Source of the DNA: a virus
Lineage: Duplodnaviria > Caudoviricetes
Virus record (IMG/VR): IMGVR_UViG_2843449061_000008
Location: 24,102 to 88,101 of that record
Length of the DNA stretch: 64,000 bases
Strand: one strand, 5' to 3'
Positions within the stretch are counted from its first letter, which is position 1, and each line of letters opens with the position of its first letter. Positions 1-64,000 of this stretch are shown here, piece by piece. The position numbers were made by a program, and so were the translations under genes. Under the pieces are notes generated by a model. That model did no database searches and was not told where the DNA came from. It saw only the letters and a program-made list of their open reading frames with translations.

Positions 1-2
1 AC

Positions 3-830
3 ACGCTCCGCTGGTGCACGCGCCAGATCAAGGTGGACCCGATGACCGCGGCCATCGAGCAGCAGCTCGCGGCCATTGACGGCACCTTCCTGATGATCAC
101 CGGCGTCCGCATGGGCGAGTCCGCCGCCCGCGACCAGCGGATCGCGCTGAGCTGCGGCAAGGACGGTGGGGAGTGCGGACAGGGCTGGTATCAGCAGGTG
201 CTGCCCAACGCCAAAGGCATCCGGGGCCGCATCGCCACGCTGGCTCCCTTGCTGCACTGGCGGGTCTGCCACGTCTGGGAGTGGCTGATGTTCGACGCCC
301 ACGCCGCCGGCTGGGCCACGGCCGACATCGCGGACGCCTATGGCGGAGACGAGGCGGAGGAGATCAACGCCCGGACCGGCTGTGTCGGCTGCCCGCTGGC
401 CCAGAGGGAGAAGGCGCTGGAGTCCATCCTGAAGGCGCCGAAGTGGGCCTATCTCGCGCCGTTGCAGGGGCTGAAGCCGCTTTACCGTGAGCTTCGCGAA
501 CCGCGCCATCGGCTGAAGAAGACCGGTCTGAACGCGGACGGCTCGCTGGCCCGCGCCAAGAACCGGCAGCGCATGGGACCGCTGACCTTCGAAGCCCGCC
601 TGATGGGGCTCGATCGGGTTCTGGGTATCCAAGCCGCCTGCAACGTCGAAGCGGCTCGGCTCGGCAGGCCGATTATCGACCTGCTGAACGCGGAGGAGGA
701 AGCCCGCATCCGCGAGCTGGTCGCCGCTGAGACTTGGCCGAACGGCTGGGAAGGCGACGAGCCGACCGGCGACGTTCCCCTCGACATGATCTACGGCGAC
801 GGCTCCGTGCAGCCGCTGCTGGTGAGGTGA
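3..830 (+). CDS. PAPS-reductase-family (DndC/CysH-like) protein, 5' end outside the window
   Basis: Frame is open from base 3 (TLRWCTRQIKVDPM). Motifs RWCT..IK, TGVRMGESAARD and RTGCVGCP are typical of phage PAPS-reductase-like proteins. Confidence 0.75.
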   Translation, partial: TLRWCTRQIKVDPMTAAIEQQLAAIDGTFLMITGVRMGESAARDQRIALSCGKDGGECGQGWYQQVLPNAKGIRGRIATLAPLLHWRVCHVWEWLMFDAHAAGWATADIADAYGGDEAEEINARTGCVGCPLAQREKALESILKAPKWAYLAPLQGLKPLYRELREPRHRLKKTGLNADGSLARAKNRQRMGPLTFEARLMGLDRVLGIQAACNVEAARLGRPIIDLLNAEEEARIRELVAAETWPNGWEGDEPTGDVPLDMIYGDGSVQPLLVR

Positions 831-833
831 GCC

Positions 834-1334
834 ATGACCGCGCTGACCCGCAACATCTCCATCCGCGCACTGGCCCGTGACGACGTGCCGGAGGTGATCG
901 ACCTCCTCCAGTCCTGCCACCGCCGGCCGGACGGCACAGTGCCCCCGCGCTACTGCGAATCGGCCCTACGCAGGATGCTCTACGACGCCACCGCGGCCAT
1001 CTGCCCGCACGGCTCCAATGTGCTGGTGGCGTTGGTCGACGGCGACATCGTCGGCGTGGTGGCCTACCGCTCCGCCTTCATCTCAGCGCTGGGCTGGGAG
1101 ATCGCCTATTGGGGCACGTCGCCCCGTCACCAGGGGCACGGGGTTGGTGGGCGCCTCCTCGATGCGGCGCTCACGCAGATCCGTCACGGCGCCGCACCTG
1201 ATCACTTCGTGCTGGTCCGCACCGCCCATCCAGCCGCCTTCGCGCGGCGTGGGTTCCACCCGCTGCCCGAAGATGCGGCCCTGATGCGGGCGCAGGTCCG
1301 GGGATTGCGACTGGCCGCGCTGGAGAGTGCGTGA
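834..1334 (+). CDS. GNAT-family N-acetyltransferase
   Basis: Acetyl-CoA binding motif SPRHQGHGVGGRLL; 166 aa; starts 3 bp after the upstream stop. Confidence 0.75.
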   Translation: MTALTRNISIRALARDDVPEVIDLLQSCHRRPDGTVPPRYCESALRRMLYDATAAICPHGSNVLVALVDGDIVGVVAYRSAFISALGWEIAYWGTSPRHQGHGVGGRLLDAALTQIRHGAAPDHFVLVRTAHPAAFARRGFHPLPEDAALMRAQVRGLRLAALESA

Positions 1335-1585
1335 TGCCGGGGCGCCGCTACTTCCCGTGCCCTCGCTGGACGGCTGGCCAAAAGCGCCGCGCCGAGCGGG
1401 ATCACCTCGCCGGCAAGGTCGAAGCCGTCACGGCGCCGACCATCGGGCGGAGCGTCGCCGCGGTGCGGACGAAGATTGCCCGCATGGGCTTGCCCAAGGC
1501 GCCGGCCGACAGCCGCCAAGGCTTGCTGATCGCCGACGGCGGCCCGGCCAGCCCCTCGACCTCAACCCCTGAGAGGCGGTCATGA
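1331..1585 (+). CDS. Small putative DNA-binding protein (GcrA/Myb-like HTH)
   Basis: WT...IGRSVAAVRTKIARMGL pattern; overlaps both neighbours by 4 bp. Confidence 0.45.
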   Translation: MMPGRRYFPCPRWTAGQKRRAERDHLAGKVEAVTAPTIGRSVAAVRTKIARMGLPKAPADSRQGLLIADGGPASPSTSTPERRS

Positions 1586-2574
1586 ACACGCCTTCGCAGC
1601 CTCATCCTCTTGTACCATCGGACGTCGACCTGCGGGACTTCCCGCACACGCCCTTGTTCCGGCATGCGCTGTTCAGCTCGACCTTCCACGCCCATGCCAC
1701 CGCCGAGGAATGGCGGGCCGGGGTCACGCTCTGGCTGAAGTCCTGGGATCAGGTGCCGGCGGGGACCCTGCCTGCAAACGACGTCGACCTCTGCCGCCTC
1801 GCTGAACTTGGCCGCGATATGCGGACGTGGCTGGAGGTGCGGGAGATGGCGCTGCACGGGTGGTTTCTGTGTTCCGACGGTCGCCTTCACCACCGCATAG
1901 TGGCTGAGGGAGTCTTGCACGCGTGGAAAAGGAAGCTGGAGCAGCGGTGGAAAACCGTGTGCTCCAGCATCCGCAAAGCGAACCAGCGGGCCGAAAAGCG
2001 TGGCCTGCCGAAGCAAGATCTGCCGACCTTCGAAGAGTTCTTGGCCCAGCGGGATGCCGATTCCCGCGCTCGCGCTCAACATCAGCCCGATCATGCCGTT
2101 GATCTGGCTGATGCTGCCGTGCCGTCGGCGGATGAGGTGGACGAGCTGCATCAGGACGAGGCCGAAGACGACGGCCGGGACGAACCGTTGAGCCCTGAGG
2201 ACAAGGGGGCGCCCCCGACCAAGCCGAAAGCGGAGCACGTCCGCATCGGCGAGAAGGTCGCCAAGGTTATGGGCGTTGACAACGATCCGAACTGGTTCGG
2301 CGACTTCGGCCTGATCATCGCTTGGCTGAAGCAGGGGGCCGACGAGGGCCTGATCATAAACGAGGTGACGCGGATCATGGCCGGCTGGAGGGGGCAAGGG
2401 CCGCCGGGGTCGCTTGTCTACTTTGACAAACCAATTGTCCGGGCCATTGCCACCCGCAACCGAACGCTCCCCGAGATATCCGATGTCCAACGATCTGGTT
2501 CCGACCGCCGCCGCCAATCTCACAACCGATTTGAGGCCATCGTTGAGCGGGACCTTGCGGGAGGCTCTGGCTGA
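1582..2574 (+). CDS. Phage replication initiator-like protein (DUF1376/YdaU family)
   Basis: N-terminal PLVPSDVDLRDF...LWLKSWDQVPAGTLP.ND..LCRLA...W..C.DGRL.H matches the DUF1376 pattern; lies in the replication module. Confidence 0.75.
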   Translation: MNTPSQPHPLVPSDVDLRDFPHTPLFRHALFSSTFHAHATAEEWRAGVTLWLKSWDQVPAGTLPANDVDLCRLAELGRDMRTWLEVREMALHGWFLCSDGRLHHRIVAEGVLHAWKRKLEQRWKTVCSSIRKANQRAEKRGLPKQDLPTFEEFLAQRDADSRARAQHQPDHAVDLADAAVPSADEVDELHQDEAEDDGRDEPLSPEDKGAPPTKPKAEHVRIGEKVAKVMGVDNDPNWFGDFGLIIAWLKQGADEGLIINEVTRIMAGWRGQGPPGSLVYFDKPIVRAIATRNRTLPEISDVQRSGSDRRRQSHNRFEAIVERDLAGGSG

Positions 2575-3181
2575 CCAGCAGGACGGTGCGATGGTCGATG
2601 GGGTGTGGGTGATGCGCCTTACCGACTGGAAGCCACCCGCGGTCATCCCCCTGGAGACGCAGCAGCAGGCCGTTGCCGCTGTGGCGTGGCTCCGCGACCG
2701 GTCAGCGCCGGTGCCTGTGCATGTCGCCGAGCGGTGGGTTGCCCACCTCGCGAAGCGCATGGCTGGGGAAATGCCGTCTGAGACGAAGCTGGCCACCGCC
2801 GTGACGGACATCGTCGAGGAGGGCTATCCGGCGGCCATGTTCCAAGACCTGGAGATGCTCCGCCGCGTCGCCCGCCAGTTCAAATGGTTCCCCGGCTGGG
2901 CCGAACTCGCCCCGGCGCTGGATGCCGAACGCGACCGTCTGCGGCAGACCTTCGAGCGGCTGGCCGTGATCGCCCGCGGGGGAGACGTGCGCCGCCGGCC
3001 TGGCAATCAGAACCGTCGGCAGCAGGATGACAGCCCGGCAGGCCCGCGCTCCATGAGCGAAAGCACGGAACGGCTCATGGAGGAGTTCTGGGCAAAGAAT
3101 GGCGGGCGCCCGGTGCGTCGGAAACCGGACGAAACCTTCACCAACGAGCAAGACGACACCCACGTGGGGAACGCGCGATGA
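2483..3181 (+). CDS. Hypothetical replication-module protein (possible helicase loader)
   Basis: ATG at 2483 in the 2414 frame; 232 aa; directly follows the initiator and overlaps the next gene by 4 bp. Confidence 0.5.
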   Translation: MSNDLVPTAAANLTTDLRPSLSGTLREALADQQDGAMVDGVWVMRLTDWKPPAVIPLETQQQAVAAVAWLRDRSAPVPVHVAERWVAHLAKRMAGEMPSETKLATAVTDIVEEGYPAAMFQDLEMLRRVARQFKWFPGWAELAPALDAERDRLRQTFERLAVIARGGDVRRRPGNQNRRQQDDSPAGPRSMSESTERLMEEFWAKNGGRPVRRKPDETFTNEQDDTHVGNAR

Positions 3182-4176
3182 GCAAGAAGAAGACCAAAGC
3201 CCGCGTGCGCGATGCCCAGGCTGCCGCTCCAACTGGCCTGTCGGTCCCAGCGTTTTGGACCGCCGCCCCGGACCGACTGTCGAAGAACCTGAATGTGCCC
3301 GGCGTCTACACGTTCCGCGGCCCAGTTGACGGGCGCGAGACCGTTCGCCATTTCCGCGTCTCGCAGGTCGCTGGCGGTCTGCTGCTGACGGATGCGACCG
3401 AAGCGGTGGCGCTGGAGCTGGTCGAGCAGGCCCGCCAGAAGGTGGACGCGTCTGCAGCCGCTGAACGCGCCCGCGTCGCCCTTATCGGCGCCCGAAGCCC
3501 GAACGAGATCCGCGCCGCCCGAGGTGACGTGGTGGCTGAGCAGACCATGAAAGCCGGTGTGACCCGCGGCCGGGCGCTGACCTCGCTCGGCACCCTCCAG
3601 CAGCGCCACCTGCTGACCATGCGCCAGTTCGAGGCGGGCGACCGGCTGGCGCAGGACGTCAAGACGGTGGCTGGGGCGCGGGAGGCGCGGGATGATGCGG
3701 CGCCGGAATACTCTCCAATCGGCGGCAGGGCATGGGAGGATTTCGCCGTCGCCGCGGGCCGGAACCTGGAGCTGGTCAAGCGGGCGTGCAGTGACTTGCC
3801 TTGGTACGACGGCATAAGCCTGTGGACCATCGTGGAGGACATCGTGATCCACGAGAAAACCATGCGCGAAGCAGCAGGTGGTCGGTCTGCTGCTCAACAG
3901 GCCCGAGCAAAGACAGCGCTTCGCATCGCCCTAGATGTCGTGGGTGACGTTTACGAACTGCCCTACGAACTCCACCGCACAAACGTCCTATTCAACGGCG
4001 TCCCCGTCGAGATGCGCTATTGCGAAGACATCGACGGTCTCGACGAGGCAGGGGAGCCGAGGATCATCCCGCGCGCAATCAAGCTGCGAGGCAAGCGGTG
4101 GGTGGAGACGGCGCCCACGATGCCGAAGCTCTACGATCGAGCAAAGAAGTTCTTGGCCGCTGAAACGAATTTTTGA
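3178..4176 (+). CDS. Putative late-gene regulator (DUF6456-like, in the Q-antiterminator position)
   Basis: L..L..R..LT.RQFEAGDRL pattern; last gene of the rightward early operon. Confidence 0.45.
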   Translation: MSKKKTKARVRDAQAAAPTGLSVPAFWTAAPDRLSKNLNVPGVYTFRGPVDGRETVRHFRVSQVAGGLLLTDATEAVALELVEQARQKVDASAAAERARVALIGARSPNEIRAARGDVVAEQTMKAGVTRGRALTSLGTLQQRHLLTMRQFEAGDRLAQDVKTVAGAREARDDAAPEYSPIGGRAWEDFAVAAGRNLELVKRACSDLPWYDGISLWTIVEDIVIHEKTMREAAGGRSAAQQARAKTALRIALDVVGDVYELPYELHRTNVLFNGVPVEMRYCEDIDGLDEAGEPRIIPRAIKLRGKRWVETAPTMPKLYDRAKKFLAAETNF

Positions 4177-4180
4177 TTCC

Positions 4181-4198
4181 TAAAAACCCTCTCCAGGG
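4181..4198 (-). terminator. Intrinsic terminator-like hairpin; also copy 1 of the CAAAAA-N8-GGGG motif
   Basis: ACCCT-ctcc-AGGGT stem with an A5 run on the + strand, lying between convergent genes. Confidence 0.5.
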
Positions 4199-4232
4199 TG
4201 GCCCAATAGCCGGGCTGGGGAGGGTGCCACAT

Positions 4233-4754
4233 TTATGGCTGAGCTGGTGTCCATGCCCGCAGCCGACGAACCGTGACCGCTGCCACGTCGAGAATAGTGG
4301 CGATTTCCGCCATGGTGGCGGTGGAGCGCAGCAGGTCCGAGACCTCCGGCGCTCGCCACCAGAACGCTGGCCGCTGTGTCGGACCGAGAATGCGAAGCCG
4401 GGCAACCGCAGCGGTGTGTTCCTTTACGTCGTGCGCGGCCGCGAACTCCGCCGCCGTTAGCCGGATCAGGTCGTCAATCCGCTCGTCCCACCACGCGGCA
4501 TTGTCGATGTACCGGTGGTGCCCTAACAGCCGGCGGATACGCTTGATGGCAGTGCCGCCGATGGGCAAGGTGAGGGTTGATGGAGCCTGTCGGTGACGCT
4601 CGAAATGCGCGGCAAGGCCAGCGGTGACGATGATAGTCTTCCCGTGCCGTTGGCCCTTGGGGCGTCCAAGCAGGACGTCAAACCCGTGGGCGGTTTCCCG
4701 CCGCTCTTCCACCTGCCAGCGGTCGCCCCATATGTCCTCCATTTCCAGCGTCAC
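4233..4754 (-). CDS. Hypothetical protein with a possible C-terminal HTH
   Basis: 173-aa ORF with protein-like composition; C-terminal TMAEIATILDVAAVTVRRLR. Confidence 0.6.
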   Translation of the reverse strand: MTLEMEDIWGDRWQVEERRETAHGFDVLLGRPKGQRHGKTIIVTAGLAAHFERHRQAPSTLTLPIGGTAIKRIRRLLGHHRYIDNAAWWDERIDDLIRLTAAEFAAAHDVKEHTAAVARLRILGPTQRPAFWWRAPEVSDLLRSTATMAEIATILDVAAVTVRRLRAWTPAQP

Positions 4755-4826
4755 ACTTGTGGCCTTCTATGCCTTGGCACCTGAGATCACGTCATCGGCG
4801 AACCAAAAAGCCGCTCTGGGGAGGGG

Positions 4827-5198
4827 TCAGTTCGTTGCTATTCCAACCAGCAACTGCACGACTTTTTTCGGTATCGGTCGATGGCTGGGCTCCTCCGGAT
4901 GTGCCCAGCGTCGGGTGTCCGATCGGGTGTAGCTGGTTCCCAGCTTCTCGTTCAGCCAGTTGGCGGCGGCTTGCCAACCTCCAACACCATCGGCCCAAGC
5001 TGTATAATCTTCGGTCGATAGGGCGAGCTTTGGTGGGCTGACAGCCGCCTGGATATTGGGATCGCCGGCCTCAACCGCCCCTGCCTCCGCCACGACAACA
5101 GCGATCACGGCCACACCATCAGCCGTAAGGACTGGGGCTGGCAGGCCGGCGCGCTTGGCGCGGGTGGAGAGTTCGGCAAAGGTCATCGTCTCTGGCAT
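4827..5198 (-). CDS. Hypothetical protein with an HTH-like C-terminus
   Basis: 123 aa; AANWLNEKLGTSYTRSDTRRWAHP...RPIP resembles a short HTH. Confidence 0.55.
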   Translation of the reverse strand: MPETMTFAELSTRAKRAGLPAPVLTADGVAVIAVVVAEAGAVEAGDPNIQAAVSPPKLALSTEDYTAWADGVGGWQAAANWLNEKLGTSYTRSDTRRWAHPEEPSHRPIPKKVVQLLVGIATN

Positions 5199-5262
5199 GG
5201 CAAAACCCTAGTATGGCGGGATGTATGGCGCAAGCGCGGGGAGCGTGCCATGCCAAAAACCC

Positions 5263-5751
5263 TCAGCGGGGATGCGCTCGCTTGATGGCGTAGACGCTCC
5301 AGATCAGCGACGCTGCAGCCTTGATGGTGTAGGCCGCCTCCTCGTCCGAGCCCAGCGCGAAGTGATCCAGGTTTGACAGACGGAAGGCTTTTCCCCCAAC
5401 GGCGATGAACACGGATTCCGCATCCCGCCACCCGGCGATATCCAGGCCTGGGGCTGTAATCCTCAATGCGTCTGTCGGGATTGCGACATCGGACGGCTGG
5501 CCATTGCCTGCAGCCCGAAACCGCGCGTCATCCCGCATCCTCTCCGCGAAGCCGCCGCGAAGGATGGAGAGTGCCAAGTCGGCTGCCTGCTGCAGCGCCC
5601 CGGCATCATCCCCAGCGTCGTTGACGATCCTGGGGAAGACGTCTCCATAGGGACCGGACTTTCGGCCCGCCTCGCACATTGGGAGTCCGCCCTGAACCCA
5701 GAACGAAACCTCGGCGCACTTCGGCAGGTTCAGATAGGAGACGTGGGCCAT
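5263..5751 (-). CDS. Hypothetical protein (162 aa, start MAHVSY)
   Basis: Protein-like part of the 5263..5847 ORF. The upstream part overlaps the repeated boundary motifs, so the start is estimated. Confidence 0.5.
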   Translation of the reverse strand: MAHVSYLNLPKCAEVSFWVQGGLPMCEAGRKSGPYGDVFPRIVNDAGDDAGALQQAADLALSILRGGFAERMRDDARFRAAGNGQPSDVAIPTDALRITAPGLDIAGWRDAESVFIAVGGKAFRLSNLDHFALGSDEEAAYTIKAAASLIWSVYAIKRAHPR

Positions 5752-5865
5752 TTGGTGTGTCCATGCTGAGGGGGATGAGGACGTCAGTAGAGGGCCGGCG
5801 GGGGCTTGTCCATTCTCCAAAAAGCCCCGCCGGGGATGTCCGCCCAAAAACCCCTCTGGGGGTGC

Positions 5866-7884
5866 TCAGGCGTCGATGACGACGATCCTGGTGGCCACGC
5901 CGGTCCCGCTTTCCTGGAACGAACCGGCCGGCAGCCGTTCCGAAGTGCCGCCGACGCCGTCCAGCCAAGTCCGGAACTCCTCCGCCTTCCGATCGGAGCG
6001 GAAGAAGGGGCTTTCCGCCATGATGGCCACCAGACGGCCGCCGGGCTTCAGCATGCCGAAGGCGCGCCGAACATGGTCGGTATCCGCCAAGCCTTCAAAG
6101 GGCGGGTTCATGCCGATACGGTCGTAAAGCCCCACATGGTCGAAGAAGTCCCGCCCGGCAACGGTGTAGCCTTTCGCCTGCAGCAAGCCGCACAAGGTGC
6201 CGTTGATCTCCAGGACAGTAACGCCGTCCCTCCCGACGGTCTCGGCCATGGCGTCGGCGATATCACCCGCTCCGGCGGATGGTTCCAGAACCGAATGACC
6301 GGGCTGCAGGTCGAGCAGGTCCACGACGCGCCGCGCCAGGTCGGCGGGGGTACGGAAAAAACCGGGGATCTTGCGTCCCACGAGATCCCGCAAAGCGGCT
6401 TTGATCGGGTCGGCCTTCGGCGCCTCGCTGGAGAGTTCCACGAACCGCGCCGCCGCTTGCCGCAGCTGGCCCGTGGTCAAGATCCCCATGGCGCGCAAGC
6501 GGTGGCCGTCGTCATCCTTCGGGAAGTCGATATGGATCAGGTCGGCCTCGCTGGCCTTCCGGCCCTTCCGGTCAAGCTGTTCCGAGTAGCTGAGACCGGA
6601 GTCCGCCTTGTAACGGGCGCGGCGAATGAGCGAGCGGAACAGCTCGGCTTGCTTGGCCGTGCTCAGCTTGGCCAGGAGACCGGCGGTTCCATCCTTCTGC
6701 GCCTCGCCGATGGCGCGAAGGGTGCGCGCCAAAGTGATTTGGCTTTGCGCGTCCGCTTCCACGCTGGCCGCGATGCTGACGCGCCGCGGCGTGTTGGTCA
6801 GGCGATCGCGGGATAGAATCCCCTGCGCGCGCGCCTCGATCCGATCCGCGATGGCGAACAGCTTGGATTGATTCCCAAAAACCTCCGGAGGGGGTGCCGC
6901 ATTCGTGGATTCCTCCGCGCTGTTGTGCCCGTCACTCTCCGGCTTGCCGTTGCCGGGTCCGTCATCCGGGCCGGCCGGCGGGGTGTCAAAACCGCACAAC
7001 AGATCAGCCAGGGAGGCGCGCGCCTCGCTTTCACGGGACGTCGGGAAGATCCATCCGACGGCTTGGCGATGCCAGAACGGGGCAAGCCCGGAAACCGCGG
7101 ACTTGATCCGGTCCTTATGGGCCAGGGTCTCTCCCTTCACGATAATGGACTTTTCCGAGTAGGACTCAATCCGGAGCGCCGCGGCCCCAGTGGTAACCTC
7201 GGGTGCGCTGGCCTCGACAACCGCCGGCCCGTTGACCGTCGCGCGGACTTCGGTGCACACCTCGGCATGCGCCTCCTCCAGCGCCTCGGCCCGGACTTCG
7301 GTGCGCCGATTGGCGACGCGCGCGGGCTTGCCCATGATCCCTTTGGGCTTGATCGTGACGGACCGCGGAACGGACAAGATCCATTCCTTGTGCGCACGCT
7401 CCAGTTCGAGCGAAAAACGGATGTGCAGGTAATAGTTCGTGTCGAAATAGTCAGTCATGGAGTCGGACTTGTCGTAGCGCCACTGCGATGCGATCGTCTC
7501 CAAGATGTCGCGCAGAGCTTGCGCGGCGTCCGTCCGCCACTCCTTCGCCTCGAATGGCGCGTCATAAGCCGGGACACTGTGCGGGTTGTCCTCTTGCCAA
7601 CGGACATTCTCCGGGTTCGGGATCAAGAATGGCACCGCCTGGATTTCCACCGTCACGGAACCGGCGTGCGGTGACCGGACGGAGACCTTGACGCTTTGCG
7701 GAATCGTTCCGGCCTTCTCCGCTTCTTTGAAAGCCGCGCGAATCAGTTTGTTCCGGTCCGCGTCGCGCATGTGGCGGCCGTCGCGCTCCATGAGCCCTCC
7801 GAACGGGAAAAGGCTCTGCAGCGCGTCTGCGCGGTCATGCTTGGACAGAGCGACCAGATCAGCAAATTTCACGGTGCTGCGCAT
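5866..7884 (-). CDS. Polyvalent protein: LPD29-like N-terminal domain, small alpha/beta domain and C-terminal N6-adenine DNA methyltransferase
   Basis: KVSVRS...SDSMTDYFDTNYY at the N-terminus; YSEKSIIVKGET...GWIF in the middle; FFRTP, VLEPSAGAG (motif I) and GMNPPF (motif IV) at the C-terminus. Start ATG at 7884. Confidence 0.75.
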   Translation of the reverse strand: MRSTVKFADLVALSKHDRADALQSLFPFGGLMERDGRHMRDADRNKLIRAAFKEAEKAGTIPQSVKVSVRSPHAGSVTVEIQAVPFLIPNPENVRWQEDNPHSVPAYDAPFEAKEWRTDAAQALRDILETIASQWRYDKSDSMTDYFDTNYYLHIRFSLELERAHKEWILSVPRSVTIKPKGIMGKPARVANRRTEVRAEALEEAHAEVCTEVRATVNGPAVVEASAPEVTTGAAALRIESYSEKSIIVKGETLAHKDRIKSAVSGLAPFWHRQAVGWIFPTSRESEARASLADLLCGFDTPPAGPDDGPGNGKPESDGHNSAEESTNAAPPPEVFGNQSKLFAIADRIEARAQGILSRDRLTNTPRRVSIAASVEADAQSQITLARTLRAIGEAQKDGTAGLLAKLSTAKQAELFRSLIRRARYKADSGLSYSEQLDRKGRKASEADLIHIDFPKDDDGHRLRAMGILTTGQLRQAAARFVELSSEAPKADPIKAALRDLVGRKIPGFFRTPADLARRVVDLLDLQPGHSVLEPSAGAGDIADAMAETVGRDGVTVLEINGTLCGLLQAKGYTVAGRDFFDHVGLYDRIGMNPPFEGLADTDHVRRAFGMLKPGGRLVAIMAESPFFRSDRKAEEFRTWLDGVGGTSERLPAGSFQESGTGVATRIVVIDA

Positions 7885-8099
7885 CGGACAGACTCCGGGT
7901 GTTAGGCAGCCGCAGGGCGGCGCCATCGATCGAAGGGGATGGGGTGCAAAAAGCCGCGCTGGGGTGGGGTACCCAAAAAGCCGCGGCAGGGGGAGAGGCC
8001 CAGGGTTGCCACGCTGTCCGGAAGGGCCGGGCGGCTTGGAAACCCCGCGCGAAGCGGGGTGCTTTCAATCCACGCCCCTGAAGGGGCGACGCGCCAATG

Positions 8100-8393
8100 T
8101 TACTCTTCGCCTTCGGTCACCTCCTCCCCATCGGCGTCAATCACGCGACCATCCTCCAGCGTAATCGTGCGGCTTTCCTCGCTCCAGTCACCCCAATCGC
8201 TGTCGCCGCCGTAGCAAACCGCAGCGCGCTTTTGCTCGGGCCACACGGTGATCTGACCGCGCTGCCCCCCGCCATAGGTGATGCCCCAGGTCTCGCACCC
8301 GACCTCGATCTCGGCAGCATGATCGCAGGGGAGCAGTTCCCGGACGGTTTCGATGTTCTCGGCGGTGACGGTGGTCGGATAGAGCAGGTTCAT
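8100..8393 (-). CDS. Hypothetical acidic protein (97 aa)
   Basis: GGAG RBS upstream of MNLLYP; protein-like composition. Confidence 0.6.
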   Translation of the reverse strand: MNLLYPTTVTAENIETVRELLPCDHAAEIEVGCETWGITYGGGQRGQITVWPEQKRAAVCYGGDSDWGDWSEESRTITLEDGRVIDADGEEVTEGEE

Positions 8394-8526
8394 GGCTGGC
8401 TCCATTGTTTTGCCGCATCGAGCGGCGGTTGAATGTTAGTGCCGGACAGGTCGCGTGTCCCGATCCGGTTTCCGAGCGGCCCGGCATAACGTCCGAGCTG
8501 CTGGGGAACCGGCCCGAGGGCCGGGG

Positions 8527-8709
8527 TTAGGGGGAAGGTGAGGAAGGGCCGGACGCTTCAGCAATGACGGCGCGCGCCTCCATCACCACGTCATGGAACC
8601 CGTTCTCCGGATCTTCGAACGGCACGCCCAGGTCAACGAAGCCTTCCACTTGGTCGAGAAGGGCTGAGAGGGCAGAAAGAAGGCGGGTGGAGTGGGATTG
8701 CTGCATCAT
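8527..8709 (-). CDS. Small hypothetical protein (60 aa)
   Basis: MMQQSH start 5 bp after the upstream stop; amphipathic helix LLSALSALLDQVE...VMEARAVIAEA. Confidence 0.5.
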   Translation of the reverse strand: MMQQSHSTRLLSALSALLDQVEGFVDLGVPFEDPENGFHDVVMEARAVIAEASGPSSPSP

Positions 8710-8713
8710 GGCT

Positions 8714-9199
8714 TCAACCCCTGTAGGCACGGCGGGACTCGCCTTGCGCCTCGCGCGCCACGTCATATGCGTTAGCCAGGGCGATACGCTCTGCTCGGAT
8801 GCCGGGTTCGGTCTCAGCATCACAACGGATCGTCGGCCGGTAGCTGCCTTCCGGGCCGATCAACTCGGAGAAACCTTCATAGCAGGTGTGGTTGCGCGTC
8901 AGCGCATCGAGGGTTTCCAGCGTCACCATGCAGCGCGCCGTAACGGTGGCGATAACCGGATCGGTGGCATAGTGCGCGTGCAGCTGCTCCAGCCACTGAG
9001 CATCACGCGCCGCCGCCCCAGGCACGGCGCTACGGGAGGATGCTGTTTCGCTGGCCATCATCTCCGCGGCAATTTTGGCGGGATGCTTCCGGGCGCGTGT
9101 GGCGTGCGTGCTGGTCGGGAAGGCGTAAGACGTCAAGCCGGTCTCGGTATCGCCAGCGAGAAAGCCGCCTTCTGGCGTGCGCATGAACAGGATGGCCAT
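8714..9199 (-). CDS. Hypothetical protein (161 aa)
   Basis: GGAGA RBS; first substantial gene of the leftward cluster. Confidence 0.6.
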   Translation of the reverse strand: MAILFMRTPEGGFLAGDTETGLTSYAFPTSTHATRARKHPAKIAAEMMASETASSRSAVPGAAARDAQWLEQLHAHYATDPVIATVTARCMVTLETLDALTRNHTCYEGFSELIGPEGSYRPTIRCDAETEPGIRAERIALANAYDVAREAQGESRRAYRG

Positions 9200-9248
9200 T
9201 GCCAGATCTCCGCTTAGCGGCGGGTGCCGCGTTGTTCATGTCTCGAAT

Positions 9249-9360
9249 GTATGGCGTTTTCGCCCTTCATGCAATACGCAAAGCCATACATAAACGCATA
9301 GCGTTTATGCGCCAATTGTATGGCAAATTGTGGTGACGGAAACGCCATACGATGCCATAC
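9249..9360. promoter_or_regulatory. Dyad-symmetric divergent control region with GCCATAC/GTATGGC repeats
   Basis: GTATGGCGTTT (9249-9259) is the reverse complement of AAACGCCATAC (9340-9350). Central CATAAACGC-ata-GCGTTTATG at 9289-9309. Further copies at 9283, 9318 and 9354. Confidence 0.65.
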
Positions 9361-9410
9361 AGAAAGCATGAACACGCGCCGTCCGCGCAACCCATTCTGG
9401 AGGCTTCGCC

Positions 9411-11612
9411 ATGTCCGCCACCGTTCCCGCTTCCGCCTTCCGCAACGCCTTGGAATCGGTCCGTTGGGCTGCCGAAACGCGTCAGTCCATCCCCGCTTTG
9501 ACCTGCGTCCTTATCGAGGCCGCTGGACATGCGCTTTCGCTGACCTGCACCGACCTTGATGCCCGCGCGACCTACACGTTGACCAGCGAGACCGACGCGG
9601 GGAACTGGCGCGCCGCGGTGCCCGTCTCGGCAGTGCGAAAGGCGGTGACGGGGGAAGGCGCCTTGACGATCGCGCCGGCTGGCGCTGCCGTGCGGTTCGA
9701 ACTGGACGGGCGCGCCACGATGATCCCCATGCCGGATGATGACTCGGCTTTGGACGTCATGCCGCTCTCTCGCGACTTCAACGGCGCGGCCCTGGAGTTC
9801 GAGGCGTGCGACGTTGCCCAGTTCGCCGCGCGCACCCTCTTTGCGATCTCGACGGAGGAGACCCGTTACTATCTCAACGGCGTCTATCTGCACCGGCCGA
9901 ATCCGGAGCGCATGCCGGAGGGATTTCGCGCCGTCTCGACGGACGGGCATCGGCTGGCCCTTCTCGACGTGGCGCCGCGCGCTGTCAGCGGCGAGTGGCG
10001 CGAAACAATCATCCCGCGCCGGCTTGTCTCGGCGCTGGGCAAGGTGGCCGGTGCGAAGGAGGCCGGGCCGGTGCTGATCGAACAGCCGGCCGCCGGTCTC
10101 GGGCTGCGGATCACCTGCGGCGCCTTGACCGTGGTGGCGAAGGAAATCGACGGTACGTTCCCGGACTATGCTCGGTGCGTCCCGGGATATCGTCAGGGCG
10201 ACGATGAAATCGCGACCGTGACCATGACAGGCCGGGATCTCGCGCGCGCCGTGGCGGACATGGGCAGCAAGCGTGATCCCTGGATGGTGGCGGTGGACGT
10301 GGCACCCGGCTTGCCGGTGCGGTTCTATGGCTGCGCCACGGCTGCAGGGGCATCCGCCGATGTCAACGCCACCGGTGCGGCGGCCGGCAAGCCGGTTCAG
10401 GTCGGTTTCAACGCGCAGTACATGCGCGAGGCCGCGAAGGCGCTGGGGGCTGGACCCGTCACGATCATGATGGACGGCGAGGGTAGCCCAGCGCTGATGA
10501 TCGCAGAGGACGGCTATCGAATCGTTCAGATGCCGCATCGTGTCGCGAAGGTCCCGGCCCGCCGGGAAGCTGTCCAAGCCGTCCCGGCGGTTGTCGCTCC
10601 CGTGGTGGAGGATGCGGCGCCGGTTGCCCAGGTCGGGCCGGAGATGGAGCGCGCCGCCATGGGCGCCCAACTTGTCCACCACGCCGCGCCGGTCTGTCCG
10701 CTCGACCTGCAGGGCTATGACGGCGAGGCAAATCCCGATGCAGAGCCCGTGCGATATGACGTGTCTTTCCTGGAGAAGGTGCCGGAGCGCGTGCTTGATC
10801 GCGTCCGCGTGGCGCTGGACGATCTGCAAATGGTCGCTGAAGCAATGGCACACGTTCGCCGCACGCTTGGCGCGCGGTATGTTGCCGAATCGTGGGAAGC
10901 CACGTTCCGCCATCGTGTAGCCTCGTCGCTGGAGATGATTGAACGGTTCCGTGTGCTTGCGCCGTGCAATGACGTGGATGCCGAAATGGTCTTGCGCGCG
11001 CTGGGTGGCCTTCCTGACGTCGCCTTGACGCCGGCGGAGCTGGATTACTTCCGCCCGCGGGTGACCGAGGAGGAGCCGGAACCGGTGGACCTGCTGCGGC
11101 TGCAGGCCTTCGCCGTGCGCCACGGAATGCAGCCGGGTGACATTGGCGGCCCTCTGACGGTCCTGTCGTCGCGCTATCTGGCGCGCCGCGATCGCATGGT
11201 GCAAGCGGTGGAGACCTTCCGGGCATCGACGGTGGAGGAGCTGTGCAACGCGCAGAACCCGGAGACCTACGCGACTTGCGGAACGCTGGTTCCCGCGGAC
11301 GTCGGTTCCGGGCCGGCGCGGTACGAGTCCCCGGCAGCGCCGGAGAATGGCACCTTTGCAGCCTTCATGCGCGAGACCTTCGGGGCGCGGTGGACGATCG
11401 GACGGAAGCGGCGCGGCTCCGATCGGGTGTGGATCACCAAGCGCCAGTACGATGCGGCTCGGCAGGCGTGGGAGGCACGGCAGGCTACCCAGCTCCGACG
11501 CGCACCAAATGTTGTGGTGCTGGCTGATTGGGCGAATCGGAGTATCAGTAACGACTCGGCGATTGTCGTGGTGCGCGAAGCAACCCGGGAAGGGCCGTTG
11601 AAGGCCGGGTGA
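9411..11612 (+). CDS. dnaN: DNA polymerase III beta sliding-clamp homologue with a C-terminal extension of about 355 aa
   Basis: DnaN signatures LSLTCTDLD, FAISTEETRYYLNGVYL, AVSTDGHRL, KEIDGTFPDYARC, GFNAQYM and MPHRV (clamp ends near aa 378), followed by an unrelated domain. This is a phage homologue, not the host gene. Confidence 0.85.
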   Translation: MSATVPASAFRNALESVRWAAETRQSIPALTCVLIEAAGHALSLTCTDLDARATYTLTSETDAGNWRAAVPVSAVRKAVTGEGALTIAPAGAAVRFELDGRATMIPMPDDDSALDVMPLSRDFNGAALEFEACDVAQFAARTLFAISTEETRYYLNGVYLHRPNPERMPEGFRAVSTDGHRLALLDVAPRAVSGEWRETIIPRRLVSALGKVAGAKEAGPVLIEQPAAGLGLRITCGALTVVAKEIDGTFPDYARCVPGYRQGDDEIATVTMTGRDLARAVADMGSKRDPWMVAVDVAPGLPVRFYGCATAAGASADVNATGAAAGKPVQVGFNAQYMREAAKALGAGPVTIMMDGEGSPALMIAEDGYRIVQMPHRVAKVPARREAVQAVPAVVAPVVEDAAPVAQVGPEMERAAMGAQLVHHAAPVCPLDLQGYDGEANPDAEPVRYDVSFLEKVPERVLDRVRVALDDLQMVAEAMAHVRRTLGARYVAESWEATFRHRVASSLEMIERFRVLAPCNDVDAEMVLRALGGLPDVALTPAELDYFRPRVTEEEPEPVDLLRLQAFAVRHGMQPGDIGGPLTVLSSRYLARRDRMVQAVETFRASTVEELCNAQNPETYATCGTLVPADVGSGPARYESPAAPENGTFAAFMRETFGARWTIGRKRRGSDRVWITKRQYDAARQAWEARQATQLRRAPNVVVLADWANRSISNDSAIVVVREATREGPLKAG

Positions 11613-11628
11613 AGCCCCGCAAATGCCT

Positions 11629-11637
11629 TGTGGATAA
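11629..11637 (-). promoter_or_regulatory. Perfect DnaA box
   Basis: TGTGGATAA, the reverse complement of the consensus TTATCCACA, 18 bp before the first repeat. Confidence 0.6.
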
Positions 11638-11655
11638 CTTTTTTTGCCGGACCAA

Positions 11656-11931
11656 TGTCCCATGAGACATTGGCGTTTGTCCCATAGGACAACGGCACTT
11701 GTCCCGTGAGACATCGGCCAGTGTCCCATAGGACAAAGTCCATTGTCCCATAGGACAGATTTTGCGGCGTTGGTCGGTGCGATTGGTTCGCACGGGAATG
11801 GGGATTGCGCATTATCGCGGCGTGGTTGTGTCCCATGGGACAATGCCCGATGTCCCATAGGACAAATGCGAATGTCCCATAGGACAAAGCCCATTGTCCC
11901 ATAGGACGTCCCATGGTTGTCCCATGGGAAA
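11656..11931. repeat. Iteron-like array of ten 14-bp near-palindromes (TGTCCCATRGGACA), 22-bp period, in two blocks of five
   Basis: Copies start at 11656, 11678, 11700, 11722, 11744, 11829, 11851, 11873, 11895 and 11918; spacers are 8 bp and variable. Confidence 0.9.
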
Positions 11932-12530
11932 ACGGCTCCAAGAGAAGAGAAGAGAATCTATTTGGTGGTGGTGGTTGCGCGCGTGCGTGCGCTCATACGT
12001 GCGCGTGGGAGACCCCCAGCGCTGGCGATTTCGCTTGACCTGCAGCGACGACATCGGCACGAATTTGGAACCCTTGGAGAAGGGTGCCTGGACAGATCCC
12101 GAAGCACCCTCATCGCTGTTCGTCGCTGGTATCAGCCCCTGCCCATCGTCCGCCCGCCCGGTTCGTCCGTGGCGGGTTTTGTCGTTCTGGTGCCCAGCTC
12201 GCCCAGGTTGGCGACGTCGCCCTCGCTGTTGGCCCTGGTGCCCAGCTCCTCCACCCCCACCGTCACCGCAGGATCAACGCCCATGCGCTTCGCCGCCGTG
12301 GATGCCTTCGCTCGTCCTGCGCTCCGCTGGGGTGCTGGTGGTGAGCTGCAGCGCTGCGTCGGGGTGCTGACGGGGCTGTGTGGGCTGGATGGAGCGCGTG
12401 CGTTGGCCCTGGTGAGCAAAGAAGCACGTAGGAGCGTCGTAGGATGCTTCGAAAGCGTTTGCGCTATGTGGGTAGCGGGCATGGTCTCAGAGCGCATCCA
12501 GCGCGCTCCTGGCGCGCATCTAGACGCTTC

Positions 12531-12580
12531 CGGGTCCTTCCAGGGGCAAAAGACCCGGGGGCAGCACCGGCCCCATGTCG
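12531..12580 (+). promoter_or_regulatory. Putative helper cos site (cosQ-like GGGTCCT at 12532-12538)
   Basis: CGGGTCCTTCC matches lambda cosQ (GGGTCCT). Several GTTTCC repeats follow (about 12618-12792), upstream of the terS/terL operon. The exact cosN was not located. Confidence 0.6.
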
Positions 12581-12885
12581 CGAGGATTTTCCGGCTCTGG
12601 TTTCAATGAAACCGCCGCGTTTCCGAACCGCCGCCCGCGTGAAGAACGGCGTGTAACCATTTGGCAACAGTGGCTAATCCGCCACTGAGCCCACACCGCC
12701 AGAGTTTCCAGCCTTTCCAGTTTCCACCCGCCTGCAGCCACGGGCGGCGAGTTTCCCGGCAGCCACCGGGAAGGGCGCGACCGAACGGTTTCCCCGATCT
12801 TCATCGGGTCCGGCGGTCGCCTTTGCGTGACCCCCTGATCCGCGTCCGGGGCGTGGCTGCGCCGGACCCGATGGAGACCATCCCC

Positions 12886-13416
12886 ATGTCCACCTCCGAG
12901 TTCACCCACAGCTTCTTCGGGCACCCCGTGATGGCGGTGCTGAACCTGCTTGGCCTGCGCCGGGCCGCCACCTGGGTGCATGACGTCGCCCTGCCGGTAC
13001 CGGTCGAGCCCGTCGCCGAGCCGACCGCCGAACAGCACCCCACCATCTTCTCCTGCCAGATCCTCGACCTTCAGGACGGGCGGGGCACGCTTCGCCTGGA
13101 GTGGCAGGAGCCGACCGGAAGCGGTGGCGGTGCTTTCGCACGTTCGGTTCGCGACGCGATGGGAACGGCCAAGGAAATGGCCATGCTGCTGAACGGCGAG
13201 CGTGAGGAGGAACCCATCATCCCGGTCGAGACCTGCGAAGCCTGGGTCGAGCGCGAGTGGTTCTGGTGGATCGTGAAGTACCAGAGCAAGCCCAGCGCCA
13301 GCGTCCTCATCATGGACCGCTGCTTCCCGCTCCGCTCGTCGGCGCTGGCCGTTGCGGCAGCGATCAAGACGGCACACCGGGACGGGGTTGTGCTCGGGGT
13401 CGGGGGTGCGCAATGA
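12886..13416 (+). CDS. Hypothetical protein
   Basis: GGAG RBS about 10 bp before ATG 12886; overlaps the next gene by 4 bp. Confidence 0.55.
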   Translation: MSTSEFTHSFFGHPVMAVLNLLGLRRAATWVHDVALPVPVEPVAEPTAEQHPTIFSCQILDLQDGRGTLRLEWQEPTGSGGGAFARSVRDAMGTAKEMAMLLNGEREEEPIIPVETCEAWVEREWFWWIVKYQSKPSASVLIMDRCFPLRSSALAVAAAIKTAHRDGVVLGVGGAQ

Positions 13417-13706
13417 CCACCATCCCCCCGAACCCCTCGCTTCCGTCCATCGTCATGCAGGAACTGCGGCGTGAGTGCGTGAAGGCCGCCCTCGGCTCCG
13501 AATGGCCGAACAACCCCATCGCCGTGATGAACCTCGCGACCGTCTACGAGGGCTTCGTCCTGTTCGGTGACCAAGAAATCGCGTGGCGCCGGGCAGGCTT
13601 CGGTGAGGTCGCTGACAGCATCGCTACGGCACGCTCCGCCGGCAGGCCTGTTGAGACCGGGGTTTCGCTCCCGGCCAACGTCGCGACGCTGCGCCCGAAG
13701 GGCTGA
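13413..13706 (+). CDS. Hypothetical protein (97 aa)
   Basis: Start-stop overlap with the upstream gene; lies just before terS. Confidence 0.55.
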   Translation: MTTIPPNPSLPSIVMQELRRECVKAALGSEWPNNPIAVMNLATVYEGFVLFGDQEIAWRRAGFGEVADSIATARSAGRPVETGVSLPANVATLRPKG

Positions 13707-13718
13707 TCGGTTTTACCC

Positions 13719-14429
13719 ATGGCCCGTGAACGGCCCCAGACCAGCGCGAAGGAGTTCATCGACCGCTTCAACGCGCTGGGGATCGTCGGCGACGATGGCC
13801 AGCCGGTGACGGTGACGAAGGGCACCGTGTCCAAGCTGGTCAACGGGCAGGAGATGCCGCTGCTCGGCGTCACCTTCACCGTCACCATGCGCTGGCTGGC
13901 GGACAACACGGACCCGACGAAGCCGAAGTCGAAGCTGGGCACCGCGGCGCAGCGGTGGTTGAGCGGGCAGGGGCCAGTCCCAACCCCGCCGGTCCCGAAG
14001 ACTCTGGGAGAGGCGCCAACGCGTCAGGCCGAAAAGCAGCCGACCGTGGTGGTGCTGCCGATGGAGGAAGGCGCTTCGGCCGGCGGCCGGAACACGACGG
14101 TCTCCGAGTCCCGGCGTGAAAAGGAACGGCTCGACGTCGAGCTGAAGAAGCGCGAACTCGCCAAGCATGACCGCGAGCACATCCCGCGGGCCGAGGTGGA
14201 GGTGGCGGTGGATGCCGCAATTACCGAGTTCCGCGGCCAGTTCGAGGGGTTCGCCGGGCTGCTGGCCCGTCAGGTCGCCGGAAAGACCGACACCGAGGCC
14301 TACACCCTGATCCAGGCTGAGGTTCGCCGGCTACTGGAGCGGTTGAGCACGAACCTGCGGAAGGCCGCGGTCGGGCTCGTCGAGGAGATGCACGACGGTG
14401 GGGCCGTCGATGAACCGGAAGGCGAGTGA
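13719..14429 (+). CDS. terS: Terminase small subunit (helper, Nu1-like)
   Basis: SESRREKERLDVELKKRELAK...IPRAEV coiled coil typical of Nu1-type TerS; overlaps the terL start. Confidence 0.7.
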   Translation: MARERPQTSAKEFIDRFNALGIVGDDGQPVTVTKGTVSKLVNGQEMPLLGVTFTVTMRWLADNTDPTKPKSKLGTAAQRWLSGQGPVPTPPVPKTLGEAPTRQAEKQPTVVVLPMEEGASAGGRNTTVSESRREKERLDVELKKRELAKHDREHIPRAEVEVAVDAAITEFRGQFEGFAGLLARQVAGKTDTEAYTLIQAEVRRLLERLSTNLRKAAVGLVEEMHDGGAVDEPEGE

Positions 14430-16242
14430 CCTTCTCAACCGGATGGCGGCGGCTCTCGATCCGCCTCCGGAGATGGAACCCGACGAGTGGGCTGAGGAGA
14501 ACATCGTCCTCCCCAAGAAGGAGGGGATGCCCGGCCCTTATCGGATGGCCCACACGCCGCAGTTCATCCCGTTCGTGCGCGCGTTCTGGGACCCGCGGTG
14601 GCGACGCATTGTCTTCGTCTGCGGCGCCCAGGAGGGGAAGTCCAGAGCCGTCCAGGCGGTGATCGGCAAGAAGCTGGACCATGAGCCGGCGCCGGTCATC
14701 TATTACGGCCCGACCAAGACCTTCGTCGAGCGCACCATCGAGCCGCGCATCGTCGAGATGCTGAACTCCTCCAAGAGCCTGAAGGGCAAGACGCTCTGGG
14801 GGAAGAAGCAGAAGAAGACGCTGAAGATGGTCAGCGGTGCGCCGCTGATCCTGAGTTGGGCCAGTTCCGGTTCCGAGTTGGCCGGTCAGGAAGCCGCGTT
14901 GGTCTTCATCGACGAACGCGACCGCCTGGCCGACGACATCGACGGCGAGGGCGACCCGGTCGAGCAGGGCGAGGCGCGTATCGGCTCCTACGCCAACGGC
15001 AAGATCGGGATCATCTCGACGCCGAAGACCGGCGTCATCCGGAAGGAGCGGCATCCTGAAACGGGGCTGGAGCATTGGGCAATCGCCGACCTCAAGAAGG
15101 TCAACAGCCCAATCATCAAGCTCTGGTGGGAAGGTTCGCGCCACGAAATGGCGTGGCCCTGCCCAGAATGCGGCGACTACTTCATCCCGCACTCTGGACT
15201 GCTGGATTGGGACGGAAAGGCTGACGGCACGGCGACGCCCGGCCAGGCGGCCCGCACGGTCAAGATGATCTGCGGATGCTGCGGGGTCCCGATCGCCGAG
15301 GCGCACAAGGAGCGGATGTGCGATCGCATGAGGCCGGTCGCGCCGGGGCAGCGGGTGGAGCCGGATGGAACGGTGGTGGGGCCTGACCCCGACACCGATT
15401 GCTTCTCGATTTGGTCCAACGGGCTGATGTCCAAGTTTAAGTCCTGGGCCAAGCTGGTTCGGCGGTGGCTTTCCGCGCTGGCGTCCGGTGAGCCTGGGAA
15501 GGTGCAGGGCGTCGTCAACACGGGCTTCGGCGAACTGCACGCCGTCTCGGGCGACGCCCCGAAGCACTCCGCTGTCACGGACTGCAAGCTGCCCTACAAG
15601 CGGGGGCAGGTGCCCTACGGCGTCCAGCGGGTTGTTCTCACGGTCGACGTGCAGAAGCGCGGCGTCTATTGGGTGATGCGCGGGTGGGGCGCCCGGCGGG
15701 AATCCTGGCTGATCGACTACGGCTACCTGCCGGGCGAAACCGACGGCGCCGAGGTCTGGGACGAGCTGGAAGGCATCGTCCGGGCCGCTCTGCCCGGCAA
15801 CACAGGCGTCAACCTGCTGCTGATTGACTCCGGCTACCGGCCCGGCAAGCCGGCGGTGGTTCCGGAGAACGCCGTCTACGATTTCTGCCGGCGGTTCAGC
15901 CGCTCGTTCGCCCGGCCCATCAAGGGCGAGCGGTACCTGACCGGCAACAAGTGGTTCACCACCACGGACAACGACGTCGACAGCCGGGGCAGGGTGCGGA
16001 AATCCGCAGGCCTGATCCTGCACCGCCTCAACACGCACGAGTTCAAGAGCCGCGTGTTCGAGAAGATCACGCGGCGCAAGGAACTGGCTGGCGGCTGGCA
16101 TGTGCCGGAGGACGTCGACGACGCTTATGCCAAGCAGATCGTGTCGGAGACCTGCCGGTGGGTGGGTGGCAAGCCGATCTGGGACGAGTTGGGCGCCAAC
16201 CACTACCTCGACTGTGAGGTGGTCCAAGCGTCTCAGAGCTGA
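14410..16242 (+). pseudogene. terL: Terminase large subunit, lambda gpA family (helper), interrupted at codon 602 by the nested element; 610-aa truncated product
   Basis: Walker A GAQEGKS, Walker B VFIDERD, CPECG zinc motif and LTVDVQK nuclease motif. Ends abruptly at NHYLDCEVVQASQS*. The native tail lies at 33724-33922. Confidence 0.9.
16208..16214 (+). other. attL core TCGACTG
   Basis: Identical to 33717-33723; flanked symmetrically by the inverted repeat ACCAC...GTGGT. Confidence 0.85.
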
Positions 16243-16268
16243 AAATACCAATTTCAGAACAATGCATT

Positions 16269-16300
16269 AGGCCCTCTCGGACCCCTCCGGAGGGCCTTTG
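16269..16300 (+). terminator. Strong hairpin just inside attL
   Basis: AGGCCCTC(t)CGGA-cccc-TCCG-GAGGGCCT followed by TTG. Confidence 0.6.
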
Positions 16301-16383
16301 TGGTCGGTAAAATCCACGTAACCGTCCGCGCCGATGATGCCGAATGGAATCAATGACTTAGGGCGCGGGCGCGGCAACGCCGC

Positions 16384-16413
16384 GACACATGAGTGACACA
16401 AGGATGACGCAAG
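16384..16413 (+). repeat. Integrase arm-type repeats (left arm)
   Basis: GACACATG 16384, GACACAAG 16395 and GACGCAAG 16406 at 11-bp spacing. AGTGACACAAGG recurs at 33657-33668. Confidence 0.7.
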
Positions 16414-16432
16414 AGAAAGGAGCCATCCCACC

Positions 16433-16717
16433 ATGAATCGAGCCTCCAACACGCCGTCCGGCGGACAGATGCTTTACGGCTACAGAGCGATTGCCGGGCA
16501 TCTTGGACTAACCGAACGGCAGAGCAAGCACCTTGTCGAAACGGGCCGTCTGCGCTTCCCCGAAGACGGGGTGGAAGGGGACGTGTTCAAGGTCGGGCAT
16601 GTCGTCTGCGCCCTGGTCTCCAGCCTGGAACGATGGAAGGAGAGGGCGGCCCGCGGCGAGCTGAGCGCCGAGAAGGAACCCGGCCATGAGCACTCCCCTG
16701 AAGGCGAGGACGCCTAA
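16433..16717 (+). CDS. Excisionase/AlpA-like winged-HTH protein
   Basis: LYGYRAIAGHLGLTERQSKHLVETGRL...FKVG; AAAGGAG RBS; first gene after attL. Confidence 0.65.
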   Translation: MNRASNTPSGGQMLYGYRAIAGHLGLTERQSKHLVETGRLRFPEDGVEGDVFKVGHVVCALVSSLERWKERAARGELSAEKEPGHEHSPEGEDA

Positions 16718-16740
16718 CCCCTCCTCCCTGTAGGCCAGCC

Positions 16741-17226
16741 ATGACGCGCAAGCCCGCCAGCTTCAAGCACAAGGACGTGAACAGCCCGCCGGAACCGTTC
16801 GTGTGGATCTCGGCTGCGCTGCTTGTGTCCCCGGCATGGCGTGCGCGGTCGATCAACTGCGTGCGCTTGATCGAGTTCTTGCAGAAGGAGCACATGGCCC
16901 ACGGCGGGAAGGAGAACGGCAACCTCGCGGCACCCTATGACCAGCTTCAGGCATGGGGGATCGGGCGGCGCCTGATCCGTCCGGCCATCGAGGAGGCGGA
17001 GACCCTGGGGCTAATTGCGGTGCGCCGGGGCGGGAAGCGCAACGCGGTGGAGGATCATGTCAGCCGCTACCGGTTGACCTTCTACCCATCCCGCATCGTG
17101 CCCACGGACGGGCTCCCGCATTGGGAAGCGCCGACCGATGAATGGAAGCGCATCACGCCCGAGATGGCCGAAGAAGCCACCTGCCGGGCCTCGTCGAAAA
17201 TTAGGGTCTCAGGTTCACCTTCGTGA
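16741..17226 (+). CDS. Putative wHTH replication initiator of the satellite
   Basis: PFVWI...LL.SPAWR..S....RLIEFL..EH..HGG.ENG.L..PY...GI....I..AI.E...LGLI pattern; iterons begin inside its last codons. Confidence 0.6.
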   Translation: MTRKPASFKHKDVNSPPEPFVWISAALLVSPAWRARSINCVRLIEFLQKEHMAHGGKENGNLAAPYDQLQAWGIGRRLIRPAIEEAETLGLIAVRRGGKRNAVEDHVSRYRLTFYPSRIVPTDGLPHWEAPTDEWKRITPEMAEEATCRASSKIRVSGSPS

Positions 17227-17332
17227 ACCGTCTCAGTTCACCTTCGTGAACTCCCTCAGTTCACCTTCGTGAACTTTTGGCGGGCGCAAACCCAGCAAAT
17301 CCGCCACCTGGGTAAAGTTCACCTTCGTGCAC
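17213..17332. repeat. Satellite origin iterons GTTCAC-CTTC-GTGAAC
   Basis: Exact copies at 17213, 17236 and 17259 (23-bp period) and a one-mismatch copy at 17317. Confidence 0.85.
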
Positions 17333-17492
17333 TCCTTCTAATATCTTGGGTGTATCCCCCGAGAAATCGGCACCTGCCGATCACCATCACCACCACCCGC
17401 CGCCGACAGGCGGCGCACTCGGAACCGGCCCTGGTCCTGACGACCTCCGCCGCCGGCCCCGCCTTCATCCCTTCACACCGGAGACCTTCGCC

Positions 17493-17744
17493 ATGTCGAG
17501 TCCCGACACGGACAGCATCATCGCGACCATTCCGAAGAATGCGACGGAAGAGGTTCGCATCACCCTGACCAGCTACAACGGCCATCCGCTCGTTGATCTG
17601 CGGACCTTCGTTGAATACCGGACGACCGGTGAGTCCGGCCCGACCAAGAAGGGGCTGACGGTCGCTGTTGCGCTGCTCCCCGCCATCATCTCCGGCCTTC
17701 AGGATGCCGAGGCTGAAGCCCGCCGCCGGGGGCTGTTGCCATGA
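17493..17744 (+). CDS. PC4/p15-like single-stranded DNA-binding protein
   Basis: IATIPKNATEEVRITLTSYNGHPLVDLRTF...PTKKGLTV matches the PC4 fold; GGAGA RBS. Confidence 0.8.
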   Translation: MSSPDTDSIIATIPKNATEEVRITLTSYNGHPLVDLRTFVEYRTTGESGPTKKGLTVAVALLPAIISGLQDAEAEARRRGLLP

Positions 17745-18043
17745 CCCGCGATTCCATCATCGCCGCCCTGGTCAGTCGCAGCATGACGGCCAGCGCCGGC
17801 CCGGTGGAGAAGGCCGCCCGGTATCACGAAGTCGCCGCCGCGGTGAACGCCGCCGGACGCTACGCCGCACCGGCCCTGATGCTGGTGCAAGACGCTGAAG
17901 GCGACGTGCTGGCCGCTTTCGCCGCGCAGGTCGATGCGCTCCGCAGCACCGAGCCGAAGGCCAGCCCTGCACCCACTCCCGTCATCCGCCCGTCATCCTG
18001 GCGCCGGGAGATGGCGCGCGTCGTCAACCCGAGAGGATTGTGA
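17741..18043 (+). CDS. Hypothetical protein (100 aa)
   Basis: Overlaps the upstream stop by 4 bp. Confidence 0.55.
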   Translation: MTRDSIIAALVSRSMTASAGPVEKAARYHEVAAAVNAAGRYAAPALMLVQDAEGDVLAAFAAQVDALRSTEPKASPAPTPVIRPSSWRREMARVVNPRGL

Positions 18044-18044
18044 A

Positions 18045-18242
18045 ATGGACCGCATCGAAGCCCTGACTTTGCTCGCCGCCCCGCTGCTCCGCCAGCGCCG
18101 GCCCGTTCGGCTGTCTCGCATCAACGCCGGCTTGGTCGCCGCCGGTCATGCGGAGACCACGGTGGAGGAATTGGCAGCGCTGGCCCGGCCCGTGTTGGTC
18201 GCGGGCTGCACCGAGGAAGACGAGACTGAAGCGCTGGCGTGA
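18045..18242 (+). CDS. Small hypothetical protein (65 aa)
   Basis: ATG 1 bp after the upstream stop; GAGAGG RBS. Confidence 0.5.
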   Translation: MDRIEALTLLAAPLLRQRRPVRLSRINAGLVAAGHAETTVEELAALARPVLVAGCTEEDETEALA

Positions 18243-18346
18243 CCGTGGAGGGGCTTGTCGGGTTCGCGGGCTATCTCCGGACCCTCGCGCGGCAGACCGC
18301 ATCCACGGGCCTTCTGAGCTTTAGCTAAGGGCCATCGGGAAAGGCA

Positions 18347-18395
18347 CGGGTCCTTCCGGGGCGATTCTACCGGGGGTGGCCCCCGCCTCAGCACC
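18347..18395 (+). promoter_or_regulatory. Putative satellite cos site (cosQ-like GGGTCCT at 18348-18354)
   Basis: CGGGTCCTTCCGGGG followed by symmetric C-GGGGGTGGCCCC-G (18371-18384), about 90 bp upstream of terS. Confidence 0.65.
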
Positions 18396-18474
18396 TCTCC
18401 AGGCACGAACCGTCCTTGGGGGTTCCTGATCCGCCTCCCGTCAGCAAATTTTCCTACCGACAAGGATCTTCGGA

Positions 18475-18963
18475 ATGGCGACACAAACCGAAGTCGGGAA
18501 GCATCTCGACCTGTCCGACCGCTCCGTGCGGGAGTTGCTGGAGCGGGGAGTCCTGCCGAACGCTGCCCGCGGCGCCCTCGACCTCGACTGGTGCCGAACC
18601 TCCTACATCCGCCATCTGCGGGAAATGGCCGCGGGCCGGGCGACCGGGCCGGCCGGTGACGACCTGACCAGCGAACGCGCCCGACTGGCCCGCGAACAGG
18701 CGGACAACATCGCCCTGAAGAACGCGGCGCTGCGGAAGGAGCTGCTTCCACGCTCCGACATCACCCGCGCCGTGGTCGCGGCGTTCCAGATCGTGCGCGA
18801 CCGGCTGTCAGCCCTGCCGGCGCGGCTGGCTGGGCCGCTGGCCGCGACCACCGATCCGGCGGAAGTGCGCGGGCGGCTGAGCGACGCGGTGAACGGCGTG
18901 CTGGTGGAGCTGAGCGAAACGCGCGTTGTCGCCACCGTCGAGGAGCCGGCTGATGCGGCTTGA
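18475..18963 (+). CDS. terS: Terminase small subunit (satellite, Nu1-like)
   Basis: MATQTEVGKHLDLSDRSVRELLERGVL wHTH; DLTSERARLAREQADNIALKNA coiled coil. Confidence 0.88.
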   Translation: MATQTEVGKHLDLSDRSVRELLERGVLPNAARGALDLDWCRTSYIRHLREMAAGRATGPAGDDLTSERARLAREQADNIALKNAALRKELLPRSDITRAVVAAFQIVRDRLSALPARLAGPLAATTDPAEVRGRLSDAVNGVLVELSETRVVATVEEPADAA

Positions 18964-20848
18964 CCTTCCTGTGTCCGAGCTGGTGGCGGAAACGGCGACT
19001 GGGTGGTTCCCGGCGCTGCGGCCGGCGCCGCGGTTGTCGCTGGCCGAATGGGCGGAGCAACACGCGCGCCTCTATGACGGTGGCGCCTTCAGGCCCTACG
19101 CCTATCAACGGGCGATCCTCGACGCGATGACCGACCCGGCGGTGCGCCGAATCACGCTCATGAAGTCGGCGCGCGTCGGCTACACGCAAATGCTGTCGGC
19201 GGCGCTGGGCTACTTCGTTGCGCAGCGGCCTTCCAAGATCATGGTGGTTCAGCCCACCACCGAAGACGCCGAGGACTACAGCAAGGACACCATCGATCCC
19301 TTGGGCGAATGGCCGGTGCTGGCCGGGCTGCTGTCCGAGGTGAAGGCCAAGACCAAGGGCAACACCATCAAGCGCAAAGCCTTCCCCGGCGGTTCGCTGC
19401 GCATCACCGGGGCGAACAGCCCACGCGCCTTCCGCCGCATCGACCTCGACGTGCTGCTGTTCGACGAGGTGGATGGCTATCCGCCGATGGCCGGGAAGGA
19501 AGGTGACCAGATCGCGTTGGGCCTGAAGCGCCTGACGCAATCGCTGCATCCCTTGGCCGTGCTGGGGAGCACGCCGCTTCTCGACGGGGAAAGCAAGATC
19601 GCGGACGCCTTCGCGGCCGGGACCATGGAGCGTTACCATTTGCCGTGTCCCTGCTGCGGGGAGCTGCAAGCGCTGGTGTGGGGCGACGGGACCGGGCCGG
19701 GCATGCGCTGGACGGACAACGACCCGGACACCGTGCATTACGTCTGCGTCAACGGGTGCCCCTTCGGCGAGGAACACAAGCTCGACCTGCTGGAGCGCGG
19801 GCGTTGGATCGGGGAGACGCCGCGCAAGGATCATCGCAGCTTTCACATCTGGAGCGCCTATAGCCCGCTGCCCGGCGCGGCGTGGCCCGAGCTGGTCAAA
19901 GAGTTCCTGGCCGCCAAGCGCGATCGGGAAAAGCTGCAAGTCTGGACCAACACCGTGTTGGGTGAGTGCTGGGTGGACCGTGGCGAGGCCCCGGAGTGGC
20001 GGCGGTTGTACGACCGGCGCGAGACCTGGGAGCCGGGCACCGTTCCGGCCGGCGGGCTTTTCCTGACGGTCGGCGCCGACGTGCAGCGCGACCGGATCGA
20101 GGTGAGCGTGTGGGCATGGGGCCGGGGCAAGGAGTCCTGGCTGATCGAGCATCGGGTGTTGCCGGGCGATCCGTTCCAGGCGGCTGTCTGGCGCGACCTG
20201 ACTTCGCTGCTGGCGGAGACCTGGCGCCACGAAAGCGGCACCGACCTGTCGGTGATGATGACGGCCATTGACGCGGGCGACGGCGTGACGATGGAGGCGG
20301 TGAAGGCGTGGGTGCGCAACGCCGGCCCGCGCGTCATGGCGATCAAGGGCAGTTCGCTGGCGCTGGCGCCGATCCTGGGCCAGCCGTCCGCTGCGGACGT
20401 GAACTATGGCGGCCGGAAGATCGCGGGCGGGGTGAAGCTCTGGCCGGTGGGCACCAGCGCGGCGAAGTCCGAGTTCTACGGCTTCCTGCGCCTCGACCGC
20501 CCGACCGAGGAAAGCGGCGAGCCGTTCCCGGCCGGCTTCGTCCACATCCCGCAGCATGTCGGCGAAGAGACGGTGAAACAGCTCGTCGCGGAACATCGGG
20601 TGACCCGCGGCGGCAAGGGCCGGCGCAGCGTCACCAGTTGGGAAAAGCTGCGGGATCGGAACGAGGCCCTGGATTGCCGAAACTACGCCCGCGCGGCGGC
20701 GGCCCGGCAAGGGCTGGAGCGCATGAACGACCCGGCATGGTCGGAGCTGGAGCGGGCCTTGGGTGTGCCCCGTGATCCGGCTGTGCCGGTGGCCACAGCG
20801 GCGCCGACGGCGCGGCGGGTGTCCCGCTCGTCCTGGCTGTCGGAGTAG
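18953..20848 (+). CDS. terL: Terminase large subunit, lambda gpA family (satellite, intact, 631 aa)
   Basis: KSARVGY (lambda gpA Walker A), LLFDEVDGY, CPCCG, GADVQRDR and RNEALDCRNYARAA. Confidence 0.93.
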   Translation: MRLDLPVSELVAETATGWFPALRPAPRLSLAEWAEQHARLYDGGAFRPYAYQRAILDAMTDPAVRRITLMKSARVGYTQMLSAALGYFVAQRPSKIMVVQPTTEDAEDYSKDTIDPLGEWPVLAGLLSEVKAKTKGNTIKRKAFPGGSLRITGANSPRAFRRIDLDVLLFDEVDGYPPMAGKEGDQIALGLKRLTQSLHPLAVLGSTPLLDGESKIADAFAAGTMERYHLPCPCCGELQALVWGDGTGPGMRWTDNDPDTVHYVCVNGCPFGEEHKLDLLERGRWIGETPRKDHRSFHIWSAYSPLPGAAWPELVKEFLAAKRDREKLQVWTNTVLGECWVDRGEAPEWRRLYDRRETWEPGTVPAGGLFLTVGADVQRDRIEVSVWAWGRGKESWLIEHRVLPGDPFQAAVWRDLTSLLAETWRHESGTDLSVMMTAIDAGDGVTMEAVKAWVRNAGPRVMAIKGSSLALAPILGQPSAADVNYGGRKIAGGVKLWPVGTSAAKSEFYGFLRLDRPTEESGEPFPAGFVHIPQHVGEETVKQLVAEHRVTRGGKGRRSVTSWEKLRDRNEALDCRNYARAAAARQGLERMNDPAWSELERALGVPRDPAVPVATAAPTARRVSRSSWLSE

Positions 20849-20937
20849 ACGGCCGGCCCCGGCGCCATCTCCGAAGTTGAACGAATCGGCCAACAGTCCT
20901 ATGGTTAGGCAATTATACCCTATTGAGGATAATTGTC

Positions 20938-22383
20938 ATGCTGTCGGGACTGCGGCGGACCGTTGGGAACCTGTTGATCCGCAGCCTCGACGCGGCCGGA
21001 GCCGGCAAGCGCTGGGGAGCCAAGTCCCGCATGGTGAACCTGAACGCCGAGATGCTGGCCGGTGCGTCCATCGCGGCGCAGCGCGCGGCCTACTTCGCCC
21101 GCAACAACCCGAACGTCGCCGCCGCGGTGAATGCCCTGGTGAGCAATGCCGTGGGGACCGGGATCAAGCCGCGGTCCAAGCACCCCGATCCGGCGGTGCG
21201 CGATGCGCTGCACAGCTTGTGGGAGCGGTGGGAGCGGGTGGCCGATGCGTCGGGCCGGGCCGGCGGCTTCTACGCTCAACAGGCCCTGGCCGTGCGCGCA
21301 ATGATCGAGGGTGGGGAATCCTTCGCCCGTCTCCGCGCCCGGCTGCCGGAAGACGGCTTGCCGGTGCCGCTTCAGGTGGAGCTTATCAGCCGGGACCAAG
21401 TTCCCTCGACGCAGTGGCAGGAAATCCGACCCGGCAACCCGGTTCGGGCCGGGATCGAGTTCGACACGCTGGGCCGGCGGGTGGCGTTCTGGGTTCTGCC
21501 CTTCAATCCCAATGACCCCACCATGCCGGTGCTGGCGCCGACCTGGGAGCCGAAGCGGGTTCCGGCGGAGGACATGTTGCACCTGTTCCGCGAGCTGGTG
21601 GAGAACCAGCTTCGGGGACTGTCCTGGCTGGCGCCGATCCTGCTGCGCGTGAAGGAGCTGGACCAGTACGAAGACGCCGCCCTGGTCCGCGCCAAGGTCG
21701 CGGCGATGCTGGCCGGCTTCATCATGAACAAGGACGACGCCAACCCGGCTTGGCAGCCGCCGGCCAACGCCGAGACGCCGACGCTGGAACCGGGTGTGCT
21801 GGTGCCGCTGAACCCCGGCGAGTCCGTCGAGTTCACCAACCCGCCCGACGACAAGAACTATGACCCGTTCACGAAGAACCACATGCGGGCCATCGCGGTG
21901 GGGATCGGGGCGACGTACTTCCAAGTCTCGGGCGACCTCAAAGACGCCAACTACTCCAGCCTGCGCGGCGGGCTGGTGGAGTTCCGCCGCAGTGTCGAGC
22001 AGCTCCAGCACCTCACGATCATCCCGCAACTCTGCGACCCGGTATGGCGCCGCTTCGTGACGCTGGCCGTGCTGTCCGGCGCCATCGACGCGCCGGACTT
22101 CTTCCGCGACCCCGAACCCTACCTGTCCGCTGAATGGCTGCCGCCGGCCTTCGATTGGGTGGACCCGCTGAAGGACGTGCGGGCCGAAGTCGAGGCCATC
22201 GAGGCGAAGCTGAAAAGCCGGGCGCAGTCCGTCGCCGAACGCGGCTACGACGTCGAAACCCTGGACTCGCAGATCGCCGCGGACGTGCAGCGGGAACAGC
22301 GGCTTGGCCTGCCCACCACGGCGACGAAGGCCGCTGCGCCGACCCAGCCGGACGAACCCACGGAGCCCCCCGCCAATGGCTGA
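20938..22383 (+). CDS. Portal protein, lambda family (satellite)
   Basis: ARNNP..AAAV..LVSN.VGTGI, RAGIEFD..GRRVAFW, QLRGLSWLAP, YFQVSGDL.DANYSSLR and W.PPAFDWVDPLKD. Confidence 0.92.
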   Translation: MLSGLRRTVGNLLIRSLDAAGAGKRWGAKSRMVNLNAEMLAGASIAAQRAAYFARNNPNVAAAVNALVSNAVGTGIKPRSKHPDPAVRDALHSLWERWERVADASGRAGGFYAQQALAVRAMIEGGESFARLRARLPEDGLPVPLQVELISRDQVPSTQWQEIRPGNPVRAGIEFDTLGRRVAFWVLPFNPNDPTMPVLAPTWEPKRVPAEDMLHLFRELVENQLRGLSWLAPILLRVKELDQYEDAALVRAKVAAMLAGFIMNKDDANPAWQPPANAETPTLEPGVLVPLNPGESVEFTNPPDDKNYDPFTKNHMRAIAVGIGATYFQVSGDLKDANYSSLRGGLVEFRRSVEQLQHLTIIPQLCDPVWRRFVTLAVLSGAIDAPDFFRDPEPYLSAEWLPPAFDWVDPLKDVRAEVEAIEAKLKSRAQSVAERGYDVETLDSQIAADVQREQRLGLPTTATKAAAPTQPDEPTEPPANG

Positions 22384-24238
22384 CACGTTCACCCGCGCCA
22401 TGGGCGCGACCACGCCGACCACGCTCAACCGCGAGGCCCGCACCGTCGAGGTGGTGGCGCTGTCCGGCCCGGCGCCCGCCGTGCGCCCGGCGCCCGCTCC
22501 GGACGGCACCCGTTCCGCCTGGATCGAGGAGCTGGACGCGGCCGGCGCCGACCTCTCCCGGTTCCGCGGCGGCCCGGCGCTGAAGGATCACCGCAACACC
22601 ACCGACGCCGCCGTGGGCACGGTGGCGGATGCGCGAGTCGACGGTGACCGGATCACCGGAACCGTCCGCTTCGACACCAGCGCCACGGCCGCCGACCTCA
22701 TGGCGAAGGTCGAGGCGGGCAGCGTACGCGGCGTGAGCCTGGGCTACAGCGTCCAGAAGTGGCAGCGGGCCGGTAAGCGCGACGGGCTGCCCGTCTTCCG
22801 TGCCATCGGCTGGGCGCCGCATGAGCTGAGCTTTACCCCTGTGCCGGTGGATGCCGGCGCCACCGTCCGTTCCCAAGGAGGCATCATGGACGACGACCAG
22901 ACCACCACCGAGGCGGACGCCACGGCGGATACCACCACCACCGACACCAGCGCCCGCGCGGTGGACACCACCGCCAACCGGGCCGGGATCAACGGTCAGA
23001 TTCGGACGATGGTCCGCGCCGCTGGCCTGGAGATCGCCACCGCCGACCGGCTGATTGACGACGGCGCCGACCTCGACCGCGCCCGCGCCGCGGTGTTCGA
23101 CGCCATGCTGGCCCGCTCCAGCGGCCGGCCGCTCGCTGCCGTCCAGGTCCTGCACGATCACGACGATCCGGGGGCTGTGGTGGATCGCATGGCGACGGCT
23201 TTCGCAGCCCGCGCCACGGCGCACCTGCCGGAAGCGCACCGCGTCCAGATGCCGGAACAGGCCCGCGCCTATGCCGGCCGCTCCCTCCTCGACCTCGCCG
23301 CCGAGCTGGCCGACCGGCGCGGGAACCCGATCGGCACGCGGCACATGTCGCCCGCGGACCTCTACCAGCGCGCCATGACGACGGGCGACTTCCCGGTGCT
23401 GCTGGCGAACGCGGCCAACAAGACCCTCCTGCCGGCCTATCAGGCGGCGGCGCCGACCTACCGCCGGTTCTTCGCCCGGCGCGACTTCCGCGACTTCAAG
23501 CCCGCGTCGTTCGCCCGCGTCGGCGACTTCCCGGTGCCGCTGGCCGTGGGTGAGAACGGCGAGTACAAGCACGGCGCCATCAGCGAGAGCGGCGAGACGG
23601 TCACGCTGGGCGAGTATGGCCGGGTGGTCATGTTCAGCCGGAAGGCGTTGGTCAACGATGACCTGGGCGCCTTCGCCGACCTCCCGAGCAAGGCCGCCCT
23701 GCGCTGCGCCGATTGGGAAAACTCGGTGGCCTGGGCGCTGGTGGTCTCCAACCCGAAGCTGTCGGACGGCAAGACGCTGTTCCATGCCAGCCATGGCAAC
23801 CTCGCTTCCGCCGGCGGCGCCATCGACCTCGCGACCGTCTCCGCCGGCGAAGCGGCGATGATGAAGCAGACCAGCCTCGACGGGCTGAAGCTGAACCTCA
23901 AACCCGCCGTCCTGGCGACCGGGCCGGACCAGTTCACCGCGGCCCGTCAGTTCGTCAGCACCGCTGTTGCGCCGACCACGGCCGCCGCGGTCAACCCGCT
24001 GGCCGGGACGCTGACACCCGTGGGTGACGCGAACCTGCCGGGGCCGGGCTGGTATCTCATGGCCGAGCCGGCGGCGCTGGAGACCTTCGTTTACGGCTAC
24101 CTGCAGGGCCAGTCCGGGCCGATCATCACGCCCGAGCCGGGCTTCGACGTGGCCGGGGTGAAGGTCAAGCTCACCATCGACTTCGCCGTGGGCGCGGTGG
24201 ACTACCGCGGCGCCTACTTCAACCCCGGCGCGGCCTGA
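22376..24238 (+). CDS. Prohead protease-major capsid fusion (HK97-type protease plus Mu gpT-like capsid); in-frame internal start at 22886
   Basis: ALKDH, VRGVSLGY and HELSFTPVPVD protease motifs; TTGDFP.LL.N.ANK.L..AY, DFK, GEYK.G and NDDLGAF capsid motifs. Confidence 0.88.
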   Translation: MADTFTRAMGATTPTTLNREARTVEVVALSGPAPAVRPAPAPDGTRSAWIEELDAAGADLSRFRGGPALKDHRNTTDAAVGTVADARVDGDRITGTVRFDTSATAADLMAKVEAGSVRGVSLGYSVQKWQRAGKRDGLPVFRAIGWAPHELSFTPVPVDAGATVRSQGGIMDDDQTTTEADATADTTTTDTSARAVDTTANRAGINGQIRTMVRAAGLEIATADRLIDDGADLDRARAAVFDAMLARSSGRPLAAVQVLHDHDDPGAVVDRMATAFAARATAHLPEAHRVQMPEQARAYAGRSLLDLAAELADRRGNPIGTRHMSPADLYQRAMTTGDFPVLLANAANKTLLPAYQAAAPTYRRFFARRDFRDFKPASFARVGDFPVPLAVGENGEYKHGAISESGETVTLGEYGRVVMFSRKALVNDDLGAFADLPSKAALRCADWENSVAWALVVSNPKLSDGKTLFHASHGNLASAGGAIDLATVSAGEAAMMKQTSLDGLKLNLKPAVLATGPDQFTAARQFVSTAVAPTTAAAVNPLAGTLTPVGDANLPGPGWYLMAEPAALETFVYGYLQGQSGPIITPEPGFDVAGVKVKLTIDFAVGAVDYRGAYFNPGAA

Positions 24239-24240
24239 CC

Positions 24241-24456
24241 ATGGCGACGCTGGCCGACCTGATCGGAATGCGGGACGCCCTGGAGGCGGCCCGCTTCAGC
24301 GGCGTGCGCAAGGTGGTCTATGGCGACACCGAGACCGAATACAAATCCGACGCCGAAATGAAGCGGGCGCTTCTCGACCTCAACCGGAAGATCACCGCTG
24401 CCAGCGGGCCGGCCAGCTCGCCGTTCGTGACCTTCTCGACCTCGAAAGGACTGTGA
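24241..24456 (+). CDS. gpW-like head-tail adaptor (satellite)
   Basis: DALEAARFSGVRKVVYGD...EYKSDAEM..AL...STSKG. Confidence 0.8.
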   Translation: MATLADLIGMRDALEAARFSGVRKVVYGDTETEYKSDAEMKRALLDLNRKITAASGPASSPFVTFSTSKGL

Positions 24457-24458
24457 CC

Positions 24459-24803
24459 ATGCGGAACTTCGTGCAAGCCGGCTGCAACCTCGACCTCACC
24501 GCCCCGCGCGCCCTGGCGTCGGGGGAAGGTTTCATCGTCGGCGCCCTGTTCGCCATCGCCAGCACCGACGCGGCGAGCGGTGGCGCCCTGGTGGGCGTGA
24601 CCGAGGGCGTGTTCATCCTGCCGAAGAAGACGGCCGCCGTGATCGCCCTGGGCGGCCGGGTGAGCTGGGACGATGCCGTGCACCAGTGCGACGCACCCGG
24701 CGCCGGGCTCTACCCGGTGGGCGTGGCTGTGGAGGCCGCCGGCAACGGGGCCAGCACCGTGACGGTGCGGCTGGACGGCGTGAGCACTGCGGCGGCTGCG
24801 TAG
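24459..24803 (+). CDS. DUF2190-family capsid cement/decoration protein
   Basis: MRNFVQAG..LDLTAP..LASG...VGALFA.A...GVTEGVF.LPK...VSWD...VGVAVEAA. Confidence 0.8.
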   Translation: MRNFVQAGCNLDLTAPRALASGEGFIVGALFAIASTDAASGGALVGVTEGVFILPKKTAAVIALGGRVSWDDAVHQCDAPGAGLYPVGVAVEAAGNGASTVTVRLDGVSTAAAA

Positions 24804-24828
24804 GGGTCGGCAGGGGCTGGCCGAAGGG

Positions 24829-24859
24829 AAGGGGCAGGGCTGCGGTTCCGCCCCTTTTG
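24829..24859 (+). terminator. Terminator ending the satellite structural operon
   Basis: AAGGGGC...GCCCCTT stem followed by TTGT. Confidence 0.55.
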
Positions 24860-25172
24860 TATAGATGCAGCAAAGGCACCACCGAACCCTTGTAGGTATA
24901 GTAGGCTACAGGGGCGTACCTGCATTCTGACTGCATGGTGCTGACGAATCTACCCAATACCTAAACCGGATTGGTGAAAGCCTACCCTGCATAGTGCGGC
25001 GTTTGGTGTTTTCATCACTTAATGTGTTGCCTTCACAGAACCTGAGCCCAATATTAGAGAAGCCTTTGCCGAGCTGCACGACCTAAGCTGTTGGGCAAGG
25101 GAGTGGCATGATTGCTACTGTATGCTCATGTGAAAAATCAGCTTCGTTGATCAGTCAAATAAAGGTGGTGCA

Positions 25173-25364
25173 ATGGAAAATGAAATCAAGGAAGGATCGG
25201 TCGTTACGCTAAAATCTGGCGGGCCGAATATGACTGTTGCGTGGGTTGCTGAAGAATATGGAACCATCAAAGCTAACTGTGATTGGTTCGTGCAGGAGAA
25301 GGGAAGTTTTGCAAATAAGAATGCCACTTTTCCTTTGTCGTCTCTAAAGCTCTCTTCTGATTGA
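25173..25364 (+). CDS. YodC/DUF2158-family protein
   Basis: GSVVTLKSGGPNMTV...CDWF signature; AAAGGTGG RBS. Confidence 0.8.
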   Translation: MENEIKEGSVVTLKSGGPNMTVAWVAEEYGTIKANCDWFVQEKGSFANKNATFPLSSLKLSSD

Positions 25365-25531
25365 ACGGTTTGCGCCAGCTTCTCAAAGCTAGTCCATTCT
25401 GTTTTTCCCAGCCAATCACGGAACAGAATCAGGTGATGCGATTGCACATCCGAAGCTGTCCGCGATGGCCCGCCGGAACGGCATAAACAATGCTGCTACG
25501 GCGTGACATGGGCAGCAATGTTCGACCCTGG

Positions 25532-25565
25532 AGCCGGCCGGCGCGTCTTGCCCGGCCGGCTTTTC
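25532..25565 (+). terminator. Intrinsic terminator/attenuator
   Basis: AGCCGGCCGG / CCGGCCGGCT 10-bp stem plus TTT, directly before the next RBS. Confidence 0.6.
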
Positions 25566-25579
25566 TATGCGAGGTGACC

Positions 25580-25897
25580 ATGAGCAAGCCTGATTCGTCG
25601 TGCCCGGCCGTTGAGGTGCTGGACCTTCGCCTGTCGGACGGGATCGGGCAGACGCTGGCCGTTGCCGTCGTTCAGGTGGGGCCGGTGGAGATCCGTAACG
25701 TGCGGGTGACCGACCGGGACGGACGGCTGTTCGTTCGGCTGCCGGGCACCCTCATGAGGAGGCGGCTGAAGCCGGCCGTCTGCCTCGACGAGCCGGTGTT
25801 TCTGGAGCTGCGCGAAGCGGTGTTGGCGGAGTACCGGGAGGTGGCCGGGGCGGACCCGTGGGGCGACGAGCGAGGCAGCAGAACGGCAGATGCCTGA
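25580..25897 (+). CDS. SpoVG-like nucleic-acid-binding protein
   Basis: LAVAVVQVGPVEIRNVRVTDRDGRLFVRLP resembles the SpoVG core; GAGGTG RBS. Confidence 0.55.
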   Translation: MSKPDSSCPAVEVLDLRLSDGIGQTLAVAVVQVGPVEIRNVRVTDRDGRLFVRLPGTLMRRRLKPAVCLDEPVFLELREAVLAEYREVAGADPWGDERGSRTADA

Positions 25898-26032
25898 GCT
25901 GGGTGGAGAAGAGAAAAACCTATTCGATTGGAGCGGTTTGCGGTTCTATCTACAGAATTAATGTCGCTGAAAAGACGCATTTATGGTACACATAACCCCT
26001 CATGCTAGAACAAGAAACAGAGATGCACGAAA

Positions 26033-26542
26033 ATGTCTATTTACCCCATCGGTGGAGCCTCTAGCTTTGATGACATGCCCAAGGGAACGATGTTTTACGG
26101 GGAGGTGGGTGACAAGATCGTTCTTCTTTTCCGTTGTGCAAAGGTAATAAGTCAATCTACAGAAGATATCGAATACGCTGCGGTCTTCGACAGGCAAGTG
26201 ATACCGCATATCGGTAACCCTATTGTTATAGAAGGAGCTTCGTATTTTACTAACAAGTTGTTTGAGGTGAGGGGTTCTTATGTGAAGCCCGATCTTTCCT
26301 CTATGGATCTGTCCTACAATAACCCGAAGTTAGGGGATATAGTTTACTTTGAGTCCGCGGCTTACTTTGTCTTGGCGAGTGAGCGGCATGGGCGCATGTA
26401 TGTCAACATTGATACGGGATATGCGCTTGAGAACGTGAACCACGACCTGCCGCGCGCGATTTTCAGAAGATGGAGCATTGTGCAGCGGGTGTTCGACCGT
26501 GAGGAGGTGCTTTTCACTTACGAGCCTGCCCCGGCTCGGTGA
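26033..26542 (+). CDS. Hypothetical cargo protein, low GC (169 aa)
   Basis: AT-richer ORF with protein-like composition; no family recognised. Confidence 0.65.
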   Translation: MSIYPIGGASSFDDMPKGTMFYGEVGDKIVLLFRCAKVISQSTEDIEYAAVFDRQVIPHIGNPIVIEGASYFTNKLFEVRGSYVKPDLSSMDLSYNNPKLGDIVYFESAAYFVLASERHGRMYVNIDTGYALENVNHDLPRAIFRRWSIVQRVFDREEVLFTYEPAPAR

Positions 26543-26581
26543 GTGAAGCGTTCGGCCTGCCGCGGACCCGGCCGGGGCGGG

Positions 26582-26856
26582 CCTGTAACACACCTTGACC
26601 GCCCTGTGTTGCAGCCTGTAACACAGGGTGTGTTGCAGGCTGTGTTGCAGGTGATCCGCCATGGCGACCCCGACCATTTCCGTTCGCGTATCTCCAGAAC
26701 ATCAAGGGCTTGTCCGAGACGTGGCGGCCCGGCTGAAGGCCGATCCCGGCTTTGCTGACGTGCTGCGCGCCGCGCTGGGGGAGGGTGTGACACAGCCTGT
26801 CATACAGCCTGTGTTACGGCTTGGATCGCGGGGTGTGACACAGGCTGCAACACAGG
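26582..26856. repeat. Two blocks of five 11-12 bp near-palindromes (CTGT-N3-ACAG-like)
   Basis: Block 1 at 26582-26651 upstream of the 26661 gene; block 2 at 26785-26856 inside it. Examples: CTGTAACACAG, CTGTGTTGCAG, CTGTCATACAG, GTGTGACACAG. Confidence 0.8.
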
Positions 26857-27227
26857 TGGACGGCCAGACCGCTCACCAGCGCCAGCCCGCGCCCGAAGGC
26901 CAGCCCGATCCTGCGGCCGGCGCCCTGGCCGATGTCCTGCGCCGGGTGGAGGTGCTGGAGGCGCATGTTGCCGACCTCCGGGGCAAGGCTGGCCGGCAAG
27001 CCAAGGTAGCCAGCCAACAGCAACGGCTGATCGCCGCCGCGGGGCTGGAAGGCGTCATGACCCGCCTGCAATACGCCGCGCACATCGGCGTGTCCAACCC
27101 GACCCTGACGCGCTGGGTGAAGCGGGGAATGCCGGTGCAGGACGATGGGCTGCTCGACGTCGAGGCGGTGGAGAGCTGGCGGAAGGCGAACGAGTCCCGG
27201 CTCCTGGCGGAGAGGGTGAAGGGGTAG
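26661..27227 (+). CDS. DNA-binding protein: RHH-like N-terminus, coiled coil and Nu1/MerR-like wHTH C-terminus
   Basis: TISVRVSPEHQGLVRDVAARL; MTRLQYAAHIGVSNPTLTRWVKRGMPV...LDVEAVESWR. Confidence 0.6.
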   Translation: MATPTISVRVSPEHQGLVRDVAARLKADPGFADVLRAALGEGVTQPVIQPVLRLGSRGVTQAATQVDGQTAHQRQPAPEGQPDPAAGALADVLRRVEVLEAHVADLRGKAGRQAKVASQQQRLIAAAGLEGVMTRLQYAAHIGVSNPTLTRWVKRGMPVQDDGLLDVEAVESWRKANESRLLAERVKG

Positions 27228-27435
27228 GGGGGGGCGGGCCGGCGACACCGGCCCGAGCGTCTACGAGGCCGGCGTCTACCGAAACAGTTTATTAGCGATA
27301 ATTTCGAATACGTGATGCGTGTGTTTAACTGATTCTGGTATAGCAGTCGGATGCCACGTGCGATGATAAGTCGTAGTGGAGTTGTTTAAGAGGCACCAGC
27401 TGGTGTTGAATCAGTATTAAAGGAATGGGGTCGAA

Positions 27436-28173
27436 ATGGAAATAACTCGAATCGAAAAATTTTCGGAATCGCAAGATTTCGGCCGCGAGACTCCAAAATT
27501 CGAACTTGATTATTTTGGTAAAGATCTAATGGACCATAATGGTATAAAGTGGATTTATTTGATATGCCCTCATTGCGGGACGCGTGTTAAATTTTCACCC
27601 ATACATGTTGTCGTGGTTAAGGGGGAAGAGCTTGGCATGCTGACTCGTGATTACCATTATCTTTGCAAATGCGAGTATTGCAACGATGTTGTTTATGCCA
27701 AATTTTGGGAAGTCGACTTTGATCCTGATTGGCATTTCGCGTATGAGATGCATTTCCCGGCGGCTATATTCAATGGAAGCGTTGATCTGCCAGAGCAAGT
27801 CAATGTATCGTTTTCAGAGGCCACGAAGTGTTTAAACGCGGATGCCAGCTTAGCTACTCTTGTTATGTGCCGTCGCACTGTTGAAGCTATAGTAAGAGAC
27901 AAGGGGGGTTCGAGTGGTGGTGGCCTATATTCTGAAATAGATAAGTTAATCAAGGATGGCACCCTCCCTGATTCCATGGGTCGCCTTGCGAATGTTATTA
28001 GGATGGTAGGCAATAAGGGTGCGCATGCATCTGAACTTGCCACGGATAGCAAGCAGGCTAGGGATGCGTATGAACTTACGAAGAAAATGATTGATGTAAT
28101 TTATCTGGTTCCAAGGCAGGTGCATGAAATAAGGAGCAAGCTTGAACAAGAAAAATCCGTTAAAACGGAGTGA
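27436..28173 (+). CDS. DUF4145 (HEPN-like) protein with an N-terminal zinc finger
   Basis: CPHCG...CEYC; ATLVMCRRTVE; IRMVGNKGAH (R-x-x-GN-x-x-AH); low GC. Confidence 0.8.
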   Translation: MEITRIEKFSESQDFGRETPKFELDYFGKDLMDHNGIKWIYLICPHCGTRVKFSPIHVVVVKGEELGMLTRDYHYLCKCEYCNDVVYAKFWEVDFDPDWHFAYEMHFPAAIFNGSVDLPEQVNVSFSEATKCLNADASLATLVMCRRTVEAIVRDKGGSSGGGLYSEIDKLIKDGTLPDSMGRLANVIRMVGNKGAHASELATDSKQARDAYELTKKMIDVIYLVPRQVHEIRSKLEQEKSVKTE

Positions 28174-28225
28174 GGAATAATATAGGATATGCCGACTGAA
28201 TAAAGACGTAAGTAATTAGTTTTTC

Positions 28226-29257
28226 ATGATACGTCAATCAATCCAAAAATGGAGTGCTAGGCAAATGAAAGCAACAACAAGTGAGCTTCGCGTCAAAAAC
28301 CACAACGAGTGGCCCGCTGTCGAATTATTCCCCTGTGAGATTGAGCTTCTACAGAGGTTGGCGCAAAAGAATATGCAGCAAATCTTTATCACGGCTAGGT
28401 TCATGCCTGATGAAAAGGATGAACCATTTAACGCCGCAGTAGGACACATATTGGACTGTCTGGATTCCCTACCAAAACGTCCTGACGCAGCTTTTGATAG
28501 CCTATACAAGGTTATTGATAGCAACCTTGCGGAATTTTCTGAGCCCAATTTGTCCCCCATGCATAGCACTGTAAAAGCCTTTTTTTTGGCTCACCCATCC
28601 GAATGGAGCAAAATTACCGAGATCTTGTCTGCTAATTTGCCTCAGCAAACCGCAGACTACGCGGCATCGCGTATTCTCGATTGCCACGTTGATGGCGGGC
28701 TTCCCCATGCCGATGAAATAAAGAAAAGAGCCAGCAGAAGCCTAGGGAAGCAGCGCTATAAAGATTTCTGTGAAAAATATCTTGTAGAAAACCCGCAGAT
28801 GCAAGGTAGCTACAGCATGCCATACGAAAACAGGAGGAATGCTGGCCGCTTGATGAAGTTACTATTTAGATTAAAGAAATCCGGTGATTGCTCTGGCGAT
28901 GTCAGCAAAATTGAGGCAAGTGACCAGATGGGGGTGCAATACAATAGTCTGGATTTGGGGGAAGACTGCAATAGGCTTTCTTCTGATGAAAAGTTAAAGG
29001 TGATAATGGAGGCTTGTCTTTATACGTACAGAAATGAGCGCTTCCACGGAGATGCATTTTCGCCATTCAGAAGCGGAAAAGCAAAACTTAAGACGTATGC
29101 GCATGCCTATTTTATGTTGAATGCGGCTTACGTTATTGTGCTTGGCATGCTTCATTTGCAAGGGAAAGGGGGTATTTCTATTTCGCATATTGTTGAGATA
29201 ACAATTCGGTCTATGCAGCAATTCGCGGCATTCTTTGAAGATGTTGTTAACGAATAG
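28226..29257 (+). CDS. Putative HEPN-domain protein (343 aa)
   Basis: LYTYRNERFHG fits the HEPN R-x4-H motif; helical character; low GC. Confidence 0.6.
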   Translation: MIRQSIQKWSARQMKATTSELRVKNHNEWPAVELFPCEIELLQRLAQKNMQQIFITARFMPDEKDEPFNAAVGHILDCLDSLPKRPDAAFDSLYKVIDSNLAEFSEPNLSPMHSTVKAFFLAHPSEWSKITEILSANLPQQTADYAASRILDCHVDGGLPHADEIKKRASRSLGKQRYKDFCEKYLVENPQMQGSYSMPYENRRNAGRLMKLLFRLKKSGDCSGDVSKIEASDQMGVQYNSLDLGEDCNRLSSDEKLKVIMEACLYTYRNERFHGDAFSPFRSGKAKLKTYAHAYFMLNAAYVIVLGMLHLQGKGGISISHIVEITIRSMQQFAAFFEDVVNE

Positions 29258-29465
29258 AATGTCGAGGACGGTACTAGACGGCCCGTTTGTAGCTCGGTAA
29301 CTGCGGCGGCGTACTGCTGCTCCAACTCAGCCACATACGTGATGGCTTGCCTAGCCATACCCTCCAAGGCGCCGAGCCCAAGCCGCGCTGCGCGGCCTTC
29401 TGAGGGGGGCTTACGGAGTAGGGCAGGGCGGCTCATCTTGGCCGGACTGCTGGCACCCGAAAAGC

Positions 29466-29500
29466 AGAAGCCCGCCGGGTCTCCCGCGGCGGGCTTTCTT
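29466..29500. terminator. Bidirectional terminator between convergent cargo genes
   Basis: AAGCCCGCCG / CGGCGGGCTT stem with A- and T-rich flanks. Confidence 0.7.
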
Positions 29501-29625
29501 AGGGCGCTGGGTGGCGATCCAGCTGACGGTGATTGGGTTCTGTGGCGTATGGGGCAACCTGGGTTGCCCCCTCTGCCTTGGGCGCGTTGGGCGGGATTCT
29601 GAAGGTTAGTCATAGTGCGAGAAAC

Positions 29626-30114
29626 TTAGGTTTCGGGACTCTTCTTCGATTTGACGAATTTGTATCCTTCTCGGAAGCCATGAAGCTGCCCGCAAAGGAA
29701 ATTAATGGAAGCCCTCAATTGTATTGCGGTATCGTTCGCACTTTTCCTGGCTTCTGAAGTTCCGCTGACGCCAACATCATCTAAAAATTTATTTATATAT
29801 TCATCTATTTTAGGATGCTCAATATTATGAGCTATCTTGTTTCTAAGAGTGTTTAGCTTCTCGGCGCTGTCTAAAAGCGCATCAACATGGCGCACAGGGA
29901 GTAGTGCTCTTACTAGCCGTAATCTTTGCGCAAATCGAAATTGATCAACATCAATAGCGGTGGGGTTTGCTAAAAGATCCACCATAAAACCATTAACTAT
30001 TTCTTCCATCAGGAGATGCCCCTTTAGCACTACTAACGTGACATCGTTTGATGTTGGAAACAGCCTTTCAAATCGCTCATCAAATTCCTCAAAACTTGTT
30101 TTTTCGAATGACAT
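29626..30114 (-). CDS. Putative stand-alone HEPN protein (MtlR-like fold)
   Basis: VLKGHLL.E...F..R..L..AL...LNTLRNKIAH (R-x4-H); AAGGAGG RBS; low GC. Confidence 0.65.
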   Translation of the reverse strand: MSFEKTSFEEFDERFERLFPTSNDVTLVVLKGHLLMEEIVNGFMVDLLANPTAIDVDQFRFAQRLRLVRALLPVRHVDALLDSAEKLNTLRNKIAHNIEHPKIDEYINKFLDDVGVSGTSEARKSANDTAIQLRASINFLCGQLHGFREGYKFVKSKKSPET

Positions 30115-30159
30115 GCAACCTCCTTATCAATGGGTGTACTTATTACACTTAGCGCGCTA

Positions 30160-30262
30160 AGTTTTTTCAGGTGTCGATCGGGCTTCTGCAGATAGCCCCG
30201 CTCGACCAACCAAGCCTTCAACACTCGCTCGACCAGCGACGACACAGACCGGTCATCGTCCT
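30160..30262 (-). pseudogene. Orphan C-terminal half of a ribbon-helix-helix (CopG-like) gene
   Basis: A frame overlapping the repressor stop reads KDDDRSVSSLVERVLKAWLVERGYLQK and has no proper start. Confidence 0.4.
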
Positions 30263-30504
30263 TCGTCGGCTTTCCTCAACCGTACCCCCGCACCCCCGCC
30301 ATTCTCCGGGATGAACTCGACGCCAGCCGCTTCCATGGCCGTGCGGATAGCGATGAGGGTGCGCGGCTGAGGTGCTGTATCCCCTTTCTCAAACCGGACA
30401 AGGGATCGCTTCGCAACCTCTCCGTTGGTTGCTTCGGCAAGCTCATCTTGACTCCAGTTCAAGAGTCCCCTGGCCGCACGGCATTGGGCTGGTGTTATCG
30501 ACAT
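30253..30504 (-). CDS. XRE-family HTH repressor (satellite master regulator)
   Basis: ITPAQCRAARGLLNWSQDELA...FEKG...GVEFIPENGGGAGVRLRK; divergent from the antirepressor-like gene. Confidence 0.88.
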   Translation of the reverse strand: MSITPAQCRAARGLLNWSQDELAEATNGEVAKRSLVRFEKGDTAPQPRTLIAIRTAMEAAGVEFIPENGGGAGVRLRKADEGR

Positions 30505-30566
30505 GGCACTTTTAGTGACATTCATTGTTGACCGATGCCATCACGATATGGCACTTTTAGTGACAT
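30503..30566. promoter_or_regulatory. Twin 19-bp operators ATGGCAC-TTTTA-GTGACAT
   Basis: Identical copies at 30503-30521 and 30548-30566, each a one-mismatch palindrome, between divergent genes. Confidence 0.8.
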
Positions 30567-30575
30567 AGCAAGCGC

Positions 30576-30618
30576 GGCCGAACCGGGTGTTGGGAGCATC
30601 CGGCCCGGCCTGACCACA
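30576..30618 (+). promoter_or_regulatory. Structured leader hairpin ahead of the antirepressor-like gene
   Basis: GGCCG-aa-CCGGGTGTT-ggg-AGCATCCGG-c-CCGGCC nested stem followed by CTGACCAC. Confidence 0.4.
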
Positions 30619-30643
30619 ATCGAGCTGCATGGAGCTACGGATC

Positions 30644-31861
30644 ATGGCTGATTCCGAGAATACCACACCCTTGCCCGGCGCCGGCCGCCGGAAAACGGCT
30701 GGCGCCCTGGTGCCGACCAAGCCCGCCGACCTGCCGCCGCTGACCCCCGACCAACTGAACGACCAAGACGGCGAGCCGCGGGTGCTCGACCTCGCTCTTG
30801 CTGAGCGTCTGGGCTTCTCCGACGTTCACAAGGTCCGCGCCCTGATCGAACGGAACCGCTCCGAGCTGGAGAGCTACGGAGTTATTTCCGCCGCCGTGGC
30901 GGAAAACACCGATCCCAAGGGCCGAGGCCGCCCCGGCAAAGCCTACTACCTGAACGAAGGCCAAGCCCTGGTCATCTGCGCCCTGTCCCGCACCCCGCAA
31001 GCCGCCCTGGTGCGCCGGCAGATCATCGAGGTGTTCTTGGCTTACCGGCGGGGCGTGCTGCCCGTGGCCGAGGAACAGCAACAGACCATCGCCCACCTCG
31101 CCGCGGAGCTGGCCGACCTGCGCCAGCGCGTCGCCCTGATCGGCGCGGCCCCGCATATCCGGGCGATCTTCAAGGGCGGCTACCTGCCGGGGTCCACCGC
31201 TTTGACGGTGCAGGACATCAGCATGGAATGGGACGAGCCGCGCATCTCCGACCAGCGGCTTGCGGTCCAGCTCGGGCTGCCGGACATGCACACCGTGCGC
31301 AAGCTGATCCGTTCGCACCGGAACCTGTTGGCCGGCCTGGGCCGGATCGTGAGCGTCCCGCAGGTGAAGGAGACGGACGGGAAGGGGCGCCCGCTCGGCG
31401 CCTTCTGGCTAACCGAGTTGCAGGCCCTGGCCGTCTGCGGGCTGGTGAGCGGCAATGTCGCGTCGGCGACCCGAACCCGGCTGATCAAGGTGTTCGCCGA
31501 GTTCCGCCGCGGGCAGGAGGAGCTTGCGGCAGCCGGCGGCATTCGCGAGGTGCGGAACAACGCCGAGATGGTGGTGATGCTGGATGAGCGGGTGGCGGCC
31601 CTGGAGGCGAACGCCCGCACCGAGTCCCGCACGGAGGTGCGGCGCCAGCGCCGGCGGGTTGCCGACGAGGCGCTTACAGAGGATGGGGACTTGCTCTACG
31701 GCGGCCCGCGCATCGCGGCCTATCTGGGCGTTCGGCTGAAGTCCGTCGAACACATGATTCGTTCCGACAAGCTGCCTCACTTCCGCATGTCCGGGCGGGT
31801 GTGTTCCCGCAAGACCCTCCTGGGCGCGTGGCTGGACGGTAAGGAGGTGGTCAATGCTTGA
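30644..31861 (+). CDS. Antirepressor-like protein: two tandem Rha/KilA-like domains plus a C-terminal excisionase-type HTH
   Basis: Repeat EPR..D..LA..LG......VR.LI......L...G...GRP...YL.E.QAL..C...R..II.VF...RRG occurs twice; C-terminal LLYGGPRIAAYLGV. Confidence 0.7.
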   Translation: MADSENTTPLPGAGRRKTAGALVPTKPADLPPLTPDQLNDQDGEPRVLDLALAERLGFSDVHKVRALIERNRSELESYGVISAAVAENTDPKGRGRPGKAYYLNEGQALVICALSRTPQAALVRRQIIEVFLAYRRGVLPVAEEQQQTIAHLAAELADLRQRVALIGAAPHIRAIFKGGYLPGSTALTVQDISMEWDEPRISDQRLAVQLGLPDMHTVRKLIRSHRNLLAGLGRIVSVPQVKETDGKGRPLGAFWLTELQALAVCGLVSGNVASATRTRLIKVFAEFRRGQEELAAAGGIREVRNNAEMVVMLDERVAALEANARTESRTEVRRQRRRVADEALTEDGDLLYGGPRIAAYLGVRLKSVEHMIRSDKLPHFRMSGRVCSRKTLLGAWLDGKEVVNA

Positions 31862-32381
31862 GCCATTATCCCGCCGCTCCATCCTGGCCGGCGCGTCCGC
31901 GGTGGCCCTGGGCGGCCCGGCGCCGGCGGATGCTGTGGATCCTTTCGGCGCCGCTATCGCCTCGCTCGAAGGGCATGCGCCCGCCGCTGAGTCCGACCCC
32001 GCCATTGCGGTCTGCGCGCGGTGGGTGAAGGCGTGGCGGGATGTGTCGGAGGCCGCCGACCGGTCAGGGGATCGGATGGGGCAGCTCCGTGCCGCGGGCT
32101 TCACCGATGAGGCGATAAGCGAGGACCCCGAATACAGGGTCTTGGATGCCTCCTTCAGCCGCCTGGAGCGGGAAGAGGACGATCTGCGCAACGAAGTCCC
32201 TACGACCCCTGCCACGACCCTCCATGGCGTCATTGCGAAGCTGAGCGCTTGGCGGATGGAGGAGGAGCACTACGGGACGGGGGGTGATGAGAGGTTCGTG
32301 CACTCCGCTCTCTCCGACCTCCGCCGGCTGGTGCATGGCGAGGCCGGCCCGGCACTGCTGCCTGATCGCCTGGGCGCCTGA
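31854..32381 (+). CDS. Hypothetical protein with a twin-arginine-like N-terminus
   Basis: LSRRSILAGASAVAL; P.TL.GVIAKL motif seen in small phage proteins. Confidence 0.6.
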   Translation: MLEPLSRRSILAGASAVALGGPAPADAVDPFGAAIASLEGHAPAAESDPAIAVCARWVKAWRDVSEAADRSGDRMGQLRAAGFTDEAISEDPEYRVLDASFSRLEREEDDLRNEVPTTPATTLHGVIAKLSAWRMEEEHYGTGGDERFVHSALSDLRRLVHGEAGPALLPDRLGA

Positions 32382-32498
32382 CCGGCCCGGCCGCACTGAC
32401 GGGGTGCGCGATCTGCGCACCCACCCAACCACACCTGAACCGCGGCGACGGCGCTGGGCATCCCCGGCGCCGCGCCCGTTCCAATCTGGAGAACCATC

Positions 32499-33695
32499 AT
32501 GGCTTCTGTGAACAAGCGCCGTTGGTCCCACAACGGCGTCGAAAAAGAGGCGTGGATTGTCCGCTACGTTGATCACTCCGGAAAGCGGAGGGGGAAGACG
32601 TTCGATAAGAAAAAGGACGCCGACGCTTATAAAAGAAAAGTGGAAGCGGACATGGATAACGGGCTGCATGTTCCGGATGGCGATACCGACACGATCAAGG
32701 GCATGGGGGAGAAGCTATTAAGGCATCTTGAGCTTCGTCAGTTGAACGGCGGACTGTCGAGGCAGAGGCTTTACATTTACAGACTCGCTTTTGACCGGGG
32801 TGTTGTGCCGTACATTGGGAACGTCAAGCTTTCAGAATTGAATTTCTCGCACCTTGACGCATGGTGGTTGGAGCTGTCGAAGACGAGTATTTCGGAAAGG
32901 ACGCGCCGCGATTACCTGAAGTGTCTGAAAGTCCTTGAGAGCTTCGCCATAAAGCGCGGAGCGTCGAAAAAGGCCGTCGTTCCCGGCTTCATCAAGGAGC
33001 TTGGCACACTGCCGGAAAAGCCGATCCGGGTGCTGAACTCCGAACAGGTCGGCCGGCTGCTTGAGGTGGTCGAGGAGCGCCCCAAGGGCAAGCAGCGGCG
33101 GACACACGCGATCCTGCGGTGCGCCGTCCATCTCGCCGCTTTCTGCGGCCTTCGGTTCGGGGAGATCATGGGGCTGACCGTGGTCAACCTGGACCTCGAC
33201 GCGCAGGTGATCCAGGTCCGGCACAGCCTGAACGTCTTCGGAGAGCTGAAGGGACCGAAGACCGCGGCCGGCCGGCGCGACGTGCCCATCCCGTCGCACG
33301 TCGCCGAGATGCTTCGTGAATGGCTGCGGACCTCCTTCATCCCGAACGAGCGGGGGTTGGTGTTCCGCACGGACGGTGGCGGTGACATGGCCCTGACCAA
33401 CTTTCACAAGTTCTGCTGGAAGCCTCTGCTGCGCCGGGCCGGGCTTTGGGACGAGGGCGGGGACCAGTACCATTTTCACGCCCTTCGGCACTTCGCGGCG
33501 AGCTTCATGATTCAGAACGGGCTGCCGGTGACCGACGTGGCGTCGATGCTCGGGCACCGCAAGTTCGACACCACCTTGCAGGTCTACGCGCACCCCATCG
33601 TCGGGGGGAGCCGCCGGCTTGAAACCGCCGAGACCATGGCCCGGCTGCTGTTGGTCAGTGACACAAGGGAGACACAAGAGACCCTAACACCTTGA
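32499..33695 (+). CDS. int: Tyrosine recombinase / integrase (satellite)
   Basis: N-terminal arm-binding domain (W.VRY.D.SGKRR.KTF); catalytic GLRFGEI, HALRHFAAS and LGHRKFDTTLQVYAH. Confidence 0.95.
   Translation: MASVNKRRWSHNGVEKEAWIVRYVDHSGKRRGKTFDKKKDADAYKRKVEADMDNGLHVPDGDTDTIKGMGEKLLRHLELRQLNGGLSRQRLYIYRLAFDRGVVPYIGNVKLSELNFSHLDAWWLELSKTSISERTRRDYLKCLKVLESFAIKRGASKKAVVPGFIKELGTLPEKPIRVLNSEQVGRLLEVVEERPKGKQRRTHAILRCAVHLAAFCGLRFGEIMGLTVVNLDLDAQVIQVRHSLNVFGELKGPKTAAGRRDVPIPSHVAEMLREWLRTSFIPNERGLVFRTDGGGDMALTNFHKFCWKPLLRRAGLWDEGGDQYHFHALRHFAASFMIQNGLPVTDVASMLGHRKFDTTLQVYAHPIVGGSRRLETAETMARLLLVSDTRETQETLTP
33657..33678 (+). repeat. Integrase arm-type repeats (right arm)
   Basis: GACACAAG at 33660 and 33671, 11-bp spacing, same orientation as the left arm. 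Confidence 0.7.
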
Positions 33696-33716
33696 TTTGA
33701 AAGGGCGGAAATTACT

Positions 33717-33723
33717 TCGACTG
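33717..33723 (+). other. attR core TCGACTG
   Basis: Identical to 16208-16214; 21 bp after the integrase stop. Confidence 0.85.
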
Positions 33724-33922
33724 CGAGATGATGCAGGAGGCGGCGGCGGAGATCCTGAAGTTCCGCCTACTGCCGCTGCTGCCGCCCGCGCCTGAAGGGG
33801 ATGACGATCAAGCCGACCAGGCGCAGGTGCCGGTCCTCAGCGAGCAAGTTAAGGCGCCGCAAAACTCGTCCGCATCAAGCGCTCCGCAGATTGCTCGAAT
33901 GGGCAGAATTCCCGGCCTTTAA
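33724..33922 (+). pseudogene. terL: Orphaned 3' end of helper terL (65 residues after the DC motif)
   Basis: Reads (C)EMMQEAAAEILKFRLL...IPGL*; joins in frame to 14410-16214 and ends 11 bp before the gpW-like gene. Confidence 0.85.
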
Positions 33923-33933
33923 GGAGTTCAGCG

Positions 33934-34143
33934 ATGGTCTGGACGCAACAGCACATTGACGACCTGAAGGCCGCCATGGCGACCGGCATGACCGAGTTCC
34001 AATACTCGGACGGTTCCCGCGGGGTTTATCGGAGCGTGCCCGACATGCAGCGCCTGCTGGCGCTCATGCAGGCGGAGGTGGATGCGGCGCTCGGCGTGAA
34101 GCCGATCAACCGAGTGGTCTTCACCACGATCAAAGGGACCTGA
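33934..34143 (+). CDS. gpW-like head-tail adaptor (helper)
   Basis: WTQQHIDDLKAAMATG...YRSVPDMQR...TIKG; AAGGAG RBS. Confidence 0.82.
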   Translation: MVWTQQHIDDLKAAMATGMTEFQYSDGSRGVYRSVPDMQRLLALMQAEVDAALGVKPINRVVFTTIKGT

Positions 34144-34148
34144 CGCAT

Positions 34149-35687
34149 ATGGCCGCGCAGCCGAAGCACCCGGTAATCTACGGACCGGACGGCGCGGTCG
34201 CGCGCGTCGTTCAACCAAAGCCGTCCATGGTGGCGTTTGACGCTGCCGGTTCTGGACGTCGCCTGTCGAGCTGGCTTCCGCCCATCGGCATGTCGATGGC
34301 AAGCATTGTCAATGCCGATGCGCAGACATTGCGCGACCGGTCGCGTGATGCTGTGCGCCGCTCGACCTATGCCGCCGCGGCTTGCAATAGCTGGGTGGCG
34401 AACGTGGTCGGCACCGGCATCTCGCCGTCACCGACTATCGAAGACCCAGGGCAGCGGGAAGCATTCCTCGACCTTTTCAACCGATGGGTGGACGTTGCCG
34501 ACGTCGAGGGGCAGTCGGATTTCTATGGGCTTCAAAGCATCATCGCCCGGTCGCTGTTCGAGGCGGGCGAGATATTCATCCGTTTTCGACCGCGCTATCT
34601 TGAAGACGGCCTGCCCGTCCCATTCCAGCTCCAGTTGATCGAGGCCGAGCAGGTGCCGCTCTGGAAGAACGAGGTGCTGGAGAGTGGAAACATTGTCCGC
34701 ATGGGTGTGGAGTTCGACCGCAACATCCCCGACCGTCGCGTAGCCTACTGGACCTATCGCACTCACCCTGGCGACTACTCCGCGGGCGGCGCCGGCACCG
34801 AACTGGTGCGAGTACCCGCGGCGGAGATGCTGCACATCTTCGATCCGCTGCGAAAAGGACAGGTTCGCGGCATTCCGAAGATGTCTGTCGCCCTATTGTC
34901 TCTCTATGAGCTGGACCAGTACCTTGATGCCGCTCTCGTCAAGCAGAAGCTCGGTCAGTACATTACCGGCTTCTTCACCGACAACGGGTCAGGGGACAAC
35001 AACAACCCGCTCGACGCGCAGCGTTCGACCGACCCGAGCACACCCACGCTGGGATTTACTGAGATCCAGCCGGGCACTTTCCAGAGGCTACCGCCGGGTG
35101 TCTCGGTTGCCTTTGCGCAGGCCCCGGAAATCGCTGCGCAGTTCGATTCCTTCTGCAAGACCTACATTCGATCGAACGCGGCGGCGCTCGACGTAATGTA
35201 TGAGGCGATGTCGAACGATTACAGCGATGCCAGCTATTCCAGCATCCGCGCCGGATCGCTGGAAATCCAACGCCGTCTCCAACCGGTCCAGCATAATGTT
35301 CTTGTCTTTCAGTGCTGTAGGCCCGTCTGGAACCGGCTTATCCGCGATGCGGTGATCTATGGCATCGCGCCGGTTAAGGCGGCGGATTACCTGAAGGCGC
35401 CCCACCGCTGGCAGAAGGGCCGGTGGATTCCTCAGCCCTGGCCATGGGTCGATCCGCTTAAGGACCGGCTGGCCGAGCAGCTTGCCGTTCGCATGATGTC
35501 CAAGCCGCTCTCGTCGGTGATCGAGCAAGAGGGTTATTCCGCTCACGAGTCCCTGCGCCAATCCAAAGCCGATTTCGATCTGCTGGACGAGCTTGGACTT
35601 GTGTCCGATGCCGACCCCCGGACGAGAACAAAGTCCGGTGTTGCGCAGAAAGCTGAAGACGCCGCTCTTCGCGACGCAGGCAAGTAA
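34149..35687 (+). CDS. Portal protein, lambda family (helper)
   Basis: TLRDRSRD.VR, NVVGTGI, GVEFD, QVRGIP, DYSDASYSSIR and W.PQPWPWVDPLKD. Confidence 0.93.
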   Translation: MAAQPKHPVIYGPDGAVARVVQPKPSMVAFDAAGSGRRLSSWLPPIGMSMASIVNADAQTLRDRSRDAVRRSTYAAAACNSWVANVVGTGISPSPTIEDPGQREAFLDLFNRWVDVADVEGQSDFYGLQSIIARSLFEAGEIFIRFRPRYLEDGLPVPFQLQLIEAEQVPLWKNEVLESGNIVRMGVEFDRNIPDRRVAYWTYRTHPGDYSAGGAGTELVRVPAAEMLHIFDPLRKGQVRGIPKMSVALLSLYELDQYLDAALVKQKLGQYITGFFTDNGSGDNNNPLDAQRSTDPSTPTLGFTEIQPGTFQRLPPGVSVAFAQAPEIAAQFDSFCKTYIRSNAAALDVMYEAMSNDYSDASYSSIRAGSLEIQRRLQPVQHNVLVFQCCRPVWNRLIRDAVIYGIAPVKAADYLKAPHRWQKGRWIPQPWPWVDPLKDRLAEQLAVRMMSKPLSSVIEQEGYSAHESLRQSKADFDLLDELGLVSDADPRTRTKSGVAQKAEDAALRDAGK

Positions 35688-35705
35688 AGCATTCCCCGTC
35701 AATCA

Positions 35706-37304
35706 ATGAAAATGGAGGCCGGCATGTCGCTGCCGCACGCCCACCCGTTTCCGTACCACCGGGTAGCGGAGCGGATGTTCAACACGCCGCTGCTGATCCA
35801 TCCGGGCCGGGCCAAGATCGTTGCCAATTACCTCGCGTCGCGCATGGGCCTGCCGCCCGTCGAGATGGACGCGGACTATGACGCCGCGCCTCGCTCCAAG
35901 GCGCCCATGCCGCCCGGGTCCATTGCCATCATTCCGGTCCATGGCACGCTGGTCCATCGGTCGTCCTGGATGTCGGCCATGTCCGGCCTCGTCTCCTATG
36001 AGGAACTGACCGAGGCATTCACTGATGCGGTGACGGACAGCAACGTTGCCGGAATCCTGTTTGACTTTGACACCGGCGGCGGCGAAGTGGCGGGCTGCTT
36101 CAGCTTGGTCGACCTGATCTACTCGTGTCGCGGCACCAAGCCGATCTGGGCGATTGCCAACGAGGCCGCTTATTCAGCCGGCTATGCCCTCGCCAGTGCC
36201 TGTGATCGCATCATCCTGCCCAAGACTGCTGGTGTCGGCTCGGTTGGTGTGGTCTCCATCCACATGGATCTGACCGGCGCCGATGAGAAGAACGGCGTCG
36301 CTTACACCCCGATCTTCGCCGGCGCTCGCAAGCTCGACGGATGGAGCCACGCTCCCCTCTCGGATGCCGCATTGTCCGATGCCCAGGGGAGGATTGACGA
36401 ACTGTATCGCCTCTTCGTCGCCACCGCGGCCCGTAATCGGGATGGACGGATTTCGGCTGCTGACGTGCGCGACACCGAAGCTGGCTGCTTTTACGGACAG
36501 GACGCGGTGACGCTTGGGCTGGCCGATGAGGTCGGCACCATGGCCGATGCCCTATTGCAGCTCGCCGAAGCGGCGGCTGTCACCTCGCGCGGCACGTCCG
36601 CTGCGCTTTCCACCAACGCCATGAACGAGGAGATCTGCATGGCTTCCATGAACGCGGCGGACGCGACCAGCGCCGTCGGCGATTCGGCCATTCCGTGCCC
36701 GGACTGCCAGAACCAGGGTGAATGCGAGGCGACCGGAGCCTGCAAGAATCAGGACGCGGGCGCTGAGACTGAGCAGGCAAGTGCGTCGGGCACCGACGTC
36801 GTCGCAAAGATCCTGTCCGTCGCCCATGCCCGCGTGACCAACGACTTCACCGGCCTCTCTGTCGGCATCGCCAACGAGGTGGCCGAGATCACCGGTGCCG
36901 CCGTCGGGCTCGACCGACTGGTCTCCTCAGTCTCGGCCATGCGCGAAGCGGCCCATGACGCTGGCTTTGCCGCCGGCAAGGAGATGGGGGCCAAGGAAGG
37001 CGCGGAAAAGGGCGCTGGGGATGCCCTCGACATGGCCCGCGAAATCGCCGCCCGCGCGGTTGCTGCCGGCATGCCGGGGATGCTGGTCGATCTGCTGAAG
37101 CCGGGGGCGACGCTCGACGCGGCGTCGGCGGTCATCAACAAGGCATCCGTCAACGCTGCCCGGGCTTCCGACATCTCCGCATCCCACGGCGACACCGACG
37201 GCCAGTTCACCATCAGCCGCGCCGACGCCGCCGACTTCACCAAGTACGCCCGGGTTCGTGAAGCCGCCGCCGTGCACGGCAAGCTGCCCACGATCACCGA
37301 CTAA
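35706..37304 (+). CDS. S49-family capsid protease with C-terminal scaffold (lambda gpC/Nu3-like); probable internal start at 36639
   Basis: IPVHGTL, FDFDTGGGE, AYSAGYALASA and GVGSVGV motifs; GAGGAG RBS before in-frame ATG 36639. Confidence 0.88.
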   Translation: MKMEAGMSLPHAHPFPYHRVAERMFNTPLLIHPGRAKIVANYLASRMGLPPVEMDADYDAAPRSKAPMPPGSIAIIPVHGTLVHRSSWMSAMSGLVSYEELTEAFTDAVTDSNVAGILFDFDTGGGEVAGCFSLVDLIYSCRGTKPIWAIANEAAYSAGYALASACDRIILPKTAGVGSVGVVSIHMDLTGADEKNGVAYTPIFAGARKLDGWSHAPLSDAALSDAQGRIDELYRLFVATAARNRDGRISAADVRDTEAGCFYGQDAVTLGLADEVGTMADALLQLAEAAAVTSRGTSAALSTNAMNEEICMASMNAADATSAVGDSAIPCPDCQNQGECEATGACKNQDAGAETEQASASGTDVVAKILSVAHARVTNDFTGLSVGIANEVAEITGAAVGLDRLVSSVSAMREAAHDAGFAAGKEMGAKEGAEKGAGDALDMAREIAARAVAAGMPGMLVDLLKPGATLDAASAVINKASVNAARASDISASHGDTDGQFTISRADAADFTKYARVREAAAVHGKLPTITD

Positions 37305-37331
37305 GCCACCCTCGTCCAAGGAGCGCCTCTC

Positions 37332-38468
37332 ATGGCCCAAAACTTCAACGCCTACGATCCGATCTTCTACGCCAACGAGTCCCTGATGCAGCTCCGCAAG
37401 GCGCTGGGCATGGCGGGCCGCGTGTACCGCGGCTACGACAAGGCCCCCCAGCAGAAGGGCAGCACCATCTCCATCCGTAAGCCGGGCACCTTCACCGCCC
37501 AGAATGCTCCGTCGCTGCCGCAGGACATCGACGCTCCCGAGGTGCAGATTAAGCTCGACCAGTGGAAGGACGTCCCGTTCAAGCTGACCGACAAGGATCT
37601 GAGCGCCACCGGCGAGGTGATCATTCAGGAACACATCGCGCCTGCCGCCTATGCCATCGCCGACGCGATCGACCAGTCGCTGAATGGCCTCTATGCCGAC
37701 ATCCCCTGGTTCTACGACATCGCCGCCACGGCCGGCGTCGCGGATGTTACCGCCGTGAATCAGATCATGTTCGACAACAAGGTTCCTCTGATCGACGCCA
37801 GCATGATCCATTGGGAGGTCGATTCAGACATGAAGACCGATCTGCTGAACCAGTCCGCATTCACGCAGTGGCAGGGATCGGGGCAGGCCGGCGTCAACGC
37901 GCAGGTCACCGGCGACATCGGGATGCGCTACGGCTTCAACTTTTTCGCCAACCAGAACGTCGCGCGGCACACCAAGGGAACGCTGTCGGCGACCACCGCC
38001 GCGCTGGTCGGCGCCCATGCCAAGGGCGCCAAGCAGGTGACGATCGATGCGGGAACCCTGACCGGCACTCTGAAGAAGGGTGACACCTTCGTCGTCGCCG
38101 GCCACGCCCAGCGCTACGCGGTCACCGCCGATGCGACCGCCTCGGCCAACCAGATCACGGTCGCCATTACCCCGGTCCTGGCGATCGACTACCCCGACAA
38201 CGCCCAGGTGACCGTCTCGCTCGATGACCACTCGGCGACGCTGGCGTTCCACCGCAACGCTTTCGCGCTCGCCATGGCGCCGTTGTCCACGATGGGGCAG
38301 GAGCTGGGCAGCGCTCGCATGGCCGTGGCGACCGATCCGGTCACAAACCTCTCGCTGCGCAGCACGCTCTGGTATGACGGCGGCGCCGCGGCGGTGAACG
38401 TGCGCATCGACGCGCTGTGGGGCGCCATGACCCTGGACCCGAACCTCGCCGTTCGAGGCCGGAACTAA
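37332..38468 (+). CDS. Major capsid protein, P22 gp5-like coat family
   Basis: KGSTISIRKP, V.IKLDQWK.V.F, AIADAID..L, AFHRNAFALAM and RIDALWG...LDP.LAVR; AAGGAG RBS. Confidence 0.85.
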   Translation: MAQNFNAYDPIFYANESLMQLRKALGMAGRVYRGYDKAPQQKGSTISIRKPGTFTAQNAPSLPQDIDAPEVQIKLDQWKDVPFKLTDKDLSATGEVIIQEHIAPAAYAIADAIDQSLNGLYADIPWFYDIAATAGVADVTAVNQIMFDNKVPLIDASMIHWEVDSDMKTDLLNQSAFTQWQGSGQAGVNAQVTGDIGMRYGFNFFANQNVARHTKGTLSATTAALVGAHAKGAKQVTIDAGTLTGTLKKGDTFVVAGHAQRYAVTADATASANQITVAITPVLAIDYPDNAQVTVSLDDHSATLAFHRNAFALAMAPLSTMGQELGSARMAVATDPVTNLSLRSTLWYDGGAAAVNVRIDALWGAMTLDPNLAVRGRN

Positions 38469-38521
38469 TCGGGTGCGGGCGGTCTTCGGATCGCCCACCC
38501 ACTTTCCCAGCGAGGCTCCCC

Positions 38522-38797
38522 ATGATCAAGACTGTCACGATCGTTGATCCTGGACGGGACGGCGATTCCCTCGTCATCAACGAAGCCGATTTCGACTCGG
38601 CCAACCACGTCCTCTGGGAAGAGCGAGGAGCCGCCGAAGATTCGTCGGAATCCCTGCGCGAAGCGGCGCAGGACCCGGACACGATGTCCCGTGCGCAGAT
38701 GTTCAAGTTCCTGCGCGACCGTGGCGAAACCCCGGCACCCGCGACCAAGGACGAGACTCTGCGCGAACGCGTGCGCGTCATCATCGCCGAAGGCTGA
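38522..38797 (+). CDS. Small head-associated protein (HeH/LEM-like C-terminus)
   Basis: INEADFD...MSRAQMFKFLRDRG...KDETLRE; post-capsid position. Confidence 0.55.
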   Translation: MIKTVTIVDPGRDGDSLVINEADFDSANHVLWEERGAAEDSSESLREAAQDPDTMSRAQMFKFLRDRGETPAPATKDETLRERVRVIIAEG

Positions 38798-38803
38798 GCG
38801 AGC

Positions 38804-39643
38804 ATGCAATTTGCCCCGCACATGGCCGCTCTGTTCCGTGCCATGGGCGCCCCGGCCCTCTATACGCCCCCAACCGGTGACCCGATCCCGTGCCGGGCGA
38901 TCCGCGCCACACAGCCGCTGCGGTTCGGAACCATCGACCTGCCGGTCGAGGGGGCGTGCTTCGATCTCCTCCGGTCGGAGGTGGTGCCTGCAGTTGGCGG
39001 CACCTTCACCGTGGGCGGGGCGACCTATTCGGTGGACATCCCGCCCATCCCCTTCCCGGTGGACCATGACCCCGAAGGCCTGCGCGCCCGGCTGCTGTGC
39101 GGTTGGGGCACGTCGGCGACCTTCCGGGCCACCACCGGCAACCAGAACACCCTGAACCCGCCAACCGGCTCCGGCTGGATCGTCGCTACCGCGGCGCCGG
39201 CCGGCGCTTCGACCGTCAGCATCAAGGCGACGCTGACCACTGGCCAACTCCTGACCGGTGACCGTGCCGTGATCGGCGGCGAGGCCTTCGCCATCACCGC
39301 GCCCGTCTCGGCGGCCGGGAACGTCTTCGCCAACGTGCCGCTCGACCGGGCCTTGCCGGCGCCAGTGGCCGCTGGCGCGCCGGCCGCCTTCTCGTTCGCC
39401 TGCGACCGGCCCTTGAAGGCCGCGGTGCGCAGTTTCGAAGCCGCTCAGCTCCTCGGCGGGATCGTGGTGGGCGACCAGCGCCTGATCGTGCCGCAGGTCG
39501 CCCTGGACGCCGCTGGCGTGCCTATCGAGCCGTCCGCGGCGCACAGCGTGCTGATCGGCGCGCAGCGCTGGCGGGTCAAGACGGCGGTCGCTGCTCGACA
39601 GTCCGGCGCCGCGGTGCTGTGGGATCTGCACGTCGGAGCGTGA
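38804..39643 (+). CDS. Head-closure/joining protein (gpFII-like halves) containing a coat I-domain-like insert
   Basis: FII-like N-terminal and C-terminal segments flank a beta-rich segment similar to the capsid insertion domain. Confidence 0.55.
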   Translation: MQFAPHMAALFRAMGAPALYTPPTGDPIPCRAIRATQPLRFGTIDLPVEGACFDLLRSEVVPAVGGTFTVGGATYSVDIPPIPFPVDHDPEGLRARLLCGWGTSATFRATTGNQNTLNPPTGSGWIVATAAPAGASTVSIKATLTTGQLLTGDRAVIGGEAFAITAPVSAAGNVFANVPLDRALPAPVAAGAPAAFSFACDRPLKAAVRSFEAAQLLGGIVVGDQRLIVPQVALDAAGVPIEPSAAHSVLIGAQRWRVKTAVAARQSGAAVLWDLHVGA

Positions 39644-40098
39644 CGATGATCGATGACGCTGCCATCCGTGCTGCCCTGCATGCCGTCCTGGCTGATGGAC
39701 CGATTCCGGAATCCGACATCGGGCGCTTGGGCGACTTCTCGTTCCAGCCGTCTCCTGACCGGGTGCACCTGCGCGTGTCCCTGATCTGGGAGCGCAAGGC
39801 GAAGACCGGCGCCGTGCTGACCGAGGCGTCCGGCATCTGGCAGGTGTTGGTTTACGCCCCTGAGGGGACGCAGGTCGATGCGGTCGAGAGCGTGGCCCTT
39901 TCGGTGGGCCTGCTGTACGAGCCGCACGTCGACGGGCCACAGCTCGGGGACATCGTGCGCATCACCGACGTGCAGACCCTAACGGCTGTGGACGGGCAAG
40001 ACCGTCCGACGAACGACGGCAGCCCTGGTCTGCGCTGGGTTGTCGTGCCCCTCCAGGTCGATTTTCGGCTGGAGCTGATCCCTGACGGAATCGCCTAA
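39640..40098 (+). CDS. Tail terminator-like protein
   Basis: Position before the tail tube; F.P......LRVSL...GIWQV.VYAP.G pattern. Confidence 0.55.
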   Translation: MTMIDDAAIRAALHAVLADGPIPESDIGRLGDFSFQPSPDRVHLRVSLIWERKAKTGAVLTEASGIWQVLVYAPEGTQVDAVESVALSVGLLYEPHVDGPQLGDIVRITDVQTLTAVDGQDRPTNDGSPGLRWVVVPLQVDFRLELIPDGIA

Positions 40099-40190
40099 GC
40101 CTCTCGCTCAACCCTTTCCCGAGATGACGGGAATCACAGCCGCCCGGCATCCCGCCGTGGCGGCTTTTCCACGTAAATGGAGAAAGCCCC

Positions 40191-40550
40191 ATGGCAACTC
40201 TGAGTGTTCAGGACACCAGCGAAGTCGGCGCCGCGCTGACCTATTCCAACGCCGCCGGCGGAGGCGACGATTTCGTCAATGCCAGCGACCGGATCGTCCT
40301 CCACGTCAAGAACGGCTCGGCCAGTCCGATCAATGTGACGATCGCCGCCCAGACCGTCGCAGCCTCTGTTCCCGGTCTGGGTATCGTCTCGAAGGCCAAC
40401 CAGGTCGTGGCGGTGCCGGCCGGCGGCGACCGCATCATCGGGCCGTTCCCCGCGCGCGCCTTCAACAACCCGTCCACGTCGAAGGTGTCCGTCAGCTACT
40501 CGGCGACCACCACGGTCACCGTGGCGGCCTTCCGCGTCCCGGCCCTGTAA
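40191..40550 (+). CDS. Virion structural protein (beta-rich, decoration-like)
   Basis: AAGGGDDF.N...LHVKNGS.SPINVTI...VAVPAG...IGPF; GGAGA RBS. Confidence 0.6.
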   Translation: MATLSVQDTSEVGAALTYSNAAGGGDDFVNASDRIVLHVKNGSASPINVTIAAQTVAASVPGLGIVSKANQVVAVPAGGDRIIGPFPARAFNNPSTSKVSVSYSATTTVTVAAFRVPAL

Positions 40551-40568
40551 TCGAGGAGCACAGCGATC

Positions 40569-41015
40569 ATGGCGACCTCCACGTCCATCCAGGCGAAGGC
40601 CGGCCGCGCCTTCACCATCAAGGTCAGCGACGGCGCGGCCACGCCGACCTTTCTGACCATCGGCGGCCTGAAGTCCACCAACCTCCAGCTCAACGGTGGT
40701 GCGGTGGACATCACCAACGTCGGATCGGCGGGCTGGAAGGAATACCTGCCGGGCGGTGCCTCGAAGGAACTTTCCATCTCCGGCGACGGCATCTTCGACA
40801 GCTTGACCGTCGGCGCCCGCAAAATCTGGAACGCGGCCATGGCCATGGACGCCACCGGCTACATCGAGTGCCAGATCATCTCGGGCCATGGCGACAGCTT
40901 CGTCGGCACCTTCGTGGTCGAGAGCTACAGCCGCAAGGGCGATGACGGCAGTGCCGAGACCTTCAGCATCAGCCTGAAGTCCTCCGGCCCGCCGACCTAC
41001 GTGCCGGCGCCGTAA
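40569..41015 (+). CDS. Major tail (tube) protein, TP901-1/GTA family
   Basis: F.TIGGLKST.L.LN...VDITN.GS.GW.E.L.GG......ISGDGIF. Confidence 0.88.
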   Translation: MATSTSIQAKAGRAFTIKVSDGAATPTFLTIGGLKSTNLQLNGGAVDITNVGSAGWKEYLPGGASKELSISGDGIFDSLTVGARKIWNAAMAMDATGYIECQIISGHGDSFVGTFVVESYSRKGDDGSAETFSISLKSSGPPTYVPAP

Positions 41016-41160
41016 GCTCATCGATCGCCTTTCCCTGACCCGGACCAGGAACATCCGTTGGCCGAGAGGCTGACCACCCGCGCGAGGTGCGGGCGGCGGA
41101 GCGTCCGGGATGCGCTCTGCCGCCCTTCGCGATTCCAAATGTCTATCCCGGAGACATCCC

Positions 41161-41583
41161 ATGTCCGATATCGATGCGACGAAAGCCGCCAAGTTGCAGG
41201 CCGAAACCGACTTGTTGGCGGCGCGCGTTCGGCATCTCTATGAAGGCGACCCCGACGGCCGGCAGGCCGGCGACATCAAGCCCAGCCGCTTCCGCCCGCA
41301 GTACCGTGCCCTGTCCGACGAGGAGAAGGCGCTGCACGACCAGATCAAGGCCAAGGCCGCTGAGCTGGAAACCCTGTTCGAGCAGGCGCGCGACCTGCGC
41401 TATCCGCCTGTGGATCTGCGCGACTTCAGCGGCATCACGGCGGCTGACGTGCAGGCCGGCGGCATCGAGTTCCTGGAGGGCGCGGCGTTCGTCGGCGCGA
41501 CGCTGGGCACCGACTACTTCAGCGAGGGCATGAAGGCCCTGGAACTGTCGGTCATGTGGACGGTCAAGGGCCTGACGGCCTGA
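41161..41583 (+). CDS. Acb2/Tad1-like helical-hairpin protein (candidate immune-signal sponge)
   Basis: FRPQYRALSDEEKALHDQIKAKAAEL..LF...ALELSVMWTVKGLTA; GGAGA RBS. Confidence 0.55.
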   Translation: MSDIDATKAAKLQAETDLLAARVRHLYEGDPDGRQAGDIKPSRFRPQYRALSDEEKALHDQIKAKAAELETLFEQARDLRYPPVDLRDFSGITAADVQAGGIEFLEGAAFVGATLGTDYFSEGMKALELSVMWTVKGLTA

Positions 41584-41589
41584 TCGCTC

Positions 41590-41835
41590 ATGCGCATCCG
41601 CCACGACCAGCCAGGCGCCCGCTTCTGCAGGATCGTGGACGCGGTATCTGGCGAGCCGATCACCAACGTGATCGAGGCCGACGACACCGAAGGCTGGTAC
41701 GTCGCCTACAAGCTCGGCCCCGACGGCAAGTTCGCCCTCTCCGCTGATCGCGATTCCGTCGTGTCCGAGCGTGTCGAGCGCCCAATCAAGATCATCGCCC
41801 CGGAATGGGCCGTCTCCCTGACGGCTTTCCCCTGA
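41590..41835 (+). CDS. Hypothetical protein (81 aa)
   Basis: Compact beta-rich ORF within the tail operon. Confidence 0.6.
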   Translation: MRIRHDQPGARFCRIVDAVSGEPITNVIEADDTEGWYVAYKLGPDGKFALSADRDSVVSERVERPIKIIAPEWAVSLTAFP

Positions 41836-41864
41836 TTCCCAATCCCATCCCGAAGGACCATCCC

Positions 41865-42695
41865 ATGTCCATGCTGCCCATCACCGCCGCCAAGCCCTTC
41901 CTGTTCATCCGGCTGGTGGACCAGATCGAGAAGGCCCGCGACGCTGTGGCCGAGGCCACCCGCAAGCTCGCCAACTCCACTGCCGCGCTGGAAGCGAAGC
42001 CGGATGACGCGGAACTGAGGAAGGACGTCGATGAGGGCGAGAAGCTGCTGGCCGACGCATACGAGGAATTGGACCGGCTGGAGGCCGAACTGGAGGCCAA
42101 CCCCGACCAGCCCGTCTACAAGCTGCGGGTCCCGAGCTTCGACATCAACGCCGCCTTCGAGGAGGCGCTGGTCCGCCTGCCGACCTACCCGGGTGACCGG
42201 AAGATGTTCCGCGCCATTGAGGCGAGCTGCCTGATTCCGAGCGACGACCCCGATTTCGTTGTCGTGAAGGAGGCCCTGAAGAAGTCCGGCGGCGGTGTGT
42301 CCGAGGATCTCAGCGCGATCTTCCAGGACCTGTACGAGCGCGCCGACAATGCCGAGGCGGTCCAGGACATCCGAGCGGCCCGCCTCCGCTTCACCAAGGG
42401 CGTGGCCCGTCTCCGCACGAAGCATTACTTGATCGGCTTCGAAGGCGTCCGCGACCTGGATGGCGATCTCGTGCCCTATCTCGCCGAGAACGGCTATCCG
42501 ACCGACGCCACCATCAACGCCATCCCTCCGGAGGACATCACCGCCATCGGCGACAAGGTGCAGGAGTTGAACACGTTGCGCGGCCGCGGGGGAAACTCTC
42601 GTCGCGGGGCGAAGTCCTCCGCCTCGCCGCAGCCGTCGCAGCCGAGCCCGACCGATACCGTGACGGAGACGGTGGAGATCCAGAGGATTCCGTAA
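41865..42695 (+). CDS. Tail assembly chaperone (gpG-like), with a -1 slippery site at 42590-42596
   Basis: Lies between tail tube and tape measure; G-GGA-AAC heptamer in frame. Confidence 0.65.
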   Translation: MSMLPITAAKPFLFIRLVDQIEKARDAVAEATRKLANSTAALEAKPDDAELRKDVDEGEKLLADAYEELDRLEAELEANPDQPVYKLRVPSFDINAAFEEALVRLPTYPGDRKMFRAIEASCLIPSDDPDFVVVKEALKKSGGGVSEDLSAIFQDLYERADNAEAVQDIRAARLRFTKGVARLRTKHYLIGFEGVRDLDGDLVPYLAENGYPTDATINAIPPEDITAIGDKVQELNTLRGRGGNSRRGAKSSASPQPSQPSPTDTVTETVEIQRIP

Positions 42696-43057
42696 TCGGA
42701 CCGTGGGAGGTGCTGGGGGAGACGTGGCACGTCAACCCCAAGCGCTTCATTCCCGGCTGGGCCTGGACGATGGTGCGGCTCTGGCGCATGTCGCAGGGTG
42801 GCACGGGTGTTGGGCACCTCCCCGAAGGTCCGCGGGCCATGAGCCAATCCACCCTCATGATGGACGCCTTCGCGCTGATGACCGAGGCCGAAGCGGAAAT
42901 GCGGGCCGAGGGCGAGAGCAAGCCGGGCGTCTGGACCAAGCGGCAGATCGCCGACGTACGGGCCAGCGTGGCGCGGTCGAAAGAACTCTACCCGGACGGA
43001 CCGGCCACCGGCGCGTTGCTGGAGGCGGTCATGAAGTCGCGCCAGCGAGAGGAATGA
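42593..43057 (+). CDS. -1 frame extension (gpT-like) of the tail chaperone
   Basis: The -1 frame is open from 42593 (KLSSRGEVLRLAAAVAAEPDRY...) to the stop at 43057, with no ATG near its start. Confidence 0.65.
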   Translation, partial: KLSSRGEVLRLAAAVAAEPDRYRDGDGGDPEDSVIGPWEVLGETWHVNPKRFIPGWAWTMVRLWRMSQGGTGVGHLPEGPRAMSQSTLMMDAFALMTEAEAEMRAEGESKPGVWTKRQIADVRASVARSKELYPDGPATGALLEAVMKSRQREE

Positions 43058-43060
43058 ACC

Positions 43061-43672
43061 ATGGCCCGTGATCCTGCGTTCGACCGGCAGGTCTTCCTCA
43101 TGCTGCGCGGCGCGGAGCAGAACGTTCAGAAGCTGTTCGTTCAGCGCATCCACCAGGAATTGGGCCGGGCCCAGATGGAAGCCCGGCCCGCCGGGTGGGA
43201 CCAGTGGATAGACGGGAAGGAGGGGGCGCCGATCGAAAGCGTCTCCCCCTTCGGCGTCGCGGTGTTCGAGTTCCGGTACATGCCGGAAATCATCTGCTTC
43301 GCCCTGGACATCCTGTTCGCCAACAGTCCGATCGACATGCACCCGCGGGCGGACAACATCGTCTTCCGCGAGTTCCGGCAGCTGTTCGTGGATGGGGAAT
43401 TTCGGGACGACGTGAGTGACGGCATGGAGCCGTCCGATTTCAGGTGGATGCTCGATATGCCGAGAGGCACCGAGTACCTGCTGACCGATGACGAACCCTA
43501 TGCCGGCAAACTGGAACGAGGGTTCTCCGACCAGGCGCCCAACGGTGTCTACAAGGTGTCTTGCGACACCGTGCGCCGACGATACGGGAATCTCGTCCAG
43601 GTTCAATTCCAGTGGGTTCGATCCGAGGGCGCGAAGCGTGGCGCCCCGGCCATGATGATCCGGGAGCTGTAA
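43061..43672 (+). CDS. Tail-completion / neck protein (HK97 gp10-like)
   Basis: DDEPYAGKLERGFSDQAPNGVY motif. Confidence 0.55.
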   Translation: MARDPAFDRQVFLMLRGAEQNVQKLFVQRIHQELGRAQMEARPAGWDQWIDGKEGAPIESVSPFGVAVFEFRYMPEIICFALDILFANSPIDMHPRADNIVFREFRQLFVDGEFRDDVSDGMEPSDFRWMLDMPRGTEYLLTDDEPYAGKLERGFSDQAPNGVYKVSCDTVRRRYGNLVQVQFQWVRSEGAKRGAPAMMIREL

Positions 43673-43763
43673 GGCTCCAAACGCATAGGCCCGCCATCGG
43701 CGGGCTTTCCTGATTCTGGGCGCCCGGCCTTGCCGTGGCGCCCTTTTTCGTTGGGTGTCGCCC

Positions 43764-46700
43764 ATGACCGATATGCGCCTTACTCGCCTGACCATCGACA
43801 ACGGCTCGGTGGCCGAGGATCTGCGCAAGATCCAGGGCCTGTTCGATGCCGTCGGCGGCTCGGTCGAGAACACCACGAAACGGCTGACGGGCACCTCGCG
43901 CGAGTTCCAGGCTGTCGCCCGGCAGGCGGGCGTGGTGACCGATGCGGGGGCGAAGATTGTCCGCGTGTTCGGCGAGGCGAAGGCGGCCATCGACAAGGGA
44001 TCGGTGTCGGCGGAAGACGGCGCCCGCGCCATGGCGACACTGGCGAAAACCGTGGGCATCACAGGGCAGGGCTTGGTGGAGTTCGTCAACACGGCTCGCG
44101 CGTCCAGAGCCACCCTTGAGGGACTCACCGAGGGCACCAAGGAATACCGAGAGGCGACGGCGGCCCATAACCGGACCTTGGCCGAGGCCATCCAGAAGCA
44201 GCAGGAAAAGCGCCGGGTGGATGAGGGGACCGCGCGCAAGGCCCAGGAAGCGGCCGAGACCACCCTTCGGAATGCTCGGGCCGTCCAGGTTCTGGCCGAG
44301 CAGATGGACAGCTCGACGGCGGCCCAGAACCGGTTTGCCGCCAAACAGCAGGAGGTGATTGACCTCTTCGTTGCAGGTGACCTGAACGGGCGCCAGTTCG
44401 CCAAGGCCATGGAGCACGTCAGCAACTCCTTCGACCCGGCGGTGATCGAGGCCCGCAAGCTCCAGGTCGAGTATCAGAACCTATTGGCGAAGTACGATCC
44501 GGTCCGCGCCGCTGTCCGTGAGCACGGGCAGGAAGTTGTCCGCGCGACCGCCATCCTCGACAAGTCCAACGCCTCCGAGGAGGTCCGCGCCGCGGTGTTG
44601 AAGGGCATCGCCGATGCCTACGATCCGGCGACCAGGGCCGCGAACGAGCGGACAGCCGCTCTGAAGCGGGAGGAGGAAGCGCAGGCCGCCCTGTTGGCCA
44701 GCTACCGCGAACAGGCGGCGCTTGCCCGTTCCAGTGCCGAGGGGCAGGCGACGTGGAGCGCTTATGCCGGCGCGACCACGCCAAAGCCCAAGTCGGCGAA
44801 GGAATCGGCGGACGTCTTCGGTCCCATGCTCGAAAAGCAGGCCCTGGCCGACGAGTGGGAGTCCCTGATCGCCATGGAGGGCTTCGCCCAGCAGGAGCGG
44901 ATCGCCCAAACCAAGGCGGCTGTAGCCTCGAATTGGGAAGCCCAGCTCACCATGGACGCTTGGGGCGCGGCCGAGGCGAAAGCTCGGTTGGCGGCCGAAT
45001 GGCAAGGCATGCTCACCGTCGAGGAGATCAAGACGGCTGAACGCGTGGCGCTGACCAAGGCGGCTGTCGCCGAGAAGTGGGAAGCGCAGATCGCCATGGA
45101 GGGCTTCGCTGCTGCCGAGGCGAAGGCGAAGCTGGCAAACGATTGGGAGGGCATTCTTGCGGCGGAGGGCTTCGCTCAGAAGGAGCGGCTTGCGCAGCTG
45201 GAGCATCACGCCGCCCAAGTCATGCAGGCCGAACTGGACATGGCCAGCTTCGACGCGCCGGCCAAGTTCAACCGGCTGGTGGCCAGCTACGACAAGGAGG
45301 CCACCGACGCGCTGAAGTATGCAAATGCGCTGGGTGAACTGCGGTCCGCAGCTGCTGCGGCTGGAGTTCCTCTGGAGCAGCTTGCTGCGGCTGAGGAGAA
45401 GCTGGCCGCGAAGATGTCGCCCGCAGCCCTGGCTGCGAAACGGCAGGCCGATGAACTGGCAGAACTCCGCCGGACCATCGATCCCATGGGCGAACGCCTG
45501 CGGGACCTGGAGGCGAAGAAGCTCAAGCTCGATGAGGCATTCGCCGCTGGCAAGCTGGGGGGCGGGCAGGCCGAATATGAGGCCCTGTCAGCCGCCTACG
45601 AAAAGCACCGGCTCCAGCTCGTCCGCAGCACCGAAGCGGCGGAAGGGTTCGCGGGCAAGTTGGGTCTGACTCGCGCCCAGATGACGGCACTCGCCCCGCA
45701 GATCAACGACGTGGTGTCCGGCCTGATGATGGGCCAGCCGCCGATGATGATCTTCGTGCAGCAGTCGGGCCAGATCGTCCAGGCGCTCCAGGCCGGCGGT
45801 GCCGAGTTCAAGCTGTTTTCCGGCTCGATGGGGGTTGCCCTCGGCGTGATCGCGGGCGTCACCGTCGCGATGATCGCCCTGGTGGCAGCATCGGAAAGCT
45901 ATCGGAACTCCATCAACGCGGTGAACGACGCCAACCGCATCATGGGCAACGCCACCGGCTACAGCCGGAGCCAGTTGGAGGATCTGGCTGGCTCGCTGGA
46001 CAAGGTGTCCACTCGCTCTGCCCGGCAGATGGAGACTGCCTTCATCCGTATCGGCAATGTCGTTGGCGACCAGTTCAAGGGAGCGATGGAGATCGCCCGC
46101 GACTTTGCCCGCGTGACCGGTCAAGAGGTGCCGGAGGCCGCGCAGAAGCTGGCCGACCTGCTGAAGGACCCGGTTAAGGGCGCCGATACATTGCGCGATA
46201 GCTACCGGGCACTGACGGCGGCCCAGGCGGAGTATGTGCAGCGGCTGGCTGCGCAGGGCGACGTCGGCAGGGCGCAGCAGATCCAGTTGGATGCGCTGAA
46301 GGCCAAGTATCAGGATTTCGCGGACGAGGGCGTGGGCTATCTGGCACGGGCTTACCACTGGCTGCGAACCGGCGTGTCCGACGCCTGGGATTGGATGGGG
46401 CAGATCGGAGCGCCAAAGTCGCTCACGTCGCAGCTTGCCGACGCCGAAGCGGTCGTCGCCAAGATCGAGGCGAAGTTTCGGTCGACCATGGGGCGCGCGC
46501 CGGTCGGCAACGAGCTACGTCAGATTGAGCCGGAAGCCTACGGTGAGGTCGATTCCCTTCGCGCCCGGAAGGCCGTTGAAGAGGCGGTCGCGGCTGCCCG
46601 CGCCGCTGGCGCAGCGGCGGAAGAGCGCCGCAAGGCTGGCCTGTCCCTGTCCAAGCAGATGGACATTGAGATTGGCCAGCAGAACGCCCTGAATGATCAG

Positions 46701-49700
46701 TATCGCGCCTTGGAAAAGTCCGCGGACGCCTACGCGCAGCAAATCGACACCCTCAGCCAGGGCGAGGGCAGGGCTGCTGCTCAGCTCGGGCAGGTTAAGG
46801 AAGCCTACGCGCAGGTTGCCGAAGCGCTTGACCGCGTGAAAAATGCCAAGGCGACCCACCTCAGCGTCTCCGAACGTCTGGCCCGTCAGGACCAGATCGC
46901 GCTCAGCTACGCCACGCAGTACGGCCAGATCGCCGATAGGAACCGCGCCCGCGAACAGGCCGAGTTGGAGATGGCTGGGCAGAAACTGACAACGAAGGAG
47001 CGCGAGGCCAAGATCAATTCTGCGGTTGCGCAGGTGGTTGCCCAGCAGACCGCGGCGGTGACCGGGCAGGTGGTGGCGGCCCGGTCGGCTATTGTATCGC
47101 TCGACCTGCTGACCACGGCATACGGCCGGAACGCTGCCTCTGTCCGTGACGCTGAATTGGCCCAGAAGGTCATTCAGGCAACCATGGGCATGGCGCCCGA
47201 CCTCGCCCGGCAGGTGGCCCATGCCATCACCGAACAGGAACTTGCCCAGCGCCGGCTGAACGCCGCCACCTACGCGGCCAACCTGCGCGATCAGGTTGAG
47301 GACGCCCAGCGGCTGGCGGACGCCTGGACATTCGGCGCCGCGGCGGTTCGCGAGGCCGCTCTGGCGAACGAGGTGCTGGCAGAGGCCCGCAAGCGCGGGC
47401 TGGATGCTGAGCGAGACGCCGACACGATCCGCGGCATTGCCGAGGGCGTGGCAGCGCGTGATATGGCCCAGCGTGCCCAGACTTTCGGGCAGATGGCGGA
47501 GGAGCAGCGGCAGGCAGTTGCTTTGGCGAATGCCGAATACGCCATGCTCGGCCAGAGCAACGCTGCTCGCGCCCAGCAGGTTGCCATGCTTCAGGCTGCG
47601 AACGACCTGCGGGCCAAGGGCGCCGACCTGACGGACGCCGGCACCCAAGCCTACCTCAAGCAGGCCGGCGAACTGGCGCGCGTCAACAGCATCCTCCAGG
47701 AGACTGCCCAGAACGCGGCCAATATCGCCCAGCCGATCAGCACGGCATTCGAGGATGTGCTGGTCGGCGCGAAAAAGGCTGGGGAGGCCATCGAGGCGCT
47801 GGGCGAAGACCTGAAGCGCATCTTCGTCCGGCAGACCATCACCAAGCCGTTCGAGACGCTTGTCAGCGGAGAGTTGACCAAGCTGATGGCTGGCCCCGTC
47901 GCGGTGGCCAACGACAACACGCCGCGGGCGGCGGCCGATGCCAGCCTGTTGGATCGGATCGTCGGCAAGGTCAACGGAGGGTTGGGCAGCACCGCCCACA
48001 ACGCGATGTGGGTCCGGGTGGCTTCAGGCGTGGCGGCGCTCGATGCCTCCGGTTTGGCGGCTCGGACCCTGACCGGGCCGGTGCCGGTGGCGGTGAAGGA
48101 CGCCGGGGAACTGGAAGGCGTGATCCAGACGGCGAGCACCAAGTACGGGGTGGATGCCAACCTCATCAAGGCGGTGATCCAGAAGGAATCGACCTGGAAC
48201 CCGAACGCATTGAACGGGTCCGGTGCCGCTGGCCTGATGCAGGTTATGCCCGCAAACTGGCGCGCCTACGGCATTACCAATCCATATGACCCGGCGCAGA
48301 ACATCGAGGCCGGGACCAAGATCCTTCGCGAGAAGCTGGACCAAGCCGGCGGAGATCTCGCTGCAGCATTGTCCGCATACAGCGGACACGTCAAGTCGGA
48401 CGGTACCGCCTACGTCAAAGCCGTGATGGCCAACAAGGAGGCCTACGACCAAGCCGGAGCGTCGACGGTTGCCCTTGCGGGCGCCCAGACCCAGGCGGCT
48501 TCGGCAGCGTCGGTGCTCACCAGCGAGCAGCGCAAGGTGATCGACGCTGCGCTTGGCAGCCAGAAGGCCACGTCGGAGGTCACCGACAAGCAGGATGCCC
48601 TGGCGGACGGGCTGGGCCACTTCCGGGAATCGCTGGAGGCGGAGACCAAGTCGCGCGACCAAGCGGTGAAGTCGACCCAGCAGCTTATGCAGGCCCAGCA
48701 GACCGCGGCGGCGGGCATGGTCGGCGGGACGCAGGCGGCTCTCGGTGGCATTATGTCCCTGTTGGGCGGGATCACCGGCAGTGGTGCCGTGTCAGTCGGC
48801 GGCAGCGTCATCTCTGCCGGTGGGCCACAGGGTATCTCTTCGGCGCTGGGCAGCGTGTGGAACGGGTTGTCCGGCGGCAGCTTCGGCGACACCAGCTTGA
48901 GCGGCGTCAAGTCCTGGCTTAACAGCACGGCATGGGGCGGCGGCACGGCCCCCAAGACGACCGCCGTGACGAAGGCCGGGAACGGCATGCTGGCGGGTGG
49001 CGAAGGTGCCCAGACCGGCATGGGCACCGCCCCGGTGGCGCCTGCGGTGACCTGGGGCAACGTCGTCGGCGGCGGCATGACCGCTGTCGGTGGCGCCATG
49101 CAGATGTCCCGCGCGCAGAACGCCGGCCAGAGCATCGGTGGGGCCGCGCAGATGGCCGGCGGCGTCATGATGATGATCCCCGGCCTCCAGGTCGTCGGCG
49201 GTCTGGTCGCGCTCGGCGGCACCCTCATCTCGGCATTCTCGTCCGGCAACAGCCGTGGTGACCCCTACAGCGTCACCAACCTGTCGCTCAGCCGCGGGCG
49301 CTTCACGCGCGGCTCTTTCGCTGGCGACAATGAGGGAGATCCGGCGAAGTGGAACAGCGCCGTTGAGCAGGTCGCCGGCAAGCTCAACACAATCATGGAC
49401 ACCTATGGGCTTGTCGCTGGCAAGCTGACCAACGTCGCGGTCGGCGAGCGGAACGCCAGCCCGGAGCAGGCCATGCTCCAGGCCCTGCGCAGCCTGAAGT
49501 CGGACAACGGCGACATCGCGTGGGTGCTCGCGAACGCGGTCGGCGACGACCTCGACGCCGCGGTCAAGGCCATCGACTTCGCCAGCAAGTGGCGGGACAC
49601 CGTGGCGTTGTGGAACAGCGGCATGGACAGCATCGTCGCAGCGACACAGCAGGGCACCGCGGCGGCGAACGCCTTCGGGAAGTCTGTGCTCCAGTTTCTC

Positions 49701-52700
49701 GACGGCGCCGCAGCGACCTACGACGTTGCGGCGCTGACCGCCAAGGCGGGCGGCAAGACCGGCAACGCGGCCTTGGACAAGCTGCTGGCCGGTCTGCCCG
49801 GCTACGCCACCGGCACGCCCTCGGCCAAGTCCGGGTGGGCCGTGGTCGGTGAAGAAGGTCCAGAGCTTGTCAAGCTGGCCGGCGGCGAACGGATCTGGAA
49901 TGCCCGTGAATCGGCGCGGATGGTGGCGGGGCTCGGGCAGGGCCGCGACACGGAGCTGGTCCACGTCCGGCCGGACGAACTGGCCTGGATGCACAAGACG
50001 CTGGGCGGCGGTCGCATCAACCCGGTGACCGGCCTCCCGATGTTCCTCGAAGGCGAGACCGGCGGCGTGTCGGACACCGGGTCCGGTGGCGTCGGCGGCA
50101 TGGGCGGGAACTCGGACGGCTACGGCGGACACACCGACCGCGATGGCGGCTTCACGGCGTCCGAGAACAGCGGCGGGATTGGCGGTTTCATTAGCACAAT
50201 CTCTACCGCCATCAGCAACGCGGCCCGCGCCGTCGCCAATGCCCTCGGGCTGGAAGCGAAGGAAGCTCACGCCCTCGTCGGCATGGTCGGTCTTGCCCCG
50301 ACCGCCGCAATCGCTGGCATGCGCGCCGCTGCCGAGTTTGCAGGCAAGGGCCTCGCCGCAGTATTCGGCCCCGGCGATGCCCCGGCGGTTGCAGGGCCAG
50401 GAGACCCCGGCATGTCGCCGACCGGCGGTGATTTCGCCGCGACCGAGGCCGTGCTGACGAAGCTGCTCGATGCCATCAAGGCCGACCCGACCGGTGCGGT
50501 TGGAAGCAATGTAATTGGGTCGCTTGAGGCCGGCGCCACCGGCTACACCGTCGCCCAGATCGCCGGCGGGTCATCCGACGCCTATCTGGCCGGTGTGCGC
50601 GGTCAGGGCGGCGAGGCCAAGGTCGCGGCGCTTGCCGAAGACCTGGATGCCGCTGTGCAGTCCATCGCCGAGGCGGGCGTGACGATCCCCGACGTGCTGC
50701 GGCAGGCGCTGGAGAAGACCAACGCCTACGCGAACTCGCTCGGCATCACCCCGGCGACCGAGAAGCGCGAGACGACCGAGCGTCTGTTCAATTCGGCGCT
50801 GGGCGAGCAGGGGTTGAGCACCGATCGCTACGGCGAGGTGATGGGCGTCGTGCAGTCTCTGGCCGATGGCACCTTCAGCGCGGTCGGGAAGGACTTCCAG
50901 CTCCTCGCCGACGACATGGTGAAGTCGATGGCGGCGATGTCCAGCGCCGGCATGCAGGTGCCTCCGGCGCTGGAAGCTGCCGAAAAGCGGATGCTTGCCC
51001 TGGTCGCGGCGAAGGCACGCATCGACGCCGAGATTGCCGGGATCACCGACACCAGCACCGACTATCAGAAGCAGGTCGCGCAGCTCACCGGCTACTGGTC
51101 TGCCGCTTCCACCGATCTGGTCAAGGCGATGCAGGCTGTCGGTTACGAAGGCGACGTGCTGACGGCGAAGCTCGGCGAGGGCCTGAAGAACGCGCTGGAG
51201 AAGCTGAACAAGGAGACGGCCAAGAGCTTCGACACCGCGTTGCGCGGGGCGGAGGGGCGCAGCTACATCGATGATATCGCCGGGATCAGGGAATGGTGGG
51301 ACAAGCACGCCACCGACATGGTGCTGGCCGGACGGAACCCGAACGACCTCTACGCCGCCCGAGCGGAAAAGGCGCTTGAAGGTCTGAGCGTCGACCAACT
51401 GAACGACGTCATCACGACTTTCCGGGGCGTCGATGACGTGATGGTTGGGTTTGCGCAGCACGCCCGCGAGATTGCGCTGTCCAAGGCGATGACCGACCTC
51501 GATCAGCGCTACCGGGCCGCCGAGGTGTCGCTGGGGCAGCTTTCGCAAGAGGAGTTCGACCGCTACGAACTCAACCTGAAGCACACCGACGAACTGGCCG
51601 ATGTGACCGACACCGCGGTGCGGGCACGGTTGCTCGAAGTCCAGGCCATTGAGAAGCAGGCCAAGGCCGAGGAGGCGCTGACCAAGAAGCGGGAGGAACT
51701 CCTGCAAACCGGCGGCTCCGTCCGCGGCTGGCTGGACCAGAAGAACGCCACCGCCGGCACCAGCGTCACCCCGCAGGATGCGCGGGACGCCGCGCAGGCG
51801 CAGTTTGCCCGCGACTTGGCGTTGGCCCGTGGTGGCGATGTGGAAGCCTATGGCCGCTTGACGGGTGCCGCCGACCGGCTGCTGTCGTCGCAGGAGGCGC
51901 TTACGGCCAGCGGCACCGAGACGCAGACGATGCGGGCGTGGGTGATGTCCAGCCTGGAAAACCTGCCGGCGACCAAGAGCTACGATCAACAGATGTTGGA
52001 GGAGCTGCGGAAGCTCGGTGGCTCGGTGAACGTGCAGGTCGAACTCACCACCGTCAGGATCATCACCGAGCAGCTATCCGCTCTGTCCGACGCCGACAAG
52101 GCCAAGCTGACGCAGGCGGCGCTGGTGCTGCGCACGGTGGAGGAGCGCATCGGCCGCTTCCTGTCTGACGCCGAACTTGGGCAGCTTGTGGACAACGCCC
52201 TGGTGACCCGCGATGTGCAGCAGACGCTGGGTCGCGACCTCACCGACGCCGAACGGACGGCGCTGGTGGGCGGCGGGAACGTGCTGCGGACCGTTGAGCA
52301 GCTCATGGGCCGGACATTGACCGCGGTGGAGGTGGAATCCATTGTCCAGTCCGGGTCGGTGTCCCGCAGCATCGAGCAGGCCATCGGGCGCAGCCTGACG
52401 GCGGCGGAGGTGGCGTCCATCGTTGAGGCCGGCGCGGTGACCCGGTCCATCGGTCAGTTCCTCGCCCGCGACTTGTCGGCGCCGGAGGTTGCCGCGCTCG
52501 TGGTGGGCGGGGCCGTCGAGCGGATGGTCGCCCAGCAGCTTGGCCGGGACCTGACCGACGCCGAGCGAGCGGGGCTGGTGACCGCGGCTACGGTCATCCG
52601 CAGCGTCGAGCAACAGCTTGGCCGTCCGCTGACTGCCGCCGAGCAAGCGGCCATCATCCTGCCGGGGTCGGTTCAGCGGACCATCGGCCAGCAGATTGAC

Positions 52701-53483
52701 CCGGCGACGGGCGCCGTGCTGGTTCCCGGTGGCACGGTGACGCGCACGGTCACGCAGTCGGTGGAGACGACGGAGACGGTGCAGATCAGCAGGTCGATAG
52801 ACGACAAGCTGTCGAGCATCCTGGCCTCTATCAAGGAGTCCTCCGCCGGAATCAACACGTCCGCTGCCGGGATGCAGAAGCTGCTGGAGCGGGCGGTGGA
52901 CGGCGACGGTCTCATGGTCCGCACCCGCCCGACCGGCGACCCGCGCCAGTGGGTGGCCTTCGAACAGGGCGGCGTCGTGCCGGGCTACGAGAATGGTGGG
53001 ATCGTCGCCAACGGCACCCCCGGTCGGGACAGCGTGGTTGCCCGCGGGCCGGGCGGCATGCCGATCTGGCTGGCCGGGCTGGAGGGCATCCTGACAGCGC
53101 CGGCCACCGCCGCCATCGGTGGCAAGTCGACCATCGACTACATCAACGAGCACCACGCCCTGCCGGGCTGGGGGCGTGTCGGGTACGAGGCTGGGGGCAT
53201 CACGCCACCGGCCAACGACCTCTGGGCACCGGACGTCACGCCGATCCGGCGGCAGGACTACGTCCCGGCGCAGGGCCGGTCCGGCAGCGACGAGCGCACG
53301 GCAGCTGAGCTGCGGCTGCTTCGGCAAGCTGTCGAGCGCTTGGCACGCATCCTGGAGCGAAACGAGGGCATGGACCAGGAGCAGCGCGCCAAGATCGCCC
53401 AGCAGCATGCGGACTTGCTCGACCGCATTGCCGATGCCGCCGAGGGCATGGACAAGAAAATCACCGGGACCGGAGGGTTCTGA
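43764..53483 (+). CDS. Very large tape measure protein (3239 aa) with a lytic transglycosylase (SLT) domain and C-terminal 26-aa repeats
   Basis: LAPQINDVVSGLMMGQPP..IFVQQSGQI (lambda-type TMP motif); KYGVD..LIKAVIQKESTWNP.A...GAAGLMQVMP (SLT, about 48120-48400); GYATGT...VVGEEGPEL. Confidence 0.9.
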   Translation: MTDMRLTRLTIDNGSVAEDLRKIQGLFDAVGGSVENTTKRLTGTSREFQAVARQAGVVTDAGAKIVRVFGEAKAAIDKGSVSAEDGARAMATLAKTVGITGQGLVEFVNTARASRATLEGLTEGTKEYREATAAHNRTLAEAIQKQQEKRRVDEGTARKAQEAAETTLRNARAVQVLAEQMDSSTAAQNRFAAKQQEVIDLFVAGDLNGRQFAKAMEHVSNSFDPAVIEARKLQVEYQNLLAKYDPVRAAVREHGQEVVRATAILDKSNASEEVRAAVLKGIADAYDPATRAANERTAALKREEEAQAALLASYREQAALARSSAEGQATWSAYAGATTPKPKSAKESADVFGPMLEKQALADEWESLIAMEGFAQQERIAQTKAAVASNWEAQLTMDAWGAAEAKARLAAEWQGMLTVEEIKTAERVALTKAAVAEKWEAQIAMEGFAAAEAKAKLANDWEGILAAEGFAQKERLAQLEHHAAQVMQAELDMASFDAPAKFNRLVASYDKEATDALKYANALGELRSAAAAAGVPLEQLAAAEEKLAAKMSPAALAAKRQADELAELRRTIDPMGERLRDLEAKKLKLDEAFAAGKLGGGQAEYEALSAAYEKHRLQLVRSTEAAEGFAGKLGLTRAQMTALAPQINDVVSGLMMGQPPMMIFVQQSGQIVQALQAGGAEFKLFSGSMGVALGVIAGVTVAMIALVAASESYRNSINAVNDANRIMGNATGYSRSQLEDLAGSLDKVSTRSARQMETAFIRIGNVVGDQFKGAMEIARDFARVTGQEVPEAAQKLADLLKDPVKGADTLRDSYRALTAAQAEYVQRLAAQGDVGRAQQIQLDALKAKYQDFADEGVGYLARAYHWLRTGVSDAWDWMGQIGAPKSLTSQLADAEAVVAKIEAKFRSTMGRAPVGNELRQIEPEAYGEVDSLRARKAVEEAVAAARAAGAAAEERRKAGLSLSKQMDIEIGQQNALNDQYRALEKSADAYAQQIDTLSQGEGRAAAQLGQVKEAYAQVAEALDRVKNAKATHLSVSERLARQDQIALSYATQYGQIADRNRAREQAELEMAGQKLTTKEREAKINSAVAQVVAQQTAAVTGQVVAARSAIVSLDLLTTAYGRNAASVRDAELAQKVIQATMGMAPDLARQVAHAITEQELAQRRLNAATYAANLRDQVEDAQRLADAWTFGAAAVREAALANEVLAEARKRGLDAERDADTIRGIAEGVAARDMAQRAQTFGQMAEEQRQAVALANAEYAMLGQSNAARAQQVAMLQAANDLRAKGADLTDAGTQAYLKQAGELARVNSILQETAQNAANIAQPISTAFEDVLVGAKKAGEAIEALGEDLKRIFVRQTITKPFETLVSGELTKLMAGPVAVANDNTPRAAADASLLDRIVGKVNGGLGSTAHNAMWVRVASGVAALDASGLAARTLTGPVPVAVKDAGELEGVIQTASTKYGVDANLIKAVIQKESTWNPNALNGSGAAGLMQVMPANWRAYGITNPYDPAQNIEAGTKILREKLDQAGGDLAAALSAYSGHVKSDGTAYVKAVMANKEAYDQAGASTVALAGAQTQAASAASVLTSEQRKVIDAALGSQKATSEVTDKQDALADGLGHFRESLEAETKSRDQAVKSTQQLMQAQQTAAAGMVGGTQAALGGIMSLLGGITGSGAVSVGGSVISAGGPQGISSALGSVWNGLSGGSFGDTSLSGVKSWLNSTAWGGGTAPKTTAVTKAGNGMLAGGEGAQTGMGTAPVAPAVTWGNVVGGGMTAVGGAMQMSRAQNAGQSIGGAAQMAGGVMMMIPGLQVVGGLVALGGTLISAFSSGNSRGDPYSVTNLSLSRGRFTRGSFAGDNEGDPAKWNSAVEQVAGKLNTIMDTYGLVAGKLTNVAVGERNASPEQAMLQALRSLKSDNGDIAWVLANAVGDDLDAAVKAIDFASKWRDTVALWNSGMDSIVAATQQGTAAANAFGKSVLQFLDGAAATYDVAALTAKAGGKTGNAALDKLLAGLPGYATGTPSAKSGWAVVGEEGPELVKLAGGERIWNARESARMVAGLGQGRDTELVHVRPDELAWMHKTLGGGRINPVTGLPMFLEGETGGVSDTGSGGVGGMGGNSDGYGGHTDRDGGFTASENSGGIGGFISTISTAISNAARAVANALGLEAKEAHALVGMVGLAPTAAIAGMRAAAEFAGKGLAAVFGPGDAPAVAGPGDPGMSPTGGDFAATEAVLTKLLDAIKADPTGAVGSNVIGSLEAGATGYTVAQIAGGSSDAYLAGVRGQGGEAKVAALAEDLDAAVQSIAEAGVTIPDVLRQALEKTNAYANSLGITPATEKRETTERLFNSALGEQGLSTDRYGEVMGVVQSLADGTFSAVGKDFQLLADDMVKSMAAMSSAGMQVPPALEAAEKRMLALVAAKARIDAEIAGITDTSTDYQKQVAQLTGYWSAASTDLVKAMQAVGYEGDVLTAKLGEGLKNALEKLNKETAKSFDTALRGAEGRSYIDDIAGIREWWDKHATDMVLAGRNPNDLYAARAEKALEGLSVDQLNDVITTFRGVDDVMVGFAQHAREIALSKAMTDLDQRYRAAEVSLGQLSQEEFDRYELNLKHTDELADVTDTAVRARLLEVQAIEKQAKAEEALTKKREELLQTGGSVRGWLDQKNATAGTSVTPQDARDAAQAQFARDLALARGGDVEAYGRLTGAADRLLSSQEALTASGTETQTMRAWVMSSLENLPATKSYDQQMLEELRKLGGSVNVQVELTTVRIITEQLSALSDADKAKLTQAALVLRTVEERIGRFLSDAELGQLVDNALVTRDVQQTLGRDLTDAERTALVGGGNVLRTVEQLMGRTLTAVEVESIVQSGSVSRSIEQAIGRSLTAAEVASIVEAGAVTRSIGQFLARDLSAPEVAALVVGGAVERMVAQQLGRDLTDAERAGLVTAATVIRSVEQQLGRPLTAAEQAAIILPGSVQRTIGQQIDPATGAVLVPGGTVTRTVTQSVETTETVQISRSIDDKLSSILASIKESSAGINTSAAGMQKLLERAVDGDGLMVRTRPTGDPRQWVAFEQGGVVPGYENGGIVANGTPGRDSVVARGPGGMPIWLAGLEGILTAPATAAIGGKSTIDYINEHHALPGWGRVGYEAGGITPPANDLWAPDVTPIRRQDYVPAQGRSGSDERTAAELRLLRQAVERLARILERNEGMDQEQRAKIAQQHADLLDRIADAAEGMDKKITGTGGF

Positions 53484-55057
53484 TGCCGACAATCCACCTG
53501 ATCGAGCTGGACGCCTATCATCTGGCGTCCGGCCACACCCACCGTTGGTTCCTGGCGACCAAGCCGGGTTACCGGTCTGGTCCCGGTGACACGCCGAAAT
53601 CGCTGCCCTGGTTGCCCCTGGTCGGCAAGCCCTCCGACGTGTCGCTGTCCATCGCCAGTCTTGGCGAGACGATGGGGGCCACGCGGGTCACGCTGGGCAG
53701 CGTCGAACTTGACAACGCCCGCGATTGGCAGGGGGAGCGGCAAGCCCGGGTCTACGACGTGACGGCGGACGCCTGGATCACCGTCACGCTGCCGGTCCGG
53801 CCACTCAACCCGCTGTTGACCGATTACGCCCTGGCCGGCTGGCCGCTGACGGAGAAGGTCATCGAGGAGGGGGCGCCCTACAGCACCGCCCAGGTCGTGG
53901 CCAGCGTCACGATGGAGATGCCGGACCCGGACTCTAAGCGCTCCACCATCAACTTGGCGGTCCGGGGCCGGGAAGCCGACTTTGACGATCCGCTACTGAC
54001 CGACAAGTACACCACGAGCGATGGCGAATCCCTAGCTGACCGGACGAAGGAGCGGCTGTTCGGCCATGCGTTTCAGGAGCCGACCTACCTCGGCATCATC
54101 GGCGGGCTGCACCACTGGTCGCACAACGGCGGTCACCCCATCGAGGACGTGCCGGTGTTCTGGGATCGTGCCTTCCGGCTGACCAAGCGCACCACCGGCA
54201 CGCCGGCAGCCGGAGAGTTCAAGACGGACCCAGCCACGGGTATCACCGTCACCGGCAGCCGCCCACCGGAACCAATGTGCGAGGTGAAGGGCGACAAGAC
54301 CGGCGGCGTCTGGCGCCGCTACGTCGGTGAGCTTGCCCAGCATCTCGCGGTGACCGTGGGCGGCAAGGTGCCGCTGGCCCGGATGGACGCCGTATCGGTC
54401 ACAACACTGGACGCGGTCCCGCGCGAGGTCGGCTACGCAATTCCGACCGGTTCCAGCCCGACGCTGAGGGAAGCGCTGGACAAGCTGCTCGGCTCCCTGG
54501 CGCGCGGCTACTGGATCGTGACAGCTGAGGATCTGCTGACCGTCGGTCGGTTGCTGGCGCCCGCGGCACCTGCGGCCCGCGTCTATCGGCGGGGGATTAA
54601 CACGCCGGGCCTGACGCCGCGCAACACCAACGATCGAGGCCTGCCCGCGAAGACGGTGACCCTGCGCTATGCCGGGCTGCCAAAGGTGACGCAGACCATC
54701 GTCACCGAGGCGACCGAAGCGGACACCCAACTGCACAAGGCTCTGTGGCGCGAGGTAACCGACACCGACGCGGCAACTGCCGCAGCCTATCCCGGTGCTC
54801 GGTCGCCCACGGTCGAAACCCTGCTGTGGGACCGCACCCAGGCGGTGGCCGAGCAGGCGGAGTTTCTGGCCGAGCTGAAGCAGGTCCGGCGTGTCTACGA
54901 CTTGGTCGCACAGGACGGCGCTCCCGGCATCGACCGGCGGGCCGTGCTTCAGGTCTTCGATGACCTGGCCGGCTATGAGGCCGGGCGCCTCGTCACGGTC
55001 ATCGGGCGGATCAACAACGCCCGCAGCAAAATCCCCACCCTGGTCGTTCGGGAGTAG
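53483..55057 (+). CDS. Tail tip / baseplate hub-like protein
   Basis: Overlaps the TMP stop; 524 aa; positional evidence. Confidence 0.6.
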   Translation: MPTIHLIELDAYHLASGHTHRWFLATKPGYRSGPGDTPKSLPWLPLVGKPSDVSLSIASLGETMGATRVTLGSVELDNARDWQGERQARVYDVTADAWITVTLPVRPLNPLLTDYALAGWPLTEKVIEEGAPYSTAQVVASVTMEMPDPDSKRSTINLAVRGREADFDDPLLTDKYTTSDGESLADRTKERLFGHAFQEPTYLGIIGGLHHWSHNGGHPIEDVPVFWDRAFRLTKRTTGTPAAGEFKTDPATGITVTGSRPPEPMCEVKGDKTGGVWRRYVGELAQHLAVTVGGKVPLARMDAVSVTTLDAVPREVGYAIPTGSSPTLREALDKLLGSLARGYWIVTAEDLLTVGRLLAPAAPAARVYRRGINTPGLTPRNTNDRGLPAKTVTLRYAGLPKVTQTIVTEATEADTQLHKALWREVTDTDAATAAAYPGARSPTVETLLWDRTQAVAEQAEFLAELKQVRRVYDLVAQDGAPGIDRRAVLQVFDDLAGYEAGRLVTVIGRINNARSKIPTLVVRE

Positions 55058-55063
55058 CAGCCC

Positions 55064-55951
55064 ATGGGCTATGGCCTTCTCGCAGATCGCAACCGGTTTC
55101 CGGCTGCGACGCTGACCAGCAATGCCGATTGGTCACCCAACTCGCCGCTCGTGTCCTGCCAGTCGCTGCCCCTACTGACCGCGGCGGTGTCGACGCGGCT
55201 CGGGACCGCAGCCAATCCGGTGGTGATCGGGGCGGTATTCCCAGAGCGCTACTCCTGCACCTATGCAGGATTCTTCCGCATCAATCTGCGGCAGGCCGCC
55301 CGGTACCGGCTGGAGCTTTTCGCTTCGACCACGTTCACGGGCTTGCTGTTCGACACGCGGAACTCGACGGGCCGGGATAGGGCGGTGGTGCCATCCCTGC
55401 TTGATTGGCGCCAGCTCCGGTGGGGCGACAGCAACCTGTTCCGTGGCGATTTGCCCGCTGAGGACTACCAGCTCTACCCGACCAACCTTCACGTCACCTT
55501 TCCCCTCTGCCGGGTCGGCAGCGCCCGGTGGACCTTCTACGGGGCCGCGTACCAGCCGGACGGGACAGACGCTGACACCTACAGCCTGGGCTATGGCTGG
55601 ATCTCCGACAGCCTCCAGTTCTGGCGCAGCCTGGACGCCGAGGACGGCTACGTGTCGACCGACGAGGTGACGCGCTTCCCCGGCGGTGGGGTGTCGGTCG
55701 AGCCGGGCACCGGGTACCGCACCGTGACCGTTCCCCGGCAGGTCAACGGTCGGCAGATCCGCGACAGCCTGTTCGACTTGGCCCGGCGGGTGGACTTCCA
55801 TAAGCCGGTGGTCTGGCTCCCCAACATCGACGATCCGGCGGCCTGCTTCCGCTACGGCGGCCTCTTCCAACGGCGTGGCGACCACGCGAACCGCTGGTTT
55901 GCCTCCTCCTACACCTCCTCCACGACCTCTCTTGAGGAGATCACGACGTGA
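55064..55951 (+). CDS. Distal tail-like protein
   Basis: 295 aa, beta-rich, between the hub-like and fibre genes. Confidence 0.55.
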   Translation: MGYGLLADRNRFPAATLTSNADWSPNSPLVSCQSLPLLTAAVSTRLGTAANPVVIGAVFPERYSCTYAGFFRINLRQAARYRLELFASTTFTGLLFDTRNSTGRDRAVVPSLLDWRQLRWGDSNLFRGDLPAEDYQLYPTNLHVTFPLCRVGSARWTFYGAAYQPDGTDADTYSLGYGWISDSLQFWRSLDAEDGYVSTDEVTRFPGGGVSVEPGTGYRTVTVPRQVNGRQIRDSLFDLARRVDFHKPVVWLPNIDDPAACFRYGGLFQRRGDHANRWFASSYTSSTTSLEEITT

Positions 55952-58878
55952 CCACAGCGAGCGATCTACGCGCCATCAACGGCGACGTTTACAATCCCAG
56001 CACCAATGCCGGCGGCCTGGACGGTCCGGGCGGTATGGAGGCCAACTTTCCGAAGGCGCTGGGGCTGATCGCCCAGGGCCTGGACGACATGGCCGTCTAT
56101 CTGTCGCAGGCGAATTTCCTCGCCGCGCAGGCATCGGTGGCGACGATCCTGCAACTGTGTCAGACCCTCGTGGCGCAGATCACCATGGGCAGCACCACCG
56201 CGCTCGCCTTCCCCAGCGTGGACAAGCTTCTGCTGTCCACCGCGAACGCCGTGCAGGTCTTCGTCTACGACACTCGCTTGGACGACTTGGCGTCGGATGG
56301 CCAGCGATGGAACGAGCCGGGGCGGTGCTCGCACCTGTCCTACTGGCACGAGGCGCAGGGTGTCTACCGCGGGGTAAAGCGCGACTGCCCGGCGGTGGCC
56401 CTGATCGTCGCGCTGCGTGAGCAATGGTACATCTTCGATGGGCTGGACCTCGACCCGATTACCGGGGCGCCGCGCCTATGGGCAGCGTCAAATCCGACCG
56501 GCAATGGTCTCATCTCGTGCGGCTCCTCCGCGCCGATCACCTCCGTTTACGCCCGCAACGGCTACATTTATTTCGGAACCGGGATGGGCCTGCACATCGT
56601 CAGCCTGACCGGCGATTGGTGCGAGCGATACGACAACTCGGGCCGTCGCCGCCGGCTGGGCACCTTTGTGCAGCGCAACACGGTGCTCCAGGAGGGGGCG
56701 GTCATCGCCTCTGCCGCCCTGCCGGCAACCGGCATCAACAGCGTGCACGCTGCCGTTCTGCCCTGTGCCCCTCTGGATGCCGCGGGAATGCCGATCCCGA
56801 CCGTCGTGGCGACCACGGCGGGCGGCACAGCCGTGCTGCACCCCGGAGGGCAGGTGGTCGCCGTCACTCGCGCGCAGGGCCATAGCGGCGCGCTGCTGGA
56901 GGCTGATGGCACGCTCACCCTCGCACCCGCCGGCAACGTTGTGATTGAGGAGGGGCCGGTCCCTTACGCGACCGTCCTGAATTCCTCCTGGCGCACTCGC
57001 CTTTACGATACGACCTCCTCCCCAGCCACGTTGTCGGGAGCCGACAAGCTGCTGACTCCTGGAGCCCGAGGTTCATCATGGGGCCTGGAGTTCTTTGCTC
57101 GTGACGCAGCCAACCCATCGAACGGGATGGTCGCCTTCACGAAAATCGGGTCTGCCACGGGGTGGCTGCCGGGCGACATTCGGCTTGCCACGCTCTGCGA
57201 CGCGGCGACGGGACCGATCGCAGGGTCTGGAGAACTCGCCGTTAATGGCGGCTTTGACACTGACACCGCGTGGACCAAGAGTGCCGGTTGGTCTATCGGC
57301 GGAGGCGTTGCGACCAAGACGCCCGGCGCTTCTAGTTACTTGATTCAGCAGGCCAACCTTACCGGCGGCCTGTGCTATGCTGTTACATTCACGGTCACGG
57401 TTGCCGCCGGATCGGTGACGCCGCTTACCACCGCCCATACACAGGCAGTCGGGACCGCCGTCTCTGCTACGGGCACGTACACCCAGTACCTCTACCCTCC
57501 GTCCGGAAACAACGGGTCGGTCGAATTTTACGCGTCGGCGGATTTTGCCGGCACCGTGGACAACGTTTCGATCCGGCTCGCCGTGGCGGATCGCAGCCCC
57601 AAGGGCAAGGGCCTGATTCCATACGGGACGCTCCAGCGCAATCCGGTGGCGACCGGCTCTGATGTCGTGGCTTGGTCGGGTTTCAGCGGCGCGAACTACC
57701 TGGAGCAGCCGTACAACAGCGATCTGGACTTCGGGACGGGAGATTGGTGGATCGAGGGTTGGGTTGATATCGCCGCGACTGGCACGGTCCTGTGCCTGTG
57801 TGATCGCGGAGCGTACAACGGCTCCGCGTGGACGGGAGCCGGGTGGCGGCTAGAGAAAGATGCATCAGAAAAACTCCGGCTCGTCGTGACCGATGACGGT
57901 TACGCAACTACGGACATCGCCACAGGCGCCACGCCCATCGGCGGGATTGGCCGCGTGCTGGTTGGCGCGGGGCGCAGGGGCGGCGTCTACGAGCTGTCGG
58001 TGAACGACCGCGTTGACGGCTCGACGCCGGTCAACAACGCCAATCTCAGCCTCTCCAACCCTTCGGCCACCCTGCGCGTCGGCGGTCGGCTCAACGGCGG
58101 TAATAGCTGGGCTGGCAGCGTGTCGATGCTACGCTTCGGCGCCTACGCCCCAACCCCGGCGCAAATCCGCCGAATGTACACTGACGAGGCGCCGCTGATG
58201 CAGGCCGGTGCGAAGGCGATGCTGGGGGGCATAGGTAATAATGTCGCCTCCCTCAGCCGAGACCCACTCACGGGCCGGCTGGCGGCCGGAACCGGCGACG
58301 GCGTGAGCGTCTTCAGCGGCCTGCGCCGCGTGAGCTACCTTGATGAGGCGGTGCTTGCCGCCACCACAAGCGACACCGTGAGGTCGGTGTCCCTGCGCGG
58401 CGGGAACCTGCTGATCGGCACGGCGGCGGAGGTTGGCTTCGTAGGGGACGCCATCGGCGGCAAAGAGGCTATCGCCGTAGGCGGGCCGCGCCCGGTCGGC
58501 GCCGGCTTCATCGCCCGCGGGCTCACCACCGATGGTGCGGCGCTTGACTTGGTGCCGCGCGTGCCGGTCGGCGAGCGGGAAACGGTCATGGTCGAGGCCC
58601 GCTTTGTGGGCCGGGTCACCGGGGCCGTGGACACGGAGAGGCTGACCTACGTCCGGCGGGCAACCTACTACCGCGATGCCAGCGGCGCCATCACGCTCCA
58701 GGGTACCGTCCAGACCGGCGGGATGGACACGGAGGTCACCGGCACGGCTGACGCCACGTTGGCGATTGTCGGCGATTGGGTGTCCGCCCGCGTGACCGGT
58801 GTGTCCGGCAAGCGCATCCGCTGGGAGGCCACCATTACCGTGACCCGCATCAGTGAGGAGACCAGCTATGCAGCCTGA
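55948..58878 (+). CDS. Tail fibre / receptor-binding protein with a LamG (concanavalin A-like) domain
   Basis: GTG start overlapping the upstream stop; LDFGTGDW.IEGWV...YELSVN...LRVGG...W.GS.S.LR LamG pattern; G/T/A-rich. Confidence 0.75.
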   Translation: MTTASDLRAINGDVYNPSTNAGGLDGPGGMEANFPKALGLIAQGLDDMAVYLSQANFLAAQASVATILQLCQTLVAQITMGSTTALAFPSVDKLLLSTANAVQVFVYDTRLDDLASDGQRWNEPGRCSHLSYWHEAQGVYRGVKRDCPAVALIVALREQWYIFDGLDLDPITGAPRLWAASNPTGNGLISCGSSAPITSVYARNGYIYFGTGMGLHIVSLTGDWCERYDNSGRRRRLGTFVQRNTVLQEGAVIASAALPATGINSVHAAVLPCAPLDAAGMPIPTVVATTAGGTAVLHPGGQVVAVTRAQGHSGALLEADGTLTLAPAGNVVIEEGPVPYATVLNSSWRTRLYDTTSSPATLSGADKLLTPGARGSSWGLEFFARDAANPSNGMVAFTKIGSATGWLPGDIRLATLCDAATGPIAGSGELAVNGGFDTDTAWTKSAGWSIGGGVATKTPGASSYLIQQANLTGGLCYAVTFTVTVAAGSVTPLTTAHTQAVGTAVSATGTYTQYLYPPSGNNGSVEFYASADFAGTVDNVSIRLAVADRSPKGKGLIPYGTLQRNPVATGSDVVAWSGFSGANYLEQPYNSDLDFGTGDWWIEGWVDIAATGTVLCLCDRGAYNGSAWTGAGWRLEKDASEKLRLVVTDDGYATTDIATGATPIGGIGRVLVGAGRRGGVYELSVNDRVDGSTPVNNANLSLSNPSATLRVGGRLNGGNSWAGSVSMLRFGAYAPTPAQIRRMYTDEAPLMQAGAKAMLGGIGNNVASLSRDPLTGRLAAGTGDGVSVFSGLRRVSYLDEAVLAATTSDTVRSVSLRGGNLLIGTAAEVGFVGDAIGGKEAIAVGGPRPVGAGFIARGLTTDGAALDLVPRVPVGERETVMVEARFVGRVTGAVDTERLTYVRRATYYRDASGAITLQGTVQTGGMDTEVTGTADATLAIVGDWVSARVTGVSGKRIRWEATITVTRISEETSYAA

Positions 58879-59557
58879 CCAGATGCCCGACAGCTATAAG
58901 GGCGGGCGCCTCCTGTACCGGTGGCGTTGGGTGCAGCTTCATCCGGAGGTGCTGGACCCGCTGACCGGTGACGAGCTGGAACCAGCCGTCTTCGGCCCGC
59001 GCTGCCCGGACGAGCCGCTGGACGTCTTCACCGCCACGCCGGAGGAGATCGAGGCGGTGCTGCTGGCAAATGCCGAGGTTCGGGCGCTCGTGGCCGCTGC
59101 CCTGCCGCCGGCCCGTCCGATCATCGTCCGGGACTTCGACGCGGAGGGCAACTTGGTCGGGGAGCGCGAGGTGATCCCGGAGCCGCCCGCCGTGCCCGTG
59201 GTGCCGCTGGCCGAACTCAAGGCCGTCGCGGTGGACCTAATCAACGCCCGCGTCGGCGAGCTGCGCGCGCAGCACATCACCGTGACGGTGGGGCAGAGCG
59301 CGACATACCTCGAAAAGCAGGACGAGGCGGCGCGGCATGCGGCGGGGGAAGGAGGCCCATTCCCCTACTTGTCCGCCGAAGCCGACGCCACCGGTCTCAC
59401 CCTGGACGCCGTGGCTACCCTGGTTCGTACCACCTCTGGCGCGTGGACCACGATCAACGCCGACCTGGAGGGCAAGCGCCGCGCCGCGGTGGAGGCCGTC
59501 AAAGCCGCCGAATCGCCCGTCCAGGTCTTCCAAGCCTGCACCCACCTCCGGGCCTGA
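58868..59557 (+). CDS. Tail fibre assembly / chaperone-like protein
   Basis: LAELKA.A.D.IN...GELRAQHIT...GQ.ATY..K..EA...P.L.AEA.A.G.T pattern, directly after the fibre gene. Confidence 0.65.
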   Translation: MQPDQMPDSYKGGRLLYRWRWVQLHPEVLDPLTGDELEPAVFGPRCPDEPLDVFTATPEEIEAVLLANAEVRALVAAALPPARPIIVRDFDAEGNLVGEREVIPEPPAVPVVPLAELKAVAVDLINARVGELRAQHITVTVGQSATYLEKQDEAARHAAGEGGPFPYLSAEADATGLTLDAVATLVRTTSGAWTTINADLEGKRRAAVEAVKAAESPVQVFQACTHLRA

Positions 59558-59634
59558 CCGCCCGCGACAAGACTCCAATCCACCCCGTCCGCCACGGCCG
59601 CCGCGAGCGGCCTTTTTCACGCCTGGAGTTCACC

Positions 59635-59982
59635 ATGCCCTTAGAGAATGTCCCGCCCCCGTGGCGTGAAACCGTCATCGGTGCCGCGCTCGCCATCGCG
59701 CTCGCGATCATCGGCCGGCTTATGTTCCACGCCCGGCAGGTCCAGGCCGGGCGCCGCCGCTTCTTCTCGCCGCACTTGGTGTGGGAGTTGCCCGTCGCCA
59801 TCGCTACCGGTCTGATCGGCAAGGGCGTCGCCGCCTACTACGGCATGGGCGACTGGCAGGAGACAGCCACCATCGTCACCGTCGCCTATCTGGGGCCGGG
59901 CTTCGTGGAGGCGGTCATCTGGCGGGTGGTGGACCGCCTGTTGCCGGCTAAGGGCGCAGCCAATGACCGCCCCGCATCCTGA
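59635..59982 (+). CDS. Holin (LydA-like)
   Basis: Three hydrophobic segments; GRL..HARQVQ.GRRRFF...WELP; AYLGP; GGAG RBS. Confidence 0.7.
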   Translation: MPLENVPPPWRETVIGAALAIALAIIGRLMFHARQVQAGRRRFFSPHLVWELPVAIATGLIGKGVAAYYGMGDWQETATIVTVAYLGPGFVEAVIWRVVDRLLPAKGAANDRPAS

Positions 59983-60145
59983 CCCCACACCGCTCGACGC
60001 CCAGCAGGTTGCCGACAAGGCCCTGGCCGATTGCGGCGGGAACGAAGCCGCCGCCCGCCTGCTGCTGGCGCACCAGCTCATCGTCGCGCGCCAGGGGATG
60101 AGCACAGGCCACCTGCGGCTGGGTGCGAACGCTGCGACCCGCTGA
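59963..60145 (+). CDS. Small hypothetical protein (60 aa)
   Basis: Overlaps the holin end; ALADCGGNEAAARLLL pattern. Confidence 0.45.
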   Translation: MTAPHPDPTPLDAQQVADKALADCGGNEAAARLLLAHQLIVARQGMSTGHLRLGANAATR

Positions 60146-60294
60146 ACCTCTCACCTGTCGAACCTCGGCGCGCCGGCAAAAAGAATGGCGGCCACAGAGA
60201 GCCGCCAAGGTTCAGCTAATTCTGCCGTGGAAAGCAGATGGCGCGACCCTAAACGCCGCCGCTCTTTAAAACAATTCCAATGAGGAAGTAACTC

Positions 60295-61137
60295 ATGACC
60301 ACCACGCCCTCCGGCGCGGCTGAAGCCGTGCGCCTGCCCACCATCGTCGGCGCCGCGCGCCCGCTCGGCCCGAACGACATCGCTACCGCTGCTGCCGCCC
60401 TCAGTGTCGAGGAGGCGGCCTATCGCGCCGTCCTGATCGTGGAGACCGGCGGCCGCAGCGCCTACCGGCCCGACGGCCGCATGCCGATCCTGTTCGAGGC
60501 CCATATCGCCTTCCGCCTCAACGGCGGTGTGACGGTGCCTGGTCTGGCGGAACAGCGCTGGGACCGCGGGCTCTACTCCAGCACGGCGGCCGGCGAATAT
60601 GACCGGCTCCACCGGGCCTGCCAGCACCGGGCCATCGGGCCGGAAGTCGCGCTGAAGGCGGCGTCATGGGGAATGCCGCAGATCCTGGGCAGCAACCACG
60701 CTCTCTGCGGCTTCGCCGATGTCGAGAGCTTCGTCTGGGCTATGGCGGACAGCGCCGTCGCCCAGCTTGCCGCCTTCAACGCCTTCGTCACGGCGCGCGG
60801 GCTGCTGCCGGCCCTGCGGGGCAAGCGCTGGAGCGACTTCGCCCGCGGGTACAACGGGACGGCCTTTGCTGCGAACGCCTACGACGAGAAGCTCGCCGCC
60901 GCCTATCTGCGGGCTCGCGGCGCCGCGGGCGACGGCGTGCTGGGGATCGGGGACGTAGGGCCGGACGTGGCCGCCCTGCAGCGGGCACTCCAGCGCTGCG
61001 GCTTCCCGTCCATCGTCGAGGATGGCGACTTCGGACGGCGGACGGCCAACGCGGTCGAGCAAGTCCAGGCCGTGCACCGGCTGCCGGTCACCGGGCGGGT
61101 GGATATGCGGACGGCGATCGCGCTGGGGCTGGTGTGA
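60295..61137 (+). CDS. Endolysin: N-acetylmuramidase (DUF3380-like) plus C-terminal peptidoglycan-binding domain
   Basis: ILFEAH.A, ASWGMPQILGSNH..CGF and W..FARGYNG; L..GD.GPDV..LQ..L...DGDFG..T..AV...Q. Confidence 0.92.
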   Translation: MTTTPSGAAEAVRLPTIVGAARPLGPNDIATAAAALSVEEAAYRAVLIVETGGRSAYRPDGRMPILFEAHIAFRLNGGVTVPGLAEQRWDRGLYSSTAAGEYDRLHRACQHRAIGPEVALKAASWGMPQILGSNHALCGFADVESFVWAMADSAVAQLAAFNAFVTARGLLPALRGKRWSDFARGYNGTAFAANAYDEKLAAAYLRARGAAGDGVLGIGDVGPDVAALQRALQRCGFPSIVEDGDFGRRTANAVEQVQAVHRLPVTGRVDMRTAIALGLV

Positions 61138-61167
61138 GGGGCAGTATCGAACATTCGAACATTTTTC

Positions 61168-61291
61168 TGTGGATAAGTCCGTAGATAAGCCTGTGGGCAA
61201 AATCGGAGGCGACAGCCAAAATCGTCATACAAAACATTCTATTTGGTATAACCAGAAAGCAGTTATCCACGAAAAATAAGGGTTATCCACA
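61168..61291. promoter_or_regulatory. DnaA-box cluster in an AT-rich intergenic region
   Basis: TGTGGATAA 61168 (perfect), CGTAGATAA 61180, TGTGGGCAA 61192, TTATCCACG 61263 and TTATCCACA 61283 (perfect). Confidence 0.65.
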
Positions 61292-61559
61292 ATCTTTCCG
61301 TCATAATTTTGGCCGAGCGTAGGTGATTATTGGAAAACAACCACCACTTTCGCGCAGCGTCGCAAGGGTGTATGGTTGGCACCATTAAGCACATTCGGCG
61401 CAACGCGCCCCCTGGCGATTGGCTGGTTCGTCGCTGGGTAGATTGGCTCTCGTAGAGCAACGGCGGGGCGTTCTTGCCGGAACACCCCGCCGCTTTAAGC
61501 CGAACCGACCTTGCGCGAGGCCGGTCAAACCATGAACCTGCATGAACGGAGCAGCACTC

Positions 61560-62180
61560 ATGAATGCCGCTGATCTTACCACAGTTCCTTTCCATGGCGC
61601 CACATTGGTGGCGGTCCGCGGAGATACCGACGCGACTACTTTGGTTGCGATGAAGCCTGTATCGGAGGGGATGAGGCTGTCTTGGCAGCCCCAGCACCGG
61701 AAGTTGCTTGGGCACCCGGTCCTCTCGGGCTGCATCATCAATTTGATGATGCAGATGCCGGGTGACGATCAAGCCCGTGAGTGGGTGTTCTTGCCCCTCA
61801 ACCGTCTGAATTTCTGGCTTGCAACGATCCACCCGAACAAGGTTCCTGATGAAGGGGCTCGGGCAAAGATCATCGAATACCAAACGGAGTGTGCCGACGC
61901 TCTCTACCAGCACTTCTTTGCGAAGTCTGCACAGGCGAAGCGCAGTCGCGCGGAGGAGGAGGCTCGTCAGCGTATTATCGCTCAGACGCGCTCAGTAAAT
62001 GCTGTCGCAGGTCTCTTGGCGGAGGTGCGCCGATGCATGGGTGCCCGTATTGCTGCTGAAGCTGCTCCCGCCCTTCTTCAAAAAGTCGGGGTCACGCTTT
62101 CCGGTCAGATCGTGCCAGATCCAATGTTGCAGCCCGACTTTTTTGAGACTTCAGGCTCACCGAACACGCGCCCGAACTGA
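61560..62180 (+). CDS. Phage antirepressor (P22 Ant N-terminal domain)
   Basis: VPFHGATL...VAMKPVSEGM.LSW..Q..KL...LPL.RLN.WL.TI.PNKV...II.YQ.EC.DAL..HF; GGAG RBS. Confidence 0.85.
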   Translation: MNAADLTTVPFHGATLVAVRGDTDATTLVAMKPVSEGMRLSWQPQHRKLLGHPVLSGCIINLMMQMPGDDQAREWVFLPLNRLNFWLATIHPNKVPDEGARAKIIEYQTECADALYQHFFAKSAQAKRSRAEEEARQRIIAQTRSVNAVAGLLAEVRRCMGARIAAEAAPALLQKVGVTLSGQIVPDPMLQPDFFETSGSPNTRPN

Positions 62181-62197
62181 CCGACTTCGAAGTTGAT

Positions 62198-62224
62198 AAG
62201 GCCGCCCTCTCACCGGGCGGCCTT
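62198..62224. terminator. Bidirectional terminator
   Basis: AAGGCCGCCC / GGGCGGCCTT 10-bp stem between convergent genes. Confidence 0.7.
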
Positions 62225-62337
62225 CATTATTCTGTTACCAGACCAAGTGACCAGCCGGTCATGTCAATTATCCAGACCATTCCGTAGGGCTTGATTGGGA
62301 GGCGCGGGCGTTCCAGCAACCAATACAAGATTCGTCC

Positions 62338-62910
62338 TCAATCTTTGTCGTCCACCCCGAACCGGATGACCCGCATTGATTTTCTGATCAATGGAGGAGC
62401 GCCTCGGTGAATATTGTCTAAACCTCTAACAATGATGTACATACCTCCGAGAATGGCCAATGCTCGAGTTGAGCTGATCGATTCAGCGGAAACAGTGGTC
62501 GGGGTTGCAATCGTTATGCTAAATGCTCCAAAATAAATCTCCATGACCCCGTAGAACATAGGGAAGCGTGCTCTTACGCCATATAAAAAAAACCCAATTA
62601 GAACCGCGGCAAATACGAAATATTTCTGAGAAACTGTAAATGAAAAAAACACATCATGAAGGTTATTTAAAATCCACAATGATATCAAGCGTATTGAAAT
62701 TATGGACATAACAATAGTGATCATCATAGCCACAACAATCACTCGGTCGCGAGCTGCATCCATATAATGCGGAGAATTATTGGTGGATGTTTTCATATTA
62801 TTACCGTTGTTTGTTGTTGCTGCTGACGTTGAATTATTTAATGTGGACGCGGGGTAGCCTGATAATCGCATAGGCGATAGATTGACCTCCAACTTCATCT
62901 CACCTAACAA
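62338..62910 (-). CDS. Low-GC membrane protein (moron); start uncertain
   Basis: Several long hydrophobic segments; AT-rich. Confidence 0.6.
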   Translation of the reverse strand: MLGEMKLEVNLSPMRLSGYPASTLNNSTSAATTNNGNNMKTSTNNSPHYMDAARDRVIVVAMMITIVMSIISIRLISLWILNNLHDVFFSFTVSQKYFVFAAVLIGFFLYGVRARFPMFYGVMEIYFGAFSITIATPTTVSAESISSTRALAILGGMYIIVRGLDNIHRGAPPLIRKSMRVIRFGVDDKD

Positions 62911-62916
62911 GCCCTA

Positions 62917-63306
62917 TTAAAACTTAACGCCGGTAAGCTCCTCGACCTGCTTCTTGATGAATCCCTTTGCCAGATCCTTCAACAGATCAATAGTGAACCC
63001 ACCGGCACCGGCCGCCGCCTTCTTGGTCTTCGTCCAAGTTTCAGGGTCGCGAATAGAGTCGATAAAATCGTGCCCTGATGGCGTAAGGCAAATAAAACCA
63101 ATTCCTGTCATGCTTTTGATTCCGCCGTCATCGATGAGACCGGCTTTTAGAATTTGCACAAGATGATATTCAATTTGATTCGCGTCGTAGCCAGGAATGG
63201 CAAGCTCTTCGTCTTCGCCTGAAATAACAAAAATATCGCCGGTTCGCATTGGGAGAGCTTCGAGCTTCAGAAGCAGCTCTCGGATGAGGTCCATGTCTCT
63301 CTTCAT
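62917..63306 (-). CDS. DUF2513-family protein (moron)
   Basis: MKRDMDLIRELLL.LE...YHL..I..AGLI...LT..GHDFIDSIRD...W.KTK. Confidence 0.85.
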   Translation of the reverse strand: MKRDMDLIRELLLKLEALPMRTGDIFVISGEDEELAIPGYDANQIEYHLVQILKAGLIDDGGIKSMTGIGFICLTPSGHDFIDSIRDPETWTKTKKAAAGAGGFTIDLLKDLAKGFIKKQVEELTGVKF

Positions 63307-63466
63307 GCGTTTCGTCCTTCAATCGGAAGATGTCTATTAGGGATTTCAATGAACAAAATGGATGTTATCTGAGCGTACTGCGCTCATCAAGTGGCATAAA
63401 ATTGTTCCAACACGCCGCCCGGCCTCGCCGAGGCGGCTTTTTCATGCCCGAAGGAGGGGCATTCCC

Positions 63467-64000
63467 ATGCTGCCACTGCTCATCCCCATCATCTCCGCCC
63501 TGGCTCCGGTGCTACTGCCGGAGGTCGCCAAGGCCGCTCTCGGCTCCGGCGAGACCGCCCAGAAGGTCGGCGAGGCCGCGGTGTCCGTCGTCTCCGCTGT
63601 GACCGGTTTGCCGATCAGCACCCCGGCGGATGCCGAGCGCGCTGTAGCCGCGGTGCAGGCCGATCCCGCCAAGCTGGCCGAGCTGTACCGCCAGCAGGGC
63701 GATCAGGTCGTGGCGCTGCTCCGGCTGGACAACGAGGACCGGGCCGACGCCCGTGCGCAGACCGTCCAGCTTGCCCAGGCCGGCAGCCGCATCTCCTGGG
63801 GGGCGCCCATCGTCTCGACCATCGTCCTGGTGACGTTTGGAGTCGTGCTGTACCGGGTGCTGAGCCAGCCGGCCGGCGCAATCGACCAAAACGCCACGCT
63901 GATGCTCGGCGCCCTCACGACCATGGCGTCGGCGGTGGTGTCCTACTGGGTCGGCTCCAGTGCCGGCAGCGCGGCGAAGGACAAGCTGCTTCGCAAGTGA
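63467..64000 (+). CDS. Second holin-like membrane protein (3TM/GTA holin-like)
   Basis: GGAGGGG RBS; DRADAR...W..P.V...V.V.F...LGAL......VV.YW.GSS.GS..KD. Confidence 0.65.
   Translation: MLPLLIPIISALAPVLLPEVAKAALGSGETAQKVGEAAVSVVSAVTGLPISTPADAERAVAAVQADPAKLAELYRQQGDQVVALLRLDNEDRADARAQTVQLAQAGSRISWGAPIVSTIVLVTFGVVLYRVLSQPAGAIDQNATLMLGALTTMASAVVSYWVGSSAGSAAKDKLLRK

Follow-up and report, generated by a model that had tools for sequence, protein, structure and literature searches.

The stretch analysed here (the window, 64,000 nucleotides, in whose coordinates all positions are given) belongs to a virus record that is a computationally delimited provirus rated 100 % complete. The outer prophage, referred to as the helper, is probably a lambda-like prophage of Azospirillum and possesses an integrase, RecT and a helicase as well as early, head and tail genes of its own. 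Its late genes lie on the + strand. A GC3-supported ORF (13719–14429) directly upstream of terL and overlapping it was assigned to terS by position; the ORF preceding an intact terL in locus L005 shares 92 % identity with it. The gpW-like adaptor gene (33934–34143) and the portal gene (34149–35687) were identified by tblastn to their equivalents in locus L006, with 73 % identity for the portal. They are followed by genes for an S49 protease (35706–37304, Pfam Peptidase_S49), an FII-like head-tail attachment protein (38804–39643, Pfam Phage_attach) and a tape measure protein of 3242 aa (43755–53483, by homology to L021); these three head and tail genes, within the span 35706–53483, have no counterpart in the satellite described below.

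The gpA-type terL of the helper is split at the conserved LDC codons by an insert of 17,509 bp (16215–33723), a tail-less, capsid-forming, PICI-like phage satellite. The 5' part of the gene (14398–16242, + strand) encodes the gpA ATPase and most of the nuclease domain (GpA_ATPase, 4e-39; GpA_nuclease, 2e-48, profile positions 5–280 of 294 only), then seven satellite-derived codons and the stop at 16242; its final residues are ...NHYLDCEVVQASQS, and the product is 98 % identical to the 674-aa TerL of Azospirillum argentinense. On the other side of the insert an orphan frame (33724–33922, + strand) reads NYFDCEMMQEAAAEILK...ARMGRIPGL up to the stop at 33922. This peptide aligned, as the preliminary description had anticipated, with the C-termini of the intact TerL proteins of L005 (683 aa) and L006 (678 aa), the latter also ending in ARMGRIPGL, and the alignment identifies it as the last helix, a Pro-rich linker and a portal-type-specific tail. 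A gpW gene likewise lies 3' of the same split site in locus L054.

The duplication of TCGACTG reported previously was found at both borders, as the attL identity block or crossover core on the L-D-C codons (16208–16214, + strand) and as the attR identity block (33717–33723, + strand). The 7-mer by itself is not significant, with three copies in the 64-kb window versus 8.5 expected; the window contains the 18-nt pattern TACYTCGACTGYGAGRTG at the two junctions only (0.11 expected). With 16214 placed directly before 33724 the frame stays open for 671 aa when read from the GTG at 14398, or for the 667 aa proposed earlier when read from the ATG at 14410, which is the start codon of the closest homologue. 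The rejoined frame is colinear with intact, uninterrupted homologues from end to end, and the rebuilt attB is identical to natural unoccupied terL genes at 42/42 nt in L057 and 41/42 nt in L058. The probability that assembly fused two phage contigs is negligible: nothing specific speaks for such an artefact in this computationally delimited provirus, whereas the core is common to both junctions and reads in frame, and the same architecture was met again in independent genomes and read sets. After LDCE the truncated gene has only seven unrelated codons and a stop, so attP brings no functional replacement for the gene end. The swap of TerL residues described before thus stands with corrected counts, 64 residues being exchanged for seven rather than 65 for eight, because the E of LDCE is retained.

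Just within the satellite a GC-rich hairpin followed by TTTGTGG (16269–16297, + strand; RNA fold −25.9 kcal/mol, z −2.85) received no call in a strict terminator scan. It would stand 3' of int and attP in the excised circle, and equivalent hairpins lie just inside attL in L009 and in a Xanthobacter element. A doubled GACRCAAG motif is present on the + strand in the P' arm of attP (16395–16415, 181 bp after the core) and in the P arm (33660–33680, 37–57 bp before the core), and is a candidate arm-type site for integrase or excisionase. It has no further occurrence in the 64-kb window (chance expectation 0.02), and the motif also adjoins int in a sister satellite. Together with the closeness of int to the core and its intact catalytic residues, the motif gives the insert the appearance of a genuine substrate for the integrase. 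The first satellite gene (16433–16717, + strand) encodes an HTH_17-like small protein, a putative excisionase or AlpA analogue. The product itself had no Pfam match; it is 33 % identical to the first-gene product of the sister satellite L055, whose HTH_17 match is 7e-5, and homologues lie immediately upstream of int in four loci (L014, L022, L036 and L040). The resemblance suggests weakly that the copy in the window may act as an excisionase.

The satellite carries a set of head and packaging genes of its own: terS, terL, a portal gene, a protease-capsid fusion, and genes for an adaptor and a decoration protein. The + strand, which is also that of the helper late operon, bears the HTH_17-like gene, terS, terL, portal, capsid, Rha and int, so that satellite and operon are co-oriented. 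The terS gene (18475–18963; phrog_57 terminase small subunit, 6.5e-29) has homologues within L009 and the Xanthobacter element. The complete gpA-family terL (18926–20848, 640 aa; GpA_ATPase, 2e-57; GpA_nuclease, 5.5e-94, profile 1–292 of 294) encodes a protein only 25–29 % identical to the helper TerL and with a different tail; with CTGGATTGC at its LDC codons, the gene is no target for the satellite itself. The lambda-family portal gene (20923–22383; Phage_portal_2, 3.9e-94), whose product is 36 % identical to the helper portal, is followed by a prohead protease-major capsid fusion (22304–24238; Phage_capsid_4, 3e-46, and a weak DUF2213 match) with its true start probably near 22370, the gpW-like head-tail adaptor Ad1 (24241–24456; phrog_2545, 2e-17) and a head decoration or cement protein (24453–24803; Phage_cement_2, 4e-20). 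Profile searches of the insert ORFs, ten small ones of which have no family, gave no match to a tail family and recognised no primase, replicase or other replication gene, and in blastp against the rest of the window terL and portal were the sole matches.

The remaining genes are regulatory or cargo. Four 23-nt repeats with a GTTCAC..GTGAAC palindrome (17212–17338, + strand, repeat family D1) form a candidate iteron or operator array next to a gene for a protein with a PC4-like ssDNA-binding domain (17346–17744, + strand; Pfam PC4, 1.3e-9). A variable region delimited by its low GC content of 44–59 % (25000–30250) holds a defence gene against phages of the DUF4145 or PD-T7-4 type (27436–28173, + strand; Pfam DUF4145, 3.5e-17; PADLOC PD-T7-4, 6e-13). 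An HTH repressor of the 'control protein' type (30253–30525, − strand; PADLOC Control_protein, 8e-10), with homologues in the L017, L018 and L052 elements, is divergent from the Rha/Ant operon, the two making up a regulatory switch. The Bro-network-like Rha/Ant regulator (30629–31861, + strand; phrog_63 Ant, 1e-12, and phrog_518 Rha) has an HTH_17-like domain at its C-terminus, its Pfam matches to Phage_pRha and HTH_17 both being weak. The last gene encodes a tyrosine integrase (32499–33695, + strand; Phage_integrase, 4e-24) and stops 21 bp short of the right core, as noted previously; its catalytic set R219-K254-H327-R330-H353-Y363 is intact and invariant in the alignment (A2).

The sister satellite L055 has an integrase 86 % and a capsid 92 % identical to those of the window, the latter value referring to its 622-aa protease-capsid gene, and the same tail-less plan. 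Its cargo is different: compared with L052/L055 the cargo regions hold differing genes except for a partial copy of a 188-aa gene. Outside the cargo, the sister encodes an HTH_36 protein at the position of the repeat array and PC4-like gene. The shared tail-less layout with other cargo points to a stable design and not to recent decay. The sister is integrated in the chromosome, which shows that the lineage can also live outside terL.

A search for close integrase homologues beside split gpA-family terL genes, a check proposed with the preliminary description, uncovered a lineage in Alphaproteobacteria in which int adjoins a truncated head or packaging gene in 16 of 28 loci (terL 12, portal 3, protease 1). 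The relatives, with integrases 33–61 % identical, stand beside a 5'-truncated terL in 11 further loci, beside portal in three and beside ClpP in one. In three genomes the upstream terL half was located 10–20 kb away, and in a fourth it lay on a different contig. Other members of the lineage are elements of 10–20 kb with terS, Bro/Ant and defence cargo, none of which had a recognised capsid, portal, terL or tail gene.

These data also bear on the idea that the insert is a dead end, a tail-less remnant of a second temperate phage lodged in terL, with both it and the outer prophage inactive and nothing being regulated. Such a remnant would agree with a head module that is fully phage-like and related to that of the real tailed prophage L009, with low-GC cargo in the place expected for tail genes, with the failure to recognise a replication module and with the truncated appearance of many enterobacterial helpers of embedded PICIs (PMC10111431). 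We nevertheless consider it unlikely, as the head genes of the satellite are all intact, as are int and the two terL halves, with neither frameshift nor stop, the sister in another genome keeps the tail-less layout, the lineage relatives are themselves small elements without a recognised tail gene, and the outer prophage has a broad gene set in a record rated complete.

Within LDCE, the D and the E show no variation among 40 homologues, and NH[YF]LDCE..AAA is near-universal among those inspected. All 45 homologues inspected extend at least 35 aa past the LDCE motif, none of them ending naturally at LDCE. With the cut, TerL loses the near-universal helix that follows LDCE, as well as the linker and the terminal tail. 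Comparison of six phages showed that the type of this tail goes with portal type and not with identity of the TerL core: the window and L005 share 98 % identity in the TerL core, 37 % in the portal and have unrelated tails, whereas the window and L006 share 54 % in the core, 72 % in the portal and the same tail. Since the tail co-varies with portal type, the cut takes off what is likely a portal-docking module. The truncated TerL would most likely be unable to dock on helper proheads, and its being disabled is a well-supported reading of these comparisons; residual activity is possible because both catalytic domains are almost whole.

The same observations allow a reading in which the satellite is embedded but exerts no gating, the LDC codons being a conserved address that marks a helper, and the helper packaging its DNA with the truncated or the satellite TerL. 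An attachment site on invariant codons fits a pure addressing role, the truncated protein retains the ATPase domain and most of the nuclease profile (280 of 294 positions), and a complete gpA-family TerL is supplied by the satellite in the same cell. This seems quite improbable in view of the absence of natural homologues ending at LDCE, the specific docking role implied by tail-portal co-variation, and the divergence of the satellite TerL, which has another tail and is paired with its own terS and portal.

Helper-embedded PICIs (HE-PICIs) that split prophage late genes were described in 2023 in Enterobacteriaceae, the founder being Eco567.11capE of E. coli NRG857c (Tommasini, Mageeney & Williams, PMC10111431). 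The survey found them in Enterobacteriaceae only; terL sites are among those published (A:Terminase_1:132 and 245/246), the logic of a late gene that is on only once the satellite excises was already set out, and excision of the E. coli embedded PICI was measured, after composite replication (PMC10111431). Of the preliminary interpretation, the site-specific satellite in helper terL, with int beside attR and a gene that excision would restore, holds, while its suggested novelty does not (PMC10111431). The element in the window is a helper-embedded satellite too, because it is integrated in helper terL and co-oriented with the late operon. In both systems attP lacks a replacement sequence and the target is whole after excision only, terL is among the targets and the integrase lineage retargets between late genes, chromosomal off-target copies and doubled motifs on either side of the attP core occur, and defence cargo is accompanied by Bro/Ant-type regulators.

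The two systems differ in host class, which is Alphaproteobacteria here, and in target, since the published list does not include the C-terminal LDC codons of a gpA-family terL. The published order is int-alpA / Bro / replication (primase) / late, with int upstream; here int is the last gene, downstream beside attR and closely preceded by Rha/Ant, and the profile searches found no primase. The arm motif is GACRCAAG instead of the published doubled TGTATTGC at about −81 and +132 of attP, which has no copy near either junction and whose count in the window corresponds to chance. The satellite also supplies a complete terS-terL-portal-protease/capsid-adaptor set. Its integrase did not fit the 11capE clade: it had no match to the P4-type Arm-DNA-bind_3 domain of that clade, it is 23 % identical to the 11capE integrase over 181 aa (pairwise E 0.001), and the latter formed a separate branch of 4.6 units outside 27 alphaproteobacterial integrases in a quick tree. 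From these alignments, kinship beyond the tyrosine-recombinase family is not demonstrable.

In gene content the element resembles the capsid-forming PICIs (cf-PICIs) reportedly described by Alqurainy et al. in 2023, which are said to be of about 15–18 kb with integrase and their own terS, terL, portal, protease, capsid and head-tail adaptor genes. They reportedly lack tail genes, and none was recognised here, implying that tails alone would be borrowed from the helper. The described cf-PICIs reportedly have alpA and primase/replication modules and occupy chromosomal sites distant from their helper, whereas the present satellite lies inside helper terL and had no recognised primase or replicase. 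As with the skin element in sigK, the comK prophage of Listeria and SpyCIM1 in mutL, an integrase-borne element splits a gene that precise excision restores at a defined moment; here, however, the gene that is split is one of the helper phage, itself a mobile element, and the presumed benefit goes to the inserted parasite and not to the host cell.

We infer that packaging of the helper is gated by excision, and consider it probable that this tail-less capsid-forming satellite in terL obliges the helper to wait until it has left, the timing of excision, the loss of TerL function and the use of helper tails being inferred. What the sequences themselves show is the split, the exact attB, the genes of the insert, the repeated placement of the lineage beside truncated head genes and the co-variation of tail and portal. 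The tyrosine integrase would have recombined the satellite into the L-D-C codons near the 3' end of terL. As attP brings no replacement gene end, the helper would, as long as the satellite is integrated, make only TerL lacking the last conserved helix, linker and tail. Upon helper induction the integrase, aided by the HTH_17-like protein encoded just inside attL, would excise the satellite and restore terL exactly. The satellite TerS/TerL could then package the satellite circle into its own capsids, which would take helper tails and probably also the FII-type connector of the helper, and helper packaging would be impossible until the satellite is out.

The integrase lineage, an embedded satellite with its own head and terminase genes, and the co-variation of TerL tail and portal appear to be new. 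A broader proposal is offered with slightly less than even confidence: an integrase lineage of Alphaproteobacteria, separate in origin from the published enterobacterial clade, would have specialised convergently on phage head and packaging genes (terL in 12 of 28 loci), and its capsid-forming satellites with their own terminase would cut TerL between enzymatic core and portal-docking tail, so that the satellite packages first and alone, and the helper only after the satellite leaves. For annotation, composites of this kind are scored as a single large provirus with two terminases (here 88 kb) and may mislead detection of prophages and satellites. The cut at invariant codons is a natural dissection of TerL that parts the catalytic core from the portal-covarying tail. 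The capsid-forming and helper-embedded strategies, both recently described, are united in one element. The findings suggest that residence in helper late genes is not limited to one enterobacterial integrase clade, and that an unrelated recombinase lineage of another bacterial class appears to have arrived at this solution, with a clear bias for the terminase gene.

The IMG/VR provirus record containing the window comprises 88,101 bp. The gpA-family terL of the helper prophage, which begins at 14398, is cut short by a stop at 16242, reading ...NHYLDCEVVQASQS*, to give a truncated TerL of 614 aa in which the Pfam nuclease match ends at profile position 280/294. An orphan frame, NYFDCEMMQEAAAEILK...ARMGRIPGL*, is found 17.5 kb downstream; it ends at 33922 and is followed directly on its 3' side by a gpW-like gene and the portal gene. 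The intervening insert of 17,509 bp (16215-33723) is bounded by TCGACTG copies at 16208-16214 and 33717-33723. Taken alone, this 7-mer is unremarkable (3 observed in the window vs 8.5 expected); the 18-nt degenerate pattern around it is present at the two junctions only, with 0.11 occurrences expected in the window. With 16214 joined to 33724, the frame stays open for 671 aa when read from GTG at 14398, or for 667 aa from ATG at 14410. The preliminary description had claimed a terL split by an insert and had taken the orphan peptide for the missing C-terminus of TerL, and both claims were borne out. The rejoined TerL matches a homologue of 672 aa from end to end and is 95% identical to a 674-aa TerL of Azospirillum argentinense. 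The intact TerL proteins of two related phages (L005 and L006) end in sequence that aligns with the orphan peptide. The reconstructed attB (…CACTACC-TCGACTG-CGAGATGATG…) agrees at all 42 nt with the unoccupied site of the intact-terL phage L057 and at 41/42 with that of L058, even though the terL genes compared are only 58-59% identical in protein.

The reconstructed attP of the satellite reads …AATTACT-TCGACTG-TGAGGTGG…. In the 64 kb there are exactly two copies of a doubled GACRCAAG motif, one lying 37-57 bp ahead of the attR core and the other 181 bp past the attL core; they mark the two arms of the reconstructed attP. The likeness between attP and the target codons (Y-[LF]-D-C-E) finds its simplest explanation in integrase binding sites of the core type, rather than in selection acting on the truncated protein. 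Folding placed a stable GC hairpin just inside attL in the window and in two related elements; a strict terminator and promoter scan of 16000-19000 gave no matches and no Rfam families were found in 12000-36000.

All genes of the insert are encoded on the + strand except that of the divergent HTH repressor (- strand). The + strand genes encode an HTH_17-like small protein, several small ORFs without an assigned family, a PC4-like ssDNA-binding protein, TerS, a complete gpA-type TerL (640 aa, only 25-29% identical to the helper TerL), a lambda-type portal, a protease-capsid fusion, an Ad1/gpW-like adaptor, a cement protein, a Rha/Ant regulator with an HTH_17-like C-terminus, a 175-aa ORF and a tyrosine integrase, which keeps the R-K-H-R-H-Y catalytic set and stops 21 bp before the right core. 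The insert also holds a palindromic repeat array of four 23-nt copies and a low-GC cargo block with a DUF4145/PD-T7-4 defence gene. No tail genes were found in it, and an NCBIfam search with ten unassigned satellite ORFs gave no matches.

The insertion point falls in a conserved part of TerL. NH[YF]LDCE and, after it, an Ala-rich helix are near-universal among 45 TerL homologues, all of which run at least 35 residues past the motif; an alignment of 40 sequences shows no variation at the D and E of LDCE. A search with the gpA-family profile against sequences of solved structures gave no match. The last ~20 residues of TerL, compared in six phages, are of three types, and the tail type goes with the type of portal and not with the TerL core. 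The window and L005 have TerL cores 98% identical, portals 37% identical and unrelated tails, and L057 and L058 likewise have unrelated tails (core 80%, portal 24%). A common tail end is found in the window and L006 (core 54%, portal 72%, ARMGRIPGL), in L005 and L057 (core 58%, portal 69%, SSWRTPNM) and in L058 and the further phage L059 (core 58%, portal 77%, RRVRS-G). Binding of the prohead portal by the extreme C-terminus of lambda gpA is an established finding, credited to Yeo and Feiss (1995). Since the co-variation of tail and portal fits such a role, the truncated TerL is, judging from these alignments, very likely unable to dock on helper proheads.

The helper prophage encodes an S49 protease, an FII-type head-tail attachment protein and a tape measure of 3,242 aa, as well as its own integrase, RecT and a helicase. 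The 157-aa ORF at 41110-41583 in its late region matches the Acb2/Tad1 hairpin domain (Pfam 3.8e-8) and is a candidate anti-CBASS/anti-Thoeris nucleotide sponge among structural genes. The long GC3-rich open frame 9411-11612 is probably not one gene, because tRNA-Arg(ACG) lies inside it (10306-10396). At its right end the provirus has a low-GC patch (the 61-63 kb block) in which a P22_AR_N antirepressor-domain protein is encoded (61542-62180). Homologues of this protein stand directly upstream of the integrase gene in six related satellite loci (L010, L012, L023, L025, L027 and L041), which suggests that helpers and satellites exchange Bro/Ant-type regulators. Short similar blocks, CGGGTCCTTCC..GGGG and GCAGA.CGCATCCA, lie ahead of the terS regions of helper and satellite (12531-12560 and 18347-18376). 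A common cos-like site of helper (12531) and satellite (18347) was considered and judged a weak candidate, the likeness amounting to 73% over 30 nt and one 13-nt block.

A sister satellite is present in another assembly (L052/L055). Its identity to the window satellite is 86% in the integrase and 92% in the capsid, and it has the same tail-less plan with mostly different cargo. It is located in the chromosome beside a GntR gene and has the same TCGACTG core, the left junction being CACTGCA-TCGACTG-CGAGTTGGTC; the stretches in question are L055:1880-2210 and 19960-20216. The right end is broken by IS66, whose transposase gene is inserted directly after int. It appears to be a stable satellite design inserted off target, and this copy is likely immobilised.

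The integrase has 345 homologues at E<=1e-60. Homologues of 33-61% identity were drawn from assemblies, from viral contigs and from the species genomes of GTDB, and insertion sites were tallied at 28 distinct loci with readable sequence downstream of int. The integrase gene is followed by a 5'-truncated terL of the gpA family at seven loci (the window, L054, L009, L017, L018, L019 and L023). The truncated terL is of the Terminase_1 family at four loci (L012, L037, L038 and L031) and of another family (phrog_9) at L029. A portal fragment follows at three loci (L027, L011/L034 and L022), a ClpP prohead-protease fragment at one (L020) and another phage head or tail neighbourhood at four (L010/L041, L024, L021 and L040); one is the chromosomal off-target copy (L052/L055). 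The remaining 7/28 (L008, L025, L028, L030, L033, L036 and L039) had no site call. The records of L008 and L010-L013 contain no gpA domains, and some of them adjoin other terL families or portal genes. The corresponding upstream terL halves lie at distances of 10.3, 11.6 and 19.9 kb in three genomes, and in a fourth the half is on a separate contig; each located split has its own core sequence.

L054, whose integrase is 61% identical, is inserted at the same C-terminal terL site as the window satellite, in the order int, FDAEMM... (a 47-aa terL end), gpW, portal. A quick maximum-likelihood tree groups the integrases of the window, the sister satellite, L054 and L017. In this tree close relatives use different late genes; ClpP, Terminase_1 N-terminal and Terminase_1 C-terminal sites, for example, occur in one well-supported clade. 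The gene content of the other elements of the lineage comprises terS, regulators of the Bro/Ant or Rha kind, HTH_17-like genes and large cargo of defence type. Genes for capsid, portal, TerL or tail were not recognised there. The 19.9-kb element in terL of Xanthobacter sp. DSM 24535 encodes, within L046:6409-16174, a 2003-aa DUF4011-helicase-REase_MTES_1575-DUF3320 protein, an SbcC/SbcD-like pair and a ParA-like ATPase, which looks like large defence cargo in a terL-embedded satellite. Besides the terminal integrase, the 11.6-kb element in terL of a Proteobacteria MAG encodes another tyrosine recombinase, close to the left end of the element (L045:13237-14295).

Beside the observed split, att structure, gene content and recurrence, the following course of events may be proposed. 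Upon helper induction the integrase would excise the satellite, with the HTH_17-like protein as putative directionality factor. Its gene is the first after the truncated terL, so helper late transcripts could reach it if they pass the hairpin. Excision would rebuild terL, the satellite TerS and TerL would package the satellite into its own capsids, and the particles would be completed with the helper's FII-type connector and tails. The embedded satellite would be replicated passively with the helper, which may explain the absence of a recognised replicase.

The interpretation in the preliminary description was largely right; the accompanying claim of novelty was not, as the embedded arrangement and its logic were published in 2023 by Tommasini, Mageeney & Williams (PMC10111431). 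They mapped 491 helper-embedded PICIs (HE-PICIs), all in Enterobacteriaceae, to 14 sites in nine lambda-cognate late genes, among them the terL sites A:Terminase_1:132 and 245/246, and measured excision of the embedded element, which came after composite replication. The integrase of their founder element 11capE (E. coli NRG857c) has a P4-type Arm-DNA-bind_3 domain, and the window integrase is only 23% identical to it over 181 aa. The enterobacterial arm motif TGTATTGC is absent at the window junctions, and the gene order of 11capE differs, beginning int-alpA and including a primase. Membership of the window integrase in the published HE-PICI integrase clade was therefore rejected, and by sequence the lineage has no demonstrable relation to that clade beyond the common family. 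The ClpP fragment after int in Sphingomonas laterariae (L020, 11193-11603) begins near profile position 116, near the enterobacterial site C:CLP_protease:110, and is reached here by an integrase lineage with no demonstrable kinship to that clade. Open-access full texts were searched for 'helper-embedded', and no later paper came up that deals with embedded satellites of Alphaproteobacteria or with capsid-forming ones. The way of life of the window satellite is that of the published HE-PICIs; new here appear to be the integrase lineage, the host class (Alphaproteobacteria) and the gpA C-terminal site, and the element is the first case found of an embedded satellite that both forms capsids and bears its own terminase.

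Follow-up and report, generated by a model that had tools for sequence, protein, structure and literature searches.

Regulated gene integrity, or active lysogeny, is exemplified by skin in sigK and SpyCI in mutL. The concept is cited by Tommasini, Mageeney and Williams (2023; PMC10111431), who described the closest systems to the one presented here, the helper-embedded PICIs (HE-PICIs), with Eco567.11capE as founder. In the searchable text of that paper, the terL genes occupied by HE-PICIs are of the Terminase_1 type, with no gpA-type target, and no virions were ever recovered in the E. coli model. An E. coli HE-PICI in terL (L178) is also present among the loci compared here. A second relevant class is the capsid-forming PICIs (cfPICIs), represented by EcCIEDL933 and the SatelliteFinder model of de Sousa et al. 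2023 (PMC10085698). The idea of a nested satellite is thus not new and is already known from the HE-PICIs; the first-pass annotation of this DNA, made from the letters alone, knew of no satellite with this target, but HE-PICIs in terL genes had been published in 2023 (PMC10111431).

The window analysed here is a stretch of 64,000 nucleotides. It contains an element of 17,509 bp, bounded by a TCGACTG core on each side, within the gpA-type terL gene of a complete 88-kb Azospirillum prophage. The element is a tail-less capsid-forming satellite, integrated by its own tyrosine integrase with the 7-bp core over the codon of an invariant nuclease aspartate of the helper terL.

Boundaries of the element and reconstruction of terL

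The first-pass annotation had claimed a duplication of TCGACTG, and the two copies are present at 16208-16214 and 33717-33723 (+ strand). Deletion of 16215-33723 gives, as claimed, an open frame of 2004 nt (667 aa) in place of the 610 aa of the integrated state. The lone 7-mer repeat is at chance level, with a third copy at 18584 and other 6-8-mers also common to both element ends, and the boundary is set by independent evidence. An empty allele in Azospirillum himalayense (L184; 96% DNA identity) is collinear with the 667-aa TerL obtained by removing the element and carries the predicted attB, with a single difference, synonymous, 13 nt past the core. In the comparison with intact homologues that had been proposed, the joined protein aligns with L011 over residues 2-667 and with L010 at 98% over residues 1-627. 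The orphan peptide encoded at 33724-33922 matches the C-termini of intact TerLs at 58-60% (E 1e-14), an alignment on which the earlier reading had been made to depend.

The attL core covers the D601 codon, equivalent to D589-C590 of lambda gpA, and is centred in an imperfect dyad; the attR core has the same element-side flank in L180 and L181. Three arm-type repeats with an 11-bp period form the inner attL arm (16382-16413, +), with a spacing that is similar across the integrase family, and two more with the same period lie within the 3' end of int (33658-33678, +). In the reconstructed attP these become co-oriented repeats on either side, at -62/-51 and +171/+182/+193. The integrase gene (32499-33695, +; PF00589) terminates 21 bp short of the right core, and site-specific integration by this adjacent enzyme, with the att junctions as first written, is supported. 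A hairpin with a weak U-tract just inside attL (16269-16297, +; z -3.2) is a possible terminator; the terminator scan made no call there, and a relative (L064/L012) has a near copy, with a T-run, inside its attL.

Gene content of the satellite

The element encodes its own TerS (18475-18963; phrog_57), a gpA-type TerL (18926-20848) that is 25% identical to that of the helper, a lambda-type portal (20923-22383; PF05136), a protease-capsid fusion (22304-24238; PF25209, with a weak S78 peptidase match in relatives), a gpW-type head-tail adaptor (24241-24456; phrog_2545), and a head decoration protein (24453-24803; phrog_122), all on the + strand. Among the assignable ORFs, Pfam, PHROG, and tblastn searches detect no tail or lysis genes, which agrees with the initial description of the satellite as tail-less; the same searches detect no primase, HNH nuclease, or head-tail connector. 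Ahead of the satellite terS lies a cos-like stretch (18347-18390, +), 73% like helper positions 12531-12575, a match that is weak alone (E 1.2) and fits in position. The same head module, at 77-97% identity, is present in other small elements, some of which carry other integrases.

The first gene inside attL, here and family-wide, encodes a putative excisionase (16433-16717, +), an HTH_17-like protein detected with a family HMM, a relative of which matches PF12728. It is followed by a winged-helix protein, possibly a fragment of a replication initiator (16741-17226, +; Atlas lead, HTH_36 in 17-22% of members), and a PC4-like single-strand DNA-binding protein (17346-17744, +; PF02229). Low-GC cargo occupies 27436-30114 and consists of a DUF4145 protein matching the defence system PD-T7-4 (27436-28173) and two further ORFs. 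Toward attR are a divergent XRE-like candidate repressor (30253-30525, -; weak NCBIfam matches below cut-off), a Rha/antirepressor fused to a second excisionase-like HTH (30629-31861, +), and the integrase of 398 aa, which points outward and retains the catalytic residues R219, K254, H327, R330, H353, and Y363. Promoter scans came back empty.

The truncated helper terminase

The helper terminase small subunit gene (13719-14429, +; phrog_57) precedes the 5' part of the gpA-type terL (14410-16242, +; PF05876 and PF20454), in which the final 8 codons are element-derived and the nuclease profile match ends at 280/294. The orphan 3' end (33724-33922, +) consists of 65 codons, covering the remaining part of the last helix together with a structured stretch and a disordered tail. 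The gpW, portal, and protease genes of the helper resume straight after it (33934-37304, +), and the helper late genes look whole.

The last 65 residues were originally described as being exchanged for 8 unrelated ones. The C-terminal tail is indeed lost, but the 8 residues are not unrelated, as they match the true tail at E603 and Q606 and, in the AlphaFold model, finish the final helix of the nuclease (residues 598-609, pLDDT about 90). The truncated TerL retains D413, D473, E580, D601, E603, and this helix. A C-terminal tail of 37-100 aa is kept in 108 of 108 scorable homologues, and residues 611-629 are modelled confidently in the intact protein. The sequence of the tail is poorly conserved, and its docking role therefore rests on lambda, in which the C-terminal tail of gpA is required for prohead docking and the Aam42 protein, 5 residues short, supports nicking of DNA without docking (PMC4856287). 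A sequence search returned no solved gpA-type TerL structure, and a fold search matched other TerL families only.

The integrase family and its target sites

A broken late gene follows the family integrase at 66 of 85 loci, and 38 relatives of 7.3-21.3 kb are mapped end to end. None of 61 distant integrases had a late-gene piece after it, a control that is weak because the reference set is biased toward genes of Alphaproteobacteria and lambda. Automatic att mapping erred where the late genes of an element mimic the 5' piece of the target (the window, L066, L018, L070, and several more); such cases were corrected or dropped, and the mapping of L024 and L029 is uncertain. The family uses ∼30 target sites in terL, terS, portal, protease, capsid, and tail genes. 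Targets confirmed by Pfam or PHROG comprise 11 gpA nucleases, 8 other TerL nucleases, 6 portals, 5 Clp proteases, capsids, and one tail gene. The majority of members cut their targets mid-domain; one relative (L022) supplies a tail of equal length in place of the last 9 codons of its terL.

A search for close integrase relatives beside split terL genes, as suggested in the first-pass annotation, finds two further genomes with integrase DNA of 97% identity at this codon, where the helper has a different TerL tail and contractile-tail genes. A relative at 61% uses the same terL site. The GAC-GCC variant seen in intact helpers (L010, L012, and L182) was considered as an 'escape mutation' and set aside because a 61% relative uses the variant as its core. 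Since a near-identical integrase occupies the same codon in unlike helpers and the family is just as ready to split genes for portal, protease, capsid, TerS, and tail proteins, TerL is one target among many, and the notion of a terL-specific switch is not upheld. Comparison across the loci places the integration module in an alphaproteobacterial family, which finds its helpers via conserved codons of phage late genes. Literature searches, which covered sources other than subscription journals, found no description of this family, and the module is apparently new. No cultured phage carries the integrase of the Azospirillum element, the best match being 28%.

Excision and helper packaging

The best explanation, which we consider probable, is that a capsid-forming satellite in the helper terL excises to restore the gene, with helper packaging delayed and reduced meanwhile. 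Upon induction of the prophage, the integrated satellite would be excised and copied passively along with it. The helper TerL made at this stage would have both domains folded and, by analogy with lambda, would be unable to dock through the missing tail. The hairpin and 17.5 kb of DNA stand between the 5' part of terL and the remaining late operon, and the composite is 25% too long. Helper late transcription would reach the excisionase-like gene before any other gene of the element. The integrase and excisionase-like protein would then release the circle and restore terL, as suggested by excised integrase-to-excisionase junctions of relatives in five metagenomic contigs (L076, L193, L200, L202/L203, and L205). 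The satellite would use its own terminase to pack its DNA into small heads that it encodes itself, with head closure, tails, and lysis taken from the helper. The course of events described for the E. coli HE-PICI (PMC10111431) favours this scheme. Counting against it are the active-site residues and last helix retained by the truncated TerL, the low conservation of the tail sequence, the weak U-tract of the hairpin, the empty searches for a primase and promoters, and the failure to recover virions in the E. coli model. Exact attP and attR patterns of the Azospirillum copy matched no metagenome or viral contig, and the attP result likewise weighs against the scheme.

The stronger claim that integration guarantees excision of the satellite before helper virions form does not hold. 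Intact TerL acts in trans in lambda (PMC4856287), and a single copy that has excised could therefore provide for those that have not. Gating probably delays and reduces helper packaging without locking it absolutely, and the 25% excess length and the parting of the downstream late genes from their promoter probably matter as much as the truncation of TerL.

Alternatively, the element may be real but frozen, persisting as a defence island in a prophage disabled for good. PD-T7-4 and the other low-GC cargo agree with such a fate, as do a relative in L181 with a 214-aa integrase and capsid remnants, an IS66 at attR of L013, and the fact that excision was seen in relatives but not in this copy. 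However, all ORFs, arms, and cores are intact in this copy, the helper late genes look whole, and the presence of near-identical integrases in dissimilar helpers points to recent movement, which makes permanent inactivation unlikely. It is rather improbable that integration is nearly neutral for TerL, with the short replacement ending the helix, the 610-aa protein still packaging, and a block arising only via polarity and genome size. The resemblance of the replacement codons to the true ones, the well-modelled helix, and the equal-length tail in L022 are compatible with neutrality; the lack of any natural homologue with a tail below 37 aa, the confident modelling of residues 611-629, the Aam42 phenotype, and the mid-domain cuts of most family members argue against it.

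The satellite terminase could also stand in for the broken helper TerL, making excision unnecessary for helper packaging. Both TerLs are of the gpA family, a cos-like stretch is common to both, and such backup copies are raised in PMC10111431. Substitution is nevertheless highly unlikely given that helper and satellite share 25% identity in TerL, 37% in the portal, and no BLAST match in TerS, and that terminase-portal pairing is specific in lambda (PMC4856287). An assembly chimera or chance 7-bp repeat, conceivable because 7-mers recur by chance at both element ends, is effectively refuted by the empty allele, the arm repeats, the same attR in independent genomes, and the family-wide anatomy.

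Excision with delayed helper packaging remains the preferred reading. A broader proposal is a serious contender but tentative: the elements may form an undescribed, class-wide alphaproteobacterial satellite family, whose late-gene targeting evolved independently of HE-PICIs, and whose reversed layout exposes the excisionase gene to helper late transcription, so that the helper late programme would time excision. In this proposal, recognition of a conserved catalytic codon allows a single integrase lineage to pass between helpers that differ in tail type.

Significance

Embedding in helper late genes emerges as a convergent strategy that is common in plant- and soil-associated Alphaproteobacteria, not as a quirk of one enterobacterial integrase clade. 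Where a prophage has been scored as defective because its terminase, portal, or capsid gene is split, it may in fact be one half of an intact pair of helper and satellite. Target site has changed ∼30 times in the family with arm spacing kept, providing a good set for studying the acquisition of new specificities by tyrosine integrases. Mitomycin C is reported to induce Azospirillum prophages (PMC3899980), and particle formation could therefore be attempted using a satellite with head genes of its own.

Comparison with known systems

[quoted passage not shown] Excision restores the target gene, a restoration predicted from sequence here, and no full replacement sequence is supplied. In both, one integrase clade uses many late-gene sites including terL, a doubled arm motif is kept at fixed spacing, and two elements per helper occur. 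In contrast, the integrases are unrelated (23% over 181 aa; 26 bits against the 400-bit cut-off of the published survey) and fall on separate tree branches, with an AU test of p = 0.023 against one clade on long branches. The integrases of HE-PICIs cluster with P4, and their genes face inward from attL, ahead of alpA, in the order int-alpA, Bro, primase, and late zone; here the HTH_17-like gene is first, and int is last, outward, and beside Rha. The Azospirillum element has no match to the AlpA or primase of 11capE. The doubled TGTATTGC motif of HE-PICIs at -81/+132 of attP is absent with one mismatch allowed, and a different repeat is present. The published nested lifestyle is enterobacterial, whereas the hosts here are Alphaproteobacteria.

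Like cfPICIs, the element has its own TerS, TerL, portal, protease, capsid, and head-tail adaptor, with no tail or holin genes found among assignable ORFs. It differs in its lambda gpA/gpW-type module with a protease-capsid fusion, in lacking detectable HNH, head-tail connector, and primase genes, and in its position within a prophage gene. Regulated gene integrity likewise involves an interrupted gene that is restored by excision; here the interrupted gene is that of a phage, and the timing would serve the element.

Boundaries of the element and its helper

The element is real and well delimited, with established boundaries and structure. The duplication of TCGACTG noticed in the first-pass annotation lies at 16208-16214 and 33717-33723, and removal of 17,509 bp restores a terL frame of 667 aa, compared with 610 aa in the integrated state. 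The 7-mer by itself is within what chance could give, but the joined TerL is collinear with uninterrupted homologues, and the orphan peptide behind attR is 58–60% identical to the C-termini of intact TerLs. A natural empty allele (L184), with 96% DNA identity, carries attB as predicted.

The window is part of an 88.1-kb virus record that has an integrase gene at one end and a holin-like end at the other, and looks like a complete prophage. Azospirillum is very probably the host, because the helper TerL falls in a 90%-identity cluster with proteins of Azospirillum argentinense, A. himalayense, and strain TSH58. Elsewhere in the helper, an iteron-like array of short repeats, direct as well as inverted (11652-11932), lies far from the replication gene (1582-2574), and a tape measure protein of 3242 aa with a transglycosylase domain is encoded at 43755-53483. 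In the intervals 5866-7926 (minus strand) and 9267-11894, a frame that matches large phage DNA methyltransferase/DarB-like families and seems to be a fragment lies next to a long frame without assignment. The tRNA-Arg called by ARAGORN within long open frames at 10306-10396 (genome 34407-34497) may be spurious.

Gene content

From attL, the first genes of the element encode an excisionase-like HTH protein, a winged-helix protein, and a PC4-like protein. A cos-like stretch is followed by genes for TerS, TerL (gpA type), portal (lambda type), a fused protease-capsid protein, gpW, and a decoration protein. Beyond low-GC cargo, part of which matches PD-T7-4, lie an XRE-like gene, a Rha fusion gene, and, last, the integrase gene. 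A search of the element for tail, lysis, primase, and head-closure genes found none, and the satellite presumably borrows tails from its helper. Its head proteins share only 25–37% identity with their helper counterparts but 77–97% with the head proteins encoded by other small elements, some of which carry different integrases. The element is thus a mosaic in which a module for capsid formation is combined with an integration module that targets late genes.

Within the cargo (27436-30114), two frames beside the PADLOC PD-T7-4 match (27436-28173) have no family match, and the cargo of relatives L013 and L181 differs. The protein encoded at 26661-27227, common to relatives L064 and L172, has a C-terminal TerS/MerR-like HTH and is a possible packaging or regulatory factor.

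Attachment sites and the integrase family

In the reconstructed attP, the core sits in an imperfect dyad, with two co-oriented arm repeats on one side (-62 and -51, within the int 3' end) and three on the other (+171, +182, and +193), at an 11-bp period throughout; this arrangement is that expected of a tyrosine-integrase site. A hairpin lies 55–83 nt inside attL (z -3.2) and is found again in one relative. Six of six catalytic residues are kept in the integrase. The element is probably still mobile, and this copy can presumably excise.

Relatives of the integrase (32–97% identity) occur in Azospirillum, Methylobacterium, Sphingomonas, Xanthobacter, Brucella/Ochrobactrum, Devosia, and viral contigs. 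Sorting 85 loci by hand, near-duplicates among them, showed a start-less 3' late-gene piece directly behind int in 66. These pieces derive from gpA-type TerL (16), other TerL (12), portal (12), protease (6), capsid or head (16), TerS (2), HNH (1), and tail (1) genes, most classes being confirmed by Pfam and PHROG; the TerS and HNH pieces, together with a few of the capsid ends that are short, were judged by eye. Tropism for late genes is family-wide among the classified loci. Both ends were mapped in 38 relatives (two mappings are uncertain), with cores of 6–29 bp and element sizes of 7.3–21.3 kb; nearly all have an excisionase-like gene about 180–350 nt inside attL, and arm spacing is conserved across the family. 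In five metagenomic contigs, int is joined directly to the excisionase-like gene, the form expected after excision, and these are taken as excised relatives; where the contig is short, a tandem array may also give this join.

An integrase 97% identical to this one occupies the same terL codon in two other genomes, whose helpers differ in their TerL tail and have contractile-tail genes. Azospirillum TSH58 (L064, L182) harbors a near-identical helper in which terL is intact (variant core) but the portal gene holds a family element of 14.9 kb. In another genome (G025), elements of 15.2 and 15.9 kb (L096 and L066) occupy one prophage capsid gene, 219 nt apart, and the open frame is restored once both are taken out. 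Lambda or helper tail genes were sought in the mapped elements, with nothing found beyond a short stretch; three mapped elements match a tape-measure-like gene. Such a gene occurs without a full tail module in L076, L086, L034, and L097, and L076 also has a DUF2793 gene.

Several loci depart from the usual arrangement. At L022 (11197-11245), an element at the last 9 terL codons brings an equal-length replacement tail and may leave its target undisrupted. L065, with its left end in a gpA terL and its right end in a ClpP-capsid gene, is read as a tandem, nested, or deleted pair. IS66-like transposase sequence lies right behind the integrase, at the expected attR position, in L013 (11249-12844) and L059, and these copies may be locked in. 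Chromosomal-looking sequence behind the integrase in L032, L035, L040, L194, and L207 marks possible off-target insertions.

Effect on helper packaging

The core overlies the codon for D601, which is invariant in 75 homologues and equivalent to D589 of lambda gpA; 37–100 residues lie beyond this aspartate in 108 of 108 scorable homologues. Structure prediction for an uninterrupted homologue places the last helix at 598–612 and gives order up to about residue 629, with the remainder disordered. Both domains fold in the model of the truncated TerL, and element-coded residues complete the last helix. Lambda terminase short of five C-terminal residues nicks DNA but prohead docking is blocked (PMC4856287), and for this reason the truncated helper terminase is likely able to cut and unable to dock. 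Displacement of the remaining late operon behind the hairpin is a plausible second block, and composite size (88.1 kb versus 70.6 kb) a plausible further one. Helper packaging would be lost while the element is integrated. The first-pass annotation had gone further, suggesting that the satellite would be guaranteed to leave before helper virions form. Wild-type lambda terminase rescues in trans (PMC4856287); since TerL works in trans, the effect is better read as a delay than as a guarantee. The timing of excision would be set by helper transcription.

Comparison with known satellites

The main idea of that annotation, a satellite in terL, is already published (PMC10111431), and the lifestyle of the element is known. 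Its way of working resembles that of helper-embedded PICIs (HE-PICIs), but its integrase falls outside the HE-PICI clade, its attP lacks the HE-PICI motif, and its gene order differs. In the available text of that paper, HE-PICI terL sites are of the Terminase_1 type (PMC10111431); one such site, an E. coli example, was retrieved. The element is similar to capsid-forming PICIs (PMC10085698) in its head genes and absence of a tail, but is without three of their core parts, the primase-replicase, HNH nuclease, and head-tail connector. The literature searched, with subscription journals outside its coverage, yielded no description of the alphaproteobacterial integrase family. What appears new against these systems is the integrase family, with its reversed layout and its range of hosts, together with the site in the gpA nuclease.

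Follow-up and report, generated by a model that had tools for sequence, protein, structure and literature searches.

Whose particles would be built by a complete set of head genes that lies inside another phage's terminase gene and comes without a tail? The window, i.e., the whole stretch of 64,000 nucleotides analyzed here, holds an Azospirillum-type prophage in which a mobile insert of 17.5 kb is nested. Within this insert, window positions 18347-24803 hold a cosQ-like site, the genes for both terminase subunits (TerS and a gpA-type TerL), and those for a portal, a capsid fused to its protease, a gpW-type adaptor, and a DUF2190 protein. The original prediction took the element for a distinct type of capsid-forming satellite that borrows the head-closure protein and the tail of its helper. 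Known capsid-forming satellites, the cf-PICIs (prototype EcCIEDL933), have an HK97-type capsid, an HNH-dependent terminase, and both adaptor and connector genes (10.1101/2022.09.08.507074, 10.1101/2025.02.11.637232; SatelliteFinder cfPICI model PMC10085698); the prediction was right about their HK97-type head modules and about the presence of both adaptor and connector. With a probability of roughly 0.7, we read the insert as a capsid-forming satellite that would work like a cf-PICI but is of separate ancestry, housed within terL of the prophage that serves as its helper.

The insert and its place in the helper prophage

The insert is delimited by two copies of a short att core (Table 1), around which an extended, imperfect match (16204-16223 versus 33713-33732) covers 16 of 20 bases. 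With a slash at the junction, the helper reading frame runs …HYLDCE/VVQASQS-stop on the left and YFDCE/MMQEAAAEILKF…ARMGRIPGL-stop on the right. Empty-site TerL homologs measure 674-678 aa, namely L044 (97% identical, 678 aa) and L045 (674 aa), and carry the same tail uninterrupted. Because terL reads through in both of them, the stretch 16208-33723 is, judged by its junctions, a discrete, integrase-bounded mobile unit.

Genes for replication and regulation are limited to the small HTH protein, the 161-aa protein with its iterons, and the Rha/Ant-like regulator; neither Pfam nor PHROGs recognized a primase or replicase in this member. Homologs of the Xis-like protein sit at the left end of two embedded relatives (L036 and G010 satB). 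The Atlas look-alikes of the 161-aa protein are of unknown function, with HTH_36 as the closest named clusters. A tRNA-Arg called by ARAGORN at 10306-10396 lies within a long ORF and was taken as a false positive.

Table 1. Features of the insert and its helper prophage (window coordinates)
Feature	Coordinates	Strand	Remarks
Helper gpA-type TerL	14398..16242	+	614 aa after truncation by insertion
attL core TCGACTG	16208..16214		within last codons of helper terL
Xis-like small HTH protein	16433..16717	+	phrog_18541; first gene inside insert
Candidate iteron-binding initiator, 161 aa	16741..17226	+	lead only; no Pfam or PHROG match
23-bp iteron AGTTCACCTTCGTGAAC, 4 copies	17212..17338		candidate satellite origin
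Pair of small conserved genes (100 aa, 102 aa)	17741..18242	+	ahead of cos/terS in relatives
cosQ-like CGGGTCCTTCC, then G/C-rich segment	18347..18390	+	putative cos
TerS	18475..18963	+	phrog_57, E 6.5e-29; no Pfam match
TerL, gpA-type, 640 aa	18926..20848	+	GpA_ATPase 1.7e-57, GpA_nuclease 5.5e-94, both profiles nearly full length
Lambda-family portal	20923..22383	+	Phage_portal_2, 3.9e-94; 37% identical to helper portal
Prohead protease-major capsid fusion	22304..24238	+	phrog_4523 'major head and protease protein' 1.4e-165; Phage_capsid_4 3.1e-46
gpW-type head-tail adaptor (Ad1)	24241..24456	+	phrog_2545, 2.2e-17
DUF2190 decoration/cement protein	24453..24803	+	PF09956 4.2e-20, phrog_122
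Lower-GC filler	24804..25579		sits where L014, L017, and L040 have FII; no FII remnant
Small conserved protein	25580..25897	+	follows FII in relatives; language-model features point to SpoVG (lead only)
188-aa protein	26661..27227	+	kept in relatives; C-terminal TerS/MerR-like HTH
Low-GC cargo, three genes	27436..30114		includes DUF4145 protein matching PD-T7-4 defense model
Regulatory module: Rha/Ant-like regulator and 175-aa protein	30629..32381	+
Tyrosine integrase	32499..33695	+	downstream end of insert, points outward
Helper TerL C-terminal tail, displaced	33707..33922	+	…EMMQEAAAEILKF…ARMGRIPGL-stop
attR core TCGACTG	33717..33723
Helper head-closure protein, FII domain and Hc1-like domain	38804..39643	+	predicted borrowed part
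Helper siphovirus tail module	39619..58878	+	terminator, major tail, 3242-aa tape measure, tip genes

Head and packaging genes

Pfam and PHROGs matches recovered every head and packaging gene of the original prediction exactly where it had been placed. TerS, which had been called Nu1-like, fits this name only as a small terminase whose N-terminus has an HTH, since it has no Pfam match. The motif CGGGTCCTTCC at 18347 matches the right end of lambda, ACGGGTCCTTTCCGG, and is conserved in almost every relative, some 120 bp ahead of terS. With a gpA-family TerL, a lambda-family portal, gpW, and cosQ, the module is of the lambda type, its cos being putative. TerL retains KSARVGYT, a Walker-A-like motif, and continues for about 56 aa past the LDC motif, and the true start of the protease-capsid fusion may lie near 22376. 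None of the six head genes is truncated, and their dN/dS ratios against eight relatives range over 0.07-0.61, mostly 0.1-0.3. By this comparison they appear to be under purifying selection and not to be the degraded relic that the prediction itself had named as a way to be wrong.

Helper and satellite differ strongly in TerS and TerL (TerL 25% identity), whereas their cos cores are very similar, nearly the same, and packaging exclusivity is therefore not assured. The helper also has a gpW (33934-34143) that falls into the same phrog_2545. The C-terminal ends of the satellite/helper pair (...FSTSKGL and ...FTTIKGT) are similar, as had been noticed, but were rejected as evidence for a helper-specific interface: K69 and G70 do not vary among 14 members of the family, one of them a true phage, and the motif thus says nothing specific about this pair. 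In the AlphaFold model (mean pLDDT 75), the satellite gpW consists of a helix, a beta-hairpin, another helix, and a disordered tail. Foldseek found nothing significant for this model in the PDB (top row a phage Chi neck chain, E 0.9), VIA-align wide returned generic helical matches only (Z at most 5.6), and a profile search of PDB sequences placed lambda gpW on top without significance (E about 0.5). As the structure searches gave no significant match, the claim of a gpW fold depends on PHROGs. No PDB sequence matched the capsid fusion, TerS, or the decoration protein.

Among the 20 called ORFs of the insert, Pfam and PHROGs recognized no family of tail, connector, or lysis proteins. Four FII proteins used as tblastn queries had no match at E below 0.05, and no called ORF has a TM-like segment, all in line with the original prediction. 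The adaptor (gpW/Ad1) is present, but a connector (FII, Hc1, or other) is absent by Pfam, PHROGs, and tblastn, and an HNH domain is absent from every ORF scanned, so that the insert departs from the cf-PICI pattern on both points. The protein S_135 was considered as a hidden connector and set aside, its language-model look-alikes being SpoVG-like small proteins instead (a lead only). Having no tail, head-closure, or lysis genes, the insert most likely builds capsids by itself and relies on the helper for closure protein and tail.

A twin, further relatives, and other readings

A near-identical twin of 16.4 kb exists in genome G010 (satB), which sits at a 17-bp att within the FII gene of its helper prophage. 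Its head proteins are 93-99% identical to those described here (TerS 98%, TerL 99%, portal 98%, capsid 97%), and it is likewise devoid of FII; its integrase differs, being only 35% identical. The two helpers resemble each other in the FII/tail module (86-95% identical; FII 94%, tail terminator 91%, major tail 90%), with tail DNA 86-90% identical, whereas the head module of the G010 helper is of another type. The FII gene of the window's helper contains an unoccupied copy of the twin's att at 38949-38965. Since a near-identical satellite without FII resides in a prophage with the same FII/tail module and another head module, the twin supports the predicted borrowing of tail and closure.

The head-only module is shared by at least nine other elements without a tail, which come from Azospirillaceae and relatives and are roughly 12-17 kb in size, and relatives carry satellite-type replicases (D5_N/DUF5906, AAA_25) and defense cargo. 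In L031, which encodes a D5_N primase-helicase, host ABC and GGDEF-EAL genes follow about 1 kb past the decoration gene; in L014, L034, and L040, a host GGDEF-EAL gene lies 3-5 kb past it; and in L017 an integrase follows after 1.8 kb. L038 is tail-less and continues into host-like genes, and L036 (16.4 kb) has a perfect 29-bp att within terL of another helper. In the insert and its relatives, related integrases target the 3' end, the middle, and the 5' part of terL, the portal gene, and FII. No circular or terminally redundant contigs, as expected of free satellite genomes, occurred among the whole-contig relatives. A capsid phylogeny, proposed with the original prediction, places the satellite in a 100/99-supported clade of 11 rows, of which six are bounded elements without a tail and none is a known phage.

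Not every member lacks the closure gene. An FII homologous to the helper's, at 38-50% identity, is present in L014, L017, L036, L038, and L040; with so many relatives owning an FII, its absence is not a family trait. The predicted distinct satellite type gains support from recurrence, selection, and the twin, but the dependence on a borrowed closure protein concerns only some members. Moreover, three genomes with FII-less chromosomal relatives (G007, G017, and G048) yielded no helper-borne FII: the FII query had no match in G007 and G017, and the sole match in G048 lies on a second satellite (the contig of L040). Two genomes are therefore without an FII-type gene detectable by this query, and a resident FII donor may not be universal.

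These observations also bear on other readings of the insert. It might be a decayed prophage, namely a small lambda-like phage that integrated into another one and lost its tail and lysis genes, leaving head genes that form no particles. The outward orientation of the integrase, as in prophages, and the missing replicase would suit such an origin, as would the fact that the closest relative (L014) keeps FII where about 0.8 kb of lower-GC DNA has cleanly replaced it here. The selection on six full-length head genes argues against decay, however, as does the tail-less layout of the further independent elements, with their replicases and defense cargo and their deep clades in the capsid tree, and we consider this origin improbable. 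A functional head-module cassette, serving as an alternative head and packaging set for the composite or as an exchange intermediate and not packaged alone in small capsids, seems to us unlikely too. In favor of the cassette are an exact head-module swap between two related helpers with common early and tail regions, the satellite-type head module of the G010 helper, the cos-core sequence common to helper and satellite, and a helper terL that is inactivated as long as the element is in place. Against it, the element comes with an integrase, att sites, an Xis-like gene, iterons, and a cos of its own, relatives are chromosomal with no adjoining phage, and a composite packaged from cos to cos would far exceed the helper genome size.

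Head size leaves room for one more reading, to which we give little credence: full-size (T=7-like) heads would take up two or three genome copies, or the helper terminase would package the satellite via the shared cos core, without any size-based exclusivity. The nearly identical cos cores and the lack of an obvious size-determination factor would allow for this, and the nearest phages with this protease-capsid fusion, like the closest cultured phages with the same head type, have genomes of 37-42 kb, so that the satellite might fill full-size heads with multimers. Known capsid-forming satellites, on the other hand, make T=4 heads for genomes of 10-18 kb, this family's satellites cluster in size at roughly 12-17.5 kb, and the divergence of both terminase subunits from those of the helper also speaks against it. 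That the 17.5 kb would fit a small head of about T=4 is our conjecture.

Proposed life cycle, known satellites, and possible significance

For the preferred reading, a capsid-forming satellite in the helper's terL, the following cycle can be proposed. Upon induction of the composite, the satellite would excise by means of its integrase and the Xis-like protein, thereby restoring helper terL, and would then replicate from the iteron origin. It would assemble proheads of its own, into which the satellite terminase would package satellite DNA from the satellite cos, after which the satellite gpW would cap the portal. Two helper parts, the FII closure protein and the siphovirus tail, would complete the particle, and helper lysis would release it.

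The insert resembles cf-PICIs in being an integrative element (17.5 kb with a tyrosine integrase, within their 10-18 kb) with its own TerS, TerL, portal, protease, capsid, and adaptor, in lacking tail and lysis genes, in its defense-type cargo, and in a predicted need for helper tails only. It differs in its GpA_ATPase and GpA_nuclease domains, Phage_portal_2, gpW, Phage_capsid_4-type fusion (portal and capsid thus not being HK97-type), and DUF2190, in the absence of HNH, a connector/closure gene, and a recognizable primase, in the integrase at its downstream end, in its Azospirillum-type host (Alphaproteobacteria), and in being embedded in a helper late gene. Because the Pfam families differ, it is unlikely that capsid and TerL belong to any of the three published cf-PICI clades.

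Embedding recalls the HE-PICIs, which have been surveyed only in Enterobacteriaceae and are arranged in zones, with int and AlpA upstream pointing inward, followed by Bro, Replication (primase), and Late, their integrases forming the 11capE clade (Tommasini, Mageeney & Williams 2023; PMC10111431). Here, too, related integrases re-target various late genes, and precise excision from the 3' end of terL would restore the interrupted gene. HE-PICIs are not described as self-sufficient capsid formers, whereas the insert has a complete head and packaging set, and its int comes last and points outward, with no AlpA or primase detected, so that the zone order is not that of HE-PICIs. The same head-module gene families occur in siphophages (the Rhodobacter RcOceanus/RcDormio group, Vibrio phage VP882, and L037, an uncultured Roseomonas prophage), and L037 even shares the order TerS, TerL, portal, protease-capsid, gpW, and decoration, then FII. 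These are phages of 37-42 kb, however, which encode a tail tube, a tape measure, and lysis proteins, and their capsid proteins share only 33-52% identity with the satellite's. Capsid-forming and helper-embedded satellites have both been published; by its gene content and position, the insert is best described as a variant that combines both.

Taken jointly, the evidence is compatible with a wider picture that we hold at even odds. An Azospirillaceae lineage of capsid-forming satellites would have arisen from gpA/lambda-type siphophage head modules, independently of the cf-PICIs, and would live inside the late genes of its own helpers. Near-identical members would swap integrases (terL in one helper, FII in another), and FII-less members would depend on helper closure. 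One satellite interrupts the very FII gene that it would need, so satellite excision would control whether heads are completed in either partner; in the window, it would do so by restoring the predicted portal-docking tail of the helper terminase.

A single mechanistic type (HK97/HNH) represents the known capsid-forming satellites of Enterobacteria, their relatives, and Firmicutes, and helper-embedded ones are known from Enterobacteriaceae only. If our reading is true, plant-associated Alphaproteobacteria saw a further origin of head-only satellites, this time out of a lambda-type module, and capsid formation can be combined with embedding in helper late genes. The division of labor could then shift as well, with the closure protein being either carried or borrowed. 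The twin satellites, one in terL and one in FII of helpers with one tail module, offer a natural experiment on which helper part a capsid-forming satellite depends on, in a testable system from a cultivable, non-pathogenic genus.

The helper prophage and the element in its terminase gene

The window corresponds to bases 24102-88101 of an IMG/VR provirus record that is 88.1 kb long. Its DNA is 62-72% G+C, and genes were therefore called by third-position GC bias, with annotation by Pfam and PHROGs. By gene content, the helper is a lambda-like siphovirus prophage (table below). About 10 copies of TGTCCCATAGGACA, at 22-bp spacing, likely form its origin, and just before them (9411-11612) lies a gene whose 733-aa product has DNA polymerase III beta (sliding clamp) domains. 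One ORF with internal repeats (43755-53483) presumably encodes an exceptionally long tape-measure protein.

Features of the helper prophage (Pfam and PHROGs), in window positions
Feature	Position	Remark
Early genes		Precede terS
Iteron origin (likely)	11634-11929	
TerS	13719-14429	
gpA-type TerL	14398-16242	Followed by the 17.5-kb insert
gpW	33934-34143	Same family (phrog_2545 'Ad1') as the satellite adaptor
Lambda-family portal	34149-35687	
S49 protease	35706-37304	
Major head protein	37332-38468	
FII/Hc1 closure protein	38804-39643	
Tail terminator, major tail protein, 3242-aa tape measure, tip genes		3' of the closure gene, in this order

At the left junction, the helper large terminase (TerL) reads …GANHYLDCE and then VVQASQS-stop, and 22 bp past the integrase stop an orphan frame reads GNYFDCE-MMQEAAAEILKF…ARMGRIPGL-stop. 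The uninterrupted, 97% identical TerL of locus L044 (678 aa) reads …HYLDAEMMQEAAAEILKFRLLP…, and a 54% homologue of 674 aa (L045) ends in …ARMGRIPGL. The junction sequences and uninterrupted homologues place the boundaries at TCGACTG cores (16208-16214 and 33717-33723), marking the insert as a discrete mobile unit.

Gene content of the satellite

The original prediction saw here a tail-less, capsid-forming satellite with a lambda-type head module (18347-24803), and Pfam and PHROGs recovered all the head and packaging genes it had listed, each at the position given. TerL has two gpA domains, each nearly full length (E 1.7e-57 and 5.5e-94), the portal matches Phage_portal_2 (E 3.9e-94), the protease-capsid fusion matches phrog_4523 (E 1.4e-165) and Phage_capsid_4, the 71-aa adaptor matches phrog_2545 'Ad1' (E 2.2e-17), and the decoration protein is a DUF2190 protein. 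Only the label 'Nu1-like' for TerS proved loose: the protein matches phrog_57 (E 6.5e-29), has an HTH at its N-terminus and counts only as a small terminase, the Pfam search giving no Nu1 match. The cosQ-like site stands as well. Its sequence, CGGGTCCTTCC, lies at 18347 and again at 12531, upstream of helper terS; two copies of an 11-mer are not significant taken alone. Nearly all relatives fetched have GGGTCCT(T)CC about 120 bp ahead of terS, and the satellite site matches the cosQ region of the lambda right end, ACGGGTCCTTTCCGG, 30 nt before the end. The satellite's capsid size, cos cleavage, replication and excision order are what we infer from sequence.

Among the 20 ORFs called in the insert, Pfam and PHROGs found no tail, closure or lysis genes. 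Tblastn with four FII queries detected no FII remnant in the insert (best E 0.054) and no insert ORF has a transmembrane-like segment. The non-head matches are an Xis-like HTH protein, a conserved 188-aa HTH protein, a Rha/Ant-like regulator, the integrase, and unknowns. The 188-aa protein (26661-27227) has a C-terminal HTH resembling the N-terminus of small terminases (phrog_57), and short GTGTGACACAG-type repeats (26626-26855) overlap its start. In the low-GC cargo, a DUF4145 protein (27436-28173) matches the PD-T7-4 anti-phage defence model (E 6e-13); the chromosomal relative L014 has a TIR-domain gene at the equivalent place.

Relatives and lineage

A capsid-fusion search of IMG/VR and genomes returned close relatives at 65-94% identity and distant ones at ~50%. 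They come from Azospirillum brasilense, A. formosense, A. cavernae, A. agricola and Azospirillum sp. A26, and further from Rhodospirillaceae MAGs, Roseomonas, and Roseospira, with a homologue in 35 of 130 species genomes of that family. Gene-content mapping showed the TerS-TerL-portal-capsid-gpW-decoration block, without a tail module, in L031, L014, L034, L040, L038, L017 and L036. The last lies on the chromosome of Azospirillum sp. A26. It spans 16.4 kb, has the same layout and interrupts the gpA terL of another helper at …FFKHVQWEK, with a perfect 29-bp repeat on either side. L017 has a P4-type integrase 1.8 kb past the decoration gene. In L031, a D5_N/DUF5906 primase-helicase lies upstream, and host genes (ABC-transporter and GGDEF-EAL) follow ~1 kb past the decoration gene. 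The only true phage among the mapped relatives is L037 (identical to L020, Roseomonas), with tail tube and tape measure.

The head genes might have been degraded relics, the case that the original prediction named against itself. All six are full length, however, with dN/dS of 0.07-0.61 (mostly 0.1-0.3) against eight relatives, and the tail-less block recurs. In the capsid phylogeny that had been called for, the satellite protein falls in an 11-row clade (support 100/99) that includes six bounded elements without tails and lacks any known phage; phage L037 branches first in the sister clade. The pattern fits a long-lived satellite lineage, not a one-off decayed prophage.

Two earlier interpretations needed correction. 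The lack of a closure gene is no trait of the satellite type, since L014, L017, L036, L038 and L040 carry a ~280-aa FII/Hc1 protein, 38-50% identical to helper FII. Only the Hc1-like half is present in L034 and L022, and in the satellite, compared with L014, ~0.8 kb of lower-GC DNA takes the place of FII. Likewise, the C-terminal likeness of the two gpW proteins had been taken as a sign of a shared satellite-helper interface. The (S/T)(S/T)xKG motif occurs in all 14 aligned family members, phage L037 included, with K69 and G70 invariant, so that the likeness is a matter of ancestry and not of a pair-specific fit.

Several neighboring observations concern attachment and tail genes. L014, L031, L034 and L040 all adjoin a host GGDEF-EAL gene, and in all of these except L031 that gene comes after a weak 'T7 capsid assembly'-like ORF, a hint that they share an attachment locus on the chromosome. 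In L015 (6422-8110), L016 (11466-13154) and L032, otherwise tail-less, the decoration gene is directly followed by one for a 562-aa protein whose TMP_2 (tape-measure) domain is partial. L018 encodes a 789-aa TMP_2 protein (7447-10509) and also has a gene homologous to the pre-tape-measure gene of the helper. Relatives of the integrase (L006, L007, L008 and L009) lie within or next to phage head and packaging genes. L006, a ~10-kb element with a TerS-like gene only, interrupts a gpA terL near residue 105; L009, which carries an HK97-type capsid together with a Rha-like gene, interrupts a terL of the Terminase_1 type. In L042 (Roseospira goensis), the gpA TerL match stops near the LDC motif and ~4.6 kb of mostly opposite-strand small genes precede the portal, possibly a further insertion at the 3' end of terL.

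Known satellites and probable dependence on the helper

Capsid-forming PICIs (cf-PICIs) are 10-18 kb long, carry a recombinase along with modules for regulation and replication, and are devoid of lysis genes or a complete tail; their capsids are HK97-like, shown to be T=4, with three independent origins (bioRxiv 10.1101/2022.09.08.507074, 10.1101/2025.02.11.637232; PMC10085698). Judged from its genes, the satellite works like cf-PICIs, but it lacks their HNH and connector features and uses other protein families. This leads us to regard it not as a cf-PICI member but as an independent origin of lambda type, in line with the distinct type first proposed. Helper-embedded satellites have been published as HE-PICIs, surveyed only in Enterobacteriaceae, with AlpA, primase and an integrase at the upstream end (PMC10111431), whereas the satellite integrase lies downstream and points outward. 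The literature searched contained no account of satellites from Azospirillum or of capsid-forming ones from Alphaproteobacteria.

Borrowing of the helper's closure protein and tail, as originally proposed, gains support from genome G010, which carries a mosaic relative of the helper prophage (L047-L050, G010:C2:1060001-1140000, reverse strand). Its early region is 88-96% identical to that of the helper, and the stretch from FII and terminator through major tail and tape measure to the tip 86-95%. Its head module is a different one, with a protease-capsid fusion. Two satellites are embedded in it. The one in the portal gene has a capsid fusion and a truncated decoration gene but encodes neither TerL nor a portal itself. 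The second, satB, is a 16.4-kb element inside FII with a 17-bp repeat at both flanks and, like the satellite, no FII gene. Its TerS (98%), TerL (99%), portal (98%), capsid (97%), gpW (93%) and decoration protein (93%) are nearly those of the satellite, but the integrases are only 35% identical; its att sequence is present and unoccupied in FII of the window's helper (38949-38965). Thus, the same head-only satellite occurs twice with the same FII-plus-tail module, whatever the helper head type or insertion site. Such a pattern would follow if the satellite took its closure protein and tail from the helper but no part of the head.

The helper, in turn, loses the last ~64 residues of its TerL to the insertion (displaced tail 33707-33922). 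The extreme C-terminus of lambda gpA is the prohead-binding domain, and loss of five residues abolishes docking (PMC4856287). By analogy with this portal-docking end, the helper terminase is predicted to be defective in docking for as long as the satellite stays integrated, and helper packaging would depend on satellite excision.
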